From: Octopus vulgaris
Taxonomy: Eukaryota
Direction of reading: 5' to 3'
NCBI GenBank assembly: GCA_951406725.2
Contig: OX597832.1
Location: 16,988,001-17,052,000 of the forward strand
DNA: 64,000 nucleotides
Shown here: piece after piece, positions 1-64,000 of the stretch
Layout of the letters: every line of letters begins with the position of its first letter
How positions within the stretch are numbered: position 1 is the stretch's first letter
Program-made: the position numbers and the translations under genes
The notes under the pieces: generated by a model
Told to the model about the DNA's origin: nothing
What the model saw: the letters and a program-made list of their open reading frames with translations, nothing else
Database searches by the model: none

Positions 1-138
1 CGACTTTGCCTTTCATCCTTTCGGGGTCAATAAATTAAGTACCAGTTACGCACTGGGGTCGATATAATCGACTTAATCCGTTTGTCTGTCCTTGTTTATC
101 TCCTCTGTGTTTAGCTCCTTATGGGTAGTAAAGAAATA
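1..138 (+). mobile_element. 3' part of tail-A SINE (cut by window edge)
   Basis: Same core and tail (...gggtagtaaagaaata) as the other copies. Confidence 0.9.
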
Positions 139-279
139 TATATTTCTACATATATGTCTATATATATAAATATAGATATTATATATACATAAACACACAC
201 ATACATATATATATGTGTGTATGTATGTATGTATATATGTATGTATGCGCACGTACATGTGTATACATATTAACTATTT

Positions 280-1140
280 TAGAATCGATCTTCATCCACA
301 TGTTCGCTTTGCCTCTGAACATATAGATCTTTATAAACAATAGACTTATTAGAATGACTGGTTTACGAAGCTATTCTTCAAAGAGCCTGTACCAAATTCT
401 TCGATGAGTGATGAATTATTAAAGAAGTTTATATCATGTAAGCTAATGCCTTCTCTATAACTCTTAGATTGTTGGAATGAATTGGAACGTTTCTAAGAGT
501 ATCAAATGAGATAAGCTCAATTTTCTGAGCAGGCTAATCCGTCGTCTCAGTGCAAGCCGATGTTGGTATTAGAGGCGATTATATTTTATACATCAACACT
601 TCCATAAGTGCGAAGTGAATATCCCCCCACCAAATTCCATGATCTTACTGTACATAATGGCAGTCCAAAACTGCTTGGAATTAAGTATCGAAGGGTAGAA
701 TTCACTTAATTGATTTTCGTGGTGTTTTCTCTAGCTTTATAAATTATGTCGATGACAAATTTCGTAATTCTGTTCACTATTAGGTCACAGTCTATTTTTA
801 GTTGTCGTCCCTCTCATATTGTATATCTTTCGTTGCATCGATTACTAATACCTCTACTTTCCAGCATATATATATTTCTTTAACTACTATATGAATTATC
901 CTCGTTTTGCAAGGCGTTCCATTCTAGTGTCACATTTGGTTTTCTAATCATAGCCCATTGATTGGTTCTAATGAACATTCCATCAATCGCTATTTTATAT
1001 TTTTGGCTGTCATCTAGTATTAACTTGTTATATTTATCGTTATCTAATACATAGGCGTGTATTCCTCGTCCAGAAATCTAATTACATTACTAAGGCATTT
1101 ATCTTTCATGTGACTTTGAATGAATACGAAATTTGATTCT
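280..1140 (-). pseudogene. Penelope-like RT fossil
   Basis: Minus strand EFYPSI (~685-703) and NIGLH*DDGLAC (~529-564; cf. GLYRDDGL) in the expected order. Confidence 0.6.
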
Positions 1141-1209
1141 CGTCGAAAGACAAACATTACCAGAATATCTTGTACTCAATTTTAGGAGGGGTATTTCGGT
1201 GCATAAATA

Positions 1210-2000
1210 TTGGTTTCACATCTTGGCACAAGAGCAGCAAATTTGAAGAAGGGGTTATACCGATTACATCGACCCCAGTGTTCAAATGGTACTTATTTTA
1301 TCGACCGCGGAAGGATGAAATGCACAGTCACCTACGGTGGAATTTGATCTCAGAGCGAAATGCCGCTCTGGGTTAGCAAAATGCCGCTAAACATTTTTTG
1401 CAGCCTCCTAACGAACCTGCCAACTCGCCGACTTATTTCGGTGCCTTAATAGCAAAATCTGCAGTATGGCGGCGAGTTTGTAGAATCGTTAGCACACTGG
1501 ACAAAATGATTCGCGGCATTTCTTCCGTGTTTACGTTCTGAGTTCAAAATCCGCCGACATACAATTTGTTTTAATTTTCGGGGCCGATAAAATATTTGAG
1601 CACAGGGATCACTGAAATTGACTAACCCCTCTACCAGCTTGTCTGCCTTGACTCACAATTTGAATATTAATGCGTACAGTAACAATGCTCAATAACTCCG
1701 CATAAACAGGGAGAGCCTTACTGCACAAGTACTGAAGTACATCTCCCTAAACTAAGTCTCTCATAGCGAAAGAATAATATCTAATCTATTCAGCTCCGAA
1801 GATATATTTGTTTCAAATTCTGGCACAAGACCAACAATTTCGTGGAAGAAGCTATGTTGATTACATCGATCCCGGTGCTCAACTGGTACCTAATTTATCG
1901 ACCCCGGAACGATGAAGAGCAAAGTTCTAGCTCGGCAGAATTTGAGCTCAGAAGGGAAAGCCGGACGAACCGCCGCTAAAAAGTTTTCCAGGCGATCTAA
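1210..2000. mobile_element. Three older SINE copies (same head/core, tail type C): ~1210-1432 minus, ~1467-1665 plus, ~1808-2000 minus
   Basis: Degenerate head (ggcggcgagtttgtagaatcgttagc), core, and tail ...ccttgtgccaaaatttgaaacc. Confidence 0.7.
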
Positions 2001-2821
2001 GTCTACCGAAGAATTATATATATATAATTAAGGTGGCTGTTCGCAATTTAAGAATCATTAAGGGACTACGGGGGCAAATCAGCACCAGCATTGCTAGAAA
2101 TCGGAGTCAAAACAACTCTTAGCCAGATGCAAAGAACTTATATATTGACTGATAGGGGGAACCACCTCTCTACAGCAAGCGAGGAGTGTCAAATCATGGA
2201 TGATTTCGGATTATAACCCTTGATATTCGCAAGCGTGAGTATATGCAGGCATAAAAACGTATATAGGTAACGTGCATGCCTGCAGCCTTTCGCCCGCGGG
2301 AGAATACACGATAAGGAAATGAAATTCAGGATATGATGTTGTGATGCAAATATTCTTGGTACCTTTTTGGGTTAGCTCGCCAGTAATAATAAATTACCGT
2401 TAAAAGATTGGCTTATCTTCTCACTAAAAAGTGGAGTTAATATGACGACAAGAGACTGGATTAAAGGGGTTAGATCCTTTTGATTCACTTCAACCCATTG
2501 TTGACTTATGGCCCCCTGAATATGCAGGGTATGATTTGTTAGAAAACTGTCATTAGATTCAGTAAGATATTACATTTTTTTTCAGTTTTCTTGTTTATTA
2601 ATTGTTTCAGTTTTGCATGATTTGTTATAAAAATATTATCAGATTCAATAAGATGTTTATTCTTTACACTTTTCATGTTTATTAATTTTTTTTTCATTTT
2701 CCTTCTTTTTATTGAGTATTAAACAACCTTTAAGTTATGGGAGATAACCCAATTTTTTTAATGGGATGAGATAATCAGAAAGTACCATATTCTTGAATGG
2801 TGCATAAATATTTATATATAT

Positions 2822-3047
2822 ATACTCTTTTACTATTTTACTTGTTTCAGTCATTTGACTGTGGCCATGCTGGAGCACCGCCTTCAGTCGAGCAAATCTA
2901 CCCAGCACTTATTCTTTGTAAGCCTAGTACTTATTCTGTCGATCTTTTTTGCCGAACCCCTAAGTTATGGGGACATGAACACACCAGCATCGGTTGTCAA
3001 ACGATGTTGAGGGGACAAACACAGACACACAAACATACATACACAGG

Positions 3048-3081
<34 letters not shown>

Positions 3082-3245
3082 CGACGGGCTTCTTTCAGTT
3101 TCCGTCTACCAAATCCCCTCACAAGGCTTTGGTCGGCCTGAGGCTATAGCAGAAGACACTTGCCCAAGGTGTCACGCAGTGAGACTGAACCCGGAACCAT
3201 GTGGTTGGTAAGCAAGCTACTTACCACACAACCACTCCAGCGCCT
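2822..3245 (-). mobile_element. Second tRNA-derived SINE family with internal (TA)/(TG) tract
   Basis: Minus head ggcgctggagtggttgtgtggtaagtagcttgcttaccaaccacatggttccgggttcagt. CORE-like accttgggcaagt. Tail ...gaaacaagtaaatagtaaaagagta. Homologous copies at 11778-12197, 27667-27995 and 56860-57320. Confidence 0.85.
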
Positions 3246-3720
3246 GAATGAGAATGCAGTAATAAAATTAATTTATGCACGAAACTAGGGCTCAAGTATA
3301 CATAAATAATTAATTACGGTTTTAGAGTAAAGTATCTCTCTTTGTCAGATAGGTTGTCTCGTAAAAAGGAAATTATAGTTTTGGTGTGTATATATCGTAA
3401 TGCAAAAACCATATCAAATCGTTGTAGAAAATTATATGAGGAATTATATGCCCAAACCGAAAGGCAACAATTGAAGTGGTGGATTGGTTTTGTCTATAAT
3501 TCACGTGCAAATTTTAGTGGCGAGAGTGCGAGAAGGTTAAAGTGAATTTATAATTTGTTCCAGAACAGGGCAACGGAATACCGTTATCAACTGAATTTAA
3601 ATATATCACGCATTGATATAAATCTAGCTTCATAAGAGCGAAAACACGAAGCAATTGGCCCTTGAGTAACCCACTTACTTTTTCAGAATAATAAGTAAAG
3701 CCGTACGATAAATGCATGTT

Positions 3721-3754
<34 letters not shown>

Positions 3755-4133
3755 AATCAAGGAACGGCCATAATAGGCCATTCACCCACTAGAAATAACA
3801 GCCAAAGCTTCAACCGCAAAATAACATTAATTCCGCAAACCAGGAGAAAATTAAAAAAAAACATTTACCCTGTAATTTCTTATACGATGCACCGTTTCAT
3901 CTATTGTTTAATGGTAAACTAACCTGATTAAATTAAATCAAGCCAATCTTCCATAGGCCGATAGATTCGTCAGTAAGAACAGCCAGATCGGAACAGATAT
4001 TTTCACGAGGCACTTCTATCCCTGCCTCGGCAATATCTGACCTAAAATTTTCAAATCATCGCACTCGCACCAAATTTATCGGCAGCAAATATAAGCCGCC
4101 GATTCCATTACGGAATTAACCAGAAAATTCATA

Positions 4134-4296
4134 ATTAATCAATATAGGGTGGCAAAAAATTTCGTAGAATTTTTTTGCCACCAGCGTTGATTGTGATGTT
4201 GAACTTATAAATGGTCTATGACTATTTAATTTTTTCCCACTAGGACGCTGGTGGCAAAAAAATTCTACGAAATTTTTTGCCACCCTATATTGATTA

Positions 4297-4298
<2 letters not shown>
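4134..4298. repeat. Perfect 54-bp inverted repeat with 57-bp spacer; each arm is itself a hairpin
   Basis: 4134-4187 is the exact reverse complement of 4245-4298. Confidence 0.9.
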
Positions 4299-4299
<1 letters not shown>

Positions 4300-4380
<81 letters not shown>

Positions 4381-4636
4381 TGTTATTTTTATGCTGAAAT
4401 GTGGTGGCCAGTTCGAAGTCATGGCCAGTTATGCCACCATCAGACAGTCTGACGATGGCTTAACCGGCCGAAGATTTGAAGTTCCTCTCAACAAGGTTTT
4501 TGTAGAAGAATTATACGTATGCTCTCAAGAAAAGTTTAGAGTAACCCATTAGATTAATGTAGAATTGTTTTAATGATAAGTTGATATCAAAAGAAAGAAA
4601 TATTAATAAAAAAGATAGATAGATAGACAGGCAAGC

Positions 4637-4728
<92 letters not shown>

Positions 4729-5239
4729 GATAGATAGACATTATGACACTAATAGAATTTCAACATGGTGAATTTTTCTTTGGCTATATTCAAAACATTT
4801 CATGATATTTTCTAAAACAACAAAGTATATACGTAAAAAAAATGAAAGTATAGATGCATGTGACAGTTCGCCAAAGAAATAGCTTGCATATAGGGGGCGA
4901 TAGTGATTGAGGAGTGACTGGGGAAAAATAGAGATGAAAAAAATATGAAAAACTGAGTGAGATGAATAATACTACAGAGGACGGAATGAGTGAAGAATGA
5001 AGAGTGAAGAGTGAAGAATGAGTAGAACAGAGAAGTAAAGAGGGAAGTAAAATTGAAACGAATATTTTAGAGTGGGAAAGCGTAAGAAATTGATAGAAGA
5101 TTAAGTAATCCTAACACTGATATACGTGTGTGTGTGTCTGTCTGTGTGTCTGTGTGTGCCTGTGTGTGTACGTGTGTATATATAAATATATATGTATATA
5201 CATGTATGTATATAAATACATATATGTACCCATGAGTTC

Positions 5240-5272
<33 letters not shown>

Positions 5273-5320
5273 AGTATGTATGTATTTATATATATATGTG
5301 TGTATGTGTAAATATACGTT

Positions 5321-5368
<48 letters not shown>

Positions 5369-5379
5369 GAGAGAGAGAG

Positions 5380-5453
<74 letters not shown>

Positions 5454-6180
5454 ATAGATGAACAGATAGAGAGGGTGTGAGAGAGAAAGAAAGATTGAAT
5501 GAATGAATGAATGAAAGAGAGAGAGAATGAAAGAAAGGAAGAAAGAAAGAAAGTAAGAAAGAATGACAGAGGGAGAAATATATTTACGTATAACTGTGCA
5601 AACTTGCATACTTATATGAAGATTTTCTTTTTCTAACATTTTTTTTTTTCTACTGTCTTCCATACTTCGCTACTTCAAATTTGCTACTCTCCTAATTTTC
5701 TTTTTATCTTTTTTACTTCTCACTTCTCCAATTTTCCTTACTTCTTCCATCCTTTATTTTTCTTTTCTTCACCTTTCTCGGTCTACGTATCAAATAATTC
5801 CTATAAAATAATGTCTCTCTTCGCTTACACTACCTTTCAGTATTACAGCCATTTTAAGCACGCATAAGACTAGCCATCACTCCACCACTCACAAGCGTCT
5901 CACTCAACAGTCACATGCATTTACTAGCTTATTTGTTTGTATATTATATTTGCTAGTGTTAGATATATATTTTTTTTTTGCATCACTTTCATAGAATGAT
6001 TAATGGTATATTCAGTTGAAAGTGAAATGTTATTTTGAAAAGCGCCAAAGCGAAACTCGGAGTAAACAACTGATGAAAATTCAGTTCTGCGTTTGATATT
6101 GTTATAGATTTTATATTGAAACCCATCTGAACATGGACATATGGACATACATACACATCTTCACGCATACCTATCACAGA

Positions 6181-6216
<36 letters not shown>

Positions 6217-6564
6217 GTATGTGTGTGAGTGTGTGTGTGTGTGTGTGTATAGATAGAGAAATATATAGATAGATAGAGATATAGATAGAGAAATATATAG
6301 ATAGATAGAGATATAGATAGAGAAATATATAGATAGATAGAGATATAGATAGAGAAATATATATATAGATAGAGATATAGAGAGATAAATAGATGGATAT
6401 GTATGTATATCTATCTATGAACATATACACACACACACACACATATATATATACATCTATATATATATATATATATATAGATAAATTCATATACATACAT
6501 ATATATATATATATACAGACATATAAATATATATTTATATATATATACTTATATATGTGTATAC

Positions 6565-6596
<32 letters not shown>

Positions 6597-6986
6597 ATGC
6601 ATATAGTCAGCCGTTCAAGGATGAAATGGTAAGAGGTAGACAGACAAATAGATAGACAAAAAAGACAGACATACAGATATATAGATAGATAGATAGAAAC
6701 ATAGATGTGGATATTAATATATTCAAAAATATACCGGAACGAAATATTAAAAGAAAACGAAACATAACACGAAAGCAAAGGCATAGCATAACACATTCAT
6801 ACCAAAAGAAGAAGATCAAAATTGCCACATGTGAAAAAGGATAATATATTTAAAGGAAATTGGTATGCGTGGGGAACGCCACGATAAACTAAAACATCGA
6901 AGCAGAATATAAGAAAACCCATATAAGAACAACGCTCTTGTATATGTGTGTGTATGTGTGTGCATATATATAAATATATATATATA

Positions 6987-7039
<53 letters not shown>

Positions 7040-7097
7040 TGTAAATTGATAGATAGATACACACACACACATACACACACACACATATATATATATA

Positions 7098-7158
<61 letters not shown>

Positions 7159-7380
7159 GTATATAAGTATATATATATATATATATTGGTATTTATACTT
7201 TTATACACTTATATAGAATTATATATATGTCTACATACTTGCATATACTTATATGGGCACACACATGCACACACACATATATATATATGTATATATATTT
7301 ATATATACATTTATGTACATATATATATACATACATACATATATACATACATACATACATACATACATACATACATACAT
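4300..7380. repeat. Microsatellite-rich zone: (TA)n, (GA)n, (GATA)n, (TG)n, (CATA)n
   Basis: Directly visible. Confidence 0.95.
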
Positions 7381-7768
7381 ACAGATATACGCAAACAAAA
7401 TAATGGTATTAAAAGCTATAATAATAAAAACAATAGTCGTAAAATATGCATGAATACCAATTCTTTATTAAATAGAAAACATCAAAACAGAAATTTTCTT
7501 TGAGAAGGAATGTATATTATCTTCACATCTTCCTGCTAGATTCTATTAGATTGTCTGCCGGTACAAAATCATTTCCTGTCAACTTTACGTGCTGACTTCT
7601 AGCAATTTCCAAGCACATTTGACCTACACTAAAAGAGCTGCTTTGGGCAGAATATCTAATATGGATAAACAATGGTTTAACACGAATTCTAGCGAAAAAG
7701 TCTCCACATGAACTTTCACACTGAGAGTGATTTTCACCACATATATATAGTATTCTTTATATACGTTG

Positions 7769-7776
<8 letters not shown>

Positions 7777-7862
<86 letters not shown>

Positions 7863-7875
7863 CTATTATTATCAC

Positions 7876-7937
<62 letters not shown>
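7777..7937. repeat. (ATT)n microsatellite
   Basis: Directly visible. Confidence 0.95.
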
Positions 7938-7939
<2 letters not shown>

Positions 7940-8654
7940 TCGCTATATCCTTCCTGTCGTTTATTTAGTATGATTCTCTATATTGTTATCGTGCATGCTT
8001 CTTTTATTCTTCGTGTTATTTTTGTTGTTGTTGTTGTTGTTGTTATTGATCTTCTTGATGTGGTTTAGGTGTTTTATGATTTCTGCCATTGTGTGATTAC
8101 TATTACTGATGTTCATATTGTTTTTCCTGTTGTTGTTGTTGTTGTCGCTGTTGTTCTATCACTTATTGTTGTTGTTCATCATGATGGCGATGTCGCGTAG
8201 GCGTACTCTGATTTTTCGCTACTGACATTCCTTTGTGGTTATTCTTCCTCTTGTGGTTGTTGCTTTAGGATTTTTACTATTGCAGCTTTTTTTTTTTGTT
8301 CAATTTGTAGTCTTGTCTTTCGTTTTACTGATCATCTTTTTTTTCCCTTTATCCTTCTTGTTGTTGCTATTGTTACTATTGTTGCTGCTACTGTTAACGC
8401 TTTGGCTGTTGTGTGTATGTGTGTAATTTTTTTCTTTTTCGTGATTTCACTTTTGATGTTCAAGTCGTCGTTGTAGAGGCTGGTATCTCTGATTTTTACT
8501 ACTGTTGTTGTCATTCATCTTGCTGTCATCGCATTTGTTGTTCTCTGGCTATTATATCTGTGGCTGCTGTGGGGATATTTGTTCACAAGTTTTGGATTAC
8601 TAAAACGAATTCTTAAATATCTAGAAATGTTGCTATGAATAACTACATATTAGT

Positions 8655-8696
<42 letters not shown>

Positions 8697-8700
<4 letters not shown>

Positions 8701-9217
8701 GGTATGTAGAAAAATACAACATGGACAAGAACGTATAACTCTTAGAAGACGATACAATAAACACGGACAGGACATTCGAAACCCTCAGTCTTCAGTCAAG
8801 AACCGGATCATCGTAGTAATTTCGGCTGATTAATCTTGAGATTACTAGATCACAGCCAGCCCTCCAAGAAAAACTAAGCAACGAGCATTAGAAAAACTAA
8901 GCTGGAAGCGTAGATTTCCTGGAAGAAGGATCGAATGCATACGAACACCAGGACAGCAAAAGGGACAGATATAAAAAAAACAAAAAACAATAATGGAATA
9001 CAGAAACATGAAATACAGAAGCATTACCGGTGAAAACAACAGTGTCTTACGACTGATAACAAGCAAACAAATTTTTTCTCTGGCGCAATGGAAAAAGCCT
9101 TTATAGCGGCGGACGAAAACAGCGATGTTAACACGACGAGGGTCAGGAGCTGAAAGGCAGATTTCGGCCAACAGTCACGTGACAGAGAAGAGGGAAAAGA
9201 AAAGAAAGAGAAGCAAC

Positions 9218-9251
<34 letters not shown>

Positions 9252-9638
9252 GGACAAACGCAACAAAGAGAGAGAAGAGAGAGAAAGAAGGAATCAGAGA
9301 GGAGAAGGGATGGGTGTCGAAGAATGACCTGTGAGTGCAGAGCGAGACAAAGAAATAGGAGGGTAGTGGAAGACTAGACCAAAGAATCAGAGGAAAGAGA
9401 AGAGAAAAAGAGGATGAGTAGAGAGAAAAAGAGAGAGGGGGACAGATCAAGTAAAAATGAGAGAGAGAGAGAGACAAACAGAGAGTCGTACCAATTATTA
9501 AGAATATGTGCTCACATTAATGTTAAGGGGGGTACGGGGCGCCTGGAATATATGTTAAGGTATGTAGAAAAATACAACATGGACAAGAACGTATAACTCT
9601 TAGAAGACGATACAATAAACACGGACAGGACATTCGAA
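8697..9638. mobile_element. Non-coding element with 84-bp terminal direct repeats between (TA)n tracts (Penelope-like pseudo-LTR organisation suspected)
   Basis: 8697-8780 is identical to 9555-9638. (TA)n on both sides. Class assignment is inference. Confidence 0.5.
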
Positions 9639-9707
9639 TATATATATATGTATATATATATAAAAACATACAGATATATATATACACACATACATACAGA
9701 TATTTAC

Positions 9708-9815
<108 letters not shown>

Positions 9816-9901
9816 AAATTCAAAATGCGACAAAATAAATATATATCATATATGAGTGTCCTGTACCTATATATGCATATATTTATATATATTATTTATA
9901 T

Positions 9902-9952
<51 letters not shown>

Positions 9953-10175
9953 ATCAACTTTAAACGGAGTCTGGATTGATTCCTTCAAAGAATACCAGAT
10001 AAGCCACCCATAATTGGATACAACTGACCCAACAATAACTCACTACTTGAATGGACCATAAACAAAACTTGACTTAAACAGGATTCGAATAATCCTATCA
10101 GGTGGTGCTATTAAGTTAGACATAGTCTGGACCAATCATTGGTCGAAACATATCTAAGTTTATCTAAGTTTAAGT

Positions 10176-10234
<59 letters not shown>

Positions 10235-10827
10235 TATTTACATGCATACATACAGTTAGATAGAGACATACGTAAACCGATAGAGAGAGGGGGAGATGGA
10301 GAGAGAGGGAGTTACAGACATATATGCCTATAAATATTTGCATATGTTAATAGACAGAAATATCGATTTACCTACATTGATTTATCTATTATGGCCTTAC
10401 ACCTGTTTCAGGTATGCTTTTGGTTGAGTTCATGGTGACAATCGATTGATGGTATGAAATAGTGGAAACTGCCAGGGAAAGATATCGTCTCCAGTGTAGC
10501 GAAGAATCAAATGCTAAAGAAAAGGTCAGAGAGAAATTTAGAAAGTACGGTATTATTAGGGAACTGTATCAAATATTTTAACCCATCAACCGTAAGCCAT
10601 TATGACTCTTACAGGGTGTGTATGACAACCGTAGAGAAATCTTATGCCCTACTCCGTCGTTATAATTAGTGGGATATTGTAGGCGATCACTATTGTGTTT
10701 TGAAAGCAAAATTGCCTAGGGGAATTATAAAACAATTTGTAGCTAGGTGACTATTTATTATTTAGACCAAATATAACAAAATCTATTTGCAATGAATTTT
10801 AGTGGACATACAGAGTTTATAGCAGTG

Positions 10828-11262
10828 TTTGTTGTTGTTTGTTCCTTCTCGGGCCACGCCTGGTTCATAAAGGCCGGTTTCCAGGTTTCCTTGGCGTATA
10901 GGTTCTCCACCAAGACGAGACGCCGGTCCATCGCAGGTGAGCTGTAAGATGCAGGGGGGGAAACGTGAGAGAAAGTTGTGGCGAAAGAACAACAGTGTAT
11001 GTAGCATGCTTTCGAGGTATGAAATTTGTCGATGGTTTTCTTGGAATATAGAAAAATATGAGAAATATTTACATAAAACTTATGTATTTTTCTTTGTAAT
11101 TCTGTGTTTCCCTACAACACAGTTAACCATTACCTTCTGCCGGAGCAGCGTGGAGCTTAGGTGTTTCGCTCATAAACACACACATTACCCGGTTTGAGAT
11201 TCGAACCCGCGATCCCTCGACCGCGAGTCCACTGCTCTAACCACTAGGTCATGTGCCTCCAC
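10828..11262 (-). mobile_element. Third tRNA-derived SINE family, with internal foreign insert
   Basis: tRNA-like head (tggttagagcagtggactcgcggtcgagggatcgcgggttcgaatc). (CAA)-rich tail. TSD atagcagtg at 10819-10827 and 11263-11271. Homologous to 36149-36445. Confidence 0.8.
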
Positions 11263-11777
11263 ATAGCAGTGATTAAAACCTAGTAAACTGACATCAGAAG
11301 TAAACTATTTCTGGTAAAGAAGCAGTAAGACAAATATTGTTGCAGAGAAACACAGCATTCTAAAGAGAAATACTTAAGTTCTATGAAAATACTTCTCATA
11401 TTTTTCTATATTCCAAGAAAAATTATCTAGCAATTTCATACCTTGAAGGCATACTACAAACACTGGATAACTTACTGATTAATAAAATAATCCGTTTAGA
11501 TTAATTAGTTAAATTCGTAAATTATTTCACAAAACTAACCTTTACGGTGAAACTAAAACAAAAATAATGGGAATAAGTCAAAATACGTGAATAAAACTAA
11601 AGACTTTCAGCATACTTTTAACGAAATTTTTCCACAAAATGAAGAATTATGGTATTGTCCGTATTTTGGCATTGGTTACAAATAAGTATTATTTTGGTTT
11701 TTGACAAACGCACAAGTCCTCTACAAATTTACAGTGGTCGGGATAATAGGTGGTTACCTCGATCTTAGAAATTGATA

Positions 11778-11979
11778 TACTCTTTTCTCTTTTACTTTTT
11801 TACTTGTTTCCATCATTTGACTGCGGCCATGCTGGAGCACCACTTTTAGTCTAGCAAATCGACCCAAGGACTTATTCTTTGTAAGCCTAGTGTATATTCA
11901 CGGGGACGTAAACATACCACCATCGGTTGTCAAGCGATTTGGGGGCACAAACAAAGACACGCGAACATATACACACATA

Positions 11980-12040
<61 letters not shown>

Positions 12041-12197
12041 GACGGGACGGGCTTCTTTCAGTTTCCGTCTACCAAATCCACTCACAAGGCTTTGGTCGGC
12101 CCGAGGCTATAGTTGAAGACACTTGCCCAAAGTGCCACGCAATGGGAATGAACTCGGAACCCTGTGATTGGTAAGCAAGCTATTTACCACTCAGCTA
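11778..12197 (-). mobile_element. Second-family SINE copy
   Basis: Collinear with 2822-3245. Confidence 0.85.
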
Positions 12198-12575
12198 TTA
12201 TTGATTCCTCTTCGATACTTCCAATGCCAATTAGGAATTAGACTCCTAATAGAAACGGACTCGGTTAAATATCACTAGATGTAGTACCTTAATGTTATTG
12301 TGACTTTACCCCATCGTATCGCAAATAAGTTAAACTTTTGGTGGGGTTTTCTTGTACTTGGGCAGTGAGTGTTTTAACGACTACAATTCCCTTCAAACAT
12401 TGTTTTTGTGACCTGAATATCAATATTTTGAAACTGACCTCTTTTCTATTACCTTTCAGTCAGATTCTGCATTGAGTTGTTGAAGGCAGAAATATCGTTA
12501 TAGCAAATATTCCGTTGAATATCAGATTTACTCGTCAGTTGCTTCACCATAACTACTGAAAATAAGGGCACATCT

Positions 12576-13152
12576 TATTTCTTTATTGCTCACAAAGCGC
12601 TAAACATAGAGGGGACCAGCAAGGAGAGACGGATTAAGTCGATTACATCGACCCCAATACGTTGCTGGTACTTAATTTATTAACCCCAAAAGGAGGAAAG
12701 GCATAGTCGACCTCGGCGGGATTTGAAATCAAAACCTAACGGCAGACGAAATACCTATTTCTATTTCTTTTCTACCACAAGGGGCTAAACACAGAGAAGA
12801 CAAGCAAGGACAGACAAACGGATTAAGTCAATTATATCGACTCCAGTGCGTAACTGGTACTTAAGTTATCGACGCAGAAAGGATGAAAGCAACGTCGACC
12901 TCGGCGGAATGAAATACCTATTTCTTTTCTACCCACAAGGGGCTAAACACAGAGAGGACAAACAAGGACAGAGAAACGGATTAAATCGATTATATCGACA
13001 TCAATGCGTAACTGGTACTTATTTAATCGGCCCCGAAAGGATGAAAGGCAAAGTCGACCTCGGCGGAATTAGAACTCAGTACACAACAGCAGATGAAATG
13101 CCGCTAAGCATTTAGCCCGGTGTGCTAACGTTTCTGCCAGCTCACCACCTTA
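12576..13152 (-). mobile_element. Tandem array of three tail-A SINE units with a single 5' head
   Basis: Junctions gaaatacc|tatttc at 12755/12756 and 12918/12919. Head only at the right end. Confidence 0.9.
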
Positions 13153-14012
13153 GGCGTTTCTGATCATGAGCAGGAGTGGTTGGGGAGCATCATAGACATA
13201 TATTGAGAGGAATTCTTTGCGGATTACATAAATGTAACCAAAGTAAAATTCAAAGGGAATATTAGCCATTTTTAATACTTACTTATGGTAAGCAAATAGG
13301 AACGAACAGTTGCTACAGAAATACAAAAATCTTGTTATGCGGTGTAATTCAAGGCAATAATTTCAAAATTGCACAAAGGACACAGAATTGAAAAGGTGAA
13401 CACTCTACGTAAGAGAATTTCAGTGATTAATTGTTAATTGCTTTTACTGACGCTCCAACAAAACCAAAATTGTTCTCAGTGGTTTTTAATTCCGAACATA
13501 AAATGAACATAAAATATATTGACACGTTTTCTTCATCGCTCTACTAAATCTGCTAATCCTCTGTGTACTTGTCTTGTTCTGGAAGTGCTAGCAATGATTC
13601 TTGTTTTTTTCTTTGATATATAAGACACTGAATGATTAATCATTAACCTTTAGGGGATTTCAGTTTTACATGTGACTTCTTTATTTGGAAAACTAACTAA
13701 AACGAAGATTAGGTCGCTTTTAAGACGTCCAGTGATAGCATGGAATTATTACGGCTACGTACACAAACCGGCATACATACATATCTAACAGGCATTCACA
13801 TATAAACAGATACACGTTTGAATATACCACCTGCATATTCACATACTTTTAACCATATAAAAACGTTGGTATACACTTGCACACATATGTGATCATATGC
13901 TTATACACACGAATTAATATATACACTTACAAATGTATACACAACCATGTACATGAATAAATACATACGGGAATATATATTTATTCACCCGAAGATGGTA
14001 AATACATTATCA

Positions 14013-14402
14013 TTTTTACTATAGACACAAGGCTTGAATGTTTGGGGGCGGGTGTCAGTCGATTAGATTGACCATAGTGTTTAACTGCTACTTAATTTAT
14101 CGACGCCGAAAGATTCAAAGGCAAATTCGACCTCGGCGGATTTTGAACTCAGAACGGAGCGATGGGCGAAATACCTATTTCTTTACTACCCACAAGGGGC
14201 TAAACACAGAGGGGACAAACAAGGACAGACAAACGGACTAAGTTGATTATATCGACCCCAGTGCGAAACTGGTACTTAATTTATCGACCCCGAAAGAAGG
14301 ATGAAAGGCAAAGTCGACCTCGGCGGAATTGGAACTCAGAACGAAACGGCAGACGACTAAGCATTTCGCTCGGCGCGCAAACGATTCTGCCAGTTTGTCG
14401 CC
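14013..14402 (-). mobile_element. Chimeric SINE dimer (tail-A unit joined into a tail-B SINE)
   Basis: Junction gaaatacc|tatttc at 14175/14176. The left unit has a different tail (ttttactatagacacaaggcttgaatgtttggggg). Confidence 0.85.
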
Positions 14403-16269
14403 TTTTAAATATCTATTTCTACTCTAGAGATATTGAAGAGTACCCCTGTCAATTGCCGTTTTCTTTTTACGTATCTCCATAACACGGTACCTGTGTACCT
14501 GTGTACCGGAAAGATACTTCAGCGTCCAATGATACGGATTCTATCTTAGAGAGGTACCTAAGTATACCGTACAGATCACTCAGTTATTATCAGTGAAACC
14601 GATCATCTTTAATTGTGGATACCGTACACTTATGTCTCTCTACTAATCTAATGTGCTCTATCGATATATGATCTGAATAACCTCTTACGTTTGAACCATA
14701 TTCACATTGGAACATTCCTTCTGTTATACAGTCCGAAACCGATGAATTGGTATATGAGACTTTTTTACTCTCTATTACTTGGGGGTCAACAAAATGTCTC
14801 TACCCTACATATAAATGTCGGAACAACAGGACTAAACTTTTGGGGTGCGCAAACATGTTCCCAAATCAGCTGTTGGTCAGTGACAATCACTAGTCATTAG
14901 GTGCAGTCATTATTGCTCTTTACATGTAGTACTAGGGACTCAGCAAATGCATCGTGAAAATTCACTGTACCTCTTCATCCAAACCTTTCTTGGGACAGCA
15001 CAGCTATTTTCTCGCCTGATTGCGATGGACGACTTTATGTCAATATTTTGTACTTTTCAAAACTGCGCGCGTGTGCGTACGCTTACAAAATTGTTTTAAT
15101 GAATGAGATTGCTAGGTAAGTGACTTGGCTTCCTAAATGTTCCCAGAATATGTACGTTTATTCTGAATGAGGCTATATGTGTTGGAGAAGAAACACAGAT
15201 TGTACCCACGACTTGGTCTTTAATATATATTATCCGGTCTTTGCCTTAAAACCACCAAAGCAGCTAGAAGTTTGAGCATTACAGTAAGCGGCTGACGCTA
15301 TAGATTTTAGCTATGTTTTGCAGACCAATTCCTCTGTTTCTTTCTATTTGGCCGCCACTTTGTCTGCATATCTTTTTCTCATATACCGGACCAATTCAGT
15401 TTTATATAACGGTGTTCATAACGTGTGCGTGTGTATATGTGTGTGTATGTGCGCGTGTGTATGTGTCTGTTTGTGTGTGCGCTTGCCTGCTTGCAGTTAC
15501 TGTTGGATTTGTTAAAATTCTTGTTAGAATTTTTGAAGTTCATTGTGATAGTAATGCGTTTATCTGTTAATGGTGCTGATGTAATTTGCGATTTTATTAT
15601 TTTTTGCTATCTTCATGTCATTTTGGCGCCTGTGCTTGTTGTGACATTTTTGTTGATATTTTAATTAAAAACTGTTTATTTGTTGTTGAATATGGACATT
15701 GGATTCTTTCTTTTCTGGCTCCTGACTTGAAACTTTTCGTCTCTCTCAGAAAAGAAATTATCTTTCTTTAGTATTCCCCCTTGCTAGAACCAGATCTACA
15801 TGTATTCGTTAAAAAAGTTTAACAATTTTTGTGTTACTACATTCACAGAAATATACTCCAAAGATCACAATCACTTATGAAGAAACACATATATGTACGT
15901 GGATTGTGATACATGGCCTTTATACAAATCATTGTGATACATGGCTTTTCTGCACATTAGATGGTACCAATAAACCTGCGGTCACTTCTACCGAGACATT
16001 TGTAGACAAACACAGGCAACTGACGGTTCAATAACAGTCCCCTTGACCCTCTCTTCAAGATTAATCCAAATTTTCCCTCATCAAATAACTGGCCTATCGT
16101 TGTCTGCACCAAGGAAATGGTCCGAGTTAAAAGTCCCACTCCTTGCAATACGCACGACAGATACTGATTGAAACCAATCAGATATGCTGTAGTTACAACA
16201 TTTCCACATAAACATATACATATTCACATGAGCACATACAAATCAGAATATATACACAAAGAAATTCAC

Positions 16270-16490
16270 GGATCTTTACCTTTTGACCGGCAGATTTAGA
16301 AAATAATTTTTAGTCACTAAACACTTTCAAACTTCGGACACTGGTAGAATGTGTCATATAAAACATTTTTTACTCCTAGCATTTTTGAGAAAAATTTATA
16401 TATGACATATTCTACCAGTATACGAAGTTTGAAAGTGTTTAGTTACAGAAAAATTATTTTCTAAATCTGCCGGTCAAAGGTTAAAGATCC
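16270..16490. mobile_element. MITE, ~100-bp imperfect TIRs starting GGATCTTT, 8-bp TSD
   Basis: ggatctttaccttttgaccggcagatttagaaaataa... / ...ttattttctaaatctgccggtcaaaggttaaagatcc. TSD aaattcac at 16262-16269 and 16491-16498. Confidence 0.9.
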
Positions 16491-16624
16491 AAATTCACTT
16501 AACCCTATTCAGGTCTGAGGAATCAGAAGAAAGCTGGCGTGGATTATAATGAATTGAACATAAAATTACATAACTTATGTCTACACTGTAAATAGTATTG
16601 TCTTCTGTAATTCTACAATTTCAG

Positions 16625-16657
16625 CATACATATATACATACATACACAAACACGTAT

Positions 16658-16709
<52 letters not shown>

Positions 16710-17032
16710 GCATATTCATATATCCAAATATTAATATGTGTAGGAACGTGTTATATGTATGTACATGTATATCTATATTTATATACGTGTCTACATACAT
16801 ATATACATGTGCGTGTGTGTCTGTGAGTATGTGTGTGCGTGTGTACATAGCCATGTGCATGCGTGTTAATATGTGTGTTTCTGTGTGAAAATAGACACAT
16901 ATATTTGCTGTATAGCTGATAAAAAATTTGGCTGACGTGTAATGTTTTAGCTGATTCAGAGACAAGATCAATATCTTTCATAAATATAACATTAAAAAAA
17001 TGATCACAATTAACAAGAATCAAAACCAAAGC

Positions 17033-17091
<59 letters not shown>

Positions 17092-17112
17092 TGTATATAT
17101 ATAGATACATAT

Positions 17113-17159
<47 letters not shown>

Positions 17160-17176
17160 GTGTGTCTATATATATA

Positions 17177-17214
<38 letters not shown>

Positions 17215-17234
17215 TATGTATACATATATATATG

Positions 17235-17314
<80 letters not shown>

Positions 17315-17925
17315 GTCATATATTTCAATAAAATAGATTGTTTCTGTACAAGCGCTTCTTTTCTTTCTTTTCATGTACAAGAACTTTGAGTTAGAGAACC
17401 ATTCGGAACTGTATAGTTATCCCTAAAAGTGTATCATATTTTAGGTATTCAATAACCAAACTGATTTCTCAACACAACTTATCTAATGTCATAGAAAGAA
17501 GAACAATACTTTATATCGAGTAAACAAATCTATTTCCAGTTATCTTTTATTTATATATGTGTTTATTTATATAGATTTATTTATATTGCATTTAACTTCT
17601 TTCTTTATTTATTTTTCTCTCTCTCTCTCTCTGAAAGTACTGTCTACTTAATGTATATCTGAATTTCTATGTAAGTGTATGGAGGACTATAACTATCATA
17701 TAAATAGTATTATCTAAATAGATATATTGGGACATATGTGTGTATACGTATGTCTGACTCTGTGTGCGTGTGTGTGTGCTGTGTACATATGTATACACAC
17801 GTATGTATATATGAATATGTGTATGTATACAGATATATAAACATACACACACACATTCATACATATATATATATATATATATATGTATGTATATATATGT
17901 ATATATATATAAATATATATATACA

Positions 17926-17968
<43 letters not shown>

Positions 17969-18030
17969 ATATATATATACAATATATATATATGTATGTA
18001 TGTACATATATACATATACATATATAGATA
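16625..18030. repeat. (TA)n/(TG)n microsatellite zone
   Basis: Directly visible. Confidence 0.9.
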
Positions 18031-19141
18031 TATTGTTTTAATGAACATGATTATTAATATAAAAATTATCCAATAGAAGTCATCGGTCCTTGTCTTTTGG
18101 AAAAGATAATACTGTATCGGAAACTTTCTATTCTTATTCTACTATATATACAGAGGGAGAGAGAGAGAGGGTAACGAATATTCTCTAATAATAATGGGCT
18201 ACAAGAGGTTGATATTTCTACTGATTTGCATATTGTCAGCTGTTGGCAGATGTACTTTCCACAAAGTTTGCTAAGCAGTGTAAATTGGTGTAAGAACTGG
18301 CATCCTCTACAATCTAAGGAGCGAACTGTCATGAAGAAAATTCCTGTATTAGAAGTTACTTATCTTTACCATCACGGTTGCCCAGCGCAATAAACACCTT
18401 CCTATATATGTCTGTTTGTTATTTGTAGTTACGCACATTTGTCAATGATGTTAGAGGTGATCAAAGTTAGATAGCAATGATGTCTTCTGTCCAAATATCT
18501 AATCATTGAAATATAACGGCTAGTAGAAAATATCAAGTTGTTTTTGCAACACGGAATCTATGATACCCAGCAAAGCCTACCAGCTCTCTGTTATGAAAAA
18601 TATACTATTATGCGAATTCCTTATTATCACACGAATTTAAAGAGATACAGTAAAATATTTCGCCCAACGCACTCACTGCTCTGTCACTTTACTCACTTCA
18701 TTGATTCTACCTAAAGTTGACAAAATAATGCAGATGTTCAATCCACTGCATTGGAGTCTGGTCTTCTTTTATGTATTTGTTCAGTATTAAATGACTCAGA
18801 GAAATATGAACCTGGCTCTTATATTCATTGAAGAATTAATTCCAGCACCATTCATTTGATGTTACCTTACCTTCATGTGTCTCCTCAGTTCTTTGCGGAT
18901 TTATAACAGCAACATTGTGAATACATTTGACCGCCATTAATCTTCAGTTTTGACCAAAACAGATTATTCCCAAAAGAGTACCCAATTCCAAATATTAGGT
19001 TGGTATTTTATTTATTGATGTCTAAAGGAAATGCTGAATTCAGCTAGGTTTGAACGTAGCCCGTAGAGAAGTGAAAAGAATACTGCTCGTGTTATTTTTC
19101 TTTGAGAAGTGGCTAACTTACCTGTCTATTGGTCCACATTG

Positions 19142-19537
19142 TTTTTCTAATTTAGGTACAAGGTCCGAAATTTTGGGGGAAGTGGTGAGCAGTAGATTAG
19201 ATCGACCCTAGTACGCAACTGGTACATAATTTATCGACCCCGAAAGGATAAGAGGCAAAGTCGACCTTGGCGGAATTTGAACTCTGAACGTAAAAATAGA
19301 CAAAATACCTATTTCCTTACTACCCACAATGGGCTAAAAACAGAGAGGACAAACAATGACAGACAAACGGACCAAGCCGATAATATCGACCCCAGTGCGT
19401 AACTGGTACTTATGCAATCGATCCCGAAAGATGAAAGGCAACGTCGACCTCGGCGGAATTTGAACTCAGAACGTAGCGGCAGACGAAATACGGCTACGCA
19501 TTTTGCCCGGCATGTTAACGTTTCTGCCAGCTTACCT
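19142..19537 (-). mobile_element. Chimeric SINE dimer (tail-A unit in tail-B SINE)
   Basis: Junction aaaatacc|tatttc at 19309/19310. Confidence 0.85.
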
Positions 19538-19570
19538 CATTAAAGATAGTATTTACTGAAGGGTCTTTTG

Positions 19571-19952
19571 TTTTCTACTCTAGGCACAATGCCCAAAATT
19601 TTTTAGGGGAGGTCCAGTCGATTAGAACGACTCTAGTATGCAACTGGTACTTAATTTATCGGCCCCAAATGGATGAAAGTCAAAGTCGTCCTCGGTGGAA
19701 TTTGAACTCAGAACGTAGCGGCAGACGAAACACCTATATCGTTACTACTCACAAGGGGCTAAACACAGAGAGGACAAACGGATTAAGTCGATTATATCGA
19801 CCCCAGTGCGTAACTGGTACTTAATTTATCGACCCCGAAAGGATGAAAGGCAAAGTCGACTTCGTCGGAATTTGAACTCAGAACGTAGCGGAAGACGAAA
19901 CAACGCTAAGCATTTCGACCGGCGTTCTAACGATTCTGCCAGCTCGCCGCCT
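19571..19952 (-). mobile_element. Chimeric SINE dimer (tail-A unit in tail-B SINE)
   Basis: Junction gaaacacc|tatatc at 19734/19735. Left tail ttttctactctaggcacaatgcccaaaatttttagggg. Confidence 0.85.
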
Positions 19953-20883
19953 TCCAACCTCACCAGTATCATCAACTATCTGTCCTCTCATCGATAGAAT
20001 ATTTAGCTGGTTATAGAGAACAGCAGAAAAACAAGTCAAGAAGAAACACCAAAATCTCTATATCACAGATTATTGTTGTTGATAGTGTTACAGAAATGTT
20101 AGGATGTTATAGTGTTGGAAAATTCAGCAAAACTAAAAAAGAAAAAAAATTATAAACTATGAAAATTCCGATGGAAATTACAAAGAAATATTATACACAT
20201 ATTGTCAACGTAGATCTTATTTTGGAGATCTAGTAAATACAATTATCGATCGGCTAATCTTATAAAAATTTAACAGATTGAAAAATGATTAAACATATTC
20301 TAGAGGTGCGCCAGGTACGACATATCTCAAAGTTGCATCGAATTTGTATCTTAGATCCACATTTCTAAATTTTTCTTTCACAACATTCAGAGTACGCAAT
20401 AGATAATCTCATAACACTAGATATAAGTTAACTTAAATAATTGAATAGTATATCATCAAAATGTTGCGTACAGCAGCCAAGATGAACGCTGTGTGACACT
20501 ATTCTTATCATTCTGTCTGTAAATTGAAGCGCTTTTCTACTGAACAGCAAGATATGACTTCATTTTTCTGAGGTAGATGCAGCATCGTCTTTTGGGAGTA
20601 TACGATAATATTTGTTTGTTACACCTTTGTCATTTGGTTCAGTATCATTAAATTAATTAGTTGCGTGATGAATATTTTTCGTATATATTGTGTATTGGGT
20701 GATAATTTTAGGTGGCATCTTCGTAGATTATGGGAAATGAGGTTTTGTGTTATACTATCAAGTTTGAAATTTCTATGGTCCGTGTGTTGTGCTATTATGG
20801 ATTATGTACTATACGATTTGAATACTGTTTGAATTTTACTATGTTAACTAGGAGGTGATTATTTAGAGCTATATACTGCAGTG

Positions 20884-21115
20884 TGGAGGCGCGTGGATTA
20901 GTGGTTAGGGTGTCAGCATCATGATCGAAAGATTGTGGCTTCGATTCCTGGACCGGGCAACGCGTTGTGTTCTTGAGCAAAACACTTCATCTCACGTTGC
21001 TCCAGTCCACTCAGCTGGCAAAAATGAGTAACGCTGCAATGGACTGGCGTCCCGTCCAGCTGGGGGAAACAGAGCCCATGAGCTTGGCTAGGATTTAAAA
21101 GGGTGCATTTATTTA
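20884..21115 (+). mobile_element. tRNA-derived SINE
   Basis: Head ggaggcgcgtggattagtggttagggtgtcag...gcttcgattcc followed by gttcttgagcaaaacactt core. Confidence 0.75.
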
Positions 21116-21333
21116 TTTTATATAGAACAGTGTATTATTCATGGGATTTATTTCCATGTCTGTGTGTGTGTGTTTGTTATAGTGGTCCGTGATTGAAAAT
21201 TCAACAAAAAGGTACACCATCTGGTGAGAGATAGGATTTATTTATTTAAAGGGTACAATACATGTGTTTAAGCTTTTTAATACAGGTATTGTGACTTTTA
21301 AATAAATAAATAATACGCATACGCAAACACACA

Positions 21334-21436
<103 letters not shown>

Positions 21437-21792
21437 TTATGTATATATGTATGTGTGTGTTTGTGTATGTCTCAAGGTGTATTATAATCTCTTGAAACAT
21501 GGCCGTACCTCAGTGGAGAGCGGGGTGCGTTAAGGTACGTTTTCCAGAATCTAAAACGAGGAGACGATTGAGAAAGTTCGGCGAATAGTCATGAGAGATC
21601 GGTATTTTTCCGCCAACCAGCCACCATGCTTGATCGCTAAATCCACAGGGTTTTTTTTTTTAATCTCTCTCTGTGTATTTTCTCCTATGCCTTTCTACGG
21701 AACATCGTAGGCTCGAAACTTAAAATACTTTCTCACTTTCCCGAGCATCAAACTGATACACCTGCTTGCTGTTCATATATATATATATATAG

Positions 21793-22250
21793 TCACCAAA
21801 AGCGACTAAGGTTGCAAGGCAGTACCAGCATCGCTAGAAACAAGAGTCAAAGGTTCTTTAGCCACGAACAAAGCAGAGTTCTATGTACTGATGTGGGAGA
21901 CAACCTCCCCACAGCAAGAAAGATCAACAGATTGTCACGCCAGTTTCGCATGAAATTTATGCTCATTGGTAATGGTACTCCGTTGCTCGTCGTGAAGCTG
22001 AATTGCCCCTGTCAGTATATATAGAATTTATCATCAGTGTCAATGGTTCATCAGCTAATTGGAAGTGTGCAAATTATAATTATGGTTGCTAATTTAAAAC
22101 CGAAAAGGAAAGGATTCGCCGTCACTAAAAGTGACTAATGCTGCGGGACAGTACCAGTATTGTTAGAAACAAAAGTCAAATACAATTTAATCACGAACAA
22201 AGCACTGTTCTGTGTACTGACAAGGGTGACGATCTGCCCACGGCTCTTCC
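21793..22250 (+). repeat. Two diverged copies of a ~130-bp unclassified repeat (third copy at ~2060-2180)
   Basis: Shared agtaccagcatcgctagaaacaagagtcaaa...tgtactga motif. Confidence 0.55.
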
Positions 22251-22418
22251 TGTTTCTCTTATTTTTTATATGCTCAGCAGACACTGTGGAATTCCTGAAG
22301 CAGATCCAATAGCATCTGTATTAATAAAGCAGACGAGTTCAGGTAGCCATATGCTGTGAAAGTGTTTTAATCGGCATACTACCAGATGTATACCAAGGTG
22401 TAGATATCTATGTACTTG

Positions 22419-22452
<34 letters not shown>

Positions 22453-22453
22453 C

Positions 22454-22535
<82 letters not shown>

Positions 22536-22938
22536 CTATGTTACTTTATTAGCCACACAGGGTTGCATACAGACGGGACAGATTACAAGATAGAGCTTTT
22601 CTTTATGGGGGGAAAAGAAAATACGTGGGGTAGGTTTTCGATCAAAAGGGATCGCAAAAAGAAAGAAAGATAAAAACTATCAATAGGGATCGTGTATCAC
22701 AATAATGTCATGATGTAAAGTGTAAAGAGGGAAGTAGATAGGATTTATCCGTGGAAATAAAAGCCTACGGAAAAGGCTATGGTAACCTCGGTCAATACTG
22801 TTACATGTTAACACATTTGTTTGCAAGTAGGTAACCCTCTGTTTCAAATTTTTCCGGGTTCATAGGATTATGCTCAAGGTCGCTTCGTCATTCATACGTG
22901 CCATCCTTGCTACATTCACCCATCTTCTTTTGAAACAT
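22536..22938 (-). mobile_element. 5'-truncated Tx1-like LINE (end of ORF2 + 3' UTR) inside (GATA)n
   Basis: 22860-22937 (minus) encodes CFKRRWVNVARMARMNDEATLSIIL*, similar to the LINE ORF2 end TFRKRWKYVARVLCVQGTV*. It has a related 3' tail and GATA repeats on both sides. Confidence 0.75.
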
Positions 22939-22965
22939 TAGGTAGATAGATAGATAGATAGATAG

Positions 22966-23029
<64 letters not shown>

Positions 23030-23065
23030 TTATAGATAGATAGATAGATAAATGATAGATAGATA

Positions 23066-23486
23066 AGTTTCTTTATTGGCCACACAGGGCTGCACACAGA
23101 TGGGACAAATTACAAGGTAGAGCTTTTCTTTTGAGGGGATGAAAAAAACAAAAAACAAAAACAAACAGAAACAAAAAAAGTGGCGTAGGTTTTCGATCAA
23201 AAGGGATCGTAAAAGGGGAAAAAAAAAGAAAAAAAGAAAAGAAACAAGAGAAAAGAAAAAGGAAAAAAGAAGAAAAAAGAGGAAAAAAGGAGAAGAGGGA
23301 AAAAAACGATCAATAGGGATCGTGTATCACAGTGTCATGATGTACGGTGTAAAGGAGCAAGCAGATAAGGTTTATCCGTGGGAAGAAAAGCCTACGAAAA
23401 ACACTACGGTAACCTCGGTCAATATTGCTTTATGTTACCACATTTGTTTGCAATTGGGTAACCCTGTGATTTCAATATCTGGGTTT
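23066..23486 (-). mobile_element. Second, shorter copy of the same Tx1-like 3' UTR inside (GATA)n
   Basis: Collinear with 22541-22860 but diverged and with longer purine tracts. Flanked by GATA repeats. Confidence 0.75.
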
Positions 23487-23506
23487 AGATAGGTAGATAA
23501 ATAGAT

Positions 23507-23615
<109 letters not shown>

Positions 23616-24017
23616 TCAGTGTCATAATTGCGTGTATGTGAAGCTGAAACCTGACCTTTCCTGTCTCCTTTTAGTGCAGGGCTCCTGAGTTATTTTGATA
23701 TTCCACTCCTATTTACTTCTCTTTCAATGCTTGCAGGATATTAAGCGTGGAGAGTGTTTTCGTTTCCTATTTTTGTCTCTGTAGCGTATCTTGAAATTCT
23801 GTTTTCAATTTTATGCCTCACACCCACTCTTCATGCTGTTTTGTGTTTATCAAAACTTCCTTCTTTGCTGTACTTCAGCATTGTCCTTTAGTTGTTTATT
23901 TTTTGTGTCTAAAGAAAAGCTAATTCTAAAAATAAAATTATTTACATCCCCTTAATTTGCATGCTGCTGTTTCTTTTCGATGACTCTCTATTTTTGACAA
24001 ATATCATTCTCTCTCTC

Positions 24018-24077
<60 letters not shown>

Positions 24078-24764
24078 CAAGTTTATCATATGACAACAAT
24101 ATTGTTTTTAGTATTGTAGATTCTGAATGCTCTCGATGAATTTCTAATTTTCATCTTAATTACTTTCACTTTGGCAATTTACGATCTCTTGTGTTATCAC
24201 CTGGATAGACATTATGTTTATACCAATCACCTAGCTAAAACAAATTTGATCACTTTTTTAAGCATTAAGATTATATACAAAGCCGGACACACATACCCTA
24301 TGTGTGCGTTTAAGTTTATCTGACGTTTGCGTTTTGTAAGGCGCAACGGAATATAATCTCAATGCCCTTTGTATAAAAACGCCCGAAAGCAGGTCATTGC
24401 CAGGTGAGACACTCACACCAGATCTCTTTTCTCGGAGCTATAGACATCGATGTTTCGTCAATGTTCTGACTTCTTAATGCCGCGTACTGAACTGTCCAAT
24501 TGTGAGCTGTGAGCCGTCCAACTGGCTATTCTTTTCTACTCTAGGTTACAAAGAACGAAATTTTGGGGGAGGGGGCCAGTCGATTAGATCGTCCCCGTCA
24601 CACAACCGGTACTTAATTTATCTACTCCGAAAGGATGAATGGCAAAGCCAACCTCAGCGGAATTTGAACTCAGAATGTTCAACTGGCTATTGCTATATGC
24701 TAAATGCTTTAAGAACCAATTGCAGGCACGTCACACTATGTCATTAAGATTATATTATATTACA

Positions 24765-25158
24765 CTAGCAGTATCGCCCGGCGTTGCTCGGGTTTGTAAG
24801 GGAAATAACTATATAAGCATTTTTAGAGAGTTATAGCCAACAGATAGCAAAAAAATGCATTAAAAATGGAAAAAAAATTATAATTTTATTTTTAAATCGT
24901 TGACTCATCGTAGACATTTTTAGAGAGTTACTTCCCTTATATAATAGCGAAAAATGCATTAAAATGGAAAAAAATGATGGTAAATTATTTTTTAAATCGT
25001 AGACTCATCGTAGACGCGCGCTAATACCAAGAAGGGCTCGATATGAATCACGACTATAAGATACCCGGTTTTGGTGAAACTGCACCTCAAAATGTGGGAG
25101 TAGTTAGGAATCTAAATCGTAGGAGACAGACACACAACATGACTTTTATATATAAAGA
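24765..25158 (-). mobile_element. Non-autonomous Helitron
   Basis: Minus strand starts TCtttatatataaaag and ends CTAG, with subterminal hairpin cccgagcaacgccggg. Inserted between A and T with no TSD. Confidence 0.85.
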
Positions 25159-25799
25159 TTTTCTTGTTACTTCCATTTATTTTACGTGACACTTTGGCAG
25201 ACTCGCTAGATATACTCGGGATATTTATTCCATATCTCAGCATTCTGATGTAAAATACCATTGAAATATCATCAGTTTTATATTTAATCGAGTCGATATG
25301 TGTCGAGCTTGGACGATAAGCGCCAAGCTAGGATTATCAGAATTGTAAGAGTACTTTGTGCATCTGCTGTGGTTCTTTTAGTTCAAATTTCAAATCTTCC
25401 TGTGGCCTCCTTCGGTAGCAGTATTTATAAGATTTATCATGTGTCAATGGTTCATTAAGCTAATTGGAATTCAGCTTCATCAGCCGGTATAGGTGCCTTT
25501 TGGTGAGTTCTCTCTGTTGTATGCATTCTGGGTTGATTATATCATCTGGGTTGATTATATCATCTTTCCTTTCCGCCACCAACTGAGGTTTGTAAAGAGA
25601 CACAGTCAATTTATCTCCACATACTGAAGACGAAATGGAAAATTTTTCAGTGCATTATATCGAATCATATTCATCTGTTACTACCTTCACATAAAAAGTT
25701 GCTTCTATTTTAAATTCAGTAATTCTTATTGTGTTACATAATATAGATATAAGAGATTTATAAGCTGCTGTCAAAGAAGTTATATTTTAGTGCCTTCTG

Positions 25800-26700
25800 G
25801 TGATAGTGCAGCGGATTCTATTTATCTTCAAGTTGTTAGTTTTGCTTTGTTTATTAGCATAAATCATTGAATAGCGTTGTAACAGATGTTTTCTTCAAGA
25901 CTTTATTTCTTAAATGGCAGTAACTTTCTAGTTGCTTCCAGTCTATTCTCAACTTACTCGCAGTTCTACGCTCAAATTTCCATGTTCTCAACCCATTGTA
26001 AGATATGTTCTTAGTTTTGGTCCTTCTAAGAATAGTTTGAATATGTTTGTTCAGCAGGATATACACTCTTTTACATCCCTACTAAACGCTTTAAAACTTT
26101 TGCTTAGGTCTTCAGCTGGGAATTGATACTCGTAAACAATTTCGAATCATCCATCAAGGGAAGATTTTGTTTTTCGTTTGTTTGTAAGATTTAGAATCTG
26201 TAGGGATTTCATTTACACAATTTGTTAACCGAGTCAGTTAGGCAAACAGATATATAAGATACACAGCCGCTCTGTAAATGACTGTTCCTTATGGGTATAA
26301 CCGTGTTCTTCGTTAAATCTTGGCCTTCTAGTCTAATTGTTGTTTACCACTTCCAAGTTGCACGGTTCTTTTACATGTTTCGAACTGAATGTATTTCATT
26401 GATAAGGAGTACATTGACCATTAAAGGGACTAGAATCTTATCAAATGTTTTACGCTAACAACTTGTGTCATTGCGATGTATTTTTATATTTTCACAGCCT
26501 TCAAATATTTTTCAGTTCCCCAGCAGCTGTTTTATTAACACATAACCCTTACTGACACACGATATTATTATATTTCCTTATTTTCCAGCATTTGATATAT
26601 TAGCGGTGCGAGGGTTTTTATAAGTTGTCAAACAAACTATTACTTTAGGGTCTCTGCTGCTTTGGTTATGAGCAATCTGTATTCTAACCCCCTTTATTAA
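25800..26700 (-). pseudogene. Highly decayed non-LTR RT region (R4/Dong-like)
   Basis: Minus strand LMDDSKLF (cf. YMDDLKLY) near 26135-26160, followed by FSRDV. Heavily frameshifted. Confidence 0.4.
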
Positions 26701-27399
26701 TCCTCTAGATGTTAATTTCGATTTCTTCCTTAATTCATTGAAAGATCGTGTCAGAGATCAATGACAGCTAGTCAGCTGCTTCATCGACGCCTTGGCGGTT
26801 CTTAAATAGCAGAAACTTTGCCGATGTGTCGTGTCTTTGGAGTGATAATGAGTGCTAGTTATGGTGAGCGAAGCATAGAGTGTTATTGATTTTTTCTTAA
26901 GCCTTTTTCTTTTCATCTCTTCTTCCCTTTGACTACGTGAATGTTTCCTTTCATATTTTCTTGCAATGCGTTTGAACTTCCGTTGTTTATGTTTGGCATG
27001 TCATTCATATTTTTGGCTTAAATTTTTAAGTCATATTTATTTATTTATATTTTCAAGTTACATTTATTTATTTTTGTTCATGCCCCCATTAAAATGGTTT
27101 TCTTTTAGATTCAAAGAGTTTTCCCTCCTGAAAGAAGAACTCATGCGTTCCGTAGCGTCTTGCTCGGAGAAAATTTCGGGTTATAATGTGCTTGATCTTT
27201 TCGTTTGCTTCCAAGAGGTCCTTGTCTCAATTTATATGTTTTTTTTAAGTTGTTTGCTCATTTTTTCCCTTTTTCTTTTGAGAAACTTCATCACACACCT
27301 TTTCTCCCTCACTAAATATAAGTATTTCTTTCTGGAGATTATTGGGGCATTTTTCCAATTTTATGTATTGCATCCATTCTTGAAGTTTTTTATATGTAT

Positions 27400-27786
27400 G
27401 GCAACGTAAGATATTATATTATTCGGTTCAAACCTGGTTTCCATCGATGCTACAATGGCTACAAAATGGATGAGATCAATCCACCTATTCATATCAGATA
27501 ATGGTTCTCTGAACACAATTCTCGGTAAAGGTGAGTTATGTCTAGCTATTTGGTGAAGCGCTACGGATGTTTCAAATTTATCGATGTATAGATATTTTAT
27601 TCTGCTCTGTACAAGATCCACTGTTGATTCGATTAATCTATTGTAATATATATATATATATATGTGGGTAAAGGCATGGGTGTGTAGTAAGACGCTTGTT
27701 TCCCAGCCACACGGTTCCGAGTTCAGTCCTACTGCGTAGCACCTTAGCTAAGTGGATCTGGTAGACAGAAACTAAAAGCACCCAGT

Positions 27787-27823
<37 letters not shown>

Positions 27824-28380
27824 TACTTATCGCTTGAAAACCGATGTTGTGGTGTTTGCATCCCCGTAACTTAGCGGTTCGGCAAAAGAGACCGACAGAA
27901 TAAGTCCCGGGGTTGATATGCTCGACGACTAAAGACGGTGCTCCAGTATGGCCACATTCAATTGACTGAAACAAGTAAAAGAGTAAAAGAGAGTAAAGAG
28001 ATATTGGGCGTTGGTATTCAGATCGTTATCCTTTCAGTAAATTTTACAAGATTATATCTCATTTTTGGGTATCATACCACATCTTTTATTAATGGAATAT
28101 GTGTACCTGCGTTAATTTCACGTATGCAGTGGATACTGTAATATATTAACGCTATATTACAAAAGCATATTTTTTCTATTCGTAACCCTTTACATTCAAT
28201 TGTTTTCTTCCTTTCGTCAAGATGTGTTTCATAACGTTTGTCTAATGAGTTGCGTTGCAATCTGTTCATTCGTTGAAGTAATGTCCGATCATTTTGTTTT
28301 ATTTGTAGCGCACATTTCTTTCTACTAAAAACGTGTTACATTATCATTGTCTATTATATATCACTTAACAACATTAGAGT
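27400..28380 (-). pseudogene. Possible Penelope-like RT fossil split by a SINE
   Basis: IKYLY...VASMETRFEPNNIISYV resembles DVKSLYT...GxAMGTxxAPxYANxYM. Weak match. Confidence 0.35.
27667..27995 (+). mobile_element. Second-family SINE copy (internal deletions)
   Basis: Reverse-complement homology to 2822-3245. Confidence 0.8.
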
Positions 28381-28411
28381 GTTTAGATTTCTATCTTCTA
28401 CCTACAGCGAG

Positions 28412-28642
28412 GGCGGCGAGCTGGCAGAAACGTTAGCACACCGGGCGAAATGCGTAGCCGTATTTCCTCTGCCGTTACGTTCTGAGTTCAAATTCATCCG
28501 AGGTCGACTTTGCCTTTCAACCTTTCGGGGTCGATAAATAAAGTACCAGTTATGCACTGAGGTCGATGTAATCGACTTAATCCATTCGTCTGTCCTTGTT
28601 CGTCCCCTCTGTGTTTAGCCCCTTGTGAGTAGTAAAGAAATA
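28412..28642 (+). mobile_element. Solo full-length tail-A SINE with 15-bp TSD
   Basis: TSD tatcttctacctaca at 28392-28406 and 28643-28657. Confidence 0.9.
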
Positions 28643-28767
28643 TATCTTCTACCTACATCTTCCCTCCTTTTTTGGTTTGTGTGTATGTACTTTTTTTTTC
28701 ATAATTGTTAGTCATTTTTAATGAGCACTCGTCGGTTAGGCATATTGTTAAGTATAACAGGAGTGTT

Positions 28768-29150
28768 AGGAGCACTCCGTCGGTTACGACGATGAGGGTC
28801 CCAGCTGATACGATCAACGGAACAGCTTGCTCGTGGAATTAACGTGCAAGTGGCTGAGCATTCCACAGACACGTGTACCCTTAACGTAATTCTCGAGAAG
28901 ATTCAGCGTGACACAGAGTGTTACAAGGCTGGCCCCTTTGAAATACAGGTACAACAGAAACAGGAAGAAAGAGTGAGAGAAAGTTGTGGTGAAAGAGTAC
29001 AGCTGTGTTCACCCCCCCCCCTGCAGGAGTCTTGTGAAGGTTTAGCTGTTTTCGCTCAATAAACACTCACAATGCCTGGTCTGGGAATCGAAACCGCGAT
29101 CCTACGACCGCGTGTCCGCTGCCCTAACCACTGGGCCATTGAGCCTCCAC
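28768..29150 (-). mobile_element. Third-family-related SINE
   Basis: Head ggaggctcaatggcccagtggttagggcagcggac...ggtttcgattcc. Homologous to 46540-46870 (plus) and 34850-35032 (minus). Confidence 0.8.
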
Positions 29151-29649
29151 AATAACAAGAATGTAACATTCAAATGTATTACCCTTTAAGCCAACGTTTT
29201 CCTATTGTTGTAACTAATATTCCGTTTATGTTAATGGTGTTGTTCTTGTCGCTGTTGTTATTGTCGACTATGAATTTAGTGAGTCGTAACAAGGAAAACT
29301 CTGCACGTTTTGAGAAAACTAATTTGCTTTCCGTTGAATATAAGTTGTTTTTATCACCTCATTGAGTTTGGAAACTATGTGGTAGCTGGGGAAACAGATT
29401 TTTCTCGGAAAAATTTAATTGTTCAGGAAGGGAAATAGTAAAATCTATTTGTTTCTCGCTATAGACCAGCCAAAACGATACGTGTTACAGATAGTCACGG
29501 AAATGGTGTCAGGATGAGACTATCACGATAAGAGTAATAACTCCCGTCTGCCTAAGATTAACAGTGATAAAACTGCATCTCAGTAAGAACAAAATCACGA
29601 AAAAGAAAAAAAAAACACCATTACAATGTAAACAACAACCAAAAACGAT

Positions 29650-29852
29650 ACAGTTCTATATTTAAGATATGAAGAATTATGTACATCATTTACATTATTT
29701 ACATTCGATGGATATTTGTCTTCATCTTCTTTGTTGTTAACACAACGTTTAGGCTGATATACCCTCCAGCCTTCTTCAGGTGTCTTGAGGAAATTTAATA
29801 ATACAAGATGAGGACAAATATCTGTCGAATGTAAATAATGTAAATAATGAAG
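29650..29852 (-). mobile_element. Penelope-like terminal fragment with short inverted duplication and decayed hammerhead core
   Basis: ~29685-29728 is inverted at ~29805-29850. Minus strand ctgaaga-a-ggctg...cagcc-taaacgtt. Confidence 0.5.
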
Positions 29853-30399
29853 CAAAACAGGTGATATTCAACAGGGACTATCTTGGAGTTGTACAGCTTG
29901 CTAAAAATTGCAGCCAAACTGTATTTAATGTAGAAACAAAGACATTGGATAACGTATACTTTGACAACTATTACAAGATGGTATGATGAGCTTCTGAGCT
30001 ATTGTCAACTGAAATACACATTCAAGAGAAAAAATGTTAAATAAAACTCTGAAATAATATAAAAAAACTTGATAGAATGAGAGAGCGTCTACGCAGTTGG
30101 TTCAGCTATTTCGCTGCACCAGAACAGAGGCCATGTCTCTCTTAAATCAGATTGACGTCTATAAATGAAGGAAGGGCATGTTTGATAATTCGTCCTAATG
30201 TAGGCAACTGAACTTAAGATGGGATGGACACGCTAGAAATGTCGCCTGAGAAACAATTTGTTATTAAACCTCAACACAGAGAGCAACCCGGAGCACGAGC
30301 AAAGAAGAGATGCTCTATTCTGTCATCGGAGCTACAAGAAATTGAAACCATACCCTTCTGAATAAAAATCTACTAATAGTTTTATAATTTCCTTAATTT

Positions 30400-31072
30400 T
30401 CCTGGTTTCAAATGGCTAGCTATTACAGGGAGGGTGTCCAGTTGATTACAACGATCCCAGTGATTCATTGGTATTTATCTAATCGATCCCGGAAGGATGA
30501 AAAGCAAAGTCGAGCTCGGCAGAATTTGAATTCAGAGCATAAGGACAGACGAAATACCGATAAATATTTTGCCAGGTGTTCTAATGACGCCGAAAGGATG
30601 AAAGGCAAAGTAGACCTCGGTGGAATTTGAACTCAGAACGTAGCGGCAGACAAAATACCTATTTCTTTACTACCCACAAGGGGCTATCTTCAGAGAGGAC
30701 AAATAAGGACAGACAAACGGATTAAGTCGATTATATAGACCCCCGTGCGTAACTGCTACTTATTTAATCGACCCCGAAAGAATGAAAGGCAAAGTCGACC
30801 TCGGCGGAATTTGAAATCAGAACGTAGCGGCAGACGAAATACCTATTTCTTTACTACCCACAAGAGGCTAAACACAGATATGACAAACAAGGACAGACAT
30901 AGGTATTAAGTCGATTACATCGACCCCAGTGCGTAACTGGTACCTAATTTATCGACCCCGAAAGGATGAAAGGCAAAGTCGACCTCGGCGGAATTTGAAC
31001 TCACAACGTAACGCAGACGAAATACCGCTAAGCATTTCGCCCGGCGCGCCAACGTTTCTGCTAGCTCGCTGC
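30400..31072 (-). mobile_element. SINE cluster: old copy plus a partial unit plus two tail-A units
   Basis: Junctions at 30659/30660 and 30843/30844, spaced 184 bp. Confidence 0.85.
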
Positions 31073-32803
31073 TTCTGTCCAAGCTATAATAATAAGAAGC
31101 AAAAATGCAGTTCGTATTATTTGCTCCACTCCGTAATATCTGTTTATGAGCAACCATTATAGCTGCAGTAACAAGTAACAACAGCAGTAAATGAAACAAT
31201 GGCAATCAATATCGAAAACAACTCTGGATATTACAACGAAGGATTAGTGAAACAAAAAGATGTTGAATAAAAAGATAATCTAGCTGTTGTTATAGCTGAA
31301 ATGATCAAAGCATGAAATTCTGCATCTTAGAATGACAAACGTAAGAGAGCTTTGTGCTTTGGGAGTTCACCTCGCAGCTCAAATTATAATCTCGTTTCAC
31401 GTCTAAGCTGATGGAAAATTTCAAGGTAATGCCTATCACATATAACAGTCCTCCGTGAACTGTAAAGTTTGATAGATATAGAAAGGAGAAAATCCATAAA
31501 ATCCAGCAAGTTGGAACGTTCTGTCTCCAAGTCCTGCAGCTGAAATGAAGTTGATTTTGAGAAGGAAAAAGTGAAACAATGGCAGTTGAGCAAATTTATA
31601 TACACAAGTGGCCGGAATGAGAAATTGAAATTAAATTAGATTGTGTTGCGTATAATATAGTAGTGATGGAATGAGAGAGACTCGAGAGTATCTACATCTC
31701 AGCTTGAACACTGCTAGCAATCTACACAATGCTAATGAAATTCTTTGACTGCCATTGCTGGAAAACTTTCTTCATGCTCATATAAAACTTTTTTTAAATC
31801 TATTTGACGTCGAATGTTGTTTGATTTAGAAGCTGGCATTGCAGCCACATGGTTTCTGGTTCAACCTCATCCCGTTACGCTTGGAACAAGTTTCATTTTC
31901 CATAGTATGTGTATATGAATACACACGCGCGCACGTATGTATATACATACATAAGTTCATACCTACATATATTCTGCCTAAATAAATGGATGTACAAGTG
32001 CAATATCTTTACATAACTTACATCCATTTTCTTTTATCTCCTCCACCTCACTTTTTATTTCATATCTCATCTAAATTAACTTTTTCTTAACCATCCTCTC
32101 ACACCGTCTCCGATGAAGGGATATAATAAATATCCTGGAATCAACTGTAAGACCTTCCATCTATAAATCTTCTAAAATCTACACAGCCTTGGTTTTTTTT
32201 AATCTCATTGCGAAAAAAAAAATTATATATATATAAAACAAATGATAAAGATGGAAAATGGAATGCATGAGAAATTTTATTGCTCATAACGTTCGTTTCG
32301 ACACATCTTGCTTCGATCACTCGCGGGTGGGTAACTATGCAACTAGTTGTGGTGCATCCTGCGGTGCGGAAGCGTCTCGTCAGGTGATTTGATAATTGTT
32401 TTATACTCAACGTACACAAAAGAATTCTTGGGGGTAGATCCAGCTACATCTGTGTAATTACCGTAGATGACGTCGTGTACTCGTTTTACTAGGAACTTAA
32501 ATATGTTTGTGTGTATGTGTGAGTGTGTGAGGGTATAGCTCACAGGTTTCCAAGGAACTGAATACTGATTGAGTTCTATTTTAGACACGGGTGTGAAAGT
32601 GACATATATGGTAATCTTTATTTTATAGGCACAAAGGGATAATATATATTCAAGCAGTTTGAGAGGAGAGTCATTTCAACCATAAACTACGTTTAACATA
32701 TTTTATTCAATTATCGACCGAGGAATGATAAACGGCAAATTCGAGCGTAGTATACAAAAATACCTAAGCTATATAGCGCAATGATAATTTTCTGACTTTT
32801 TTG

Positions 32804-32875
<72 letters not shown>

Positions 32876-33230
32876 TATATGCACCACGAACCTGACTTCA
32901 CTTCAGAACTGCTGTATCAATGCCAAGAGAATATCAATATTTCGTGGAAATATATTAAACGGATGTGACGTGTTCTACAATCAAACTCAGGAAAAGTAAA
33001 TACTTAAGTTTAAGCATAAACAGAACGCTTAAACATTCATATTTATGATACATATATACATACATAAACATGCAAATATATACAAATACATGACACACAC
33101 ACACACACATATATAATCACACGTATATATTCTTATATGTCATATGTATGCGTTTGGGTGTATGCAATTACATATATATGTAAGCTTATTTTTACTATAT
33201 GTATATATATATAAATTACAGATATAAATA

Positions 33231-33266
<36 letters not shown>

Positions 33267-33353
33267 ATATGCGCATAGACACACGCAGTTTTTAAACATA
33301 TATGCATTCACAACACATACATAATCATATAGATGCATATATATGTATGTATA

Positions 33354-33410
<57 letters not shown>

Positions 33411-34849
33411 CTCTTTCGCTTAAAGACATGATGTCTTATTTTACCGCATACGTTTTTAGATATTTTTTCAATATTTTTTCTTAATTCTTGGATTAACTTT
33501 GTCAAGTACATAATTACCAAAAATGTCTACATTTTATATATATATATATGTGTGTGTGTGTGTCTTTTAAGTATGTATAAACGTATGTGCTTATGTATGC
33601 TCTTATATGTACATATGCAAAGATACATACATACATATATATGTATATATATATATGTATATATATATGCATACAGACATTTATAAATAGATAAAATTAT
33701 GCCCTGTGCACATAGAGAAATGCTTAATACCAACATATGGAATGCAAACATATGTATATATAGATATATATACATATCCATAGATAGATAACTAGATAAA
33801 CAGATAGATAGATATCGCCCTTAAACTATAGCGTTCGTATTAAGTACTCACATTTCGTAAACATAAATAAACACACCGTATTTCAGTAATCTATTTTATT
33901 TTATCTTATTCTATTTTATTTTATTTTATTTTATCTTTCGAAGGAAACTTACTAATGAAACCAGTTGGAGGCATCAAGTTACTATCAGATGTAAAATTTT
34001 GAGTGTTTTCATATTCAAGTAAAAATATTTATTTTTGTAAAATTGCAACACATCAGTTGAATGGTATTTTAGTTCAACTACAGAGTATTTTTGGAATAGT
34101 GGCTGGTTGGTTGATTCGTTGAGGAATTTGGTGGTCAGTCAATCAGAGAATTTATCAAAGAAATGTACCCATTTTTTGCTATTCGCTACATCTTCTCATC
34201 ATAGTTGCGCTGAGTACATCTTCTCATCATAGTTGCGCTGAGTCCATCTCTATATTATTCACCATTCAGCCATACAAATCACTGTATAATTTTTATTGTT
34301 GTTTTTGTTTTATAGCCCTATTATAACCCACTTGTGCTGGTCTATAGTCAAATTGATTCTATCCGTGACTATTACTTTTTAAGGTTTCCGTTTCTTTTCA
34401 GGATCACCAAACTATTTAGTGCATTCTTCTTGTAGGCATTTCAGTGCTGTGAAATTCGAGAGATACTTTTGTGTGCTATTATCGTACATATTGAACTTCC
34501 ACATAAAATCCACTCTGTTGTCTTCTTCTTCTTCTTCTTCTTCTTCTTCTTCCAATGAGGACTCTCGCCATTAGCCACAAAGAATAATCTCTAATTCGAA
34601 AATATTCTAAGCTACTAAGAATGCGTGTGGCAACTTGAAGATCCACCCACCACATTTCGATAGACTGGCGGTTACACGGGCCCGAAAGCTACATTGTTAT
34701 CCTCATTCGTAAACGGTAGCTTTTAACGGGTGGAGAGCTGGACCATCCTGGGGTACAGAGGATTCGCAATCTAGACTCGGGTCTGAAAGTTTTACCACAC
34801 CATAGTGGGTTGCACCATGCTTCTTCTGCTTTGTGGCAGAAGTAGGAAG

Positions 34850-35032
34850 AAAGAGAGAGAGAAAGTTGTGGGGAAAGAGATCTGCACCCCCACCCACCCA
34901 CCCACAGCCGGATCCGCGTGGAGCTTAGGTGCTTTTGCTCAATAAACACTCACAATGCCCGGTCTGGGAATCGAAACGGCGTTCTTACGGCCGCGAGTTC
35001 GCTGCCCTAACCACTGGACCATTGCGCCTCCA
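34850..35032 (-). mobile_element. Third-family-related SINE, 5' part
   Basis: Same tRNA-like head and ctttctctcactctt body. Confidence 0.75.
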
Positions 35033-36148
35033 CCCCGACTGTTGTCATTGGTATGGAAGAGGCAACGAAATACGACAGGTAGTATTATAAATACGTCACC
35101 ACTATGGAACTTAGCTTGTAACATGCAAGACCGTCTTAGAATTATTTAAGGACCCCGAGCATATCTGTGCACAGAACCATATAGTATTTATTTATTGCTA
35201 GCAACCCACAGCATATATACATTACAAACAAGTCCCTAACCTGCGAGGCCCCTGTGCAAATGTCCAGTGTGCCCTTGCCTGTATACGGCATTCATGACAG
35301 GCTCAGTTTCTCCTCGCTCGTTATGAAAGCCATGTGTGACAGACCACCAGTATATCCACAGATATTTTTGTGTTATCTTTTCCTAATCACATGTGGTGAA
35401 ATGTAGTTTCATACAGCCTTATTTCTGGTCCATGTGATACTTGATGACGAATGCCACAAGCGTTGTGCAATTCGAGCTATATAAAAGTCATACACGGTAA
35501 TTTTATTTGAAATTTATGGAGTGTGACCGCATCCATTCCCTGCTTTTTCAGCAATTATTAATACTATCAGTGAGGTCGAAATAGTTTTAGGAAATTAATT
35601 CGGGAAGATTTTAGATCTGTTTTTTATTCTTTCGTTTGTTAGATTACGGATAAATGATCACTTCGTCGAAAGAAACAGCTTTAATAGAATATTCATATTA
35701 ATTGTGCTGTCATTATGTTCTGAGCTCAAATACAATTGGTGTCAACTTTGCCTTCCAATATTACGGGATCGATAAAATAAGTACTAGTTGAACACTGGGG
35801 TTGGCTTAATCAACTTAATTCTCTCTTTAAATTCTTGGTCATGGGCCAAAATGTGAAACCGATATTTATTTATGTTCTGACTCAAATACAGTCAGAGTAG
35901 ACTTGACCATTCACCCTTTCGTGGTCGATAAAAATATTACCATTTGAGCATCGGCGTTAATGTTATTGACTTGCGCTCTCCCCCAAATTTGTGTCCGTTT
36001 GCCAAAATTTTAAACCAATATCATATTAATTGTGTCCTTCTTCTACACGATTTGCTAACTGAATATATTCAAATCAGAAGCATTACCAATTCCTGTAACT
36101 GCGTGACAATGTCAAATGTGTAACTATCTACACCGCACACGAGTCAAC

Positions 36149-36445
36149 GTGGAGGAACAGGGTCAGGTGGCTAGAGCAGCGGACTCGCGGTCGAGGGATC
36201 GAAGGTTCGAATCTCAGTCCGGGTGATGTATGTGTTTATGAGCGAAACACCTAAGCTCCACGCGGCCCCGGCAGAAGGTAATGGCGAACTTCTTTTGACT
36301 CTTTCGCCACAACTTTCTCTCAGTCTTTCCTCCTACATCTTGCGGCTCACCTGCGACGGGCCGGCGTCCCGTTCAGTTGGGGAACCTATACGCCAAGGAA
36401 ACCGAGAAACCGACCCTATGAGCCAAGTGTGGCTCGAGAAGAAAG
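36149..36445 (+). mobile_element. Third-family SINE
   Basis: Reverse-complement homology to 10828-11262 without the insert. Confidence 0.8.
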
Positions 36446-36825
36446 GAAAAGAACACGAGTCAAAGACCAATGTCTCTAAATTCGCTCGGCTTTATAGAAT
36501 TAGAAGCTAAGTCTAATACACATCTTACAGTCTTAGACCCTAAAACTTGAACAACGTGGTCGATGCCACCCTCAACGTTATTACAACGTCATTACTCAAT
36601 GTGGGTCGTTATTTCATCTTCATGCGTGCTACCCTGGTTGGGGGCTGTGGGCTTGACAACATGAACAACGAAAATGATGACAGGGTGATATGCTTGCACT
36701 TCATATCATCAAGAGTATCGATGATTGATGATTTAATTTGTGTTGGTATCTCATATACTCACATGTCTACATATTTTGTTAAGAAGATAGGCAATCAAAT
36801 GTATATACTAGATCCCAGCATTATT

Positions 36826-36857
<32 letters not shown>

Positions 36858-37759
36858 ATACTCCTACTACCACCACCACTAATTGTAGAAGCAGTAGCGC
36901 CAGCAATATTTGTAGTAACCATGATTATGATTATATATTGAGTTTTAGTACAGGCCTAGTGCAACATAATATGCAAGTTTGACTTCTTCATCATTATGGA
37001 TGAAGGATGAATAAAACGACATGCTCTTCCGTTAGGACTTGAAACTAGGGTGTCAAAGAAAGTAAATAAGTACCACATGGCATTTAATGCGATGCCCAGC
37101 GTATCTTGCATGGGATTTGATCTCGTAGCAACAAGTTTGCGGACAAAAATACAGAACCACCTTCACTATTACAGTTTCAAAGAAGTGATACATCGATATT
37201 GTTTCAACTGGGGCTATATTACACACAGGAAAAGGTGATGCCTTTACCAAATCTATTAGAATTAAAGATGAAAGTAAATATCTGTGAATGTGATATTTGC
37301 TATGACAAGGAATTTTGTTGCTTCAACGGTAGTTGTAAGAAAGCAATCAATATGGTTTCCGATTTGAAGGAAGAACTAAATATGAATACCGAAATATCCT
37401 AAAGTATTTAAATTTACAATTTTCTTAAATAGTGTTAACATCTGGAGTTTCAGACAAATTGAAACCTTGGATTACAAGGATATAGTTAAAATGTATTCTC
37501 TTATTAGTACAAAGCTTCTCTTGAACATGTTAAACTGCAGATGGTAAAATTTGGAGATGAATATTAGGTTGGAACGAAACTCCTGGCCCATTCCAAATAA
37601 GGAAGAAACAAGTGTGTCTTCGTGTTTTTGACTCATAATCAAGATATTGTTTCCTCTCATTATTGATAATATAATCGCATCTATTTGGTAAATTGTTGGT
37701 CTCTTGGACGTAAAAGTCTGCAAATTTTGAAACAGTGAAACACTCAATATCATTTTTAG

Positions 37760-38480
37760 CAATCGATTAATGCACTTTTTTTCCTAATAAATAATGCTGC
37801 AAGGATCTGAAAAGTTGAGAGTCAGATGGATCTAGGTCGTGAGAGGACGGAAGATCGGTCAAAACATCCGTATTTTGTGCCATAATCTTTATCCAAAGGA
37901 ATTGGACGCTATATACATTATTGTATATGAGCAACTCTTTTTAGAATTAAACAATGATGACCACTTAATTTCTTAAAATTTTGTTTCAATAGTTCCAAAC
38001 CTCGAAAAATTACTCCCCATTAAGTATTTTGCCTTAGTTTTAAAAATCACAATAAACAACACCGTTCATTTTACATCAAACGGAGAGTATAAGCTTTTTT
38101 TTTAAATCGGGTATAAACTTGTTTTAGGGATAGAGTTTGCCCTTATTTTAGTGGGTGCCGTCCATTCTCATTCATTGGATATGATTATAGTAAACCCATA
38201 TTTCAACGTGATATTGAACTCTGAAATGGTTCGGTAGCAACACTATTCTTCAACGACGAGCAGAGGACAGCACTTTGGTTAAGCTGAGAAACATGAAAAA
38301 TAACGAGAAATATACTGACCAATTTTACACATGGTGTTTTTGATCGAATGTGAATGGAACCCTTTTACTAATTCTCGTGCAGTTTGCACTGGATAGTCCC
38401 CAACTATAGTTTTCAGAAAGTCAATATTAACAGATTTTGGTTGTCCAGATGAAGAAACATTTTCCAAGCAAAGCTGTGCA
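37760..38480 (-). pseudogene. Mariner (DD34D) transposase fossil
   Basis: SGQPKSVNIDFLKTIVGDYPVQTARELV (cf. RSGRP...DDxLKxxVE.NP.QTTRELA), WVYYNH, KLILSV*CKMNGVVY and DVLTDLPSSHDLDPSDSQLFRSLQHYL (cf. HPPYSPDLAPSDYHLFRSL). Confidence 0.75.
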
Positions 38481-39611
38481 CACACTTAAAGTTTCATTTC
38501 TACAGACAAACGAATAATACTTGCTGCTAAAAAGTTCTTTATGAATTCAAAAAGTACACAGGTTCTGATAAGGTTCTGATCTAAACACATTTCTAAGCCA
38601 CAGAATCGATAGGAATTTAACCACTATGGTGTCAAGTAATGTGTAAAGAAAGGATAAAGCAATAGAAAATAAGATTAATGCTCGTTTAAACGTAAGTCAT
38701 GAAGAAGTACTCTTGTTCATGCCAAAAGTGTGACAGTACATTATTTCCAACCTATCGATGTAACTACCATTTCGTGATGCAATGTCCAGGAAAAGAAATC
38801 GATTCAAACTGAAACTGTCTATCACTTGAAAAAATAATTTACTGCATTGAATTCGAAATCCATTTTCCGAATTTGGCTATTACGGTAGAACCACCAAGTA
38901 GAGATTTTTGCTTCAAGAATGAATTGAGTTTCAGAAAAAAAAAATACAGAAAGTATGTACGAAAATTTAAAATGATTTTACAGCACAATACTTCTGAAAT
39001 CCATCTACAATGGAATAATTTTGGACGGACTTGTACTCTAAGTTTACACTCTCTCAGCGGATGCATTAAGATTTTTTTCCCATTTGCATCGACTTACGTA
39101 AGTTAAAGTAGATTTTCTTGCTTGATACAAATCACATTCAATAAGAGGGATTATCTTGCAGTTGGAAGTGATATTTGTTGTATACCTTTCAAGTACCAAG
39201 TCAAACATTGAAGAAACTCTAGTCAGTGGCAAAACAATTTAAAGAGCGCCAACTCTTAATAACACAGTTAAAGCAGACATCTCACACGCAAGAGCAAGTT
39301 CGTGTTGTTTTATCATGAAGAGGTTTAACAAATAAAATTTCATGTGTTCTATTTTTCACGTAAAAGTTTCAGCAAAAATTTAGATATATATATATATATA
39401 TATATAGTAAATACGAAAAGTAATTTCTGTGTGTCAGTGTGTCACACACGACCCCACTCTCTCACTATTCATTCAAATCGTTTCCGTCATTTACTACCAC
39501 TTGACGGTCGTGCCTTGCACCCCGATCACGCCTCGCCAATGTAGAACACCACCTCTTCAAATACCTGTGGAGGGGACAGTTTCCATTGGTGAGACGGTCC
39601 ATCTACTGCCA

Positions 39612-39842
39612 GGCGGCGAGCTGGCAGAAACGTTAGCACGCTGGGTGAAATGCTTAGCGATATTTCGTCTGCCGTTACGTTCTGAGTTCAAATTCCGCCG
39701 AGGTCGACTTTGCCTTTCATCCTTTCGGGGTCGATAAATTAAATACCAGTTACGCACTGGGGTCGATATAATCGACTTAATCCGTTTGTCTGTCCTTGTT
39801 TGTCATATCTGTGTTTAGCGCCTTGTGGGTAGTAAAGAAACA
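39612..39842 (+). mobile_element. Solo full-length tail-A SINE with 17-bp TSD
   Basis: TSD ggtccatctactgccag at 39596-39612 and 39843-39859. Confidence 0.9.
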
Positions 39843-39879
39843 GGTCCATCTACTGCCAGCACCCTCTACACGGAGGGCT

Positions 39880-41190
39880 GAGCATACCAAAACTAATGAT
39901 ATGCATACGAGAAATAAGCGCAGAAAAAGCTAAGCGCATGAAAATCCGTGCTAAACTGCTGCCTTAGATATTCTGACTGATGAATGGCAAGAAAAACCTC
40001 TCAATGGCAAATACCAAAAGAGACCGAATAATGCCGATGTTGACAAAGCCCTGATCCATCAATGGCTAATGGCCTCTGGCTTAAAATCTGAAATAGAAGG
40101 CTTTATCATAGCAGCTCAAGATCAATGCCTACATACAAGAAACTACCAGATCAACATATTAAAGAACGTCAGTAGCCCAACATGTCGTGTATGTCAAATA
40201 CAAAATGAAACCATTGATCATGCTGTCTCCAAGTGCAGTCTTCTTGCGCCTACAGAGTACCTCAAAAGGCATGATAGAGCTGCACAATATAATCACTGGG
40301 TAATTTGCAAAAGCCTGGACTTGCCACATGATAAAAACTGATGGGAACACAAACCACCTGCAGTGCTTGAAAATGATCCTCTCTCACTCTTCTGGAACTT
40401 CACCATTCAAACAGACAGAAAGATAGATGCAAATAGGCCAGATTTGGTTTTGTATTTAGTGTTGTACTAGAGAATGCATTGGTATTGCTAGGTAGCAGTC
40501 AGCTCCTTTTGCTATCATTCTCAGGGAACCTATAATAACAGGTATTGTTTTAGTCTTCAGGTTCCACATTTTGCTAATTTCTATTTCAAAATCTTTAAAT
40601 TTCCCCAGGTTTTGGTAGGGCTTGACAGATAGGTTTATATCGTTTGGGACAGTCATATCAATGAGGAGGCATGGTATTTGCTATCATCAGGAAACCCCAA
40701 ATCATATTGAAAGACTTCAGACAAATACCATGCCTCCTCATTGATATGACTGTCCCAAACGATATAAACCTATCTGTCAAGCCCTACCAAAACCTGGGGA
40801 AATTTTAAGATTTTGAAATAGAAATTAGCAAAATGTGGAACCTGAAGACTAAAACAATACCTGTTATTATAGGTTCCCTGAGAATGATAGCAAAAGGAGC
40901 TGACTGCTACCTAGCTCAGATACCAGGAAACCCCAAAATGACAGAAATTCAAAAGATAGTGCTCATGGGAACTGCTCATATCCTACGCAAAATACTTTCT
41001 GTGTAATCTCAAGGTTTAAAACACATAATTTTCGTATGGTTTTTTTAGGCATTCTCTAGTACAACACTAAATACAAAACCAAATATATGGCACACTAGGC
41101 ATAACAACAACATGAACTTCCAACCTGTTGTCTCTTGAGGTATCTGGGTGAGACTTGGAGCCAACTTATGCAAATGTAAAGCAAAAGTCT
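39880..41190 (+). mobile_element. 5'-truncated R4/Dong-like non-LTR element (CCHC + restriction-like endonuclease region, 3' UTR)
   Basis: WQEKPLNGKY, EIEGFIIAAQDQ, CRVC...ETIDHAVSKC, YLKRHD, LFWNFTIQTDRKIDANRPD and LIDMTVP motifs. Contains stops and an internal rearrangement. Confidence 0.85.
40487..40915. repeat. 194-bp inverted duplication inside the R4-like element
   Basis: 40487-40680 is the reverse complement of 40722-40915 (one mismatch seen). Confidence 0.9.
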
Positions 41191-41231
41191 ATTCGAAATC
41201 TAGTTTGTTTTCAACATTTTGGTGTTGTTAA

Positions 41232-41447
41232 AGCGTCGAGCTGGCAGAAACGTTAGCATGCCGGGCTGAATGCTTAGCGGTATTTCGTCTGCTGTTACGT
41301 TCTGAGTTCAAATTCCGCCGAGATCGACTTTACTTTTCGTCCTTTCGGGCTTGATAAATTTAAGTATCTGCTGCGTACTGGGGTTGATCTTATCGACTGG
41401 TCCTCTCCACAATATTTTCGGGTCTTGTGACTAGCGGTAGAAAATAT
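41232..41447 (+). mobile_element. Tail-B SINE, uninterrupted
   Basis: Full head and core; tail ttttcgggtcttgtgactagcggtagaaaata. Confidence 0.8.
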
Positions 41448-42049
41448 TACGTTCGGCTTTGTTCGACTTTGCTACCATCATTTCGGGGTCAATTAAGTAA
41501 GTACCAGTTGAATATTATTAGTGGCGTTGTAACTATAGTAGAAGGCGTTATACTTGGTATTGCTATTTTTGTATTGTTTCTTTATTTCTTCTTTTCTCTG
41601 GGTTTTTTGTTAGTTTGTTTGTTTGTTTGTTTTTTTACTTTTCTAACAGCTTTCACCTTTTCAGCTATTGTTAGATTTCGTGTATGTTCCAACAATCTTC
41701 AGTTGTAATAGAAATCCAATACAAAAGAGAAGGAAGGAAAAAAGCAATGGTGAGAATGGAAGGGATAGGAGGCGGAGGCGGGGGAGAGAGAGGAGAGGCA
41801 GGAGGAGGAATAGTTTTCTTTTGAAGTATTTTCATTTTATTTAGTAGCAAGTGTTTTGGTATAATTTCATATTTCTTTTCATTAAAACTCAAGAAATAGA
41901 GATTTTTATTCTCTTTTAGTGTCTACTAATCTCTGCTTTGTTATTAGTAATAACCATTGTAGTCATTGTTATCGTTGTCGATCCTCTTGCTGATGTCGTT
42001 GTTGTTGCTGTCATTGCGGTTGTTTATGGTTCATATCTTATAACGTCCA

Positions 42050-42148
42050 CTATGATGATGAGTCTGATTGCACCTAGATAATAGTGATGATGATGACGAT
42101 GATGATGATGATAATAATAATAATAAGATGATAATGATGATGATGCTG

Positions 42149-42180
<32 letters not shown>

Positions 42181-42329
42181 AATAATAATAATGATAATAA
42201 TAATAATAATAATAATAATATGATGATGATGATGATGATGGTGACGACGAGGTTGACGATATATACGATGACAATCAAGACGATAATAAGGACGACGGTT
42301 ATGATGATGGCAACGATGACGACAACGAA

Positions 42330-42364
<35 letters not shown>

Positions 42365-42440
42365 CGATGATGATGATGATGATGAGGGTGATGGTGACGA
42401 CGACGACGACGACGACCAACATGATAATGATAATGATTTG
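42050..42440. repeat. (GAT/AAT/GAC)n trinucleotide low-complexity tract
   Basis: Directly visible. Confidence 0.95.
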
Positions 42441-42752
42441 TTATATGTTTGAAAAATAAAAAAAATAAGAGAAATGACCATGATACTAATTTTGTCATGA
42501 TCATAATTAGTAAATACGATGGTGATGATGATGTTGATAATGTTGTTATGATTGTCTTTTTGTTTTCTCTATTTCACTTCCGAAATCTGTGCTTCATTAA
42601 CGAACAAAATACTGAATTATTTACAGCGATATCTCTTTCGTAATAAATTATGCCGAATTCCTTCCATTAAATTCATTTTTTTACTTTGATTTAGAATTGA
42701 CAAGAGTTTATGCCATTGTTTGCACAAACTTATATATATATACAATTATGCA

Positions 42753-42939
42753 TAATTATTAAAATTATAATTTAGGGTATCTAAGAGATACCACCACGCT
42801 TGAAATAGCAGTTAAAACTTGATTCTAAAACCACATTAAAAGTTTTAATTTTTTATTGTGTTTTTAGAGTCAAGTCTTGGCTGCTATTTCAAGCGTGGTT
42901 GTATCTCTTAGATACCCTAAATTATAATTTTAATAATTA
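42753..42939. repeat. ~187-bp imperfect palindrome
   Basis: taattattaaaattataatttagggtatctaagagatac... / ...gtatctcttagataccctaaattataattttaataatta. Confidence 0.9.
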
Positions 42940-43094
42940 CTACCTTTGAAGGCTTTTATTCCCTTGCAGGCCACTTGATAAGTTCGAAAATTATATAACG
43001 ATCTTATCCTTATTTATATAAAATGATGCATATGTATATATAATTTTCAATGTATCTATATGACGAAAAATATATATATATATATATATATATT

Positions 43095-43428
43095 TTTACC
43101 CCCTTCGGTCAGACACTGACCATGGGTTTGCACCTAGAGAGTTACCCTCTGAGGCACAAGTCTGGGCAAGGTTGTTTTATGGACGACCAGCAGTCGCCCA
43201 TGCATACCGGTCTCCCCTCTCCACGTCACGGATGTTGTCCAAGGGAAAGGCAAGGGCCGATACAGCTTGGCACCTGTGACGTCGCAACTCATTTCTACAG
43301 CTGAGTGAACTGGAGCAACGTGAAATAAAGTATCTTGCTCAAGAATACAACACGCAGTCCGGTCCGGGATTCGAGCTCACAACCTCACGATCGTAAGTTC
43401 GACGCTCTAACCACTGAGCCACGCGCCA

Positions 43429-43430
<2 letters not shown>
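43095..43430 (-). mobile_element. tRNA-derived SINE (homologous to 55745-56070, plus)
   Basis: Head tggcgcgtggctcagtggttagagcgtcgaac...gttcgaatcc-like; shared body with 55745-56070. Confidence 0.75.
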
Positions 43431-43504
<74 letters not shown>

Positions 43505-43612
43505 CAGTAATAATATAGGGTGAAATATGGTTATTAATTACTATTAATGATCATATATATATATATATAGTTTGTGTCTGAAAGTACGACCGTGTCTTGG
43601 CTACACTGATAA

Positions 43613-43655
<43 letters not shown>

Positions 43656-43693
43656 TGTGTGTACCACACACATACACACTCAAATATGCATAC

Positions 43694-43759
<66 letters not shown>

Positions 43760-44536
43760 TTCTTATACAACGATGTTGTATGGTTTGGAAATTGAAAGGT
43801 TTGCTGGTGAACATCGGTTCGAAATGTACGTCAATTATTTTTATCGTAGAAAATTCACTTATGTTTGATATTAGCGAAAGTAAATGGACTACCAAAGAAA
43901 AACCGTTTGTTCCAAACCGCCACTATAAATTAAGAAATACTGTTTTTAGATGGATGTACCTCTTGAGACAAGGTCCTTCATTAGCGGACGAGGTAACCTA
44001 ATGAATATGAAACTTACTTTGAGAATACTGAGTAGCAGAGTGCATTGTCGTACTTAGTTAAATCAATTTACGCTATATGTTTAAATAACGCCGAGATTGC
44101 CTTTGACTTTCTTTCTTCAGGCTTCGTTGGAATAACTATTATTCAATTACTGATGTCAGCTTAATCGATTAAGCGGTTTTCTCAAAATTCGTGGCTTCTG
44201 TGACCTGTATAAGAAGTGAATTATGAAACTTAACGGCGGAAGATGGCGCATTTGTTAGAGCGCCTGGCAAAATGTTTCAGTGTGTTTCCTTACGTAAAGT
44301 TCTAAGCTCAAATACTCAGTGTCGTAAGCGTCTATCATTATTCTCTCCTTCCTTCTATATCTATAACATATTAACCAGTCAAAAATGTGTGTCGATATAA
44401 TTAATGATACACTCTACGTCGAAATAAGAGAACTGTCTCTTTGCTTACTTTTGTTTCAAGTATGCTTATTACCATAATTGTTTTTCGATTTTTATTATAT
44501 AATTCTAAGTTCTTTGGCCACCGGAGTTAAAACCAA

Positions 44537-44590
44537 GCAGTTGTCGTTCTGACGACGGCTATTGCGCCAGAAACACGTCTCCGCAACTGC
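44537..44590 (+). ncRNA. Degenerate minimal hammerhead-like motif
   Basis: gcagttg...CTGACGA-c-ggc tattgc gcc-a-GAAACACGTC...caactgc. Confidence 0.4.
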
Positions 44591-45234
44591 CTTCTTATCG
44601 CCAGACACTCAGCTTGTCTTTATCCTTAACGATATGTCATTTATGGAAAATCCTTGGCTTTTGAGTTTATTTTCCCCTTCTCATGATTATGATGAATCCT
44701 TTGAAGTCAGAGATTACTTCAATAAATCAAGAATTTATGTTCTATGTTATTAAGCACAGTTTTATTCGTCTTTGTTACGGTATAGTTATTAATACAAATT
44801 AATTTATGTATTCATATATTGCTAGAATCTACCTTGCTTTCGCTGCACCTGCCTAGAGCCAATATCGAATATGTGTCGGTCTACTCGAGTGTTTAAACTT
44901 GCTTAACTTAACAGTTAATTAAGAGACATATTTATAAACAAGACCAATAATCATTTAATATTCCAACTCTGCGTCACGTCTTACAATGGATTAAATCATT
45001 GATGTAAGACACCAACTAAAAGGTCGCTGCAAGAAGTCTAAAACCTGCCAGAAATAGTAGTTAAATGACCCTGTAATCAACCTATACTTTCTCTACAAAC
45101 CTGAGAAGGATTGGTTAGAAAATTTGTGATGCTGAATGCGCAGTGCTTAAAAATATGAGGAGGTGGAGACCATCATAACCATAACAGCTTTGGTCATAAG
45201 TCTACTCGTACTCTTTCAAGTACGTTTTAGCTGA

Positions 45235-45279
<45 letters not shown>

Positions 45280-45361
45280 CAATAATAAATCTCTGAACGA
45301 GTGGCTTTTCTTCACTGGAAATATATGTATTTGCATTGGGACCCCTTCGCATCGAAGACCA

Positions 45362-45420
45362 GTGATTGTCGTGCTCTGACGACGGGTAAATATTCAGAAA
45401 CCCGGGTCCGTGCGTATCAC
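45362..45420 (+). ncRNA. Minimal type-I hammerhead-ribozyme-like motif
   Basis: CTGACGA-c-gggt aaat attc-a-GAAAC CCGG GTC, with palindromic stem III and outer gtgat/atcac pairing. Stem I is imperfect. Confidence 0.5.
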
Positions 45421-45597
45421 ATCAGGTCGACAATGGGAAGGATAGCTTAGCTTTGCAAATACTGACAGGGCACAGAAAGTGTGTCAATAGCCAGCTGGAG
45501 AAGATGTTCTCCTGGGGCTACAAGCTAAAGTAGCATCCACACTTAGTGGTTAGCAACAATTATGTGGCAAATATACTTCACACTAACACACACACAC

Positions 45598-45646
<49 letters not shown>

Positions 45647-45656
45647 CATACATACA

Positions 45657-45724
<68 letters not shown>

Positions 45725-46539
45725 CACCACTAACGCCAACACCAACACCTGCCCAACACTATCCTTATCGTCACCATCGTCGGCATCCTCGCAACCGCCA
45801 TCATCTTTCAAGTATAAAACAGCCGTGATGAAACACTACTGCAATCAATAATTTCAAGTAGAACGACTGACTGTTATTTCTAAGATGCTGTTTGTTCTTA
45901 AACTTTAGATGTGACTTAAAACGATAAGGATTTGTTTTCTTTTATGAGGAGTGTAAACGTCATAACATATTCATTCCTACAGTGTCATGACTTAAAACCT
46001 TTGTACGTATTTTTTTTTGTAATTCCTATTGTTATTCCATTTATTTATTTATTTATTTATTTATCGATCTGCGTCCAAATACTTTAGTTGATCTGAATAT
46101 AATTGGCAATATGATTTCGACTCATAGTGTCAGATATTTCACTGCAGTTTTTCTTTTCTTTTTCTGCCTTGAGCCCTGGGGCTCATAAGGTCACCCGTTA
46201 ACGGACGCCAGTCCATTGCAGATAACAAGGGAGGCAATTTCCGAGGGGAAACAAATTGTTTTCAAACGCCTCAGTATTTGAGTGGTATTCTATTTTATCG
46301 AACTCGAAGTGATGAAAGGCAAATTTGGCGGTTGGATTTGAACTAAAATCGTAAATACATAGGAAGTGAGGGATTCTGCTAAGGATTTTCGCCGACGTCC
46401 TAACACTTCTGCCATTTCGCCGACTTTAGTTTAATTACTGTTGCTTAGTTTATTTGAGATCTCTTCAAAAACAATTCATTTTTTTACTTTTTGTGTTTAT
46501 GAGATACAAATATTTCTTTTTATATCATAATTTACTGGT

Positions 46540-46870
46540 GTGGAGGTGAAATGGCCCAGTGGTTATGGCAGCAGAATGGTGTTTGTAGGATCGCGGTTTT
46601 GATTCACAGACCGGGCGTTGTGAGTGATTATTGAGCGAAAACACCTAGTTTAACGAGGCTCCGGCAGGAGGTGCTGGTGAACCATGCTATATTCTTTCAC
46701 TGCATCTTTCTCTCATTGTTTCTGATGTACCTGTATATCAAAGGGCCAGCCTTGTCACACTCTATGTCACGCTGCATCTTCCCGAGAACTTAGACGTTAA
46801 TTTCACGAGCAGGCTGTTCCGTTCAACGGATCAACTGGAACCCTCTTCGTCGTAACCGACGGAGTGCCAC
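46540..46870 (+). mobile_element. Third-family-related SINE
   Basis: Reverse-complement homology to 28768-29150. Confidence 0.8.
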
Positions 46871-46978
46871 AAATTTATTGGTATCAAAGTTTGGCACAAG
46901 GCCACCGATTTCGGGGCGTGGGGTGGATTAGATTGATTGCATCGACCCCCAAGCTTCAAATGGTATTTATTTTATCGC

Positions 46979-47206
46979 GGTGAGCTGGCAGAATCGTTAG
47001 CACGCCGGGCAAAATGCGTAGCCGTATTTCGTCTGCCGTTACGTTCTGAGTTCAAATTCTGCCGAGGTCGACTTTGCCTTTTATCCTTTCGGGGTCGATT
47101 GATTAAGTACCAGTTGCGCACAGGGGTCGATGTAATTGACTTGATCCGTTTGTCTGTCCTTGTTTGTCCTCTCTGTGTTTGGCCCCTTGTGGGTAGTAAA
47201 GAAATA
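46979..47206 (+). mobile_element. Tail-A SINE nested antisense in an older related SINE (host ~46878-47335, minus)
   Basis: TSD ggtatttattttatcgc at 46962-46978 and 47207-47223. Confidence 0.9.
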
Positions 47207-47535
47207 GGTATTTATTTTATCGCCTCAAAAGGCGAAGTCGAACCGGGCGGCATTAGATATCAGAACGTTATGTCGGAGGGAATGCTGTTAAGCATTTGTC
47301 CGGTACAGTAACAATTCTGCCAGCTCGCAGCCCCATTAATGTGTCGTAGTTTTTAGACAAACGTTGTGATGTTGCTGGTGTAGTACAACCTAGAAAATCC
47401 GTGATTGGTTTCGATTCACATACAGAGCAATTTCGTTTTCCCATATTACGTTTATGCTTTTATGAAGGCATAAATATCTCGCTATCCTATTGTGTTACGC
47501 ATATCAAGTTTAAGCCAATTTTTTACGTACATATA

Positions 47536-47903
47536 TATTTCTTTACTACCCACAAGGGGCTAAACACAGAGGGGACACACAAGGACAGACAAAAGGATTA
47601 AGTCGATTACATCGCCGCCAGTTCGTAACTGGTACTTAATTTATCGACCCCGAAAAGATGAAAGGCAAAGTCGACCTCGGCGGAATTTGAACTCGTAACG
47701 TAACGACAGACGAAATACCTATTTCTTTACTACCCACAAGGGGCTAAGCAGAGAGGGGACAAACAAGGACAGACAAAGGGATTAAGTCGATTACATTGAC
47801 CCCAGTGCGTAACTGGTACTTAATTTATCGACCCCGAAAGGATGAAATGCAAAGTCGACCTCGGCGGAATTTGAACTCGGAACGTAACGACAGACAAAAT
47901 ACG
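47536..47903 (-). mobile_element. Two headless 184-bp SINE units (tail type A) downstream of the LINE
   Basis: Units start at 47536 and 47720 (tatttctttactacccacaagggg...gacgaaatacc). They contain a B box (gagttcaaattcc on minus) and a core gactttgcctttcatcctttcggggtcgataaa resembling the Meta/MESC SINE domain. Confidence 0.9.
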
Positions 47904-48150
47904 AATTTCTTTATTGCCCACCGGGGGCCAAACATAGATATGGACAGTACAACTGATGGGATCAGTGAATCGATATGATTTTACATAAATGTGACATCAA
48001 AAATAAAATACAATACATAAAAATCGAATGGAATACACAGTACAAAAACAATACAAATGAAGCGATGATCAAGTTACGCTCCGATCCCACAAGCCCCGAT
48101 CTACCGCTGATACCTTTTTATTTTTCCTTTTTTTTTTTTTCCTCGTCTAT

Positions 48151-48737
48151 TCACACGGTTCCTTGCACGCACAACACTCGTGCAACATACTTCCATCTCT
48201 TTCGGAACGTACACTCTGACAGACACCTCTTCTCCAGCCACAGTTTCCTTTTCAAATGAAAAGAAAAAAAGGATCGTAAATTGTCACCAGAGATAAAGTT
48301 GCCTGTCTTAATTCCTTTTATCCTAGTCTTCCATACTGCCTCTTTTGCTATTGCTACAACCGTGAGAAAACAATTCTTACCTTCGTTCGTTAGAACTCCC
48401 TGTGGGTCAATTTTTATAATTGACTCAGTCGGCAGCCGTACTCTTCCTTCGCCGGACAACAGATGTTCAGCATAAGCCCACATTTCAGTTATCTCCGGAC
48501 ACTGAACAATAGCGTGAGGGACGGTTTCCCTGTCCCCCCCCCGCATCTTGGACAGGTCGGCGACTGACGTTTACCATGTCTTGCGAGCTTATCCCAAACG
48601 GGCAAGGCACCTCTGTAGCATTGCCAGGTTAAGGACTTTTGGAAGTTGTCCAACGTTCTCAACCCGAATGTACGATGAAAGAAGCTGTCCAGTTGAATAA
48701 ATCCGAGACCTAGAGTCGACCCCAGGCCATCGTCGCA
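48151..48737 (-). pseudogene. C-terminal part of LINE ORF2 with CCHC zinc finger, separated by one stop and one frameshift
   Basis: Reading on in frame past the TAA at 48738-48740 gives CDDGLGSTLG...WQCYRGALPVWDKLARHGKRQSPTCPRCGG. A shift in the G-run near 48535-48542 then gives DRETVPHAIVQC...FRKRWKYVARVLCVQGTV*. Together these form the L1-type C-x2-C...H-x4-C knuckle. Confidence 0.85.
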
Positions 48738-51554
48738 TTAAGACTCTACCAACCCACTATATAAAATCCGTGTGGAACCCCCACCGCTGGCGTTGCCCGA
48801 GCGCCGGAACAGCAAGAGGGCCTTACGGCACTCTTTATGCCACTCACTCGACCTCGGTCTACGAGAACACCAGGTTTCCTGTTCGCAAAAACTCTTGAAC
48901 TCAGGGAACATTTGTCTGGCCAGTGGAGACCACACCCGTTCACTATCCAGGAGAATCCAGAGGTGCCTCAACCTCAACGCATGTCTGCGCATCATTAACC
49001 AAGGCATCCCTAAACCTCCATTTAAAGGCTTTTGACAGCAGACAGAGCGTTTCACAAGTGGCGACCTGCCCTTCCACAAAAAGCGAAAGAGCTGTCTCTC
49101 CAACCTGATCAACCACGAATCCGGACAGGGCACGACGGTCAGGCGGTAGGTAATGACCGATGCGATAAACACATTGGCCACTTCCGCCCTCCCTTTCAGG
49201 GATAGCCACCGCCAAGACCAGGTCTTGACTACTGCAGCCACCCTGCTCAATACCTCCGTCCAGTTCTTCTCTATCTGGAGGCCTGGTCCAAACCAGACTC
49301 CCAGCAACTTAACCGGTCCCTCCGTCCAGCGCCTAACAACACTGTCTGAAGGCATCGACTTGCCAACCCAGGTGCCGAGCTGCAAGCCGACCGATTTTTC
49401 CCGGTTAATCTTTGCTCCTGCTACCTCCTCGTAAGCCTCAATAGTCTTACCTACTTCACGTAGGCGTGCCACTGTGGTTACACCGATAGTGATATCATCC
49501 GCGAAAGCCGTAACAAACTCCTCTAGTCCTGGTTCTCTCGGGATGCCACTCAACCTTTGCAGTAATGGCTCGAGAGCCATCACATACAAAAGTGGTGAAA
49601 GCGGACATCCTTGACGAACCGAGCGTCTGATGCAGAACGGCTTCGAAAGGAAACCGTTCACCCGAACTATCGAGTCAATGTTGTGGTACAAAGCGATAAA
49701 CCACCTGAGGAAGCCAAGGCCCAGGCCAAACCGCGCAAGTACAGTCGCTAGGTATCGATGGTCAACCCTATCAAAAGCTTTAGACTGGTCCAAATGCACC
49801 ATTGCCCCACCTTTGCCAGATTTATTACCAAACCTCTCTATGGTATAGCGAATAAGATGGAGGGCATCCTGAATGGTTCTGCCTGGGATGGCACATGTCT
49901 GTGCCTCCCCGACTATACCATTCGCGACACGCGCCAACCTTTTTGCTAGAACCTTGGCCAAAATCTTCACTTCTGCGTTTAACAGAGTGATGGGCCTGAA
50001 ATTCTCTAGAACGTCCCCCTTGTCCGGGTCCTTTCTGACCAACGTCACTACTCCCCGGCGCACAGATCTGGGGATAAACCCATTCTGTTTCCAGTTCGCG
50101 TACACGTCAGTCAGTAGTTGCCCGAACAAGTCTGGCATACATTTATACAGCTCGTACGGAAGACCATCAAGTCCCGGTGACTTACCCGCTTTACAATCGA
50201 CCAAAGCCTCTATCATCTCCTCAGGTGTGATTGGCCCTTCGCAAGACTCCGCATCCGACCCCGAGAGGCACGGCAGCCCGGTAAGAAAGTCCTCGAGGGC
50301 TCTCCCACCACCAGGACCGCCGTCACCCCCGAACAGCTGGGCGAAGTACTCCCGAAAGACCTCACACATTTTCTCGGGTTCGTTTATCAAGACACCATTT
50401 TGATTCGTCAAAGACCGTATAGAGGAACTATTTCCTTGCCGAGCTTCCACCACTCGGGCCCATCCAGCGGCTTTGATTCCTTCACTTCCCATTGCACGTA
50501 ACTTAGCTCTGGTAATACTTCCCATGTGGTGGGCTTCAAGATGCTGGTTTAACTCCAGTCTTTTCACCCTCGCTTGGTCTGTATTACCAGTCCTCCAGGC
50601 TTCTTCTAGTTCCTTAACTAGACCATCTCCTATTTTACGTCCCTTCTTAGCTAAACTTATGCTAAACCTAATAGACTCATATTTGATGGCTCTTTTTAGG
50701 GCGTACCACCATTTGTTATTAATGATGGTACCTGTTAATGCCCTCTGTATTAACATCTTGTTCCGCTTTCTGTACTCCTCAATCGCCAAAAGGGACGTAT
50801 TGAGTTTCCAGTAGCCAGATCCCTGTCTATGCATCTTATCTACCGTCAGTTTACAGGTAACCATATTGTGGTCACTGTAGCTGACTAGAAAAAACTGTGG
50901 ACACTCAACTATGGACTTATCTTTTTCTCTAATTAAAATCCTATCTAGATATGTTCTGGTAGACCCGTCACTATTTGACCACGTCCACTGTGGAGTGTTC
51001 GGGTGCTCCAACCTATATGGATCTGCTAGCTGAAATTGACTTAGCAGATCCCGAAAGCCTGGGTTACATTTTCTGTTCATGTTCGAGTTTGAGCCAACAC
51101 AATCTGTGTGCGCTGCACATATTGTATTAGAGTCTCCTAACACTACTAGTGAATGCGACGTGGCTAGGAACTTCCCTAGGCCACGAAAATATTCAGTTTG
51201 CGGGCCAATAATGTTTGGTGCGTAAATAGCGACCAGCCTGATTGTCTTGCCACAACTGAATGTCAAGTCGAGAACGACCAGCCTGCCTTCTGGGTCAGAA
51301 AAAAACAACTTTTTCTCGGCTACCCGGTTTCTTTTTAGTAGGACCAACACCCCACCCCCACCTCCCGCCCGACTCGGAGAAACGTATTTCTCGTAGCCGT
51401 TCAGGAGGGGGAGCAGATCTCTTGGCCCCTTCACCCGGGTTTCCGTTGCAACAATTACATCCAAATTTCTCGACCTGATGTCATTCAGAAAGCGTCCTTG
51501 CTTCCAGCCTGACAACAGGCCATGAACATTTAAACAACCAATGTGAATAGCCAT
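48738..51554 (-). CDS. LINE ORF2: apurinic-like endonuclease + reverse transcriptase (ends at a premature TAA)
   Basis: APE motifs CLNVHGL, ATETR, VAIYAPN, VLGDSN, YLDRIL, SDHNMV. Tx1/L1-type GYWKLNTSLL. RT motifs KSPGLDGL, NFRPITLLN, DQSKAFDRVDH, SVRQGCPLSPLLY, AFADD, KLLGVWF. ATG at 51554. Confidence 0.95.
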   Translation of the reverse strand: MAIHIGCLNVHGLLSGWKQGRFLNDIRSRNLDVIVATETRVKGPRDLLPLLNGYEKYVSPSRAGGGGGVLVLLKRNRVAEKKLFFSDPEGRLVVLDLTFSCGKTIRLVAIYAPNIIGPQTEYFRGLGKFLATSHSLVVLGDSNTICAAHTDCVGSNSNMNRKCNPGFRDLLSQFQLADPYRLEHPNTPQWTWSNSDGSTRTYLDRILIREKDKSIVECPQFFLVSYSDHNMVTCKLTVDKMHRQGSGYWKLNTSLLAIEEYRKRNKMLIQRALTGTIINNKWWYALKRAIKYESIRFSISLAKKGRKIGDGLVKELEEAWRTGNTDQARVKRLELNQHLEAHHMGSITRAKLRAMGSEGIKAAGWARVVEARQGNSSSIRSLTNQNGVLINEPEKMCEVFREYFAQLFGGDGGPGGGRALEDFLTGLPCLSGSDAESCEGPITPEEMIEALVDCKAGKSPGLDGLPYELYKCMPDLFGQLLTDVYANWKQNGFIPRSVRRGVVTLVRKDPDKGDVLENFRPITLLNAEVKILAKVLAKRLARVANGIVGEAQTCAIPGRTIQDALHLIRYTIERFGNKSGKGGAMVHLDQSKAFDRVDHRYLATVLARFGLGLGFLRWFIALYHNIDSIVRVNGFLSKPFCIRRSVRQGCPLSPLLYVMALEPLLQRLSGIPREPGLEEFVTAFADDITIGVTTVARLREVGKTIEAYEEVAGAKINREKSVGLQLGTWVGKSMPSDSVVRRWTEGPVKLLGVWFGPGLQIEKNWTEVLSRVAAVVKTWSWRWLSLKGRAEVANVFIASVITYRLTVVPCPDSWLIRLERQLFRFLWKGRSPLVKRSVCCQKPLNGGLGMPWLMMRRHALRLRHLWILLDSERVWSPLARQMFPEFKSFCEQETWCSRRPRSSEWHKECRKALLLFRRSGNASGGGSTRILYSGLVES

Positions 51555-51565
51555 CACTTACCTGT

Positions 51566-52813
51566 TTAATTATGATTGTCCGGTGGAGGGGGACCCTCCA
51601 CCTTTTTTTGATCCAGGGTCGGAGGTGGACGGTCTTGGGAAATAGATTTGTCAAAATCCCGTCTCACCACCGACACAGAATTATCAGGTGGAGGGTGAGT
51701 CTCCACCTTTTCCTTTTCTCGCGGGATCGGAGCTGGTAATCCATGAAATATCGACTTGTTAAAATCTAATCTCAATGAAGATACAGTCTTTCTGTACTTA
51801 TTTTGTAGAATTCTATAAGTCTTATTTGAGACTTCATATATGTCGTAATTGATAAATTCCTCTGAAAGGTTATCAACTTTTTTTACAGTCTTTATGAGTT
51901 GAATGTCTCTCATGAGCTCAGTATCTTTAGTGTATACGGCTATTATGCCTTTTTCTTCTTTTTCTCTTCTGGCAGTCTTTTTTGGTCGTTGTTCTGTAGT
52001 AGTCGCCGCTCTCGGCTGGGTTGCTGGTTGTATTTTTCTTTTGTTTGTTGTTTTTTTCCCAGCTGTTTCTTCTTTATCTTCTTCCTCTTTGTCTTTTTTC
52101 TCCTCTTCCTCCTCTTCTTCATTTTCCTTGCAGTTCCTTCGAATGTGTCCTAATTGACCACATAAAAAACATCGAGGTTTTCGGCCCTCAACAAACACCA
52201 CGAGGTTCTCCTCCCCTACCTCAATTGTCTCAGGAATTGTTTGAATTATTTTAGGGTCCGCTTGAATGAGAAGATTAATTGTTTGACCATCCCAGCGTGG
52301 GTTTTCCGTAGCGGTAGCCTGGAGGAGAGTAATTTTTTCTACCTCTTTGATTAGGACTGCCGCCAACAACCACATAGGTTCGACCTCTGGCGGGACCCTT
52401 GTAATTTTTATTCGCGACGTCCTCATCCCCATATAATAGGGTATTAACTCCACGTCGTTCGTTTTCAACGTTTCAACTGAGTTCTTGTGTGCTTTTTCTT
52501 TATTGGTGAACCTTACTTCCACCGTTCCGAATTTTTTCCTCTTCTCAGAAATACTACGTCGCCCAATATTGGCTTTAAGCACTTTTCTATTTTCTCTTCT
52601 GACATTCTTTCAATTTTTCTTTTTTGTAGACAATATGTTTTGAAAATTATTGTTTTTTTGCTTTTCTTCCTGTAATAACTTTTGCGGAGGTTCAGTTTTC
52701 ACACCTTTGTCAGTTATTTCCATCATTTTGCTGTATTTCATAATTTCGCTTTTATTCGTCGACAGTATCTGGGTTCCACCCCCAGCAGCCAACGCAAAAC
52801 ATTTTTTTTCCAT
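51566..52813 (-). CDS. LINE ORF1 (nucleic-acid-binding protein with CCHC zinc knuckle), interrupted by one in-frame TGA
   Basis: CFLCGQLGHIRRNC knuckle followed by an acidic/basic low-complexity region. Track ORFs 52610-52813 and 51566-52582 are in the same frame, separated by TGA at 52610-52612. The true start is uncertain. Confidence 0.8.
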
Positions 52814-53259
52814 TTTTTGGTTCTATCTGGATGCTAGGCACATCAATTATTCTCTTCGACACAATGCCTTTGTTCTCTGGCAAAGTCGGAAACTCTTCTG
52901 GTGAAAGTTCTGACGAGCTCTCAGACACATCTCCAAAAATATCAAATATATTATCGTCTCTGCTATTCCTTCTTGTAGCGGGGAAACCCCTATTTCCTTG
53001 TCTGTAGTTGGATCCTCGCCGGACATGTATTTCCTCCTCTCAACAGGAGAAACAAGTATTTCTGCTCCAACAGTAGGCTCCATGCTAGACGACATTCTTC
53101 CCCCCAAAGGGGGAATGAACAACGCGTGCTACCACAAGCACTAAGTGTTTTCAATTGAAAACTCCAACAGTTAAGTTATTCAACAGTTTAACAAGAAACA
53201 ACAGTTGTTAACAATATTAACACCACGAAACAGCAAGTCTTACTTCACGAACACATGTG

Positions 53260-53322
53260 CGACAGACAAAATACGGCAACGCATTTCGCCCGGCGTGCTA
53301 ACGTTTCTGCCAGCTCGCCGCC
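53260..53322 (-). mobile_element. Displaced 5' head of the SINE interrupted by the LINE
   Basis: Minus strand ggcggcgagctggcagaaacgttagcacgccgggcgaaatgcgttgccgtattttgtctgtcg matches the heads of intact copies at 28412 and 39612. Confidence 0.9.
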
Positions 53323-55353
53323 TCATTTACATTTTCCTCAGTATTTTCATATTCCTATTATTTCAAAAATGAAACAGCACAGAGTACACATGAAAATTCC
53401 GAGCCCATAGCCTATTTTATTATTCCATATTATTCTATGAATGATGTCAGAGAAGTAATAAAGAGTACCATATTATGTCCTAGGCGTATATGCCTTGTCA
53501 TGCTTCCTTTCACTTCATTTTTGCTCTTCTTGTGTGTTCAGATCTCCTTACAATGTAATTCTTATAAATGTTTCTCACTAACAATTCAAACTATGCAGAT
53601 TTAATTTATTCCTCATTTATTTTAATGAAAACAAATGGATGTTAGCACACCCACTCTCTTTATAAGTTGCAGAGATTTTGTGCTTAGTTAATCTAACATT
53701 AATGCGTTAGTTTTGAGTTGTTGTTGTTGTTTTTTTCTGTAAGCGTTCAGGAACGAAACAGAGGTAGTTGTTTGAAGTTTACAAATCAGACATATTCGTT
53801 ATTGAGTCGTTATTCTTAATAACATGCATATAATGATTAAATGTCAAATGTTTAGCAAAATACGAATCGCAAAATTCTACTGTGTCCCCGATAATCACTG
53901 AGATATTTTACAAAATTAAGTGTAAAGATTGATAATTTATTTAGGAATATTGGCTGTGAAGCAGGTTTCAGAATTGATAATTTTTTTGGCGTACTGTGAA
54001 ACGCATGACTGGTAACACGTGATGAGAAATGTAATTGCTAACAAGTCTTAATTAATGTGTGACGCAAACATACATTTCAAAAAGTGTGTCACCAGTGAGA
54101 AATAGTTTGTAAACCTCGAAATGAAAAAAAGAAATAAATACAATTTGTTAATTCATATGACTGTATCGTTGATCTGCAATTCTGTGTGTTATATCTAATG
54201 CACAGTTGGGCGAACTTTGTGAGAATGAATAACTAGACACACATTATCGATATCCATTTGGTGATGTCTATTGAGATGTAGATTGATCTTTTGTGTTTCT
54301 TTGCTTTTTATTTCGTTGAATGAACGCATTTCTTGATTGGTAGCCATTCCGTCCGTTTGCTTCTTCGTTTTTATTCAACTAATACCTTTAGATTTCACTG
54401 ATAGTTTATTCCTTTCACTGGTAATATTACAAAGGCGCTGTCGACTACTCAAATATCACCAGATTCCTCAAAATCACCACGCTATTAAAAGTACTACCAT
54501 CGTTATAAAAACCGCCTTCACCACCATAACAACTACCGCTGCCAGCACCAGCTACATCTCTCCCGAAATGTAACGTCAATAACATTGAACTGGCACATGT
54601 GACTTAGATTTTCGTTACTATCCTTCGGCAGTTTATACACGCGCAAACACTTTTGCCTGAAGTGTAAATATAAGGAAAACTATTCAAAGTAACTTCTATT
54701 GCAGAAGCTTTCCCATCGTGCTATCGCACTCCCCTGTAGTATACACAATGCCCTGAAGCTAGAGTTCGCAAAAAGACATTTTTGTACATCACCAATTTTA
54801 AAATAAGCTTCAACACGACAGTGGTGAAGATAAAGAGGAATGAAAGCGAAAGAAAATGAGCGAAAATGCACTTTACAAGGTTCTGTATAATTTCATTATT
54901 CTTCTAACTAGGGCGTTGGCATGATATCAAATAGCATAAGAAAATCAAATTGAATGGCTTCTTTGGATATAAAGTTGCGCTTCTTAACACACTGTGTTCA
55001 AATTTTACTGAGGACGTGGAGGACAAGCAATAACCATTGATAATGGAGGTTCTGCGAGATTTCGTTATACTATACTAAGTCGATATTCATTCTGTGATCT
55101 ATAAAGTAAATACAAGTTTTGAACTGGAATCACTGTGATCGAGTGAAGTCCATATGAAATTGAATTGACTTCTGCTTTCGAAAGGAAATAATTGGATTGG
55201 CAAAATAGGTGGAGCGTAGGAATAAAAAATTGCCTTACGTTTTATGCATTGAGGTTTCAAATTCTGCCAAGATCAAATTTCATTTTCCACCTTTCATGGT
55301 TTATAAAAAATCAAATACGTGCATCGATTAATTAGTGAACCCATTCCCTTAAA

Positions 55354-55508
<155 letters not shown>

Positions 55509-55744
55509 ATGTCGATGATAATGATGTTGCGGATCTAGACACTTTTCAAATTAACAAATCGAAAGAAAGAGCTGAATGGTTGTGGTACTATTTTCCAGTG
55601 GGTACTCTAATCAGTACTTTGTTTTATCAAGTCCGAAAGAGTGGTAGGCAAAGTTAATTGTAATGGGATTCTACACGGAATGTAAAATGTGGAAGAAATT
55701 TCACAAATTCTTTCTCTTTTAAGGATTCGAGAAATCTAGTGTTG

Positions 55745-56070
55745 CATGGCTCACTGGTTAGAGAGTCGGACTCACATTCATGAAGAAGTGAGTTCAAATC
55801 CTGTTACAGGCTGTGTGTTGTGTTTTTGAACAAGGCTCTTTATTTCATGTTGCTCCAGTTCTCTCAGCTGTAGAAATGAGTTGCGACGTCTCTGATGCCA
55901 AGCTGTATCGGCATTTTGCTTTTCCCTTGGACAACATCGATGGCGTAGAGAGAGGAGGCTGGTATGCCTTATGCATACCATACGACAACTTTGCAAAGGC
56001 TTGTGACTCGAAGGGAAACTTTCTAGGTGCAATCCTATGGTCACTCATGACTGAAAGGGTTCTTTACCAT
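55745..56070 (+). mobile_element. tRNA-derived SINE
   Basis: Reverse-complement homology to 43095-43430. Confidence 0.75.
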
Positions 56071-56199
56071 TTACCCTTTGCTGTCATAATAACAATATAA
56101 CAGGAGTTTCTCGTGTTAAATTTGAAAGAAGAAGTTATAGAGAAATACCAACATTTTGGAAAGAAATGTAGTGTTAGAGAAAATTAATTTACATGCGTA

Positions 56200-56730
56200 G
56201 TTCTACAGAGACCCCAAAAATATGGCACCCATGACTCAACTTATGAATTTCTCTGCTATGCAGAATTCAAGTGAGAGACGGAGAGACTGTTTGTGGCAGC
56301 ACAAGATCAAATTCTAAGCAATAATTTACTGAGTAAGGATATCTAATCTATCGCATCAAAGAACAAGTGCAGCATATGTAATCAGATAATGGAAAATATT
56401 GATCATAATGTAGAAGACTGGATAATGTTACTTCAGAAAGAAGACAAGCAACGTTTGATAAGGTTTGTCTCAATTTACACAGGTCATTTTGTAAAAAGAA
56501 ATATGGATACAACACTTCAGACAAGTAATACAATCATGTACCAGAAAAAAAGCTATAAATGAATCTGCTAAGCAAACAGTTCTGTAGGACTTTGACAACC
56601 AGATACACAGAATGACTGAAAACCGTAGATCAGATATGATTAGACGTGACAGGGTAAACGAGAACGTCTTCTTATAGATATTGCAATTCCTTCACAAAAA
56701 TAAATGGATGCATTTTTAAAAAATTAGAAT
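56200..56730 (+). pseudogene. Older R4/Dong-like C-terminal fossil
   Basis: ETERLFVAAQDQ, CSICNQIMENIDH, VL*DFDNQ...NRRSDM and LIDIAIP remnants. Confidence 0.65.
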
Positions 56731-56765
56731 AATTATACATACACACATACCTGTATGTATGTATG

Positions 56766-56799
<34 letters not shown>

Positions 56800-56859
56800 T
56801 GTATGTATGTATGTATGTATGTATGTATGTATGCATGTATGTAAATGTGTGTGTTACTG

Positions 56860-57099
56860 TTTTTACTCTCTCTTTTACTGGTTGCTGTCATTTGACTGTG
56901 GCCATGATGGAGCACCGCCTTTAGTCGAGCACATCGAGCCTGGGACTTATTCTTTGTAAGCCTAGTACTTATTCTATCGGTCTCTTTTGCCGAACAGGGA
57001 CGTAAACACACCAGCATCGGCTGTCAAGCGATGTGGGGGGGAAAGAAACACAGGCACACAAACATATATACACACATGCATATATATATATATACATAC

Positions 57100-57158
<59 letters not shown>

Positions 57159-57320
57159 TATACGACGGGCTTCTTTCAGTTTCCCTCTAACAGATCCATT
57201 CACAAGGATTTGGTCGGCCCGAGGTTATAGTAGAAAACACTTGACCAAAGTGCCACGCAGTGGGACTGAACCCAGAACCATGTGGTTGGTAAGCAAGCTA
57301 CTTAACACACAGCCACTCCT
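56860..57320 (-). mobile_element. Second-family SINE copy
   Basis: Collinear with 2822-3245. Confidence 0.85.
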
Positions 57321-57914
57321 ATATATGTGTGTTTGTGTGTGCATGTATATATACATATATACAGTGTAAAGAGATAGAGTAAAGCACTGCTCCAGCATGA
57401 CTGCAGTCAAATGCCTGAATCAAACAAGATATAAATCATAAAAATAATGTCTATCATTTAATATAATATAGTAAAATACAAACGCAATGTTCCATCAACA
57501 AGCCCGATGCTCCATCTCATGAGAGGTAAATATAGTAGAATATGATTTACATTGGCTGCTATTTCTCGCATTTCTGGACAACATAGACAGGCACTTCTTT
57601 GGCGTAGTCATCGTACTTTATGCTGTCATTGTTGTTATTTCTGCTAGTGTTTTCCATGCTAATATATTCTAAAGGAAAGTGTGATCGTGTGCGCATGTGT
57701 GTGTTTGTATGTGCGTACGTGAGGGGGGCGTGTACAAGTGAGTATATGTCTTTGTAAGTGCGTAGGTATGAGCGTAGGTGCGTGCGTACATATGTGCGTA
57801 CGTTCGTGTGTGCGTGGGGCTTGACACAGAGCTGTTCCGTCTTCACAATTATTTGAAGAACATAAAGTGAACTGATATAGCTATGTATGTGAGTGTGTAT
57901 TTTGTTTGTAGGTA

Positions 57915-57940
57915 TTATATCGCATATGTATATATATTTA

Positions 57941-57990
<50 letters not shown>

Positions 57991-58142
57991 TACATATATT
58001 TACATATATACATATATATATATCTATATACATATATATATATATATATATATTCATATATAAATATATATATATCTATATATATATATACATATATACT
58101 TATATAAATATATATATATGCATATATATATATATACATACA

Positions 58143-58186
<44 letters not shown>

Positions 58187-58389
58187 CACATATATATATA
58201 TATATACATATATATAGCATTATAAATATATGTTTGTATGTATTTTTCTGTATGTAAGTTTGCGTCTGTGAGTTACTAACGATATCTTTTTATTTTTCAA
58301 AAACACGTAAATTACGTATTATCAACACAAACAATTTAGAAAAATTATATATGAGTATGTGGACATATGTGTGTATGTATATGTGTGTG

Positions 58390-58450
<61 letters not shown>

Positions 58451-58575
58451 ATGAATATATATGTATGTATATGAATATATATGTATATATATGTACATAA
58501 ATATATATATGTGCATATATATATGTATGTGTTTGTGTGTGTGTATGTGTGTGTATGTGTGTGTGTGTGTGTGTT

Positions 58576-58615
<40 letters not shown>
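57915..58615. repeat. (TA)n/(TG)n microsatellite zone
   Basis: Directly visible. Confidence 0.95.
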
Positions 58616-58616
<1 letters not shown>

Positions 58617-60210
58617 TTAACTCTTTGTTTCTTCTTTTGTGTGTTTCTTTACTCTTTCTCAACAAAAAATGACGCATTATTATCTATACATAAGTATAAG
58701 TTATCACGGGTTTTGGAAAAATAATGCAAAACCCATTTACTAGAAAAGCATTTAATTAATAATTTGTCTCATTACTAATTAATTATCTCGAATAATTTGG
58801 CCTTACAGAATAATTCTTTATACCGTTTATGTCATTATTCTAAATGGATTAATTAAATTGTTCAAGAATTCATTATTACGAATATTATTCATTTAATTGA
58901 ACTTCAGAAAACCTTAATAGTTCAAGAAGTTCATTTATTCAATAAAACTTCTGTAACTTGAATTATCTTAAGAATTTGAATGAGTTCACTTTTCAGCTTT
59001 TTGCTCTTCTTCATCGAATGAGATAGTGATGGAGATAGACAAATGTTGTCTTTTTTACATAATGTCAGCCTAAAATAGCTTTCTGGTTGTTTCGTTTGAA
59101 GCTAACTTGTACTATCATATATTGTTGACTACGTCATCCAAACCATTTTTACTCAGAGCTGTCTGTTACTCCTGTCAGTTATAGGAATGAAGTCATGATT
59201 GGACAACATATTAAAGGGATTTTGTCAACAACAAAAAATAGACACTAGTTCTAAGATTGATTTTTTTTTTTTTGCTTTCGTTTTTGTTTTGTTCGGTAAT
59301 TTTTCTATCAGCCTATAAGACTAACCGCTAGGCAACTGGGACGCAGACAAACCAACCTACGGTGTCAAGCAGCGATTGGTGTAAAACACAGACGTAAATA
59401 TACACATAAATTTGCACACACACACAAACACACATTCACACACTACAGACACACCGCACTCACACAGACAAGCACCCCACATATAGAGTACATACGCACA
59501 CAAGCACACAACACACACAGAGCATACGCCACACACACAGAGCATACACCACACACACACAGAGCACACATACACGATATACGGACAAACATATATAGCT
59601 GTGTGCGTGTACGTGTATATTTTCATATTTGCGATACTACTACCAGAAAACTATATAAAGCCTATCCTTTAACATCTCTACATTAACATGAAGGCTAGCA
59701 ATAGACAGTATTCACCACATGTTCCAAGAGGTACAAATGGTTAGAAGTAGAAACCAATATACGATAGAACTGTGAAAAGCTGATATTTAAATATAGTAAA
59801 AAAAAAGATGATTTCGAAAACGTTTATGGATACGGTAGAGTTCATTCGAAACCAAAAAGAATTCAAGACTGTAACTACCTTTGATAATTTTGAAGTGTTC
59901 ATCACAGAGGATGGATACACATATGACATGACCTGGCAGTAGTTCTATGTTGTAAGTATACAGACTTATCCTAATACAGATATCTATCGATCTATCATCT
60001 ATCTGTGTGTGTGGCGGGGTGCCTGTAGTCAGCAATTTATGTATATATATATATGCATAAATTGCTGACTACATTATCGAAAATCTTTTTACTCATGGCT
60101 CCCTATTGCTTGTCTAAGTTATTGGAATTAAGTGATGGTGGGACAACATTTTAAAGGGTTTTAGTTCAAAAAAATTGGACACTCGTTCTAAAATCGTGTT
60201 TTTTTAAACT

Positions 60211-60242
<32 letters not shown>

Positions 60243-60415
60243 AAATACGAAGGATGAAAAATTGAATATTAATTTGATTAATACCAATTTAAAACCCGTA
60301 GTCTAGCATATAGAAAAATCTGGAGATTCAGAAAAATTATATTACATACATATAAGAGGGATGAGCACTAAGTGAACATCCATTATGCTAGAAGTCGAAC
60401 TCCTATGGTCTTACC

Positions 60416-60458
<43 letters not shown>

Positions 60459-60484
60459 TGTGTGTATGTGTGCGTGTCTGTGTG

Positions 60485-60549
<65 letters not shown>

Positions 60550-61585
60550 TCGTCTATGTATATGTACACACACATACACGCATCCACTCACGCAAAAACA
60601 CACAAACATGACCTTTGGTGATGCAGACTTGAAAGTCCGGCATGTAGATTATCAACCAAAATGATGAAACATAGTTATGTGTAACTTAATGTCATAAAGT
60701 GCTTCCGGTGGATCTCATGCGTTTGGGCATTTGTAAGCATTTTGATTATCTGTTCCAAGGCTCCGAACAACTATAATATTGAAACGCTCGGAGGAATTTT
60801 AATATAGACCTCTCCCTCACTCTCCTTCTCTCTCTTTCTCTCCCTCTCTCTCTCTCTCTCCCCATTAGCCTCCCGACGGACACACACACACTCAGAGATA
60901 GATTTATAGATAGATAGATAGATAAATTAATAGCTATACACTAATACATACATATATACATATATAATATGTATGTATGTATGTATGTATGTACGTATGT
61001 ATGTATGTATGTATGTATGTATAAATGGATATGCGTATATTGGTGTATTCATGTGTAAATTTGGGTGAGTGTCTGCTAATCCAATTGACAATTACATTGG
61101 TGTTGACCGTCGTCCGATTGATTCACCATTCAAAATAAACTACTTGAGAATGTCTGATCAATTTCCGCGCCGACAGACAAGTAAGTACATAAAACAAAAT
61201 ATATCATGGTTTGAAGGCGGACAGACGAGTCTAGTTTCCAGGTCATATCCGATTATCTCAATTTAATACATATAGTCTTTTGTCGTGGATCAAGCAGAAA
61301 AAAATACAGAAAAAACAGCGATGAAAACGGTCTAGCGATTAAGGTGAAATTTTCATTTTAGCTTTACAGAATTAAAATAGCTACGACTAGCTGACATAAT
61401 AGTAAATTCTGTTGGAAAAGATAATATCCTGAACCATATCGAGAAATAGGTTTGCCAAAGGAAAATAGCAGAGTGACAGCAACTGGATGAGTTGAAATAC
61501 AATATTAAAATCTTTCATGGTACACAGTATTTGTTTATCTCTTGGGCTTAGGCACATATACGCATGCATTCATCGATGTAACGAT

Positions 61586-61638
<53 letters not shown>

Positions 61639-61964
61639 TGTATATGCATATATACTTTCTTGCATAATGTAATTATGCTTGGGCTCATACAACGACACAC
61701 AGAATATATATTATCAAATAGTGATTTTATTGGTCGAAATTTCGGAGTTTCACTTGTGTTTAGGCTCATCGTTTCGGAGGTATCTTCAAAGTCACATTCA
61801 ATACAATCATTAAAAATATCTGTAAGCAGACTTGTGTTAACCCATTTTCTCAGCTACCGCTGTGTTTTATTAATATCTTTACGAAACATTGCTTAAATAC
61901 ATACACATACTAGTGTATATATATACTTACATATACTAGTGTATATGCGCGCCTGAGTGCTTGT

Positions 61965-63820
<1,856 letters not shown>

Positions 63821-64000
63821 AAATGTTATAGAAAACGTGCTGAAAGAAGGAAAAAACAAAATCGCTCATAAACAAGAAAACACATGAAAAAGATTTATAA
63901 AAGAATATATACACAGTAAATCTTACAAGATGGATGAACAGAGGGAGAGTCTGAAGTGTAAAGAAAGATATATTTGCAATGAGATTATGAGAGATGGAGA

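Follow-up and report, generated by a model that had tools for sequence, protein, structure and literature searches.

We propose, with a probability of about 0.7, that the head-to-tail SINE arrays described here are explained by a LINE lineage that targets the SINE head, by replacement of that head in place, and then by local duplication. Tens of thousands of head-to-tail joints apparently seed satellite-like arrays. The window referred to below is the whole stretch of 64,000 nucleotides of Octopus vulgaris DNA that was analysed.

SINE-A and the junction at position 48

The repeat, here called SINE-A, has a consensus of 231 nt and a tRNA-like head. It is short, non-coding and present in high copy number, an exact 23-mer from its tail occurring 63,092 times in the genome. 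Copies are flanked by target site duplications (TSDs) of 10–20 bp, and the 3' tail matches the 3' end of a LINE (see below) at 28 of 34 nt. A regular expression based on the consensus of the Pol III A and B boxes identified A-box-like and B-box-like motifs in the head. ARAGORN and Rfam gave no match for the head, and its fold is no better than that of shuffled sequences (z −0.87). Octopus SINEs include OK as well as OR1 and OR2. The last two have been classed as CORE-SINEs (PMC4824008, PMC5804259). Three monomers in the window have TSDs:

28412..28642, plus strand: SINE-A monomer with a 15-bp TSD starting TAT
39612..39842, plus strand: SINE-A monomer with a 17-bp TSD starting GGT
46976..47206, plus strand: SINE-A monomer with a 17-bp TSD starting GGTATTT, antisense within an older SINE

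Six arrays were found, in three of which the last unit belongs to a second SINE family, recognised by its B tail:

12576..13149, minus strand: trimer; head and A unit 13149-12919, A unit 12918-12756, older A unit 12755-12576
14005..14403, minus strand: dimer; young A unit 14403-14176, joint at position 48, B body and tail; lower end approximate
19140..19540, minus strand: dimer; A unit with the G43/C48 head variant 19540-19310, G48 joint, B body and tail; lower end approximate
19575..19951, minus strand: dimer; A unit 19951-19735, joint at position 48, B body and tail; lower end approximate
30586..31073, minus strand: trimer; A units 31073-30844 and 30843-30660, third unit ending at 30586 against an older copy
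47536..47903, minus strand: two A units, 47903-47720 and 47719-47536, the first parted from its own head by the LINE

An earlier note on this DNA had reported eight tail-to-head junctions, at 12755, 12918, 14175, 19309, 19734, 30659, 30843 and 47719, with a period of 184 bp. All eight are real, lie on the minus strand and resume at position 48 of the SINE consensus. The unit is 184 bp long because the consensus has 231 nt and the junction is at position 48, and TRF independently finds a period of 184 at 30582-31026 and 47536-47938. Of the junctions in the window, just two, those at 30843 and 47719, have the exact 24-mer across them; substitutions or small indels are present in the remaining six. 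The unit that follows 12918, which is the middle unit of its trimer (12918-12756), has an internal deletion, is short by about 25 nt and carries an extra GAAATA ahead of the 12755 junction. Genome-wide the 24-mer has 26,764 exact copies, compared to none for a reversed control, and the junctions are therefore not due to chance.

The site is also fixed. In an unbiased sample consisting of the window and twenty 10-kb stretches, 41 A-type tails were followed by position 48 in 23 cases (six of them scored by eye, having an extra GAAATA or a deletion), by position 15 in two, by non-SINE DNA in 16, and by no other SINE position. The claim that each array has one head and no leftover partial head is correct in that no leftover precedes the five arrays that begin with a SINE head, but 47536-47903 has no adjacent head at all.

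Within the window, the units of the trimer at 12576..13149 have, in order, 5/74, 5/63 and 11/74 mismatches at positions 65–140; the dimer at 14005..14403 has 2/74 in A vs 8/74 in B, and that at 19575..19951 has 2/74 vs 6/74. Units 1 and 2 of the trimer at 30586..31073 differ at 21 of 156 sites. In the dimer at 19140..19540, position 48 is not the same upstream (C48) and downstream (G48).

Contigs of four runs were compared with 18100-21300. None of those listed spans the arrays, SINE contigs from elsewhere swamp the joints, and no allele predating an insertion was seen. One contig of organism C enters the head at 19895-19934, with about ten more mismatches than a second contig that ends at 19934; it was not counted as evidence.

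Insertion into older elements and the surviving head

Insertion into older hosts is supported by several observations. Target-primed reverse transcription at a fixed site in existing SINE heads had been suggested, and intermediates bearing TSDs are indeed seen: there are 66 non-seamless insertions consisting of the host site, 0–14 nt and a new head. Among 30 such footprints examined, 22 retain the host head and the duplication, with the same site after the tail, and six of these 22 lie within an older junction. The array terminus belongs to the older, B-tailed family in 48 of 133 arrays, a share that rests on samples; these, like the others used here, come mostly from contig C1 and were partly picked by exact motifs. 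That non-terminal units are never B is true by construction in the array sample; the real test is what follows B tails, and position 48 follows only twice, against 6,561 B tails.

The expectation that 5' units are the younger ones is likewise confirmed, the first unit being 4.4% diverged and the last B unit 7.9% (n = 47, Wilcoxon p = 5e-5). B tails in arrays are not rejuvenated (7.9% vs 7.5%). A B-type TSD is present in 27 of 57 B-ended arrays, in 18 of 44 B monomers and in no decoys. TSD mismatch is 10.6–12.0% for B-ended arrays, 9.1–11.1% for B monomers and 4.4–8.7% for young monomers, a difference in age that is significant only with windows of 10 and 11 nt (p = 0.023 and 0.035), the values at 12 and 13 nt being p = 0.14 and 0.30, and p = 0.09 in another test. 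Low-complexity TSD candidates were left out, as were loci L081–L110 (picked for leftover heads) from the head and TSD statistics; L336 and L340 are apparently one duplicated locus.

The earlier note had the cDNA joining and keeping the host head, so that even a truncated cDNA would be completed by it. The data contradict this: over positions 1–63, B-ended arrays carry young, A-type heads, and it is the incoming head that survives. Across 54 such arrays, positions 1–6, 7–14, 15–25, 26–36 and 49–60 resemble young monomers and not B monomers (p from 0.04 to 8e-8), while positions 37–47 do not separate the classes (p = 0.28). A B signature at 61–64 is found in one of the 54 first units, compared with 25 of 44 B monomers, and the G43/C48 variant in 13 of the 54 heads but in none of the 44. 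Mismatches at positions 1–14 number 91/741 in B-ended arrays, 58/420 in young monomers and 133/614 in B monomers. A leftover host piece with its TSD remains in one of 81 arrays. Host mutations shared between adjacent units, used as a test for a host-derived duplication in seamless arrays, show no enrichment at positions 48–63 compared to elsewhere. A complete 5' head is present in 113 of 133 arrays, and the sharing tests omit the other 20.

The proposal that adjacent units are not each other's closest kin applies to dimers but not to arrays of four or more units. Adjacent pairs in dimers differ on average by 10.2%, compared to 10.1% for random pairs, and only 3 of 25 dimer pairs and 6 of 39 trimer pairs lie below the 1% quantile of the distances between random pairs. 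In arrays of at least four units, 24 of 45 adjacent A-A pairs fall below that quantile, and local duplication is thus shown to extend these arrays. The head region itself slips, as seen in an 8-copy run of 64 bp on contig C10 and in a doubled head in locus L086.

The LINE with the same tail and target

The earlier note overlooked a likely cause, a partner-like LINE with the same target and tail, which lies in the window next to one of the arrays:

47904..53259, minus strand: full-length L1/Tx1-like LINE, 5,356 bp, inserted at SINE position 48
51566..52609, minus strand: LINE ORF1, stop-to-stop, 347 aa, with a weak CCHC zinc-knuckle match (PF00098, E 5.5e-5)
48151..51557, minus strand: LINE ORF2, with AP-type endonuclease (PF03372) and reverse transcriptase (PF00078) at 48738-51557
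53260..53322, minus strand: host SINE head, positions 1–63, G43/C48 variant

The head of the array at 47536-47903 thus sits 5.36 kb away, at 53260-53322, with the LINE in between, and the LINE is surrounded by an exact 16-bp duplication (53275-53260 = 47903-47888). Two ORFs, with an AP endonuclease and a reverse transcriptase in ORF2, are the arrangement of the L1 group, and all eight PDB matches of the endonuclease are of L1 ORF2p type. The last 139 codons of ORF2 (48151-48570) are in a separate frame in this copy. From its features we take the LINE to be Tx1-like; in protein searches, neither the 39 homologues nor the cluster members or Atlas matches included a named Tx1 reference.

A further 39 copies were selected by their 3' UTR alone. 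In 38 of these the LINE tail is followed by position 48 of the SINE (34 clean, four with deletions or short matches), which is target-sequence specificity of the Tx1 type. The 5' end is directly preceded by the host head in 18 of 20 copies checked, and these heads are 3.7% diverged, compared to 0.9% for the LINE body. The two 16-nt repeats are often unequal, chiefly at position 61, so the length of the duplication is uncertain. The SINE burst is older than this LINE family, whose copies end in T, not A, and which uses C48; for these reasons the family is a relative of the mobiliser rather than a demonstrated mobiliser.

The two elements use different alleles of the target. The young SINE tail joins G48 23,606 times and C48 214 times, whereas the LINE joins C48 in all but one of the 39 copies; in the sequences this split hints that the RNA may pair with the target by read-through. 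There is also a second site, at position 15, which is used by an older subfamily and which the earlier note missed: the old tail prefers position 15 to 48 (1,475 vs 545), and the young tail position 48 to 15 (23,606 vs 161). No run of four T occurs across the junction. B hosts that were hit are less diverged at positions 65–90 (6.9% vs 10.3%, p = 9e-4), with no lower divergence at 91–140. A hairpin of the inverted repeat GAAATA-GG-TATTTC was rejected as a targeting rule, tail complementarity being at most about 5 nt at unique sites.

Proposed mechanism, alternatives and related systems

We suggest that an L1/Tx1-like LINE lineage would mobilise SINE-A through the common 3' tail, cutting between positions 47 and 48 of a tRNA-like head common to several SINE families, with a second cut some 13–17 nt further on. 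The LINE inserts conventionally and leaves the host head upstream, as shown above, because it has no homology to the head. The SINE-A cDNA, primed at position 48, would run to position 1, pair with the homologous host head and then replace it; the replacement is observed, and the strand-level steps are our reconstruction. The product would be a new head, a new body and the old headless body, all within the TSD of the old element. Since both the new head and every junction restore the target, the step could repeat, adding 184 bp each time; arrays of four or more units then often lengthen by local duplication, as shown above. The retrotransposition route to arrays in the earlier note thus stands as regards fixed-site insertion; it does not as regards the kept host head, and long arrays grow also by duplication.

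Because no run of four T crosses the junction, Pol III transcripts of array copies should read into the target, and this extension probably pairs with the nicked strand and thereby sets the exact site and the allele. More tentatively, and at somewhat less than even odds, the SINE RNA may be a natural prime-editing template, whose read-through 3' end would anneal to the nicked strand and determine the allele, with the body serving as the insert and the head as a homology arm overwriting the host promoter. The choice of target would be inherited via the flank of the source, a self-reinforcing loop that would have moved the site from position 15 to 48, and the G43/C48 variant would have escaped SINE self-insertion and then become the target of the young LINE.

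It is unlikely that the arrays derive from multimer RNAs, that is, from a few conventional sources whose read-through transcripts were re-inserted elsewhere via the last tail, seamless and with a young head. Such RNAs account equally well for the young head, the absent leftover and the B-type TSD, and they fit the lack of a T4 terminator. Terminal B units moreover share rare mutations slightly above background (9/2,211 pairs vs 5/4,344, p = 0.02), which would be expected if array RNAs re-transposed to some extent. However, the TSDs of B-ended arrays look B-aged and the B tails are not rejuvenated; the terminal B units are star-like (pair mean 16.4%, 9.1% to the consensus, nearest neighbour at least 8.1%, n = 50); terminal tails of B, D and old-A type would each require their own active partner; and the LINE shows highly specific targeting of position 48 in place.

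That the seamless joint retains the host head is largely refuted as the main route by heads that are young over 1–36 and 49–64, and is very improbable also in view of the G43/C48 heads and of mutation sharing that is not concentrated in 48–63. The LINE does retain the host head, and the single first unit with a B signature suggests that SINE-A may do so rarely. We give hardly any credence to a conventional insertion with TSD followed by deletion between two heads 65 bp apart, for which the 66 conventional forms and the slips of the head could be cited, since crossovers across 1–63 would leave positions 1–14 mostly of host origin, and they are young. Local tandem duplication or unequal crossing-over, as proposed for the squamate SINE-derived satellites (sSat), is refuted as the origin of the arrays and has only a very slim chance in that role: dimers and trimers contain few close pairs and the dimer mean equals the random one, A-B and A-D arrays cannot be duplications, and a single fixed breakpoint at thousands of loci would be unexpected. 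The close pairs in longer arrays do argue for it, as a second stage.

The closest known systems are SINEU/Tx1-Mar and sSat. In the crocodilian SINEU-3/Tx1-Mar, as far as the account in PMC4494074 goes, a SINE likewise prefers the same target as a Tx1 LINE and often lies in tandem at the rebuilt site, but that target is Mariner-N4_AMi and tandem copies sandwich a TSD. SINE-A targets its own head, joins it seamlessly and replaces the head of the host; TSD-separated copies at an unrelated target are not the pattern here, as the single leftover among 81 arrays indicates. Tx1L, Keno, Kibi and Koshi of the Tx1 clade, in the summary given in PMC4494074, are also AP-endonuclease LINEs with a fixed multicopy-repeat target, whereas the target of the window LINE is allele-specific and is the head of a SINE bearing the tail of the LINE. 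The sSat, as presented in PMC10702118, consist of partial units in tandem, of which one terminal unit is longer, as SINE-A arrays do, and long arrays are more homogeneous; homogeneity from local duplication is seen here in roughly half of the pairs from longer arrays and not in dimers or trimers. They are explained there mainly by duplication and unequal recombination, with same-locus insertion mentioned in passing, unlike SINE-A, where seeding is by targeted retrotransposition and families are mixed. Rodent B2 and Dip also form head-to-tail multimers, up to 49% of copies, but of full-length units and of an origin that the authors, in the account in PMC8466645, leave open. SINE-A units are headless, with a fixed internal start. 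In R2, joining by 5' homology occurs, as cited in PMC4494074. As described in PMC6795142, the target sequence that R2 RNA bears by read-through at its 3' end anneals and improves accuracy, and a co-transcribed target strengthens targeting. R2 is autonomous, with a restriction-like endonuclease and an rDNA target, while in the SINE-A system the SINE itself supplies the homology on both sides. No description of a self-targeting SINE system was found in the literature searched, which included few subscription journals and Repbase reports; the target of the LINE could be described in a supplement or in Repbase.

The system offers a concrete, testable path from dispersed SINEs to satellite-like arrays, a connection so far credited mainly to recombination. 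A LINE with a sharp, allele-specific repeat target and a natural, non-autonomous, scar-free cargo would be of interest for work on site-specific retrotransposons. If the proposal is true, SINE-A can substitute its own promoter in place for those of older SINE families, and consequently the age of a head would not date its locus and repeat-age landscapes would here be distorted.

Junctions at a fixed position of the SINE head

The main repeat, SINE-A, is 231 nt long (consensus built from 95 copies), and all positions below are those of its consensus. SINE-B has positions 1–160 in common with it, save five sites, and differs in the tail; a third tail type, D, is rarer than either. SINE-A tails occur in a young form (GTAGT) and an old form (GCAAT). 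OK is a family name used for octopus SINEs. Exact tail 23-mers number 63,092 genome-wide, all genome counts covering the 2.80-Gb assembly.

The eight junctions claimed in the earlier note are all present, and each is a SINE-A tail joined directly to position 48 of the next SINE, giving 184-bp units. The 24-mer quoted for them is exact at two, the other six having no exact match. Genome-wide, the exact junction 24-mer occurs 26,764 times, against 0 for the reversed control. In an unbiased sample of 41 A tails, 23 lead into position 48, two into position 15 and 16 into other DNA; the junction position shows no scatter. A long array at G000:C1:4676270-4677965 has ten exact junctions in succession, spaced by about 185 bp.

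A LINE at the same site

The window contains a LINE inserted at SINE position 48:
47904-53259, minus strand: L1/Tx1-like LINE, 5,356 bp, directly preceding the array at 47536-47903

Its ORF1 gives a weak CCHC match and its ORF2 encodes an AP endonuclease and RT, with the PDB matches to the endonuclease all L1-type. Protein searches with the LINE returned no named Tx1 reference, and its placement in the Tx1 clade is putative. The last 34 nt are identical to the A tail at 28 positions. A host SINE head (positions 1–63) lies upstream, and an exact 16-bp repeat flanks the LINE.

Searched with the 3' end of the LINE, 40 of 405 candidates scored 93–100% identity; exact LINE-type tails number 507. 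In 38 of 39 other copies SINE position 48 directly follows the LINE tail, the first base past the tail being C, also in 38 of 39. The LINE follows directly on the host head at 18 of the 20 5' ends expected, and G43/C48 is present in 16 of the 17 heads that could be read. These heads are host-aged (3.7% divergence), while the LINE is young (0.9%). The fixed site is thus a property of a LINE lineage, one that has its tail in common with the SINE.

Non-SINE repeats with a similar tail occur at the sampled loci L032 (minus strand, 9362), L264 (plus, 2239), L093 (plus, 1467) and L227 (minus, 435). They sit at different targets, namely TATC-like repeats, position 15 of the SINE and, with G, its position 48, and they may be sister LINE families, each with its own specificity. 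At window 39955-40341 (plus strand) a 128-aa open frame with a weak zf-RVT match resembles the C-terminal piece of another LINE, of R4/Dong-like type.

Origin and growth of the arrays

Older elements serve as hosts for the arrays: among 133 arrays the end is B in 48, D in 6, old A in 29, young or unclear A in 34, a truncated unit in 15 and a locus edge in one. The opposite order hardly occurs, since of 6,561 exact B tails two lead into position 48. The earlier note inferred that the host head is kept; against this, the heads of 54 B-ended arrays match young and not B monomers.

Mismatch by head position in 54 B-ended arrays, young monomers and B monomers
Positions; B-ended arrays; young monomers; B monomers
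1–6; 15.9%; 21.1%; 31.1%
7–14; 9.6%; 8.3%; 14.6%
15–25; 3.5%; 3.4%; 7.7%
26–36; 11.3%; 13.1%; 23.8%
49–60; 5.3%; 7.3%; 9.6%

Positions 37–47 do not discriminate between young and B heads in these 54 arrays. The B signature at 61–64 is found in 1 of 54 first units vs 25 of 44 B monomers, and G43/C48 in 13 of 54 array heads vs none of 44 B monomers. A B-type TSD surrounds 27 of 57 B-ended arrays and 18 of 44 B monomers, and no decoys. A young head thus lies inside a B-type TSD, and therefore the whole head was supplied by the incoming copy. In the G43/C48 variant (from T43/G48) a U-G pair becomes G-C at the base of a predicted hairpin loop beside the cut site.

We consider in-place insertion with head replacement to be the probable route (about 0.72). 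If a deletion between two heads had come after the insertion, positions 1–14 would still be of host origin, but the array heads are young there. It is improbable that multimer RNA, re-inserted via the B tail, was the main route, although the product would look similar and shared rare mutations are in slight excess (9 of 2,211 vs 5 of 4,344 pairs, p=0.02). Against it, the terminal B units show a star-like pattern, the B tails within arrays are no fresher (7.9% vs 7.5%), and TSD mismatch in B-ended arrays (10.6–12.0%) is nearer to that of B monomers (9.1–11.1%) than of young monomers (4.4–8.7%), a difference that reaches significance for 10 nt (p=0.023) and 11 nt (p=0.035) and not for 12 or 13.

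Insertion with a duplication also occurs. The pattern of host site followed by a new head is present at 66 places, and at 22 of 30 examined the same site and then the host body come after a complete new SINE, with a duplication of about 13–17 bp. In six of these 22 an older junction had served as the host site, and junctions are therefore re-usable as targets. The duplication-bearing form is rare, making up 1 of 81 headed arrays in a sample not selected for it. Two head-only tandem runs have apparently grown from conventional insertions: G000:C10:17996023-17996506 (64-bp period, 8 matches) and C13:69036075-69036321 (69-bp period, 4 matches).

The suggestion that 5' units are younger applies to B-ended arrays, where last B units diverge by 7.9% vs 4.4% for first units (n=47; 35 higher, 10 lower; p=5e-5; compared over positions 65–140, where the consensus is common to A and B), and not to old-A-ended arrays, whose first and last units do not differ (n=29, p=0.2). 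In dimers, adjacent A units are no closer than random pairs (10.2% vs 10.1% apart; 3 of 25 pairs close). In arrays of at least four units 24 of 45 adjacent pairs are close, and local duplication is therefore a real second stage. Tandems of other types were also seen: six B-tail matches at 101-bp spacing in a B-derived tandem (G000:C1:15779648-15780176), and whole B copies head to tail with short spacers, unlike the position-48 arrays, at L011, L175, L185, L188 and L251.

Target guidance and related systems

Past the young tail at non-SINE sites, the next bases are G, G, T, A and T in 43, 39, 47, 51 and 40 of 62 cases, and they form part of the TSD; past the old tail, the next base is A in 14 of 19. 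Genome 27-mers join the young tail to position 48 in 23,606 cases and to position 15 in 161, and the old tail in 545 and 1,475 respectively (odds ratio of tail form against target position about 400). Young tails lead into C48 only 214 times, though 10 of 30 young monomers have the G43/C48 head. The B hosts hit are nearer consensus at 65–90 (6.9% vs 10.3%, p=9e-4), not beyond, and an A-type base at 63 is weakly enriched in them (p=0.07).

No four-T terminator is present in the A consensus or across the junction. At the junctions at window 19309 and 30659, decay of a CpG has produced a four-T run just past the tail that may act as a Pol III terminator. At L021 (about 1454-1511) two tail-to-tail SINE-A copies are each followed by a short position-48 sequence, possibly a read-through remnant.

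For the SINE RNA an analogy can be drawn with prime editing: a read-through RNA would anneal to the target. The target and allele data fit such annealing; LINE endonucleases that succeeded one another with different targets would account for them just as well, and other repeats with a similar tail do lie at other targets. For R2Ol, annealing of read-through RNA to the target has been demonstrated (PMC6795142).

SINEU-3 takes on the preference of Tx1-Mar, whose target is a Mariner element, and its tandem copies enclose a TSD (PMC4494074), whereas the target of SINE-A is the SINE's own head; squamate sSats share the outline of the SINE-A arrays but differ in attributed origin, being ascribed mainly to duplication (PMC10702118); and rodent SINE multimers, their origin left open, consist of full-length units, unlike the position-48 arrays (PMC8466645). 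Passages matching the search terms in two octopus repeat papers, one of them PMC13282606, do not mention the system, and no published description was found in the literature searched, subscription journals and Repbase reports being mostly outside its coverage.

The feature is real and extends across the genome: the head of the SINE is itself the target of the SINE's partner-like LINE. Seamless head replacement seeds the 184-bp arrays, which local duplication later lengthens, and the system is a variation on known target-specific SINE/LINE pairs.

What the first reader, a model, noticed from the sequence alone, without database searches (positions are those of the whole stretch)
14013..19952. 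Tail-swap chimeras: tail-A SINE takes over the promoter of a related tail-B SINE
Seen: in three dimers (14013-14402, 19142-19537, 19571-19952) the downstream unit has a different tail (...ccccaaaatttcgggccttgtgcctagagtagaaaa type). The unit attached to the head has the LINE-like tail A. The reverse order is never seen here. Units with different tails cannot come from simple tandem duplication, which supports insertion. Inference: tail-A elements convert rival SINE subfamilies into tail-A transcription units. This would be a directional mechanism for SINE module shuffling and competition.
Basis: partly seen in the sequence, partly recalled or inferred. Interest (0 to 1): 0.72.

Follow-up and report, generated by a model that had tools for sequence, protein, structure and literature searches.

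The report
SINE inserting into its older relatives
In this animal genome a young short retrotransposon (the tail-A SINE) sits directly in front of the headless body of its older relatives thousands of times and almost never behind them, likely because a partner LINE cuts one fixed site inside the SINE head, and the incoming copy likely overwrites the older head more often than it borrows it.

Summary
The three dimers are real (head-core-tailA-core-tailB, minus strand). The one-way order holds genome-wide: 2,495 A-then-B against 8 B-then-A exact matches; 11 against 0 in a 1.4-Mb fixed-position sample. The B halves form no dimer family (star tree) and are about twice as diverged as the A halves, so they look like pre-existing hosts. 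A young L1-group LINE with a tail-A-like 3' end sits at the same site (SINE position 49/50) with a ~16-nt duplication in 20 of 20 other full-length copies examined. The rest carry the incoming A head, and the B-box always comes from A. The order follows family age and 3'-end microhomology; nothing shows competition. Closest known: crocodilian Tx1-Mar/SINEU shared targeting and R2-type homologous 5' joining. Here the target is the SINE family itself. The scan noted looser LINE-in-SINE nesting in two other genomes.

The parts
14357..14403 (-). D1 head (SINE pos 1-45, short deletion near pos 46-52; T20)
14176..14356 (-). D1 first unit: A-type core and tail A
14010..14175 (-). D1 second unit: headless core from pos 49/50 and B2-type tail
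19491..19540 (-). D2 head with the A-specific G44/C49 variant and A20 (5' end degenerate)
19310..19490 (-). D2 first unit: A-type core and tail A
19143..19309 (-). D2 second unit: headless B-type core and B1-like tail
19903..19952 (-). D3 head (T20)
   Evidence: a head at the orthologous place in contigs of a relative about 8% diverged (runs X9, X16)
19735..19902 (-). D3 first unit: A-type core and tail A with a 10-nt deletion; private G52 shared with the second unit
19569..19734 (-). D3 second unit: headless B1 core and tail
53276..53323 (-). Host SINE head (pos 1-48) left upstream of the LINE insertion
53260..53275 (-). 5' copy of the 16-nt target duplication (SINE pos 49-64)
   Evidence: read from the sequence
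47904..53259 (-). Young full-length L1-group (Tx1-like) LINE: ORF1 with a CCHC knuckle, ORF2 with APE endonuclease and RT (stop at about 48738 in this copy), 3' end like tail A'
47888..47903 (-). 3' copy of the 16-nt target duplication
47536..47887 (-). Rest of the host: core-tailA-core-tailA array

Best explanation
These dimers are headless older tail-B SINE bodies with a younger tail-A unit in front, and they likely arose locus by locus when the tail-A SINE, likely mobilised by an L1-group LINE that cuts SINE position 49/50, inserted into an older copy and its cDNA likely joined the homologous host head instead of leaving a second head. Shown: the junction is at one site; LINE copies occupy the same site with a ~16-nt duplication and leave the host head upstream; B halves are unrelated to each other and older than their A halves; about a third of dimer heads are B-type and about two thirds A-type. 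Inferred: (1) the LINE protein nicks at GC(G/C)|GTATTT and the A RNA, whose 3' end matches that site, primes reverse transcription; (2) the cDNA either anneals within the staggered cut, keeping the host head, or runs to the RNA 5' end and invades the host head, overwriting it (R2-like); (3) the polarity arises because A is youngest and only its 3' end matches this site, while B and C were largely inactive by then. The result is head-(core-tailA)n-core-tailX arrays.
For: Order 2,495:8. 35 of 79 complete A tails in the 1.4-Mb sample join a SINE at pos ~50, against 360 GGTATTT and 7,034 GGTA sites available. 20 of 20 full-length LINE copies examined (20 pairs taken from the 40 best 3' and 40 best 5' hits) have a SINE head upstream and the target duplication; 19 of 20 have the SINE body downstream; flanks differ. 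The hosts diverge 4.7% (head) and 5.6% (core) while the LINE 5' ends show 0 mismatches in 820 nt, so the hosts pre-existed. The 5' copy of the duplication reads T at pos 62 where the 3' copy reads C in 13 of 18 readable pairs, so 5' joining uses element-borne target-like sequence. B halves (53 dimers, 34 B1 monomers): 23 label changes against 27 shuffled, minimum pairwise distance 7%, Mantel r 0.13, p 0.14. Non-CpG divergence B half 0.064 against A half 0.044 (p 0.003, n 53); in 20 further dimers with pure A heads, 0.067 against 0.031, head 0.034 (p 0.003). Dimers lie in CpG-richer flanks than monomers (o/e 0.91 against 0.77 and 0.72, p about 0.002), as if the state of the locus matters for a second event. 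The unresolved form head + duplication + head exists: 141 exact matches. Outer TSDs were found in 23 of 52 A..B1 arrays; by eye most start with the AT-rich B-type end.
Against: B halves in dimers have lost fewer CpGs than B1 monomers (0.24 against 0.46), which also fits a younger insertion date; the flank-CpG explanation is indirect. Outer-TSD mismatch in dimers (0.095, 0.065-0.135) matches B1 monomers (0.095) but overlaps A monomers (0.065, 0.015-0.100), so it does not decide. Host-private bases at pos 51-61 recur in the first unit in only 6 of 54 cases (shuffled 1.7), and a similar excess at pos 81-126 (25 of 263 against 9.8) shows this signal is not specific. The LINE found carries the A'-type end and sat in C49 hosts in 20 of 20 cases, whereas the dimers' junction is the G49 form, so the exact partner of the main A subfamily was not identified. 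The mixture estimates assume that the A copies entering B have the genome-wide variant mix.
Confidence: 0.66

Rival explanations
1. RNA template switching: reverse transcription starts on a tail-B RNA, reaches pos ~50, jumps to the 3' end of an A RNA through the GGUAUUU match and inserts the chimera at a new site.
For: Explains A-type heads, B-type outer TSDs, polyphyly of the B halves and the one-way order. Template switching is the mechanism usually proposed for SINE module exchange (PMC4824008, PMC4758252; passages read). B halves keep CpGs nearly as well as A halves.
Against: Does not explain the 29-39% B-type heads, the head + duplication + head form, the LINE insertions with a target duplication at the same site, or the flank-CpG bias. 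It needs the much older B2 and C tails to be primed while A was active.
Confidence: 0.14
2. Second-generation copies: full-length A inserts into B, transcription from the A head reads through into the B body, and the dimer RNA is retrotransposed from its B tail from many source loci.
For: Source-type loci exist (141 exact matches; L234 and L228). It gives pure A heads and B-type outer TSDs.
Against: No sibling dimers: minimum B-half distance 7%, no A/B linkage. Source-type loci are rare against 30,336 exact junctions. It does not give B-type heads.
Confidence: 0.1
3. One reading: A always resolves inside the 16-nt duplication, keeps the B head and so converts rival B elements into A transcription units.
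For: Fits about a third of dimers and D3. Among T20 A-B2 dimers the first unit is mostly A-type already at pos 62-65 (by eye, first 100 rows).
Against: G44/C49 is five times commoner in dimer heads than in B1 monomers (297/908 against 68/1,008; Fisher p 1e-49). First-unit pos 62 is A-type in 50 of 56 A..B1 arrays while the last unit is B-type in 38 of 59. The B-box comes from A. No expression data were examined.
Confidence: 0.06
4. DNA-level events only (unequal crossing-over or gene conversion between dispersed copies, local tandem duplication).
For: Some arrays share private mutations between units (L204, L057, L031; L279), so local duplication or conversion does occur.
Against: It cannot give a fixed non-homologous tail-to-pos-50 junction with strict polarity, nor LINE insertions with duplications at that site.
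Confidence: 0.04

Closest known systems
Crocodilian Tx1-Mar LINEs and SINEU (Kojima 2015, PMC4494074; passages and section 16 read)
   Same: A Tx1-type LINE and its SINE share a preferred site inside a repeat; tandem SINE insertions arise by sequential insertion and are not a subfamily.
   Different: There the target is another transposon (Mariner-N4_AMi) and tandem copies keep a TSD between them. Here the target is the SINE family's own head, and the junction is usually seamless with one head.
R2 (and R1) 5' joining through target sequence carried on the element RNA (PMC6895275; passages read)
   Same: cDNA pairs with upstream target DNA by strand invasion or recombination when the RNA carries target-like sequence, as inferred here from altered 5' duplications and A-type heads.
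   Different: R2 is an RLE element in rDNA with little or no duplication. Here an APE LINE with a ~16-nt stagger and a non-autonomous SINE are involved, and the overwritten DNA is a related SINE head.
SINE module exchange by template switching or non-allelic recombination (PMC4824008, PMC4758252; passages read)
   Same: Related SINEs with a common head and core and different LINE-derived tails; chimeras between them.
   Different: The chimeras here seem to form on genomic DNA by targeted insertion at one site, in thousands of independent events.
SINE-derived satellites of squamates (PMC10702118; passages read)
   Same: Tandem arrays of a partial SINE unit bounded by SINE ends.
   Different: Attributed there mainly to unequal recombination. 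Arrays here mix subfamilies in age order at a LINE target site.
Octopus OR1/OR2 CORE-SINEs (Ohshima and Okada 1994; not read, only cited in PMC4824008 and PMC4758252)
   Different: No reference sequence was available, so identity was not tested.

Membership tests
tRNA-derived SINE | Internal Pol III A and B boxes in a tRNA-like head | tested here: inconclusive
   A-box-like (pos ~12-23) and B-box-like (pos ~74-85) motifs are visible (box consensus recalled). ARAGORN found 0 genes in the window and Rfam gave no match on a monomer.
tRNA-derived SINE | 3' tail shared with a LINE | tested here: met
   Tail A aligns with the LINE 3' end, score 62 against a shuffled maximum of 46. No LINE was found for tails B or C among 5 and 6 coreless hits.
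tRNA-derived SINE | Dispersed high-copy non-coding element with TSDs | tested here: met
   327 cores in 1.4 Mb; TSD in 20 of 49 A monomers against 1% shuffled.
Amplified dimeric SINE family | Second halves descend from one or a few dimer masters (clade, shared mutations, linkage with the first half) | tested here: not met
   Star tree, 23 against 27 label changes, minimum distance 7%, Mantel p 0.14 (53 dimers only).
Tx1-clade LINE | L1-group ORF2 with APE endonuclease and RT | tested here: met
   Pfam Exo_endo_phos and RVT_1; best solved relative human L1 ORF2p E 2e-62, R2 only 4e-19.
Tx1-clade LINE | RT phylogeny grouping with named Tx1 families | not tested
   The 18 homologues returned carry no informative names; no reference Tx1 sequences were available.
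Tx1-clade LINE | Target specificity (same repeat in more than 20% of flanks, criterion of PMC4494074) | tested here: met
   20 of 20 full-length copies examined, plus the window copy, sit at SINE pos 49/50; only the youngest full-length copies were sampled.
Tx1-Mar/SINEU-type system | LINE and SINE share a target site | tested here: met
Tx1-Mar/SINEU-type system | Target is an unrelated transposon and tandem copies keep a TSD between full elements | tested here: not met
   The target is the SINE's own head; the two-head form has 141 exact matches against 30,336 tail-core junctions (patterns differ in length, so the ratio is rough).
Octopus OR1/OR2 CORE-SINE | Homology to the CORE domain and to the published consensus | not testable with these tools
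   No SINE library is held; the resemblance is recalled.

The most novel reading that the evidence does not exclude
A self-homing SINE/LINE pair: the LINE endonuclease targets a site between the A and B boxes of its own SINE, nested SINE copies give transcripts whose 3' ends carry the target sequence, and each new insertion overwrites the head of an older relative, so that young subfamilies convert old loci in place across tens of thousands of sites; loss of the A unit afterwards would leave A-head/B-tail monomers, a DNA-level route to SINE module shuffling.
Probability: 0.45. Interest if true: 0.72.

Novelty: new variant of a known kind. Interest (0 to 1): 0.56.

Why it matters
SINE head/tail shuffling is usually ascribed to RNA template switching, with few intermediates to test. 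This genome holds tens of thousands of junctions at one site, a very young LINE that marks the same site, and subfamily markers that show where the 5' join was made. That makes 5'-junction formation of an APE LINE, and the origin of chimeric SINEs, countable. It also warns that 'dimeric families' and SINE ages in such genomes can be mosaics of different insertion dates.

Tried and rejected
Empty-site test with public runs: contigs of four runs broke inside the SINE; a relative about 8% diverged holds a head at the D3 site and two closer ones hold the D2 B tail, but presence or absence of the A unit could not be read. No relatives are held as genomes. Outer-TSD dating: trend toward B1 age, intervals overlap A. 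Host-private bases in the duplication: excess not specific to pos 51-61. Divergence gradient along the head: intermediate values, too few sites. ARAGORN and Rfam gave nothing. The repeat finder was swamped by microsatellites. The protein search gave no named Tx1 relative. A single amplified dimer family and simple tandem duplication were rejected as the origin of A-B dimers. Literature searches found no description of a LINE or SINE targeting its own SINE head; Repbase Reports and the 1994 octopus paper are outside the library, and no supplements were opened, so prior description cannot be excluded.
Full report
Setting. The window is G000:C19:16988001-17052000 of a 2.8-Gb genome in 227 contigs, with no relatives held. 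The repeat resembles octopus SINEs, but that is recalled and was not tested. From copies in the window and in 140 fixed-position 10-kb samples (1.4 Mb) I built profiles of a head (pos 1-50), a core (51-166) and three tails, A, B and C, later split into A/A' and B1/B2 by one tail base each.

Observation. The three dimers are as described: head, core, tail A, headless core, tail B, all on the minus strand. In the sample, 327 cores gave upstream-to-downstream counts A>A 33, A>B 13, A>C 1, B>B 3, B>C 2, B>A 0. With the second core starting within 8 nt of pos 51, A/A'>B is 11 and B>A is 0. Whole-genome exact patterns gave 2,495 A..B1 against 8 B1..A; by eye those 8 are mostly a B tail followed by a head fragment or other sequence, not by a headless core at pos 50. 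The tail-to-core junction occurs 30,336 times for A and 12 times for B1, with 15,668 B1 tail ends available.

Age explains the direction. Non-CpG divergence of monomer cores is A 0.039 (n 44), A' 0.047 (22), B1 0.080 (34), B2 0.113 (22), C 0.139 (58) (random and targeted loci pooled; the random-only values keep the same order). Arrays nearly always put the younger class upstream; exceptions in all held loci are A'>A 4 and B2>B1 1. Of 79 complete A tails in the sample, 35 join another SINE at pos ~50. A', B1 and B2 tails join SINEs less often (8 of 32, 2 of 24, 4 of 28) and partly at other positions where their own 3' ends match. A tails that do not end on a SINE are followed by GGT in 18 of 33 cases, so the A 3' end or its endonuclease favours that sequence.

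A LINE marks the same site. The window holds a 5.36-kb element (53259-47904, minus strand) with a CCHC ORF1 and an APE/RT ORF2 closest to human L1 ORF2p among solved structures. Its 3' end aligns with tail A, not tail B. It lies between a SINE head and a SINE body with a 16-nt duplication of pos 49-64. The 40 best hits to its 3' end are 98-100% identical and those to its 5' end 95-100%. I paired 20 full-length copies from these lists and read both ends: 20 of 20 have a SINE head upstream and the duplication, 19 of 20 have the SINE body downstream, and the outer flanks differ. The hosts diverge 4.7% and 5.6% while the LINE 5' ends have 0 mismatches in 820 nt, so these are insertions into existing genomic SINEs. 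All 20 hosts have C49 and 19 have G44. At pos 62 the 5' copy of the duplication reads T where the 3' copy reads C in 13 of 18 readable pairs; I infer that the LINE RNA starts with SINE-like sequence and joins by homology.

The dimers are not a family. For 53 A..B1 arrays and 34 B1 monomers the B units give a star tree (23 label changes, 27 shuffled), a minimum pairwise distance of 7% and no significant A/B linkage (Mantel r 0.13, p 0.14). B halves are more diverged than A halves (0.064 against 0.044, p 0.003) and not distinguishable from B1 monomers (p 0.29). In 20 more dimers chosen for an A-specific head, the head and A core are young (0.034, 0.031) and the B core old (0.067; p 0.003). Against this reading, B halves lost fewer CpGs than B1 monomers (0.24 against 0.46). 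However, CpG loss in B1 monomers tracks flank CpG content (rho -0.76), and dimers lie in CpG-richer flanks (0.91 against 0.77 and 0.72; p about 0.002), which fits insertion into copies in unmethylated regions (inferred). Outer-TSD dating pointed the same way but did not decide.

Whose head? The variant G44/C49 is in 12,106 of 24,409 A units, 68 of 1,008 B1 monomers and 297 of 908 dimers ending in B1: 39% host heads (32-47). T20 is in 840 of 3,677 A monomers, 2,303 of 2,486 B2 monomers and 109 of 254 A-B2 dimers: 29% (20-38). At pos 62, inside the duplication, first units are A-type in 50 of 56 arrays while last units are B-type in 38 of 59. These are exact-match counts, biased to well-kept copies, and they assume an average mix of A donors. 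The similar shares at pos 20 and pos 44/49 (from different host classes) suggest two classes rather than a gradient: host head kept with a switch near the site, or head replaced nearly whole. A two-head form also exists (141 exact matches). Among the finding's three, D2 has the A-specific head, D3 repeats a private G52 in both units as a host-derived duplication would, and D1 is unresolved.

Mechanism. Most likely (0.66) an L1-group endonuclease nicks at pos 49/50, the A RNA primes there through its matching 3' end, and the cDNA is resolved against the homologous host head, either within the stagger or by invading the whole head. Template switching (0.14) and re-retrotransposition of read-through dimers (0.10) explain A heads but not B heads, the LINE insertions or the flank bias. 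An attempt to read orthologous sites from public runs failed because contigs break in the repeat.

Known relatives. In crocodilians, Tx1-Mar LINEs and SINEU share a target in a Mariner element and form tandem insertions (PMC4494074; passages and one section read). R2 joins its 5' end by pairing cDNA with upstream target when the RNA carries target sequence (PMC6895275; passages). SINE tail exchange is usually ascribed to template switching (PMC4824008, PMC4758252; passages). My searches found no case in which the target is the SINE's own head; Repbase Reports are not in the library. Tx1 membership by phylogeny was not tested. The scan's earlier notes hold two looser LINE-in-SINE cases in other genomes, unchecked here.

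Verdict. Observation confirmed and general; interpretation partly supported. It is a new variant of target-specific LINE/SINE retrotransposition, with self-targeting and frequent head replacement; competition is not shown. Interest 0.56.

Noticed in passing
window 47904-53259 (-), and L314-L353: A very young L1-group LINE family that sits at one site of the SINE in all 20 other full-length copies read, always in the C49 head variant; a target-specific LINE whose target is a SINE.
   Followed up: yes
L035:640-682, L042:4541-4590 and 5081-5128, L071:4325-4375 and 5474-5523, L170:4105-4147, L090:6535-6574, L059:2239-2290: A second element end with a tail-A-like 3' segment and a shared upstream motif (8 of 10 coreless tail-A hits); 6 of the 8 are followed by (TATC)n, suggesting a related microsatellite-targeting LINE.
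   Followed up: no
L281-L305 (68 genome-wide): Monomers with the A-specific head, mostly an A-type core start, and a B1 tail: true head/tail recombinants, possibly dimers that lost the A unit by recombination between the two cores.
   Followed up: partly
L084, L101, L148, L173, L235 (A' tails); L048, L135, L247 (B tails): A' and B tails also join the next SINE head-to-tail, at pos ~16-20 where their own 3' ends match, so microhomology-guided nesting is not limited to tail A or to pos 50.
   Followed up: partly
L204:8273-8940, L057:4261-4690, L122-L125: Arrays whose units share private mutations, pointing to local tandem duplication after the first nested insertion.
   Followed up: no
window 46977-47213 (+): A tail-A monomer with a 17-nt TSD beginning GGTATTT, inserted into the opposite strand of an older SINE.
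   Followed up: no
34 B1 monomers: CpG loss in B1 copies is spread from 0 to 7 of 8 sites and tracks flank CpG content (rho -0.76), a possible record of mosaic germline methylation.
   Followed up: partly

What the first reader, a model, noticed from the sequence alone, without database searches (positions are those of the whole stretch)
47536..53322. Tx1-like LINE that targets the head of its own partner SINE
Seen: the full-length LINE splits a SINE about 47 nt from its 5' end, between the A and B boxes, in the same orientation as the SINE. The 16-bp TSD (minus: CGTATTTTGTCTGTCG) carries the same non-consensus bases in both copies, so it is a true duplication. The LINE's 3' junction is the same nucleotide at which eight SINE 3' ends are joined elsewhere in the window. 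Known: Tx1-clade APE elements are often sequence-specific (targets include U2 snRNA, 5S rDNA, tRNA-array spacers, microsatellites and other transposons). Inference: here the target is a dispersed SINE that the LINE itself mobilises. That would be a feedback system in which the parasite SINE creates new safe landing pads for its driver LINE. I am not aware of this being described but cannot check.
Basis: partly seen in the sequence, partly recalled or inferred. Interest (0 to 1): 0.92.

Follow-up and report, generated by a model that had tools for sequence, protein, structure and literature searches.

The report
LINE that inserts into SINE heads
A young jumping-gene family inserts almost always at one exact spot in the front end of a very common short repeat, and that short repeat inserts at the same spot in its own copies, so the two elements probably share one targeting machine.

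Summary
Targeting is real: 66 of all 71 exact LINE-tail matches in the genome run into SINE position 48/49 (chance about 1.4e-4), and all 47 distinct 5' ends held carry head bases 48-63. Flanking SINE bodies are older than the LINEs (91.8% vs 99.2%), so the LINE lands in existing SINEs. At least 21,034 of 65,244 SINE tails use the same junction. Three corrections. (1) The 16-bp 'TSD' is largely LINE-borne: the two copies match in only 6 of 37 loci; T61 is 5'-only in 20 of 36. (2) Targeting predates this SINE: old copies sit mostly in a sister SINE with another tail. (3) The partnership is not exclusive: a sister LINE family has a closer tail and matches a second junction (position 15). Driving of the SINE is inferred, not shown; Tx1 membership rests on architecture and a weak lead. 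Closest precedent: Tx1-Mar/SINEU sharing a third-party target. Ten paper searches found no SINE-head case; Repbase and Dfam were not searchable. This scan noted LINEs targeting other retroelements in other genomes, not SINE heads.

The parts
53276..53322 (-). Target SINE head, positions 1-47, with A-box-like motif at 53312-53301
   Evidence: box names are recalled consensus motifs, ARAGORN and Rfam found no tRNA
53259..53275 (-). SINE positions 48-64 at the LINE 5' junction: apparent 5' TSD copy, at family level largely a LINE-borne copy of the target
47904..53258 (-). Full-length L1-group (Tx1-like) LINE, 5355 nt, one of about 55-70 young copies; this copy is defective
51566..53095 (-). ORF1 (frameshifted here; open piece 52432-51566 with CCHC zinc knuckle)
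   Evidence: (PF00098 E 4e-5), start placed from copy L114
48151..51554 (-). ORF2: APE endonuclease + reverse transcriptase + C-terminal Cys/His motif; stop at 48740-48738 and a later frameshift in this copy
   Evidence: (PF03372, PF00078); 1133-aa open ORF2 in 2 of 21 full-length copies
47904..48150 (-). 3' UTR; last ~43 nt resemble the SINE tail (82% over 50 nt incl. junction); AATAAA at 47915-47910; no poly(A) at the junction
47888..47903 (-). Target copy at the 3' junction (SINE positions 48-63)
47719..47902 (-). SINE-A body and tail, unit 1 (positions 49-232), with B-box-like motif
47536..47718 (-). SINE-A unit 2, joined to unit 1 at G49
46960..47223 (+). Free SINE-A monomer with a 17-nt duplication that itself begins GGTATT (dispersed insertion at a target-like word)
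30440..31072 (-). SINE array with two G49 junctions
19191..19951 (-). Two SINE-A/SINE-B dimers joined at G49
12576..14402 (-). Two SINE arrays with three G49 junctions

Best explanation
A lineage of L1-group APE retrotransposons (lineage A; Tx1-like) recognises the word GTATTTCGTCTG in the head of a tRNA-type SINE and inserts in front of it (nick at head position 47|48 or 48|49) by target-primed reverse transcription. SHOWN: site, orientation, strength and lineage-restriction of the preference; insertion into pre-existing SINEs; LINE-borne 5' copy of the target. INFERRED: (1) the LINE transcript begins with a copy of head bases ~48-64, so the cDNA end anneals to the target and full-length copies get a uniform, TSD-like 5' junction, as proposed for co-transcribed R2; (2) the transcript is cut just downstream of the terminal AATAAA, inside the target copy, so its 3' end can pair with the nicked strand; (3) the Tx1-tailed SINE (SINE-A, mainly its TAGT-tail subtype) borrows this machine: about half of its copies enter other SINE heads at G49 and build single-headed arrays, the rest enter GTATT-like words elsewhere and found new targets; (4) the preference arose on the older sister SINE-B, and SINE-A became both client and main target later. 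SINE-A's tail probably came from, and its YAAT subtype is probably moved by, a sister family B.
For: 66 of 71 exact tails at G49 against 1.4e-4 by chance. Older copies picked by protein: 25 of 40 in SINE bodies, 10 not, 5 without a found end. Targeting copies form one branch (support 0.996) and 7 basal relatives, 20 sister-family loci and 29 family-B ends are not at G49. Bodies 91.8% (max 95.5%) vs LINE 99.2% over 20 loci; exact outer duplications of 10 nt or more around head+LINE+body in 13 of 26 pairs. T61 in 24 of 37 5' copies, target copy T61 in 4; 28 of 37 LINEs are within 0.13-0.84% of the majority. L270 and L273 keep bases 48-63 though the head upstream is replaced or deleted. 5'-truncated copies in heads show 0-7 nt duplications or deletions, not 16. 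C48 at the 3' junction where the target had A or G (L099, L075); SINE copy L235 reads GGTAT at its 3' junction where the target has GGTTT. SINE: 21,034 of 65,244 exact junctions plus 13 of 40 sampled non-exact tails; GTATT starts 5 of 14 dispersed duplications (p about 1e-8); upstream A unit less diverged than downstream B unit in 17 of 22 dimers. Young LINEs: 33 in A, 3 in B; old: 8 in A, 18 in B (p 9e-7).
Against: Tail similarity favours family B over lineage A as donor, so trans-mobilisation by lineage A rests on the shared site alone. Adjacent SINE units share private variants more than random pairs (31 of 154 vs 2.8%), so some junctions come from local duplication or conversion, and A-to-A age order is not significant (16 vs 11 of 29, p 0.09). 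No double heads in 146 head hits: this needs homology-guided 5' joining, which is not shown. About 14 older truncated copies have the SINE body at the 3' side but no head at the 5' junction, unexplained. Off-target truncated LINEs and dispersed SINEs have 8-20 nt duplications while on-target truncated LINEs have short ones, unexplained. Outside position 61 the variant counts (2 shared, 16 3'-only, 8 5'-only) are small, so the start of the LINE-borne segment is not fixed. No biochemical or transcript evidence.
Confidence: 0.7

Rival explanations
1. The LINE targets SINE heads, but SINE-A is mainly the client of family B or other sister families; its G49 arrays come from RNA-guided priming (its read-through 3' end pairs with the target) or from tandem duplication, so there is no driver-client loop.
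For: Family B tail matches SINE-A better: 37.1 (TAGT) and 39.2 (YAAT) of 44 vs 33.0 and 36.0 for young lineage A. Family B young copies prefer AGAA-starting sites, 2 of 29 sit at head position 14/15, and 1,199 SINE tails join there. Adjacent units share variants; a 10-unit array is listed.
Against: 0 of 29 family-B ends and 0 of 20 other sister loci are at G49; TAGT tails go to G49 in 54 of 95 cases vs 7 of 40 for YAAT tails (set enriched for LINE-flanking arrays); 13 of 29 adjacent pairs share no private variant; dispersed TAGT copies start at genomic GTATT.
Confidence: 0.2
2. The SINE head and body are parts of one composite element (head-LINE-body) that moves as a unit to random sites; there is no targeting.
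For: Outer duplications enclose head+LINE+body (13 of 26 pairs); part of the head sequence is LINE-borne; two sister copies share four body variants over ~90 nt (L019/L020).
Against: Bodies (91.8%) and heads (90.0%) are far more diverged than the LINEs (99.2-99.3%); targets include SINE-A, SINE-B, internal array junctions and 5' ends of related LINEs; 5'-truncated copies as short as ~40 nt sit between head and body; no duplication marking a transduced unit was found in headless copies (exact search within 700 nt).
Confidence: 0.03
3. One reading: a true 16-bp TSD and an exclusive LINE-SINE pair in which the SINE created the niche.
For: This copy and L103 share T55 in both copies; off-target copies have 13-16 nt duplications; young LINEs sit mostly in SINE-A.
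Against: 31 of 37 loci have non-identical copies; old copies sit in SINE-B; tail closer to family B.
Confidence: 0.07

Closest known systems
Crocodilian Tx1-Mar LINEs and SINEU (Kojima 2015, PMC4494074; read: passages and parts 3-4 of 5 of the text, supplements not seen)
   Same: Tx1 LINEs and the SINEs they are thought to move share a preference for a dispersed transposon; partnership is argued from the shared target; tandem SINEU-3 insertions occur; some Tx1-Mar carry a small-RNA-derived 5' end shared with the SINE; co-transcription with the target is discussed.
   Different: There the target is a third element (Mariner-N4_AMi) and regional (around two positions); here it is the SINE's own tRNA-type head at one nucleotide, so each SINE insertion adds a target, and the LINE's 5' end copies the target itself.
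Xenopus Tx1L in Tx1D; crocodilian Tx1-9_AMi (Harbinger) and Tx1-8_Crp/Tx1-4_AMi (LTR elements) (as cited in PMC4494074; the Tx1L paper itself was not held)
   Same: APE-type LINE that inserts into another transposon family.
   Different: Those targets are not moved by the LINE; here the target is a SINE with a tail of the LINE's own group.
R2 and its SIDEs in 28S rDNA (PMC3414825, passages read; role of co-transcribed target sequence as cited in PMC4494074)
   Same: Site-specific driver with non-autonomous clients at the same site; uniform full-length 5' junctions, variable truncated ones; target sequence on the RNA may aid integration.
   Different: R2 has a restriction-like endonuclease and an essential host gene as target; SIDEs are internal deletions, not Pol III SINEs. 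The R1Bm read-through parallel is recalled only (search found nothing).
Keno, Utopia (U2 snRNA), Kibi, Koshi (microsatellites) (passages in PMC4494074, PMC4640811, PMC3812793); Dewa, Mutsu, Zepp (recalled)
   Same: Sequence-specific insertion into a multicopy target; stacking of elements at a regenerated site.
   Different: Targets are host RNA genes, simple repeats or the element itself, not a client SINE.

Membership tests
L1 group of APE non-LTR retrotransposons | ORF2 with N-terminal APE endonuclease and RT closest to L1 ORF2p | tested here: met
   Pfam PF03372 + PF00078; best solved-structure match LINE-1 ORF2p E 8e-64 over residues 5-867, R2 only 4e-20
L1 group of APE non-LTR retrotransposons | Two ORFs, 5' truncated copies, target-site alterations | tested here: met
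Tx1 clade | RT phylogeny groups with Tx1L, Keno, Kibi, Koshi rather than L1 | not testable with these tools
   no named reference sequences obtainable (searches gave unnamed relatives); my tree holds only this genome's families and unnamed outgroups
Tx1 clade | Endonuclease resembles Tx1-named proteins | tested here: inconclusive
   top named Atlas cluster 'Transposon TX1 149 kDa protein family' 0.96, but an L1 ORF2 cluster also 0.96; a lead only
Tx1 clade | ORF1 with CCHC zinc knuckle, no poly(A) tail (recalled features) | tested here: met
   PF00098; junctions without poly(A)
Sequence-specific non-LTR retrotransposon | Most copies at one site of one multicopy target | tested here: met
   66 of 71
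Sequence-specific non-LTR retrotransposon | Endonuclease cleaves the target specifically | not testable with these tools
   needs a nicking assay
LINE-SINE partner pair | Shared 3' tail, closest to this LINE | tested here: inconclusive
   tail is shared (33-36 of 44) but family B is closer (37-39 of 44)
LINE-SINE partner pair | Shared insertion signature | tested here: met
   same junction in 21,034 SINE tails; GTATT at dispersed sites
LINE-SINE partner pair | Trans-mobilisation shown by experiment | not testable with these tools
   needs a retrotransposition assay
tRNA-derived SINE | Head with A and B boxes and likeness to a tRNA | tested here: inconclusive
   box-like motifs read by eye; ARAGORN 0 genes, Rfam no tRNA match, folding z -0.95
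tRNA-derived SINE | Short, non-coding, high copy, flanked by variable duplications | tested here: met
   65,244 exact tails; duplications of 8-20 nt
Named octopus SINEs OK / OR1 / OR2 (recalled; OR2 cited in PMC4758252) | Identity with the published consensus | not testable with these tools
   no reference sequence held; search found no paper

The most novel reading that the evidence does not exclude
An undescribed self-feeding driver-client system: the LINE's only niche is the promoter region of a SINE that it moves, each SINE insertion adds a new site, both RNAs carry a copy of the target at their ends to guide priming and 5' joining, and two sister LINE lineages divide the same SINE head (positions 15 and 49) and its two tail subtypes between them. 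This would explain tens of thousands of single-headed SINE arrays in this genome.
Probability: 0.4. Interest if true: 0.82.

Novelty: new variant of a known kind. Interest (0 to 1): 0.68.

Why it matters
Site-specific LINEs usually depend on a fixed host target (rDNA, snRNA genes, microsatellites) or on an unrelated transposon. A LINE whose target is a SINE of its own tail group turns the usual one-way parasitism into possible mutual dependence and gives one mechanism for very many SINE tandem arrays. It offers a natural series for how APE specificity arises: closely related families (about 65-70% identical endonucleases) differ in target, and specificity maps to one branch. The LINE-borne pseudo-TSD is a caution for anyone who infers cut sites from apparent duplications.

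Tried and rejected
Composite-unit transposition: rejected by divergence. 3' transduction as the cause of headless truncated copies: no marking duplication found, exact search of 9 nt or more within 700 nt; left open. Parent-daughter link between this copy and L103 (shared head variants): they share no minor LINE alleles, rejected. T61/C61 against the LINE tree: the young burst is a star, so only a weak age pattern. Expression: no RNA holder listed; laid contigs cannot show starts or ends, so no transcript evidence either way. tRNA parent of the head: none found. Named Tx1 references: none; the Tx1L paper was not held. Ten paper searches found no LINE targeting SINE heads; for most hits only listings and abstract starts were seen; passages of two octopus repeat papers (PMC13282606, PMC8967140) count L1-Tx1 and SINEs but the passages shown do not mention targeting; their supplements (repeat libraries) were not seen and could hold these families. 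Repbase, Dfam and subscription papers were not searchable. Earlier scan notes by place and by sequence: none. Full 3' ends for 11 newly found 5' junctions were not fetched, so they are not in the pair test.

Full report
Observation. On the minus strand the window holds a SINE head (53322-53260, positions 1-63), a 5355-nt LINE (53258-47904) and then the SINE again from position 48, followed by a second SINE unit joined at G49. The 16-mer is present at both ends. Eight SINE tails in the window join G49. The LINE has ORF1 with a CCHC knuckle and ORF2 with APE and RT domains; this copy is broken, while 2 of 21 full-length copies examined keep a 1133-aa ORF2. ORF2 is closest to LINE-1 ORF2p among solved structures; the Tx1 label rests on architecture and on one Atlas lead that is tied with an L1 cluster. 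The genome is G000, 2.8 Gb in 227 contigs; my guess that it is an octopus is from recall and comes from no call.

Targeting. The 30 best 3' ends fetched (of 40 scored, 297 candidates) all continue with the target word, 29 into the SINE body. To avoid picking by score I took all 71 exact matches to the last 27 nt of the LINE and read every one: 66 run into a SINE body at position 48/49; one is a SINE with a LINE-like tail (L063), one sits at the 5' end of a related LINE (L073) and three are off target (L070, L087, L091). One pair of the 66 is a segmental duplicate. Chance per position is about 1.4e-4. A pattern finds 55 young 5' junctions; all 47 distinct ones held carry bases 48-63 with at most 3 mismatches. 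Of 40 older copies picked by protein similarity, 25 are in SINE bodies, 10 are not and 5 gave no end; of the 10, six are basal relatives, two sit on 5' ends of a related LINE and two are off target. In a tree of ORF2 C-termini the targeting copies form one ladder-like branch (support 0.996); basal relatives and four sister families fall outside. None of 20 sister-family loci (one lacked an end) and none of 29 family-B ends is at G49.

Insertion into existing SINEs. Over 20 loci (10 of 30 left out for deletions, truncation, SINE-B bodies or duplication) downstream bodies are 91.8% alike (max 95.5%) and the LINE ends 99.2%; heads are 90.0% against 99.3% over 26 loci; 13 of 26 pairs have an exact outer duplication of 10 nt or more around head, LINE and body. 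The SINE therefore came first at each site and a travelling composite is excluded.

The apparent TSD. In 37 full-length loci with both ends, the two copies of bases 49-63 are identical in 6. At position 61, 24 of 37 5' copies have T; among 36 pairs (one dropped for a deletion) T is 5'-only in 20, shared in 3, and in 3 the target differs while the 5' copy has C. 28 of the 37 LINEs lie within 0.13-0.84% of the column majority, so this is not later mutation. Other variants: 2 shared (both position 55, one of them this copy), 16 3'-only, 8 5'-only. Truncated copies in heads show duplications of 0-7 nt or deletions of up to about 15 nt, one of about 40 nt, never the uniform 16. Two copies keep bases 48-63 where the head upstream is a SINE tail or is deleted (L270, L273; L270 could also be a later SINE insertion). 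So the LINE carries a copy of its target at its 5' end; a short true duplication may overlap it. Older sub-lineages with other 5' UTRs also begin with a target-like word, and three copies are stacked on such ends. At the 3' end, C48 appears where the target had A or G (L099, L075), and AATAAA lies 8 nt before the junction with no poly(A) inserted; I infer read-through RNA that pairs with the nicked strand. This also means the nick cannot be placed to one base.

The SINE. Two SINEs share head and body to about position 166: SINE-A with the Tx1-type tail and SINE-B with another tail. 21,034 of 65,244 exact SINE-A (TAGT) tails have the exact G49 junction, and 13 of 40 non-exact tails sampled from the first 2.9 Mb of one contig are G49 junctions with mismatches; about half is a rough estimate. 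Of the other 27, 14 had a detectable duplication and 5 of these begin at genomic GTATT, so dispersed copies show the same preference in loose form. In A-B dimers the upstream A unit is less diverged in 17 of 22 (p 0.004); in A-A pairs 16 vs 11 of 29 (p 0.09); adjacent units share 31 of 154 private variants against 2.8% for random pairs, so some arrays grow by local duplication or conversion. No double heads were seen in 146 head hits, which fits homology-guided 5' joining but does not show it.

Who drives it, and in what order. LINE copies at least 97% like this one sit in SINE-A 33 times and SINE-B 3 times (n 38); copies under 87% sit in A 8 times and B 18 times (n 37) (identity of the 3' UTR is a crude age measure). 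Targeting thus predates the dominance of SINE-A. The SINE-A tail matches family B better than lineage A: TAGT subtype 37.1 vs 33.0 (young A) and 35.4 (old A) of 44; YAAT subtype 39.2 vs 36.0. Young family-B copies prefer sites starting AGAA, 2 of 29 sit at head position 14/15 (one of them is the query locus), and 1,199 YAAT tails join position 15 exactly. In fetched DNA, which is enriched for LINE-flanking arrays, TAGT tails go 54 to G49, 3 to position 15, 38 elsewhere; YAAT tails 7, 8 and 25. The simplest reading is a SINE with two drivers, lineage A being the one for G49. That is inference from shared sites.

Comparison with what is known. Tx1 elements that target other transposons, and SINEs that share a Tx1 target, are published (PMC4494074; passages and parts 3-4 read). 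There the target is a third element. R2 offers the model for RNA-borne target sequence (PMC3414825 passages; PMC4494074 discussion). Ten searches found no LINE that targets SINE heads; Repbase, Dfam, subscription papers and the supplements of the repeat-annotation papers were not seen, so prior annotation is quite possible. Earlier notes of this scan describe LINEs that target Penelope elements or other LINEs in other genomes; I did not test them.

Verdict. The observation and the targeting claim hold genome-wide; the TSD argument, exclusivity and order of events need correction; mobilisation and safety are untested. New variant of a known kind, interest 0.68.

Noticed in passing
L147:6748-7145 in element orientation (G000:C29, about 20.06 Mb; two further near-identical hits on C29): A sister-family LINE ends about 17 nt upstream of the start codon of an intact histone H2B-like gene (named by eye from the translation); possible preference for histone clusters.
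   Followed up: partly
L141/L146, L145/L157, L151/L156, L167/L168 (3' flanks): Pairs of copies in four other sister families share the same downstream sequence, suggesting each family has its own repeat target.
   Followed up: no
L086:4500-4575; L184; 1,199 genome matches: Second hotspot in the same SINE head at position 14/15, inside the A-box-like motif, used by YAAT-tail SINEs and 2 of 29 family-B LINE ends.
   Followed up: partly
L073, L130, L179: Lineage-A copies stacked on the 5' end of a related LINE (about 65% like in ORF1) whose first bases are a variant of the target word.
   Followed up: partly
L063; L137; L169: Tail chimeras: a SINE ending in the LINE's tail, and LINE 3' UTRs ending in the SINE's tail; tails are exchanged in both directions.
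   Followed up: no
L116/L117 (= L019/L020): Two LINE copies 1.26 Mb apart share four minor alleles and four variants in the first ~90 nt of the downstream SINE body but have different outer flanks: read-through co-conversion or gene conversion.
   Followed up: partly
L061, L066, L067, L069, L077-L079, L081-L083, L092, L096-L098: Older truncated copies with a SINE body at the 3' side but no head at the 5' junction and no detected outer duplication.
   Followed up: partly
G000:C1:4676262-4677963: Ten SINE junctions at 185-nt spacing: a satellite-like expansion of the 49-232 unit.
   Followed up: no
L006/L010 (G000:C3, about 153.11 Mb); L122: A 6.45-kb tandem duplication holding two LINE copies; and a triple tandem repeat of SINE bases 12-96 after a LINE end.
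   Followed up: no
L225, L228, L231, L232: SINE-A tails followed twice each by the same two non-SINE-A sequences starting GGTAC or GGYAT: probably other repeats that offer a target-like word.
   Followed up: no
runs X1, X7, X15, X17: The LINE family is held at high identity in runs under three organism labels, and contigs of X1 and X7 (two labels) cross the head-LINE junction; the stop at window 48740 is not shared by three of the four runs.
   Followed up: no

What the first reader, a model, noticed from the sequence alone, without database searches (positions are those of the whole stretch)
47904..47960. Shared 3' tail (hairpin + AATAAAGAAA) links the LINE, the SINE and the GATA element
Seen (sense strand): LINE tgtttggcccccggtgggcaataaagaaatt; SINE tgtttagccccttgtgggtagtaaagaaata; SINE variant at 12576 tgtttagcgctttgtgagcaataaagaaata; GATA element tgtgcagccctgtgtggccaataaagaaact. 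All can form a short GCC(C)...(G)GGY stem just before an AATAAA/AGTAAA end, and none has a long poly(A). Known: 'stringent' LINE/SINE pairs share a 3' stem-loop recognised by RT, whereas mammalian L1 relies on poly(A). Inference: this is a stringent-type tail in an L1/Tx1-clade element, identifying it (or a close relative) as the SINE's driver.
Basis: partly seen in the sequence, partly recalled or inferred. Interest (0 to 1): 0.7.

Follow-up and report, generated by a model that had tools for sequence, protein, structure and literature searches.

The report
LINE that nests inside its SINE
The shared tail is real: a group of related jumping genes (LINEs) in this animal genome end in the same hairpin-plus-AATAAA signal, a very common short parasite (SINE) carries a similar tail and likely borrows their copying enzyme, and the LINE at this spot almost always lands at one exact position inside that parasite, likely pulling more parasite copies into the same position.

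Summary
The tail is the true 3' end of a Tx1-like LINE (family A, 47904-53259, minus strand). The 'GATA element' is a 5'-truncated copy of a second Tx1-like family that inserts into (TATC)n. The hairpin is weak alone (z -0.13 to +1.15). Across 18 aligned tails it is kept through compensatory changes: 16 of 18 have a 3-bp Watson-Crick stem, against 4.6 when strands are swapped. The tail therefore marks a clade and does not name the driver: families H and D match the SINE tail better (up to 40 of 44) than A (33 of 44). The copies are much younger than their hosts (1.1% vs 7.6% divergence). About 20,800 SINE tails join SINE heads in the same register, which suggests that A-lineage enzymes also deliver SINE RNA there. 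Tx1 target specificity and L1-clade stringent tails are known; my searches found no report of a SINE as target. No function was tested.

The parts
47904..53259 (-). Full-length Tx1-like LINE, family A (5,356 bp); this copy is frameshifted
   Evidence: 97-99% identical copies genome-wide
47904..47947 (-). Shared 3' tail (about 44 nt), ending AATAAAGAAATT, no poly(A)
47916..47928 (-). Terminal hairpin: GCCC stem, 5-nt loop ending in purine-T, GGGC stem
47910..47915 (-). AATAAA signal directly after the hairpin
47888..47903 (-). 3' copy of the 16-bp target-site duplication (SINE positions 47-62)
53260..53275 (-). 5' copy of the 16-bp duplication
53276..53322 (-). 5' part of the host SINE head, with A-box-like motif at 53302-53312 (box consensus recalled)
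   Evidence: ARAGORN and Rfam found no tRNA
47721..47903 (-). Rest of the host SINE: B-box-like motif at 47866-47876, core and Tx1-type tail
47537..47719 (-). Second SINE unit starting at the same head position (184-bp tandem)
51566..52609 (-). ORF1 (347-aa open stretch) with CCHC zinc knuckle
48738..51557 (-). ORF2: APE-type endonuclease and RT; the C-terminal zinc-finger part continues to about 48150 in other frames
   Evidence: an intact 1,134-codon copy is in L248
23067..23485 (-). 'GATA element': 3' UTR of a 5'-truncated second Tx1-like LINE (family B), between (TATC)n runs at 22939-23065 and 23486-23615
22537..22915 (-). Second, more diverged truncated family B-like copy followed by (TATC)n
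46977..47205 (+). Uninterrupted copy of the SINE with its own 17-18 bp duplication (used as reference)
12577..12762 (-).

Best explanation
The tail is the fixed 3' end of a group of Tx1-like LINEs, a short hairpin plus AATAAAGAAAT that likely tells the reverse transcriptase where to start; the SINE likely took this tail from one of them and is likely copied by several, and family A inserts at one exact position inside that SINE's head. Shown: the element boundaries, the covarying stem, the 16-bp duplication, the site specificity of A and of its older sister copies, the (TATC)n targeting of family B, and 12-19 bp duplications around SINE copies. Inferred: A's endonuclease nicks SINE position 47; RT primes there on the hairpin tail; full-length RNAs carry a few target-like bases at their 5' end that pair with the upstream head. 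Also inferred: less specific families (H, D) scatter the SINE, while A-lineage enzymes place SINE RNA into other SINE heads, which starts the 184-bp tandems; local duplication then extends some of them. An A insertion separates the A-box-like and B-box-like motifs by 5.4 kb and would silence the host SINE copy.
For: Fixed ends and site: 30 of 30 3' ends and 30 of 30 5' ends. Of all 74 exact tails in the genome, 73 are LINE ends; 68 of the 73 are in the SINE head, 2 in a look-alike sequence and 3 elsewhere. The exact young-type site occurs 17,209 times in 2.8 Gb. Independent insertion: LINE parts differ by 1.1% and 0.8%, host SINE body and head by 7.6% and 11.5%; 12 of 24 hosts keep their own outer duplication; 8 truncated copies are joined inside the head. 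Hairpin: 17 of 18 non-redundant tails have a Watson-Crick stem of 3 bp or more next to the signal, against 3.7 expected; stems of 4 bp or more occur in 15 of 18 there and in 3 and 4 of 18 upstream windows. With the loop T as anchor, pair 1 is C-G 13 and T-A 5; pair 3 is A-T 8, C-G 6, G-C 2, T-A 1 and one mismatch. 5' RNA overlap: the 5' duplication copy has T at position 14 in 16 of 24 pairs and the 3' copy in 2 of 24; 13 pairs are T/C and none C/T. SINE homing: 20,831 exact tail-to-head junctions; 36 of 74 sampled tails. In 13 mixed dimers the downstream units are more diverged (14.9%) than the upstream ones (10.2%), and three different downstream families occur.
Against: No biochemical or cell test. 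Each hairpin is no more stable than shuffles, and the families are related, so the covariation P values are overstated. AATAAA is also the polyadenylation signal, which could explain part of the conservation. Only 2 exact cases of a full-length SINE joined behind the 16-bp site exist, so the homing model needs most 5' joints to be made by homology. Same-family tandem units resemble each other more (7.2%) than unrelated units (9.1-10.1%), which shows local duplication. 74 A-lineage tails are few for about 20,000 junctions. No LINE with the SINE's complete tail was found among about 90 LINE loci examined; 0 of 74 sampled SINE tails were followed by (TATC)n, so family B does not appear to carry the SINE.
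Confidence: 0.7

Rival explanations
1. Family A is target-specific and the tail is a clade-wide signal, but A does not carry the SINE. The tandems come from a few dimeric SINE masters and from local duplication; one or more scattered families (H, D or an extinct relative) are the only drivers.
For: H and D match the tail best and none of 32 D or H loci (a few counted twice) is at the head site. Only 2 full-length nested cases. Outer duplications flank whole arrays (L020, L023). Some arrays share private variants.
Against: The tandem junction is in the same register and has the same G as older A-lineage insertions. Downstream units are older and come from three families. Some single SINE copies have duplications that start with GGT, like A-lineage off-target sites.
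Confidence: 0.35
2. One reading: family A itself is the SINE's main driver, identified by the tail.
For: Significant tail similarity, duplication lengths alike and a shared site.
Against: A ranks low for tail match (33 of 44 vs 40 of 44). It is almost confined to one site, while about half of sampled SINE tails are elsewhere. Its copies are far younger than most SINE copies.
Confidence: 0.1
3. The tail is only a polyadenylation signal with an incidental stem, and site choice comes from pairing of read-through RNA with the target, not from the endonuclease or a recognised hairpin.
For: AATAAA is nearly invariant; the hairpins are weak; donor-derived bases appear at the 5' joint. Kojima 2015 (PMC4494074, discussion read) notes that co-transcription with the target can strengthen specificity.
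Against: No poly(A) is inserted and the ends are fixed to the base. Stem strands change together across families. Truncated copies and sister families with other targets keep the same tail design.
Confidence: 0.15
4. The SINE-LINE-SINE composite moves as one unit, so the nesting happened once.
For: 12 of 24 composites have an outer duplication.
Against: Hosts are about 7 to 14 times more diverged than the LINE parts, belong to several SINE subfamilies, and truncated LINE copies are joined directly to heads.
Confidence: 0.02

Closest known systems
Target-specific Tx1 LINEs: Tx1L, Keno, Kibi/Koshi, Tx1-Mar (Kojima 2015, PMC4494074; parts 1-4 of 5 read)
   Same: Two ORFs, APE-type endonuclease, fixed targets in repeats. 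Microsatellite targeting as in family B; transposon targeting with a duplication of about 16 bp, as for SINEU-3 in Mariner-N4.
   Different: The targets named in the text read are DNA and LTR transposons, U2, U5, 5S, satellites and microsatellites; none is a SINE. Here the target is a SINE that carries a Tx1-type tail.
SINEU / Tx1-Mar of crocodilians (PMC4494074)
   Same: The SINE is linked to a Tx1 driver by a shared target site, and forms tandems by repeated insertion.
   Different: SINEU has a poly(A) end, no shared 3' tail with any LINE, and targets a Mariner element, not itself.
Stringent L1-clade pairs: LINE1-1_ZM with ZmSINE2/3; L1-1_CR with SINEX-3_CR (Ohshima 2012 PMC3472496, part 1 of 3; Ohshima 2013 PMC3747384, passages)
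   Same: About 45-nt conserved 3' end, hairpin with compensatory changes, conserved loop and flank, shared with a SINE.
   Different: Plants and an alga; the algal pair ends in poly(A). [quoted passage not shown] Here it is an animal Tx1-like group with no terminal repeat and different motifs.
Dada DNA transposons that target tRNA genes (PMC8869645, passages)
   Same: Insertion inside a Pol III-type sequence, in some families between the A and B boxes.
   Different: DNA transposons with real tRNA genes as targets.
SINE-derived satellites of squamates and tandem Dip SINEs (PMC10702118, passages)
   Same: Tandem arrays of part of a SINE, with 150-180 bp units.
   Different: No site-specific LINE with the same junction was described in the passages seen.
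Mollusc SINE-LINE pairs (PMC11481361 section 13; PMC4824008 and PMC4758252 passages)
   Same: Modular SINEs with a common head and core and exchangeable LINE-derived tails of 35-61 bp.
   Different: The partners reported are CR1, CR1-Zenon, L2 and Nimb; no Tx1 partner.

Membership tests
L1 superfamily LINE | ORF2 with N-terminal APE endonuclease, RT and C-terminal zinc finger; nearest to L1 ORF2p | tested here: met
   Pfam PF03372 and PF00078; best solved relative human L1 ORF2p, E 8e-64, against R2 E 4e-20; Atlas clusters with RVT_1, Exo_endo_phos and zf-RVT
Tx1 clade | ORF1 of RRM/zinc-knuckle type, not Transposase_22 | tested here: met
   zf-CCHC, no Transposase_22; Atlas hits to CCHC and ZCCHC3-like clusters at 0.88-0.93; criterion from PMC5203782 passages. 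RRM itself was not detected by Pfam.
Tx1 clade | RT groups with named Tx1 elements in a phylogeny | not testable with these tools
   No named Tx1 reference was returned; the tree holds only this genome's families and is a quick tree
Tx1 clade (target-specific members) | Insertion at a fixed site in a repeat, with target duplication | tested here: met
   68 of 73 for A; all 30 family B copies followed by TATC-type sequence
Stringent LINE/SINE pair | SINE 3' end homologous to a LINE 3' end | tested here: met
   33-40 of 44 nt for the families other than G; G 24 of 44
Stringent LINE/SINE pair | Stem-loop with compensatory changes | tested here: met
   weak in single-sequence folding
Stringent LINE/SINE pair | Tail required for retrotransposition and bound by ORF2p | not testable with these tools
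   needs an assay
Stringent LINE/SINE pair | One identified partner LINE with the SINE's tail | tested here: inconclusive
   several families match in part; none carries the whole SINE tail
tRNA-derived SINE | tRNA-related head with A and B boxes | tested here: inconclusive
   box-like motifs seen by eye (consensus recalled); ARAGORN and Rfam found nothing
tRNA-derived SINE | High copy number, short, target duplications | tested here: met
   229 bp; 53,386 exact tails; 12-19 bp duplications in 12 of 29 scored elements
MetaSINE | Meta-domain after the head | tested here: inconclusive
   four core motifs were absent from the paper's PDF supplement, which in the part read holds bivalve SINEs; no alignment to the Meta consensus was made

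The most novel reading that the evidence does not exclude
A closed parasite loop: a SINE that borrows Tx1 machinery has become the dedicated target of one Tx1 lineage. That lineage splits the SINE's promoter when it inserts, changed its site from the G-type to the C-type head as SINE subfamilies turned over, and carries SINE RNA into other SINE heads, which built about 20,000 tandem junctions across the genome.
Probability: 0.4. Interest if true: 0.8.

Novelty: new variant of a known kind. Interest (0 to 1): 0.62.

Why it matters
It gives an animal L1-superfamily group with a stringent-type, non-poly(A) 3' end and natural compensatory variants. That bears on whether strict tail recognition was ancestral in this superfamily (Ohshima 2012). 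It adds a SINE to the known kinds of Tx1 target and offers a mechanism for SINE tandem arrays. Sister families with 76-80% identical RT and the same tail design choose different targets (SINE head, varied sites), and more distant ones choose microsatellites, so the set is a natural panel for mapping how APE endonucleases gain specificity. Young copies with an open ORF2 exist, so the tests can be run.

Tried and rejected
(1) 'The LINE tail is only the end of a SINE unit': rejected. (2) Composite transposition: rejected. (3) Single-sequence folding gave no support. (4) ARAGORN and Rfam did not identify the SINE head or the shared flanks of five other loci. (5) A search meant to find long family B copies used the wrong stretch of L089 and gave only flanking repeats. 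(6) No named Tx1 reference was obtained. (7) Public runs: no RNA holder listed; the four runs laid are contigs, and none of the listed pieces bridges a SINE-LINE junction by 31 letters on both sides, so this is no evidence either way. (8) The careful RT tree did not finish; the quick tree is used only to group families (L175 and L239 were left out for short or no RT match). (9) Two look-ups of earlier scan findings returned nothing. (10) The exact nested-SINE pattern found only 2 cases. (11) In one search, five rearranged hosts and one duplicated host were dropped from the 30 before the 3' divergence count; one duplicated host was dropped from the pair counts. (12) R-scape was not available; the covariation test is my own strand-swap control with free loop length (4-7 nt).

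Full report
Observation. The four tails are present as quoted, all on the minus strand. The LINE tail matches SINE tails at 76-83% over 24-42 nt and scores 38 against a shuffle maximum of 22. The genome (G000, 2.8 Gb, 227 contigs) is probably an octopus; this rests on recalled resemblance of its repeats and was not tested.

The LINE. It spans 47904-53259. ORF1 has a CCHC knuckle and ORF2 has an APE-type endonuclease and RT. The nearest solved protein is human L1 ORF2p. This copy is frameshifted; three other places have an open 1,134-codon ORF2. ORF1 type and target specificity fit the Tx1 group, but no named Tx1 sequence was available for a tree.

It sits inside a SINE. Upstream of the LINE lies the SINE head (53260-53322) and downstream the rest of the same SINE, with a 16-bp duplication at 53260-53275 and 47888-47903. 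The 30 best 3' matches and the 30 best 5' matches, found with LINE sequence alone, all show this site. A pattern search found 74 exact tails and I inspected all 74. One is a SINE variant. Of the 73 LINE ends, the script placed 70 at the site motif; on reading, 2 of these continue into a non-SINE look-alike, which leaves 68 in the SINE, 2 look-alikes and 3 elsewhere. The exact young-type site occurs 17,209 times in the genome, so chance is excluded.

The insertions are independent. LINE parts differ by 1.1% (3', 24 loci) and 0.8% (5', 29 loci). The host body differs by 7.6% and the head by 11.5%. Twelve of 24 hosts keep their own outer duplication. Eight 5'-truncated copies are joined inside the head.

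The site changed over time. The junction base is C in 50, G in 18 and T in 2 of the 70. The G cases are older copies with a different sequence just before the tail. Among 34 heads in 40 arbitrary 10-kb stretches plus the window, 7 are C-type, 19 G-type and 8 A-type, probably decayed G. All 5 truncated young copies that show the base are in C-type heads. Whether the endonuclease or RNA pairing makes this choice is open.

The 5' joint. The 5' copy of the duplication carries T at position 14 in 16 of 24 pairs and the 3' copy in 2 of 24. One LINE sub-lineage mostly has C (4 of 5) and the rest mostly T (20 of 24). I infer that the RNA begins with target-like bases that pair with the upstream head.

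The 'GATA element'. All 30 best copies are followed by TATC-type sequence, 24 of 30 have a (TATC)n run upstream, and 14 of 30 loci hold ORF2-like sequence upstream; the two longest are 55-69% identical to A in amino acids. It is a truncated second family (B), comparable to the microsatellite-targeting Kibi and Koshi elements described in PMC4494074.

The tail belongs to a clade. A zf-RVT search gave 25,803 candidates, of which 150 were scored. I read the 3' ends of 70 loci, a few of them duplicates, and 20 more from an endonuclease search. Nearly all intact ends close with a stem, a 4-7 nt loop ending in purine-T, and an AATAAA-type signal. Stem pairs include GCCC/GGGC, GATT/AATC, ATCC/GGAT, AACC/GGTT, GATC/GATC and AATC/GATT. 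Of 18 non-redundant tails, 17 have a Watson-Crick stem of 3 bp or more beside the signal, against 3.7 in shuffles. In an alignment of 18 tails anchored on the invariant loop T, 16 have a full 3-bp stem, against a mean of 4.6 and a maximum of 12 in 20,000 strand swaps. The families are related, so these odds are overstated. Single tails fold no better than shuffles. A quick RT tree separates A, D, F, H, B and G with high support.

Who drives the SINE. Over the last 44 nt the SINE majority tail matches H at 36-40, D at 36-38, Q at 37, B and E at 34, A and F at 33 and G at 24. D and H copies have varied flanks, and none of 32 loci is at the head site; D copies show 16-17 bp duplications. SINE duplications are 12-19 bp where found (12 of 29 elements). 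The tail alone points to H or D, not A. No LINE with the whole SINE tail was found, and other LINE clades were not surveyed.

A shares the SINE's site. There are 53,386 exact SINE tails and 20,831 exact tail-to-head junctions (the two patterns differ, so the ratio is rough). In a sample, 36 of 74 tails continue at head position 47-48, in the register and with the G of the older A-lineage insertions. In 13 dimers with a different downstream family, the downstream units differ by 14.9% among themselves and the upstream units by 10.2%; monomers of that family differ by 17.6% (n=6). Three downstream families occur. This fits young SINE RNA entering older heads. Against it: only 2 exact full-length nested cases exist, and same-family neighbours are closer than random units (7.2% vs 9.1-10.1%), so local duplication also acts.

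Mechanism. Most likely (0.7): target-primed reverse transcription starts at a fixed point set by the hairpin tail; each family's endonuclease sets the target; the SINE uses the common tail. Family A homes to the SINE head and would separate its promoter boxes. That A-lineage enzymes also build the SINE tandems is less sure (about 0.5).

Known or new. Target-specific Tx1 elements and a SINE linked to Tx1 by target are described in PMC4494074 (parts 1-4 of 5 read), where no shared tail was found. Stringent L1-clade tails are described for maize, sorghum and Chlamydomonas (PMC3472496 part 1 of 3; PMC3747384 passages). Mollusc SINE partners reported are CR1, CR1-Zenon, L2 and Nimb (PMC11481361 section 13; PMC4824008 and PMC4758252 passages). 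An octopus repeat annotation lists 13 recently active L1-Tx1 families with no mention of targets in its main text (PMC13282606, part 1 of 3 and a term search). I also saw passages of PMC10702118, PMC11121367, PMC8869645, PMC5203782, PMC11203168 and PMC9004415. Ten full-text searches gave no report of a SINE-targeting Tx1 or of a Tx1-derived SINE tail. Repbase, subscription papers (Ohshima and Okada 1994; Kojima and Fujiwara 2004; not read) and the supplements of PMC4494074 and PMC13282606 were not seen and could already hold these families.

Verdict. A real feature and a new variant of known kinds. Interest 0.62; the full loop, if true, 0.8.

Noticed in passing
L154-L159, L185, L188 (3' flanks): A further Tx1-like family (G) is followed by the same short sequence in 8 of 9 loci read, with a 17-bp duplication; the target repeat was not identified and has no Rfam match.
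   Followed up: partly
L114/L120; L112/L175/L187; L160/L174/L186; L115/L162/L167/L169: Other families share 3' flanks within each group, which suggests more specific targets, some at the 5' ends of other Tx1-like copies.
   Followed up: no
L173:6752-6960: The sister family of B in the RT tree is followed by a long (TTA)n run, so microsatellite targets may differ between sister families (one copy seen).
   Followed up: no
window 19191-19315, 14057-14182, 24578-24678; random loci L191-L230: At least three more SINE families share the head and core but have other, non-Tx1-type tails (modular SINEs); their LINE partners were not sought.
   Followed up: partly
window 30582-31026 and 12577-13099; G000 C1 near 4.04 and 4.68 Mb: 184-bp SINE tandems; junction lists show arrays of 6 and 10 junctions.
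   Followed up: partly
L233:6037-6472: Downstream of an A copy, SINE positions 11-95 are repeated in tandem (85-bp units), a second kind of SINE array.
   Followed up: no
L008/L012 (G000 C3 near 153.11 Mb): Two A copies with the same host flanks lie 6.4 kb apart: a local duplication or an assembly artefact.
   Followed up: no
L078: A third B-like family with a changed tail sits directly upstream of a family B copy.
   Followed up: no
L074: A different SINE family (CORE-like by recall) occurs in the flank.
   Followed up: no
window-wide: Very dense (TA)n, (GATA)n and (TTA)n microsatellites; 109 TRF rows in 64 kb.
   Followed up: no
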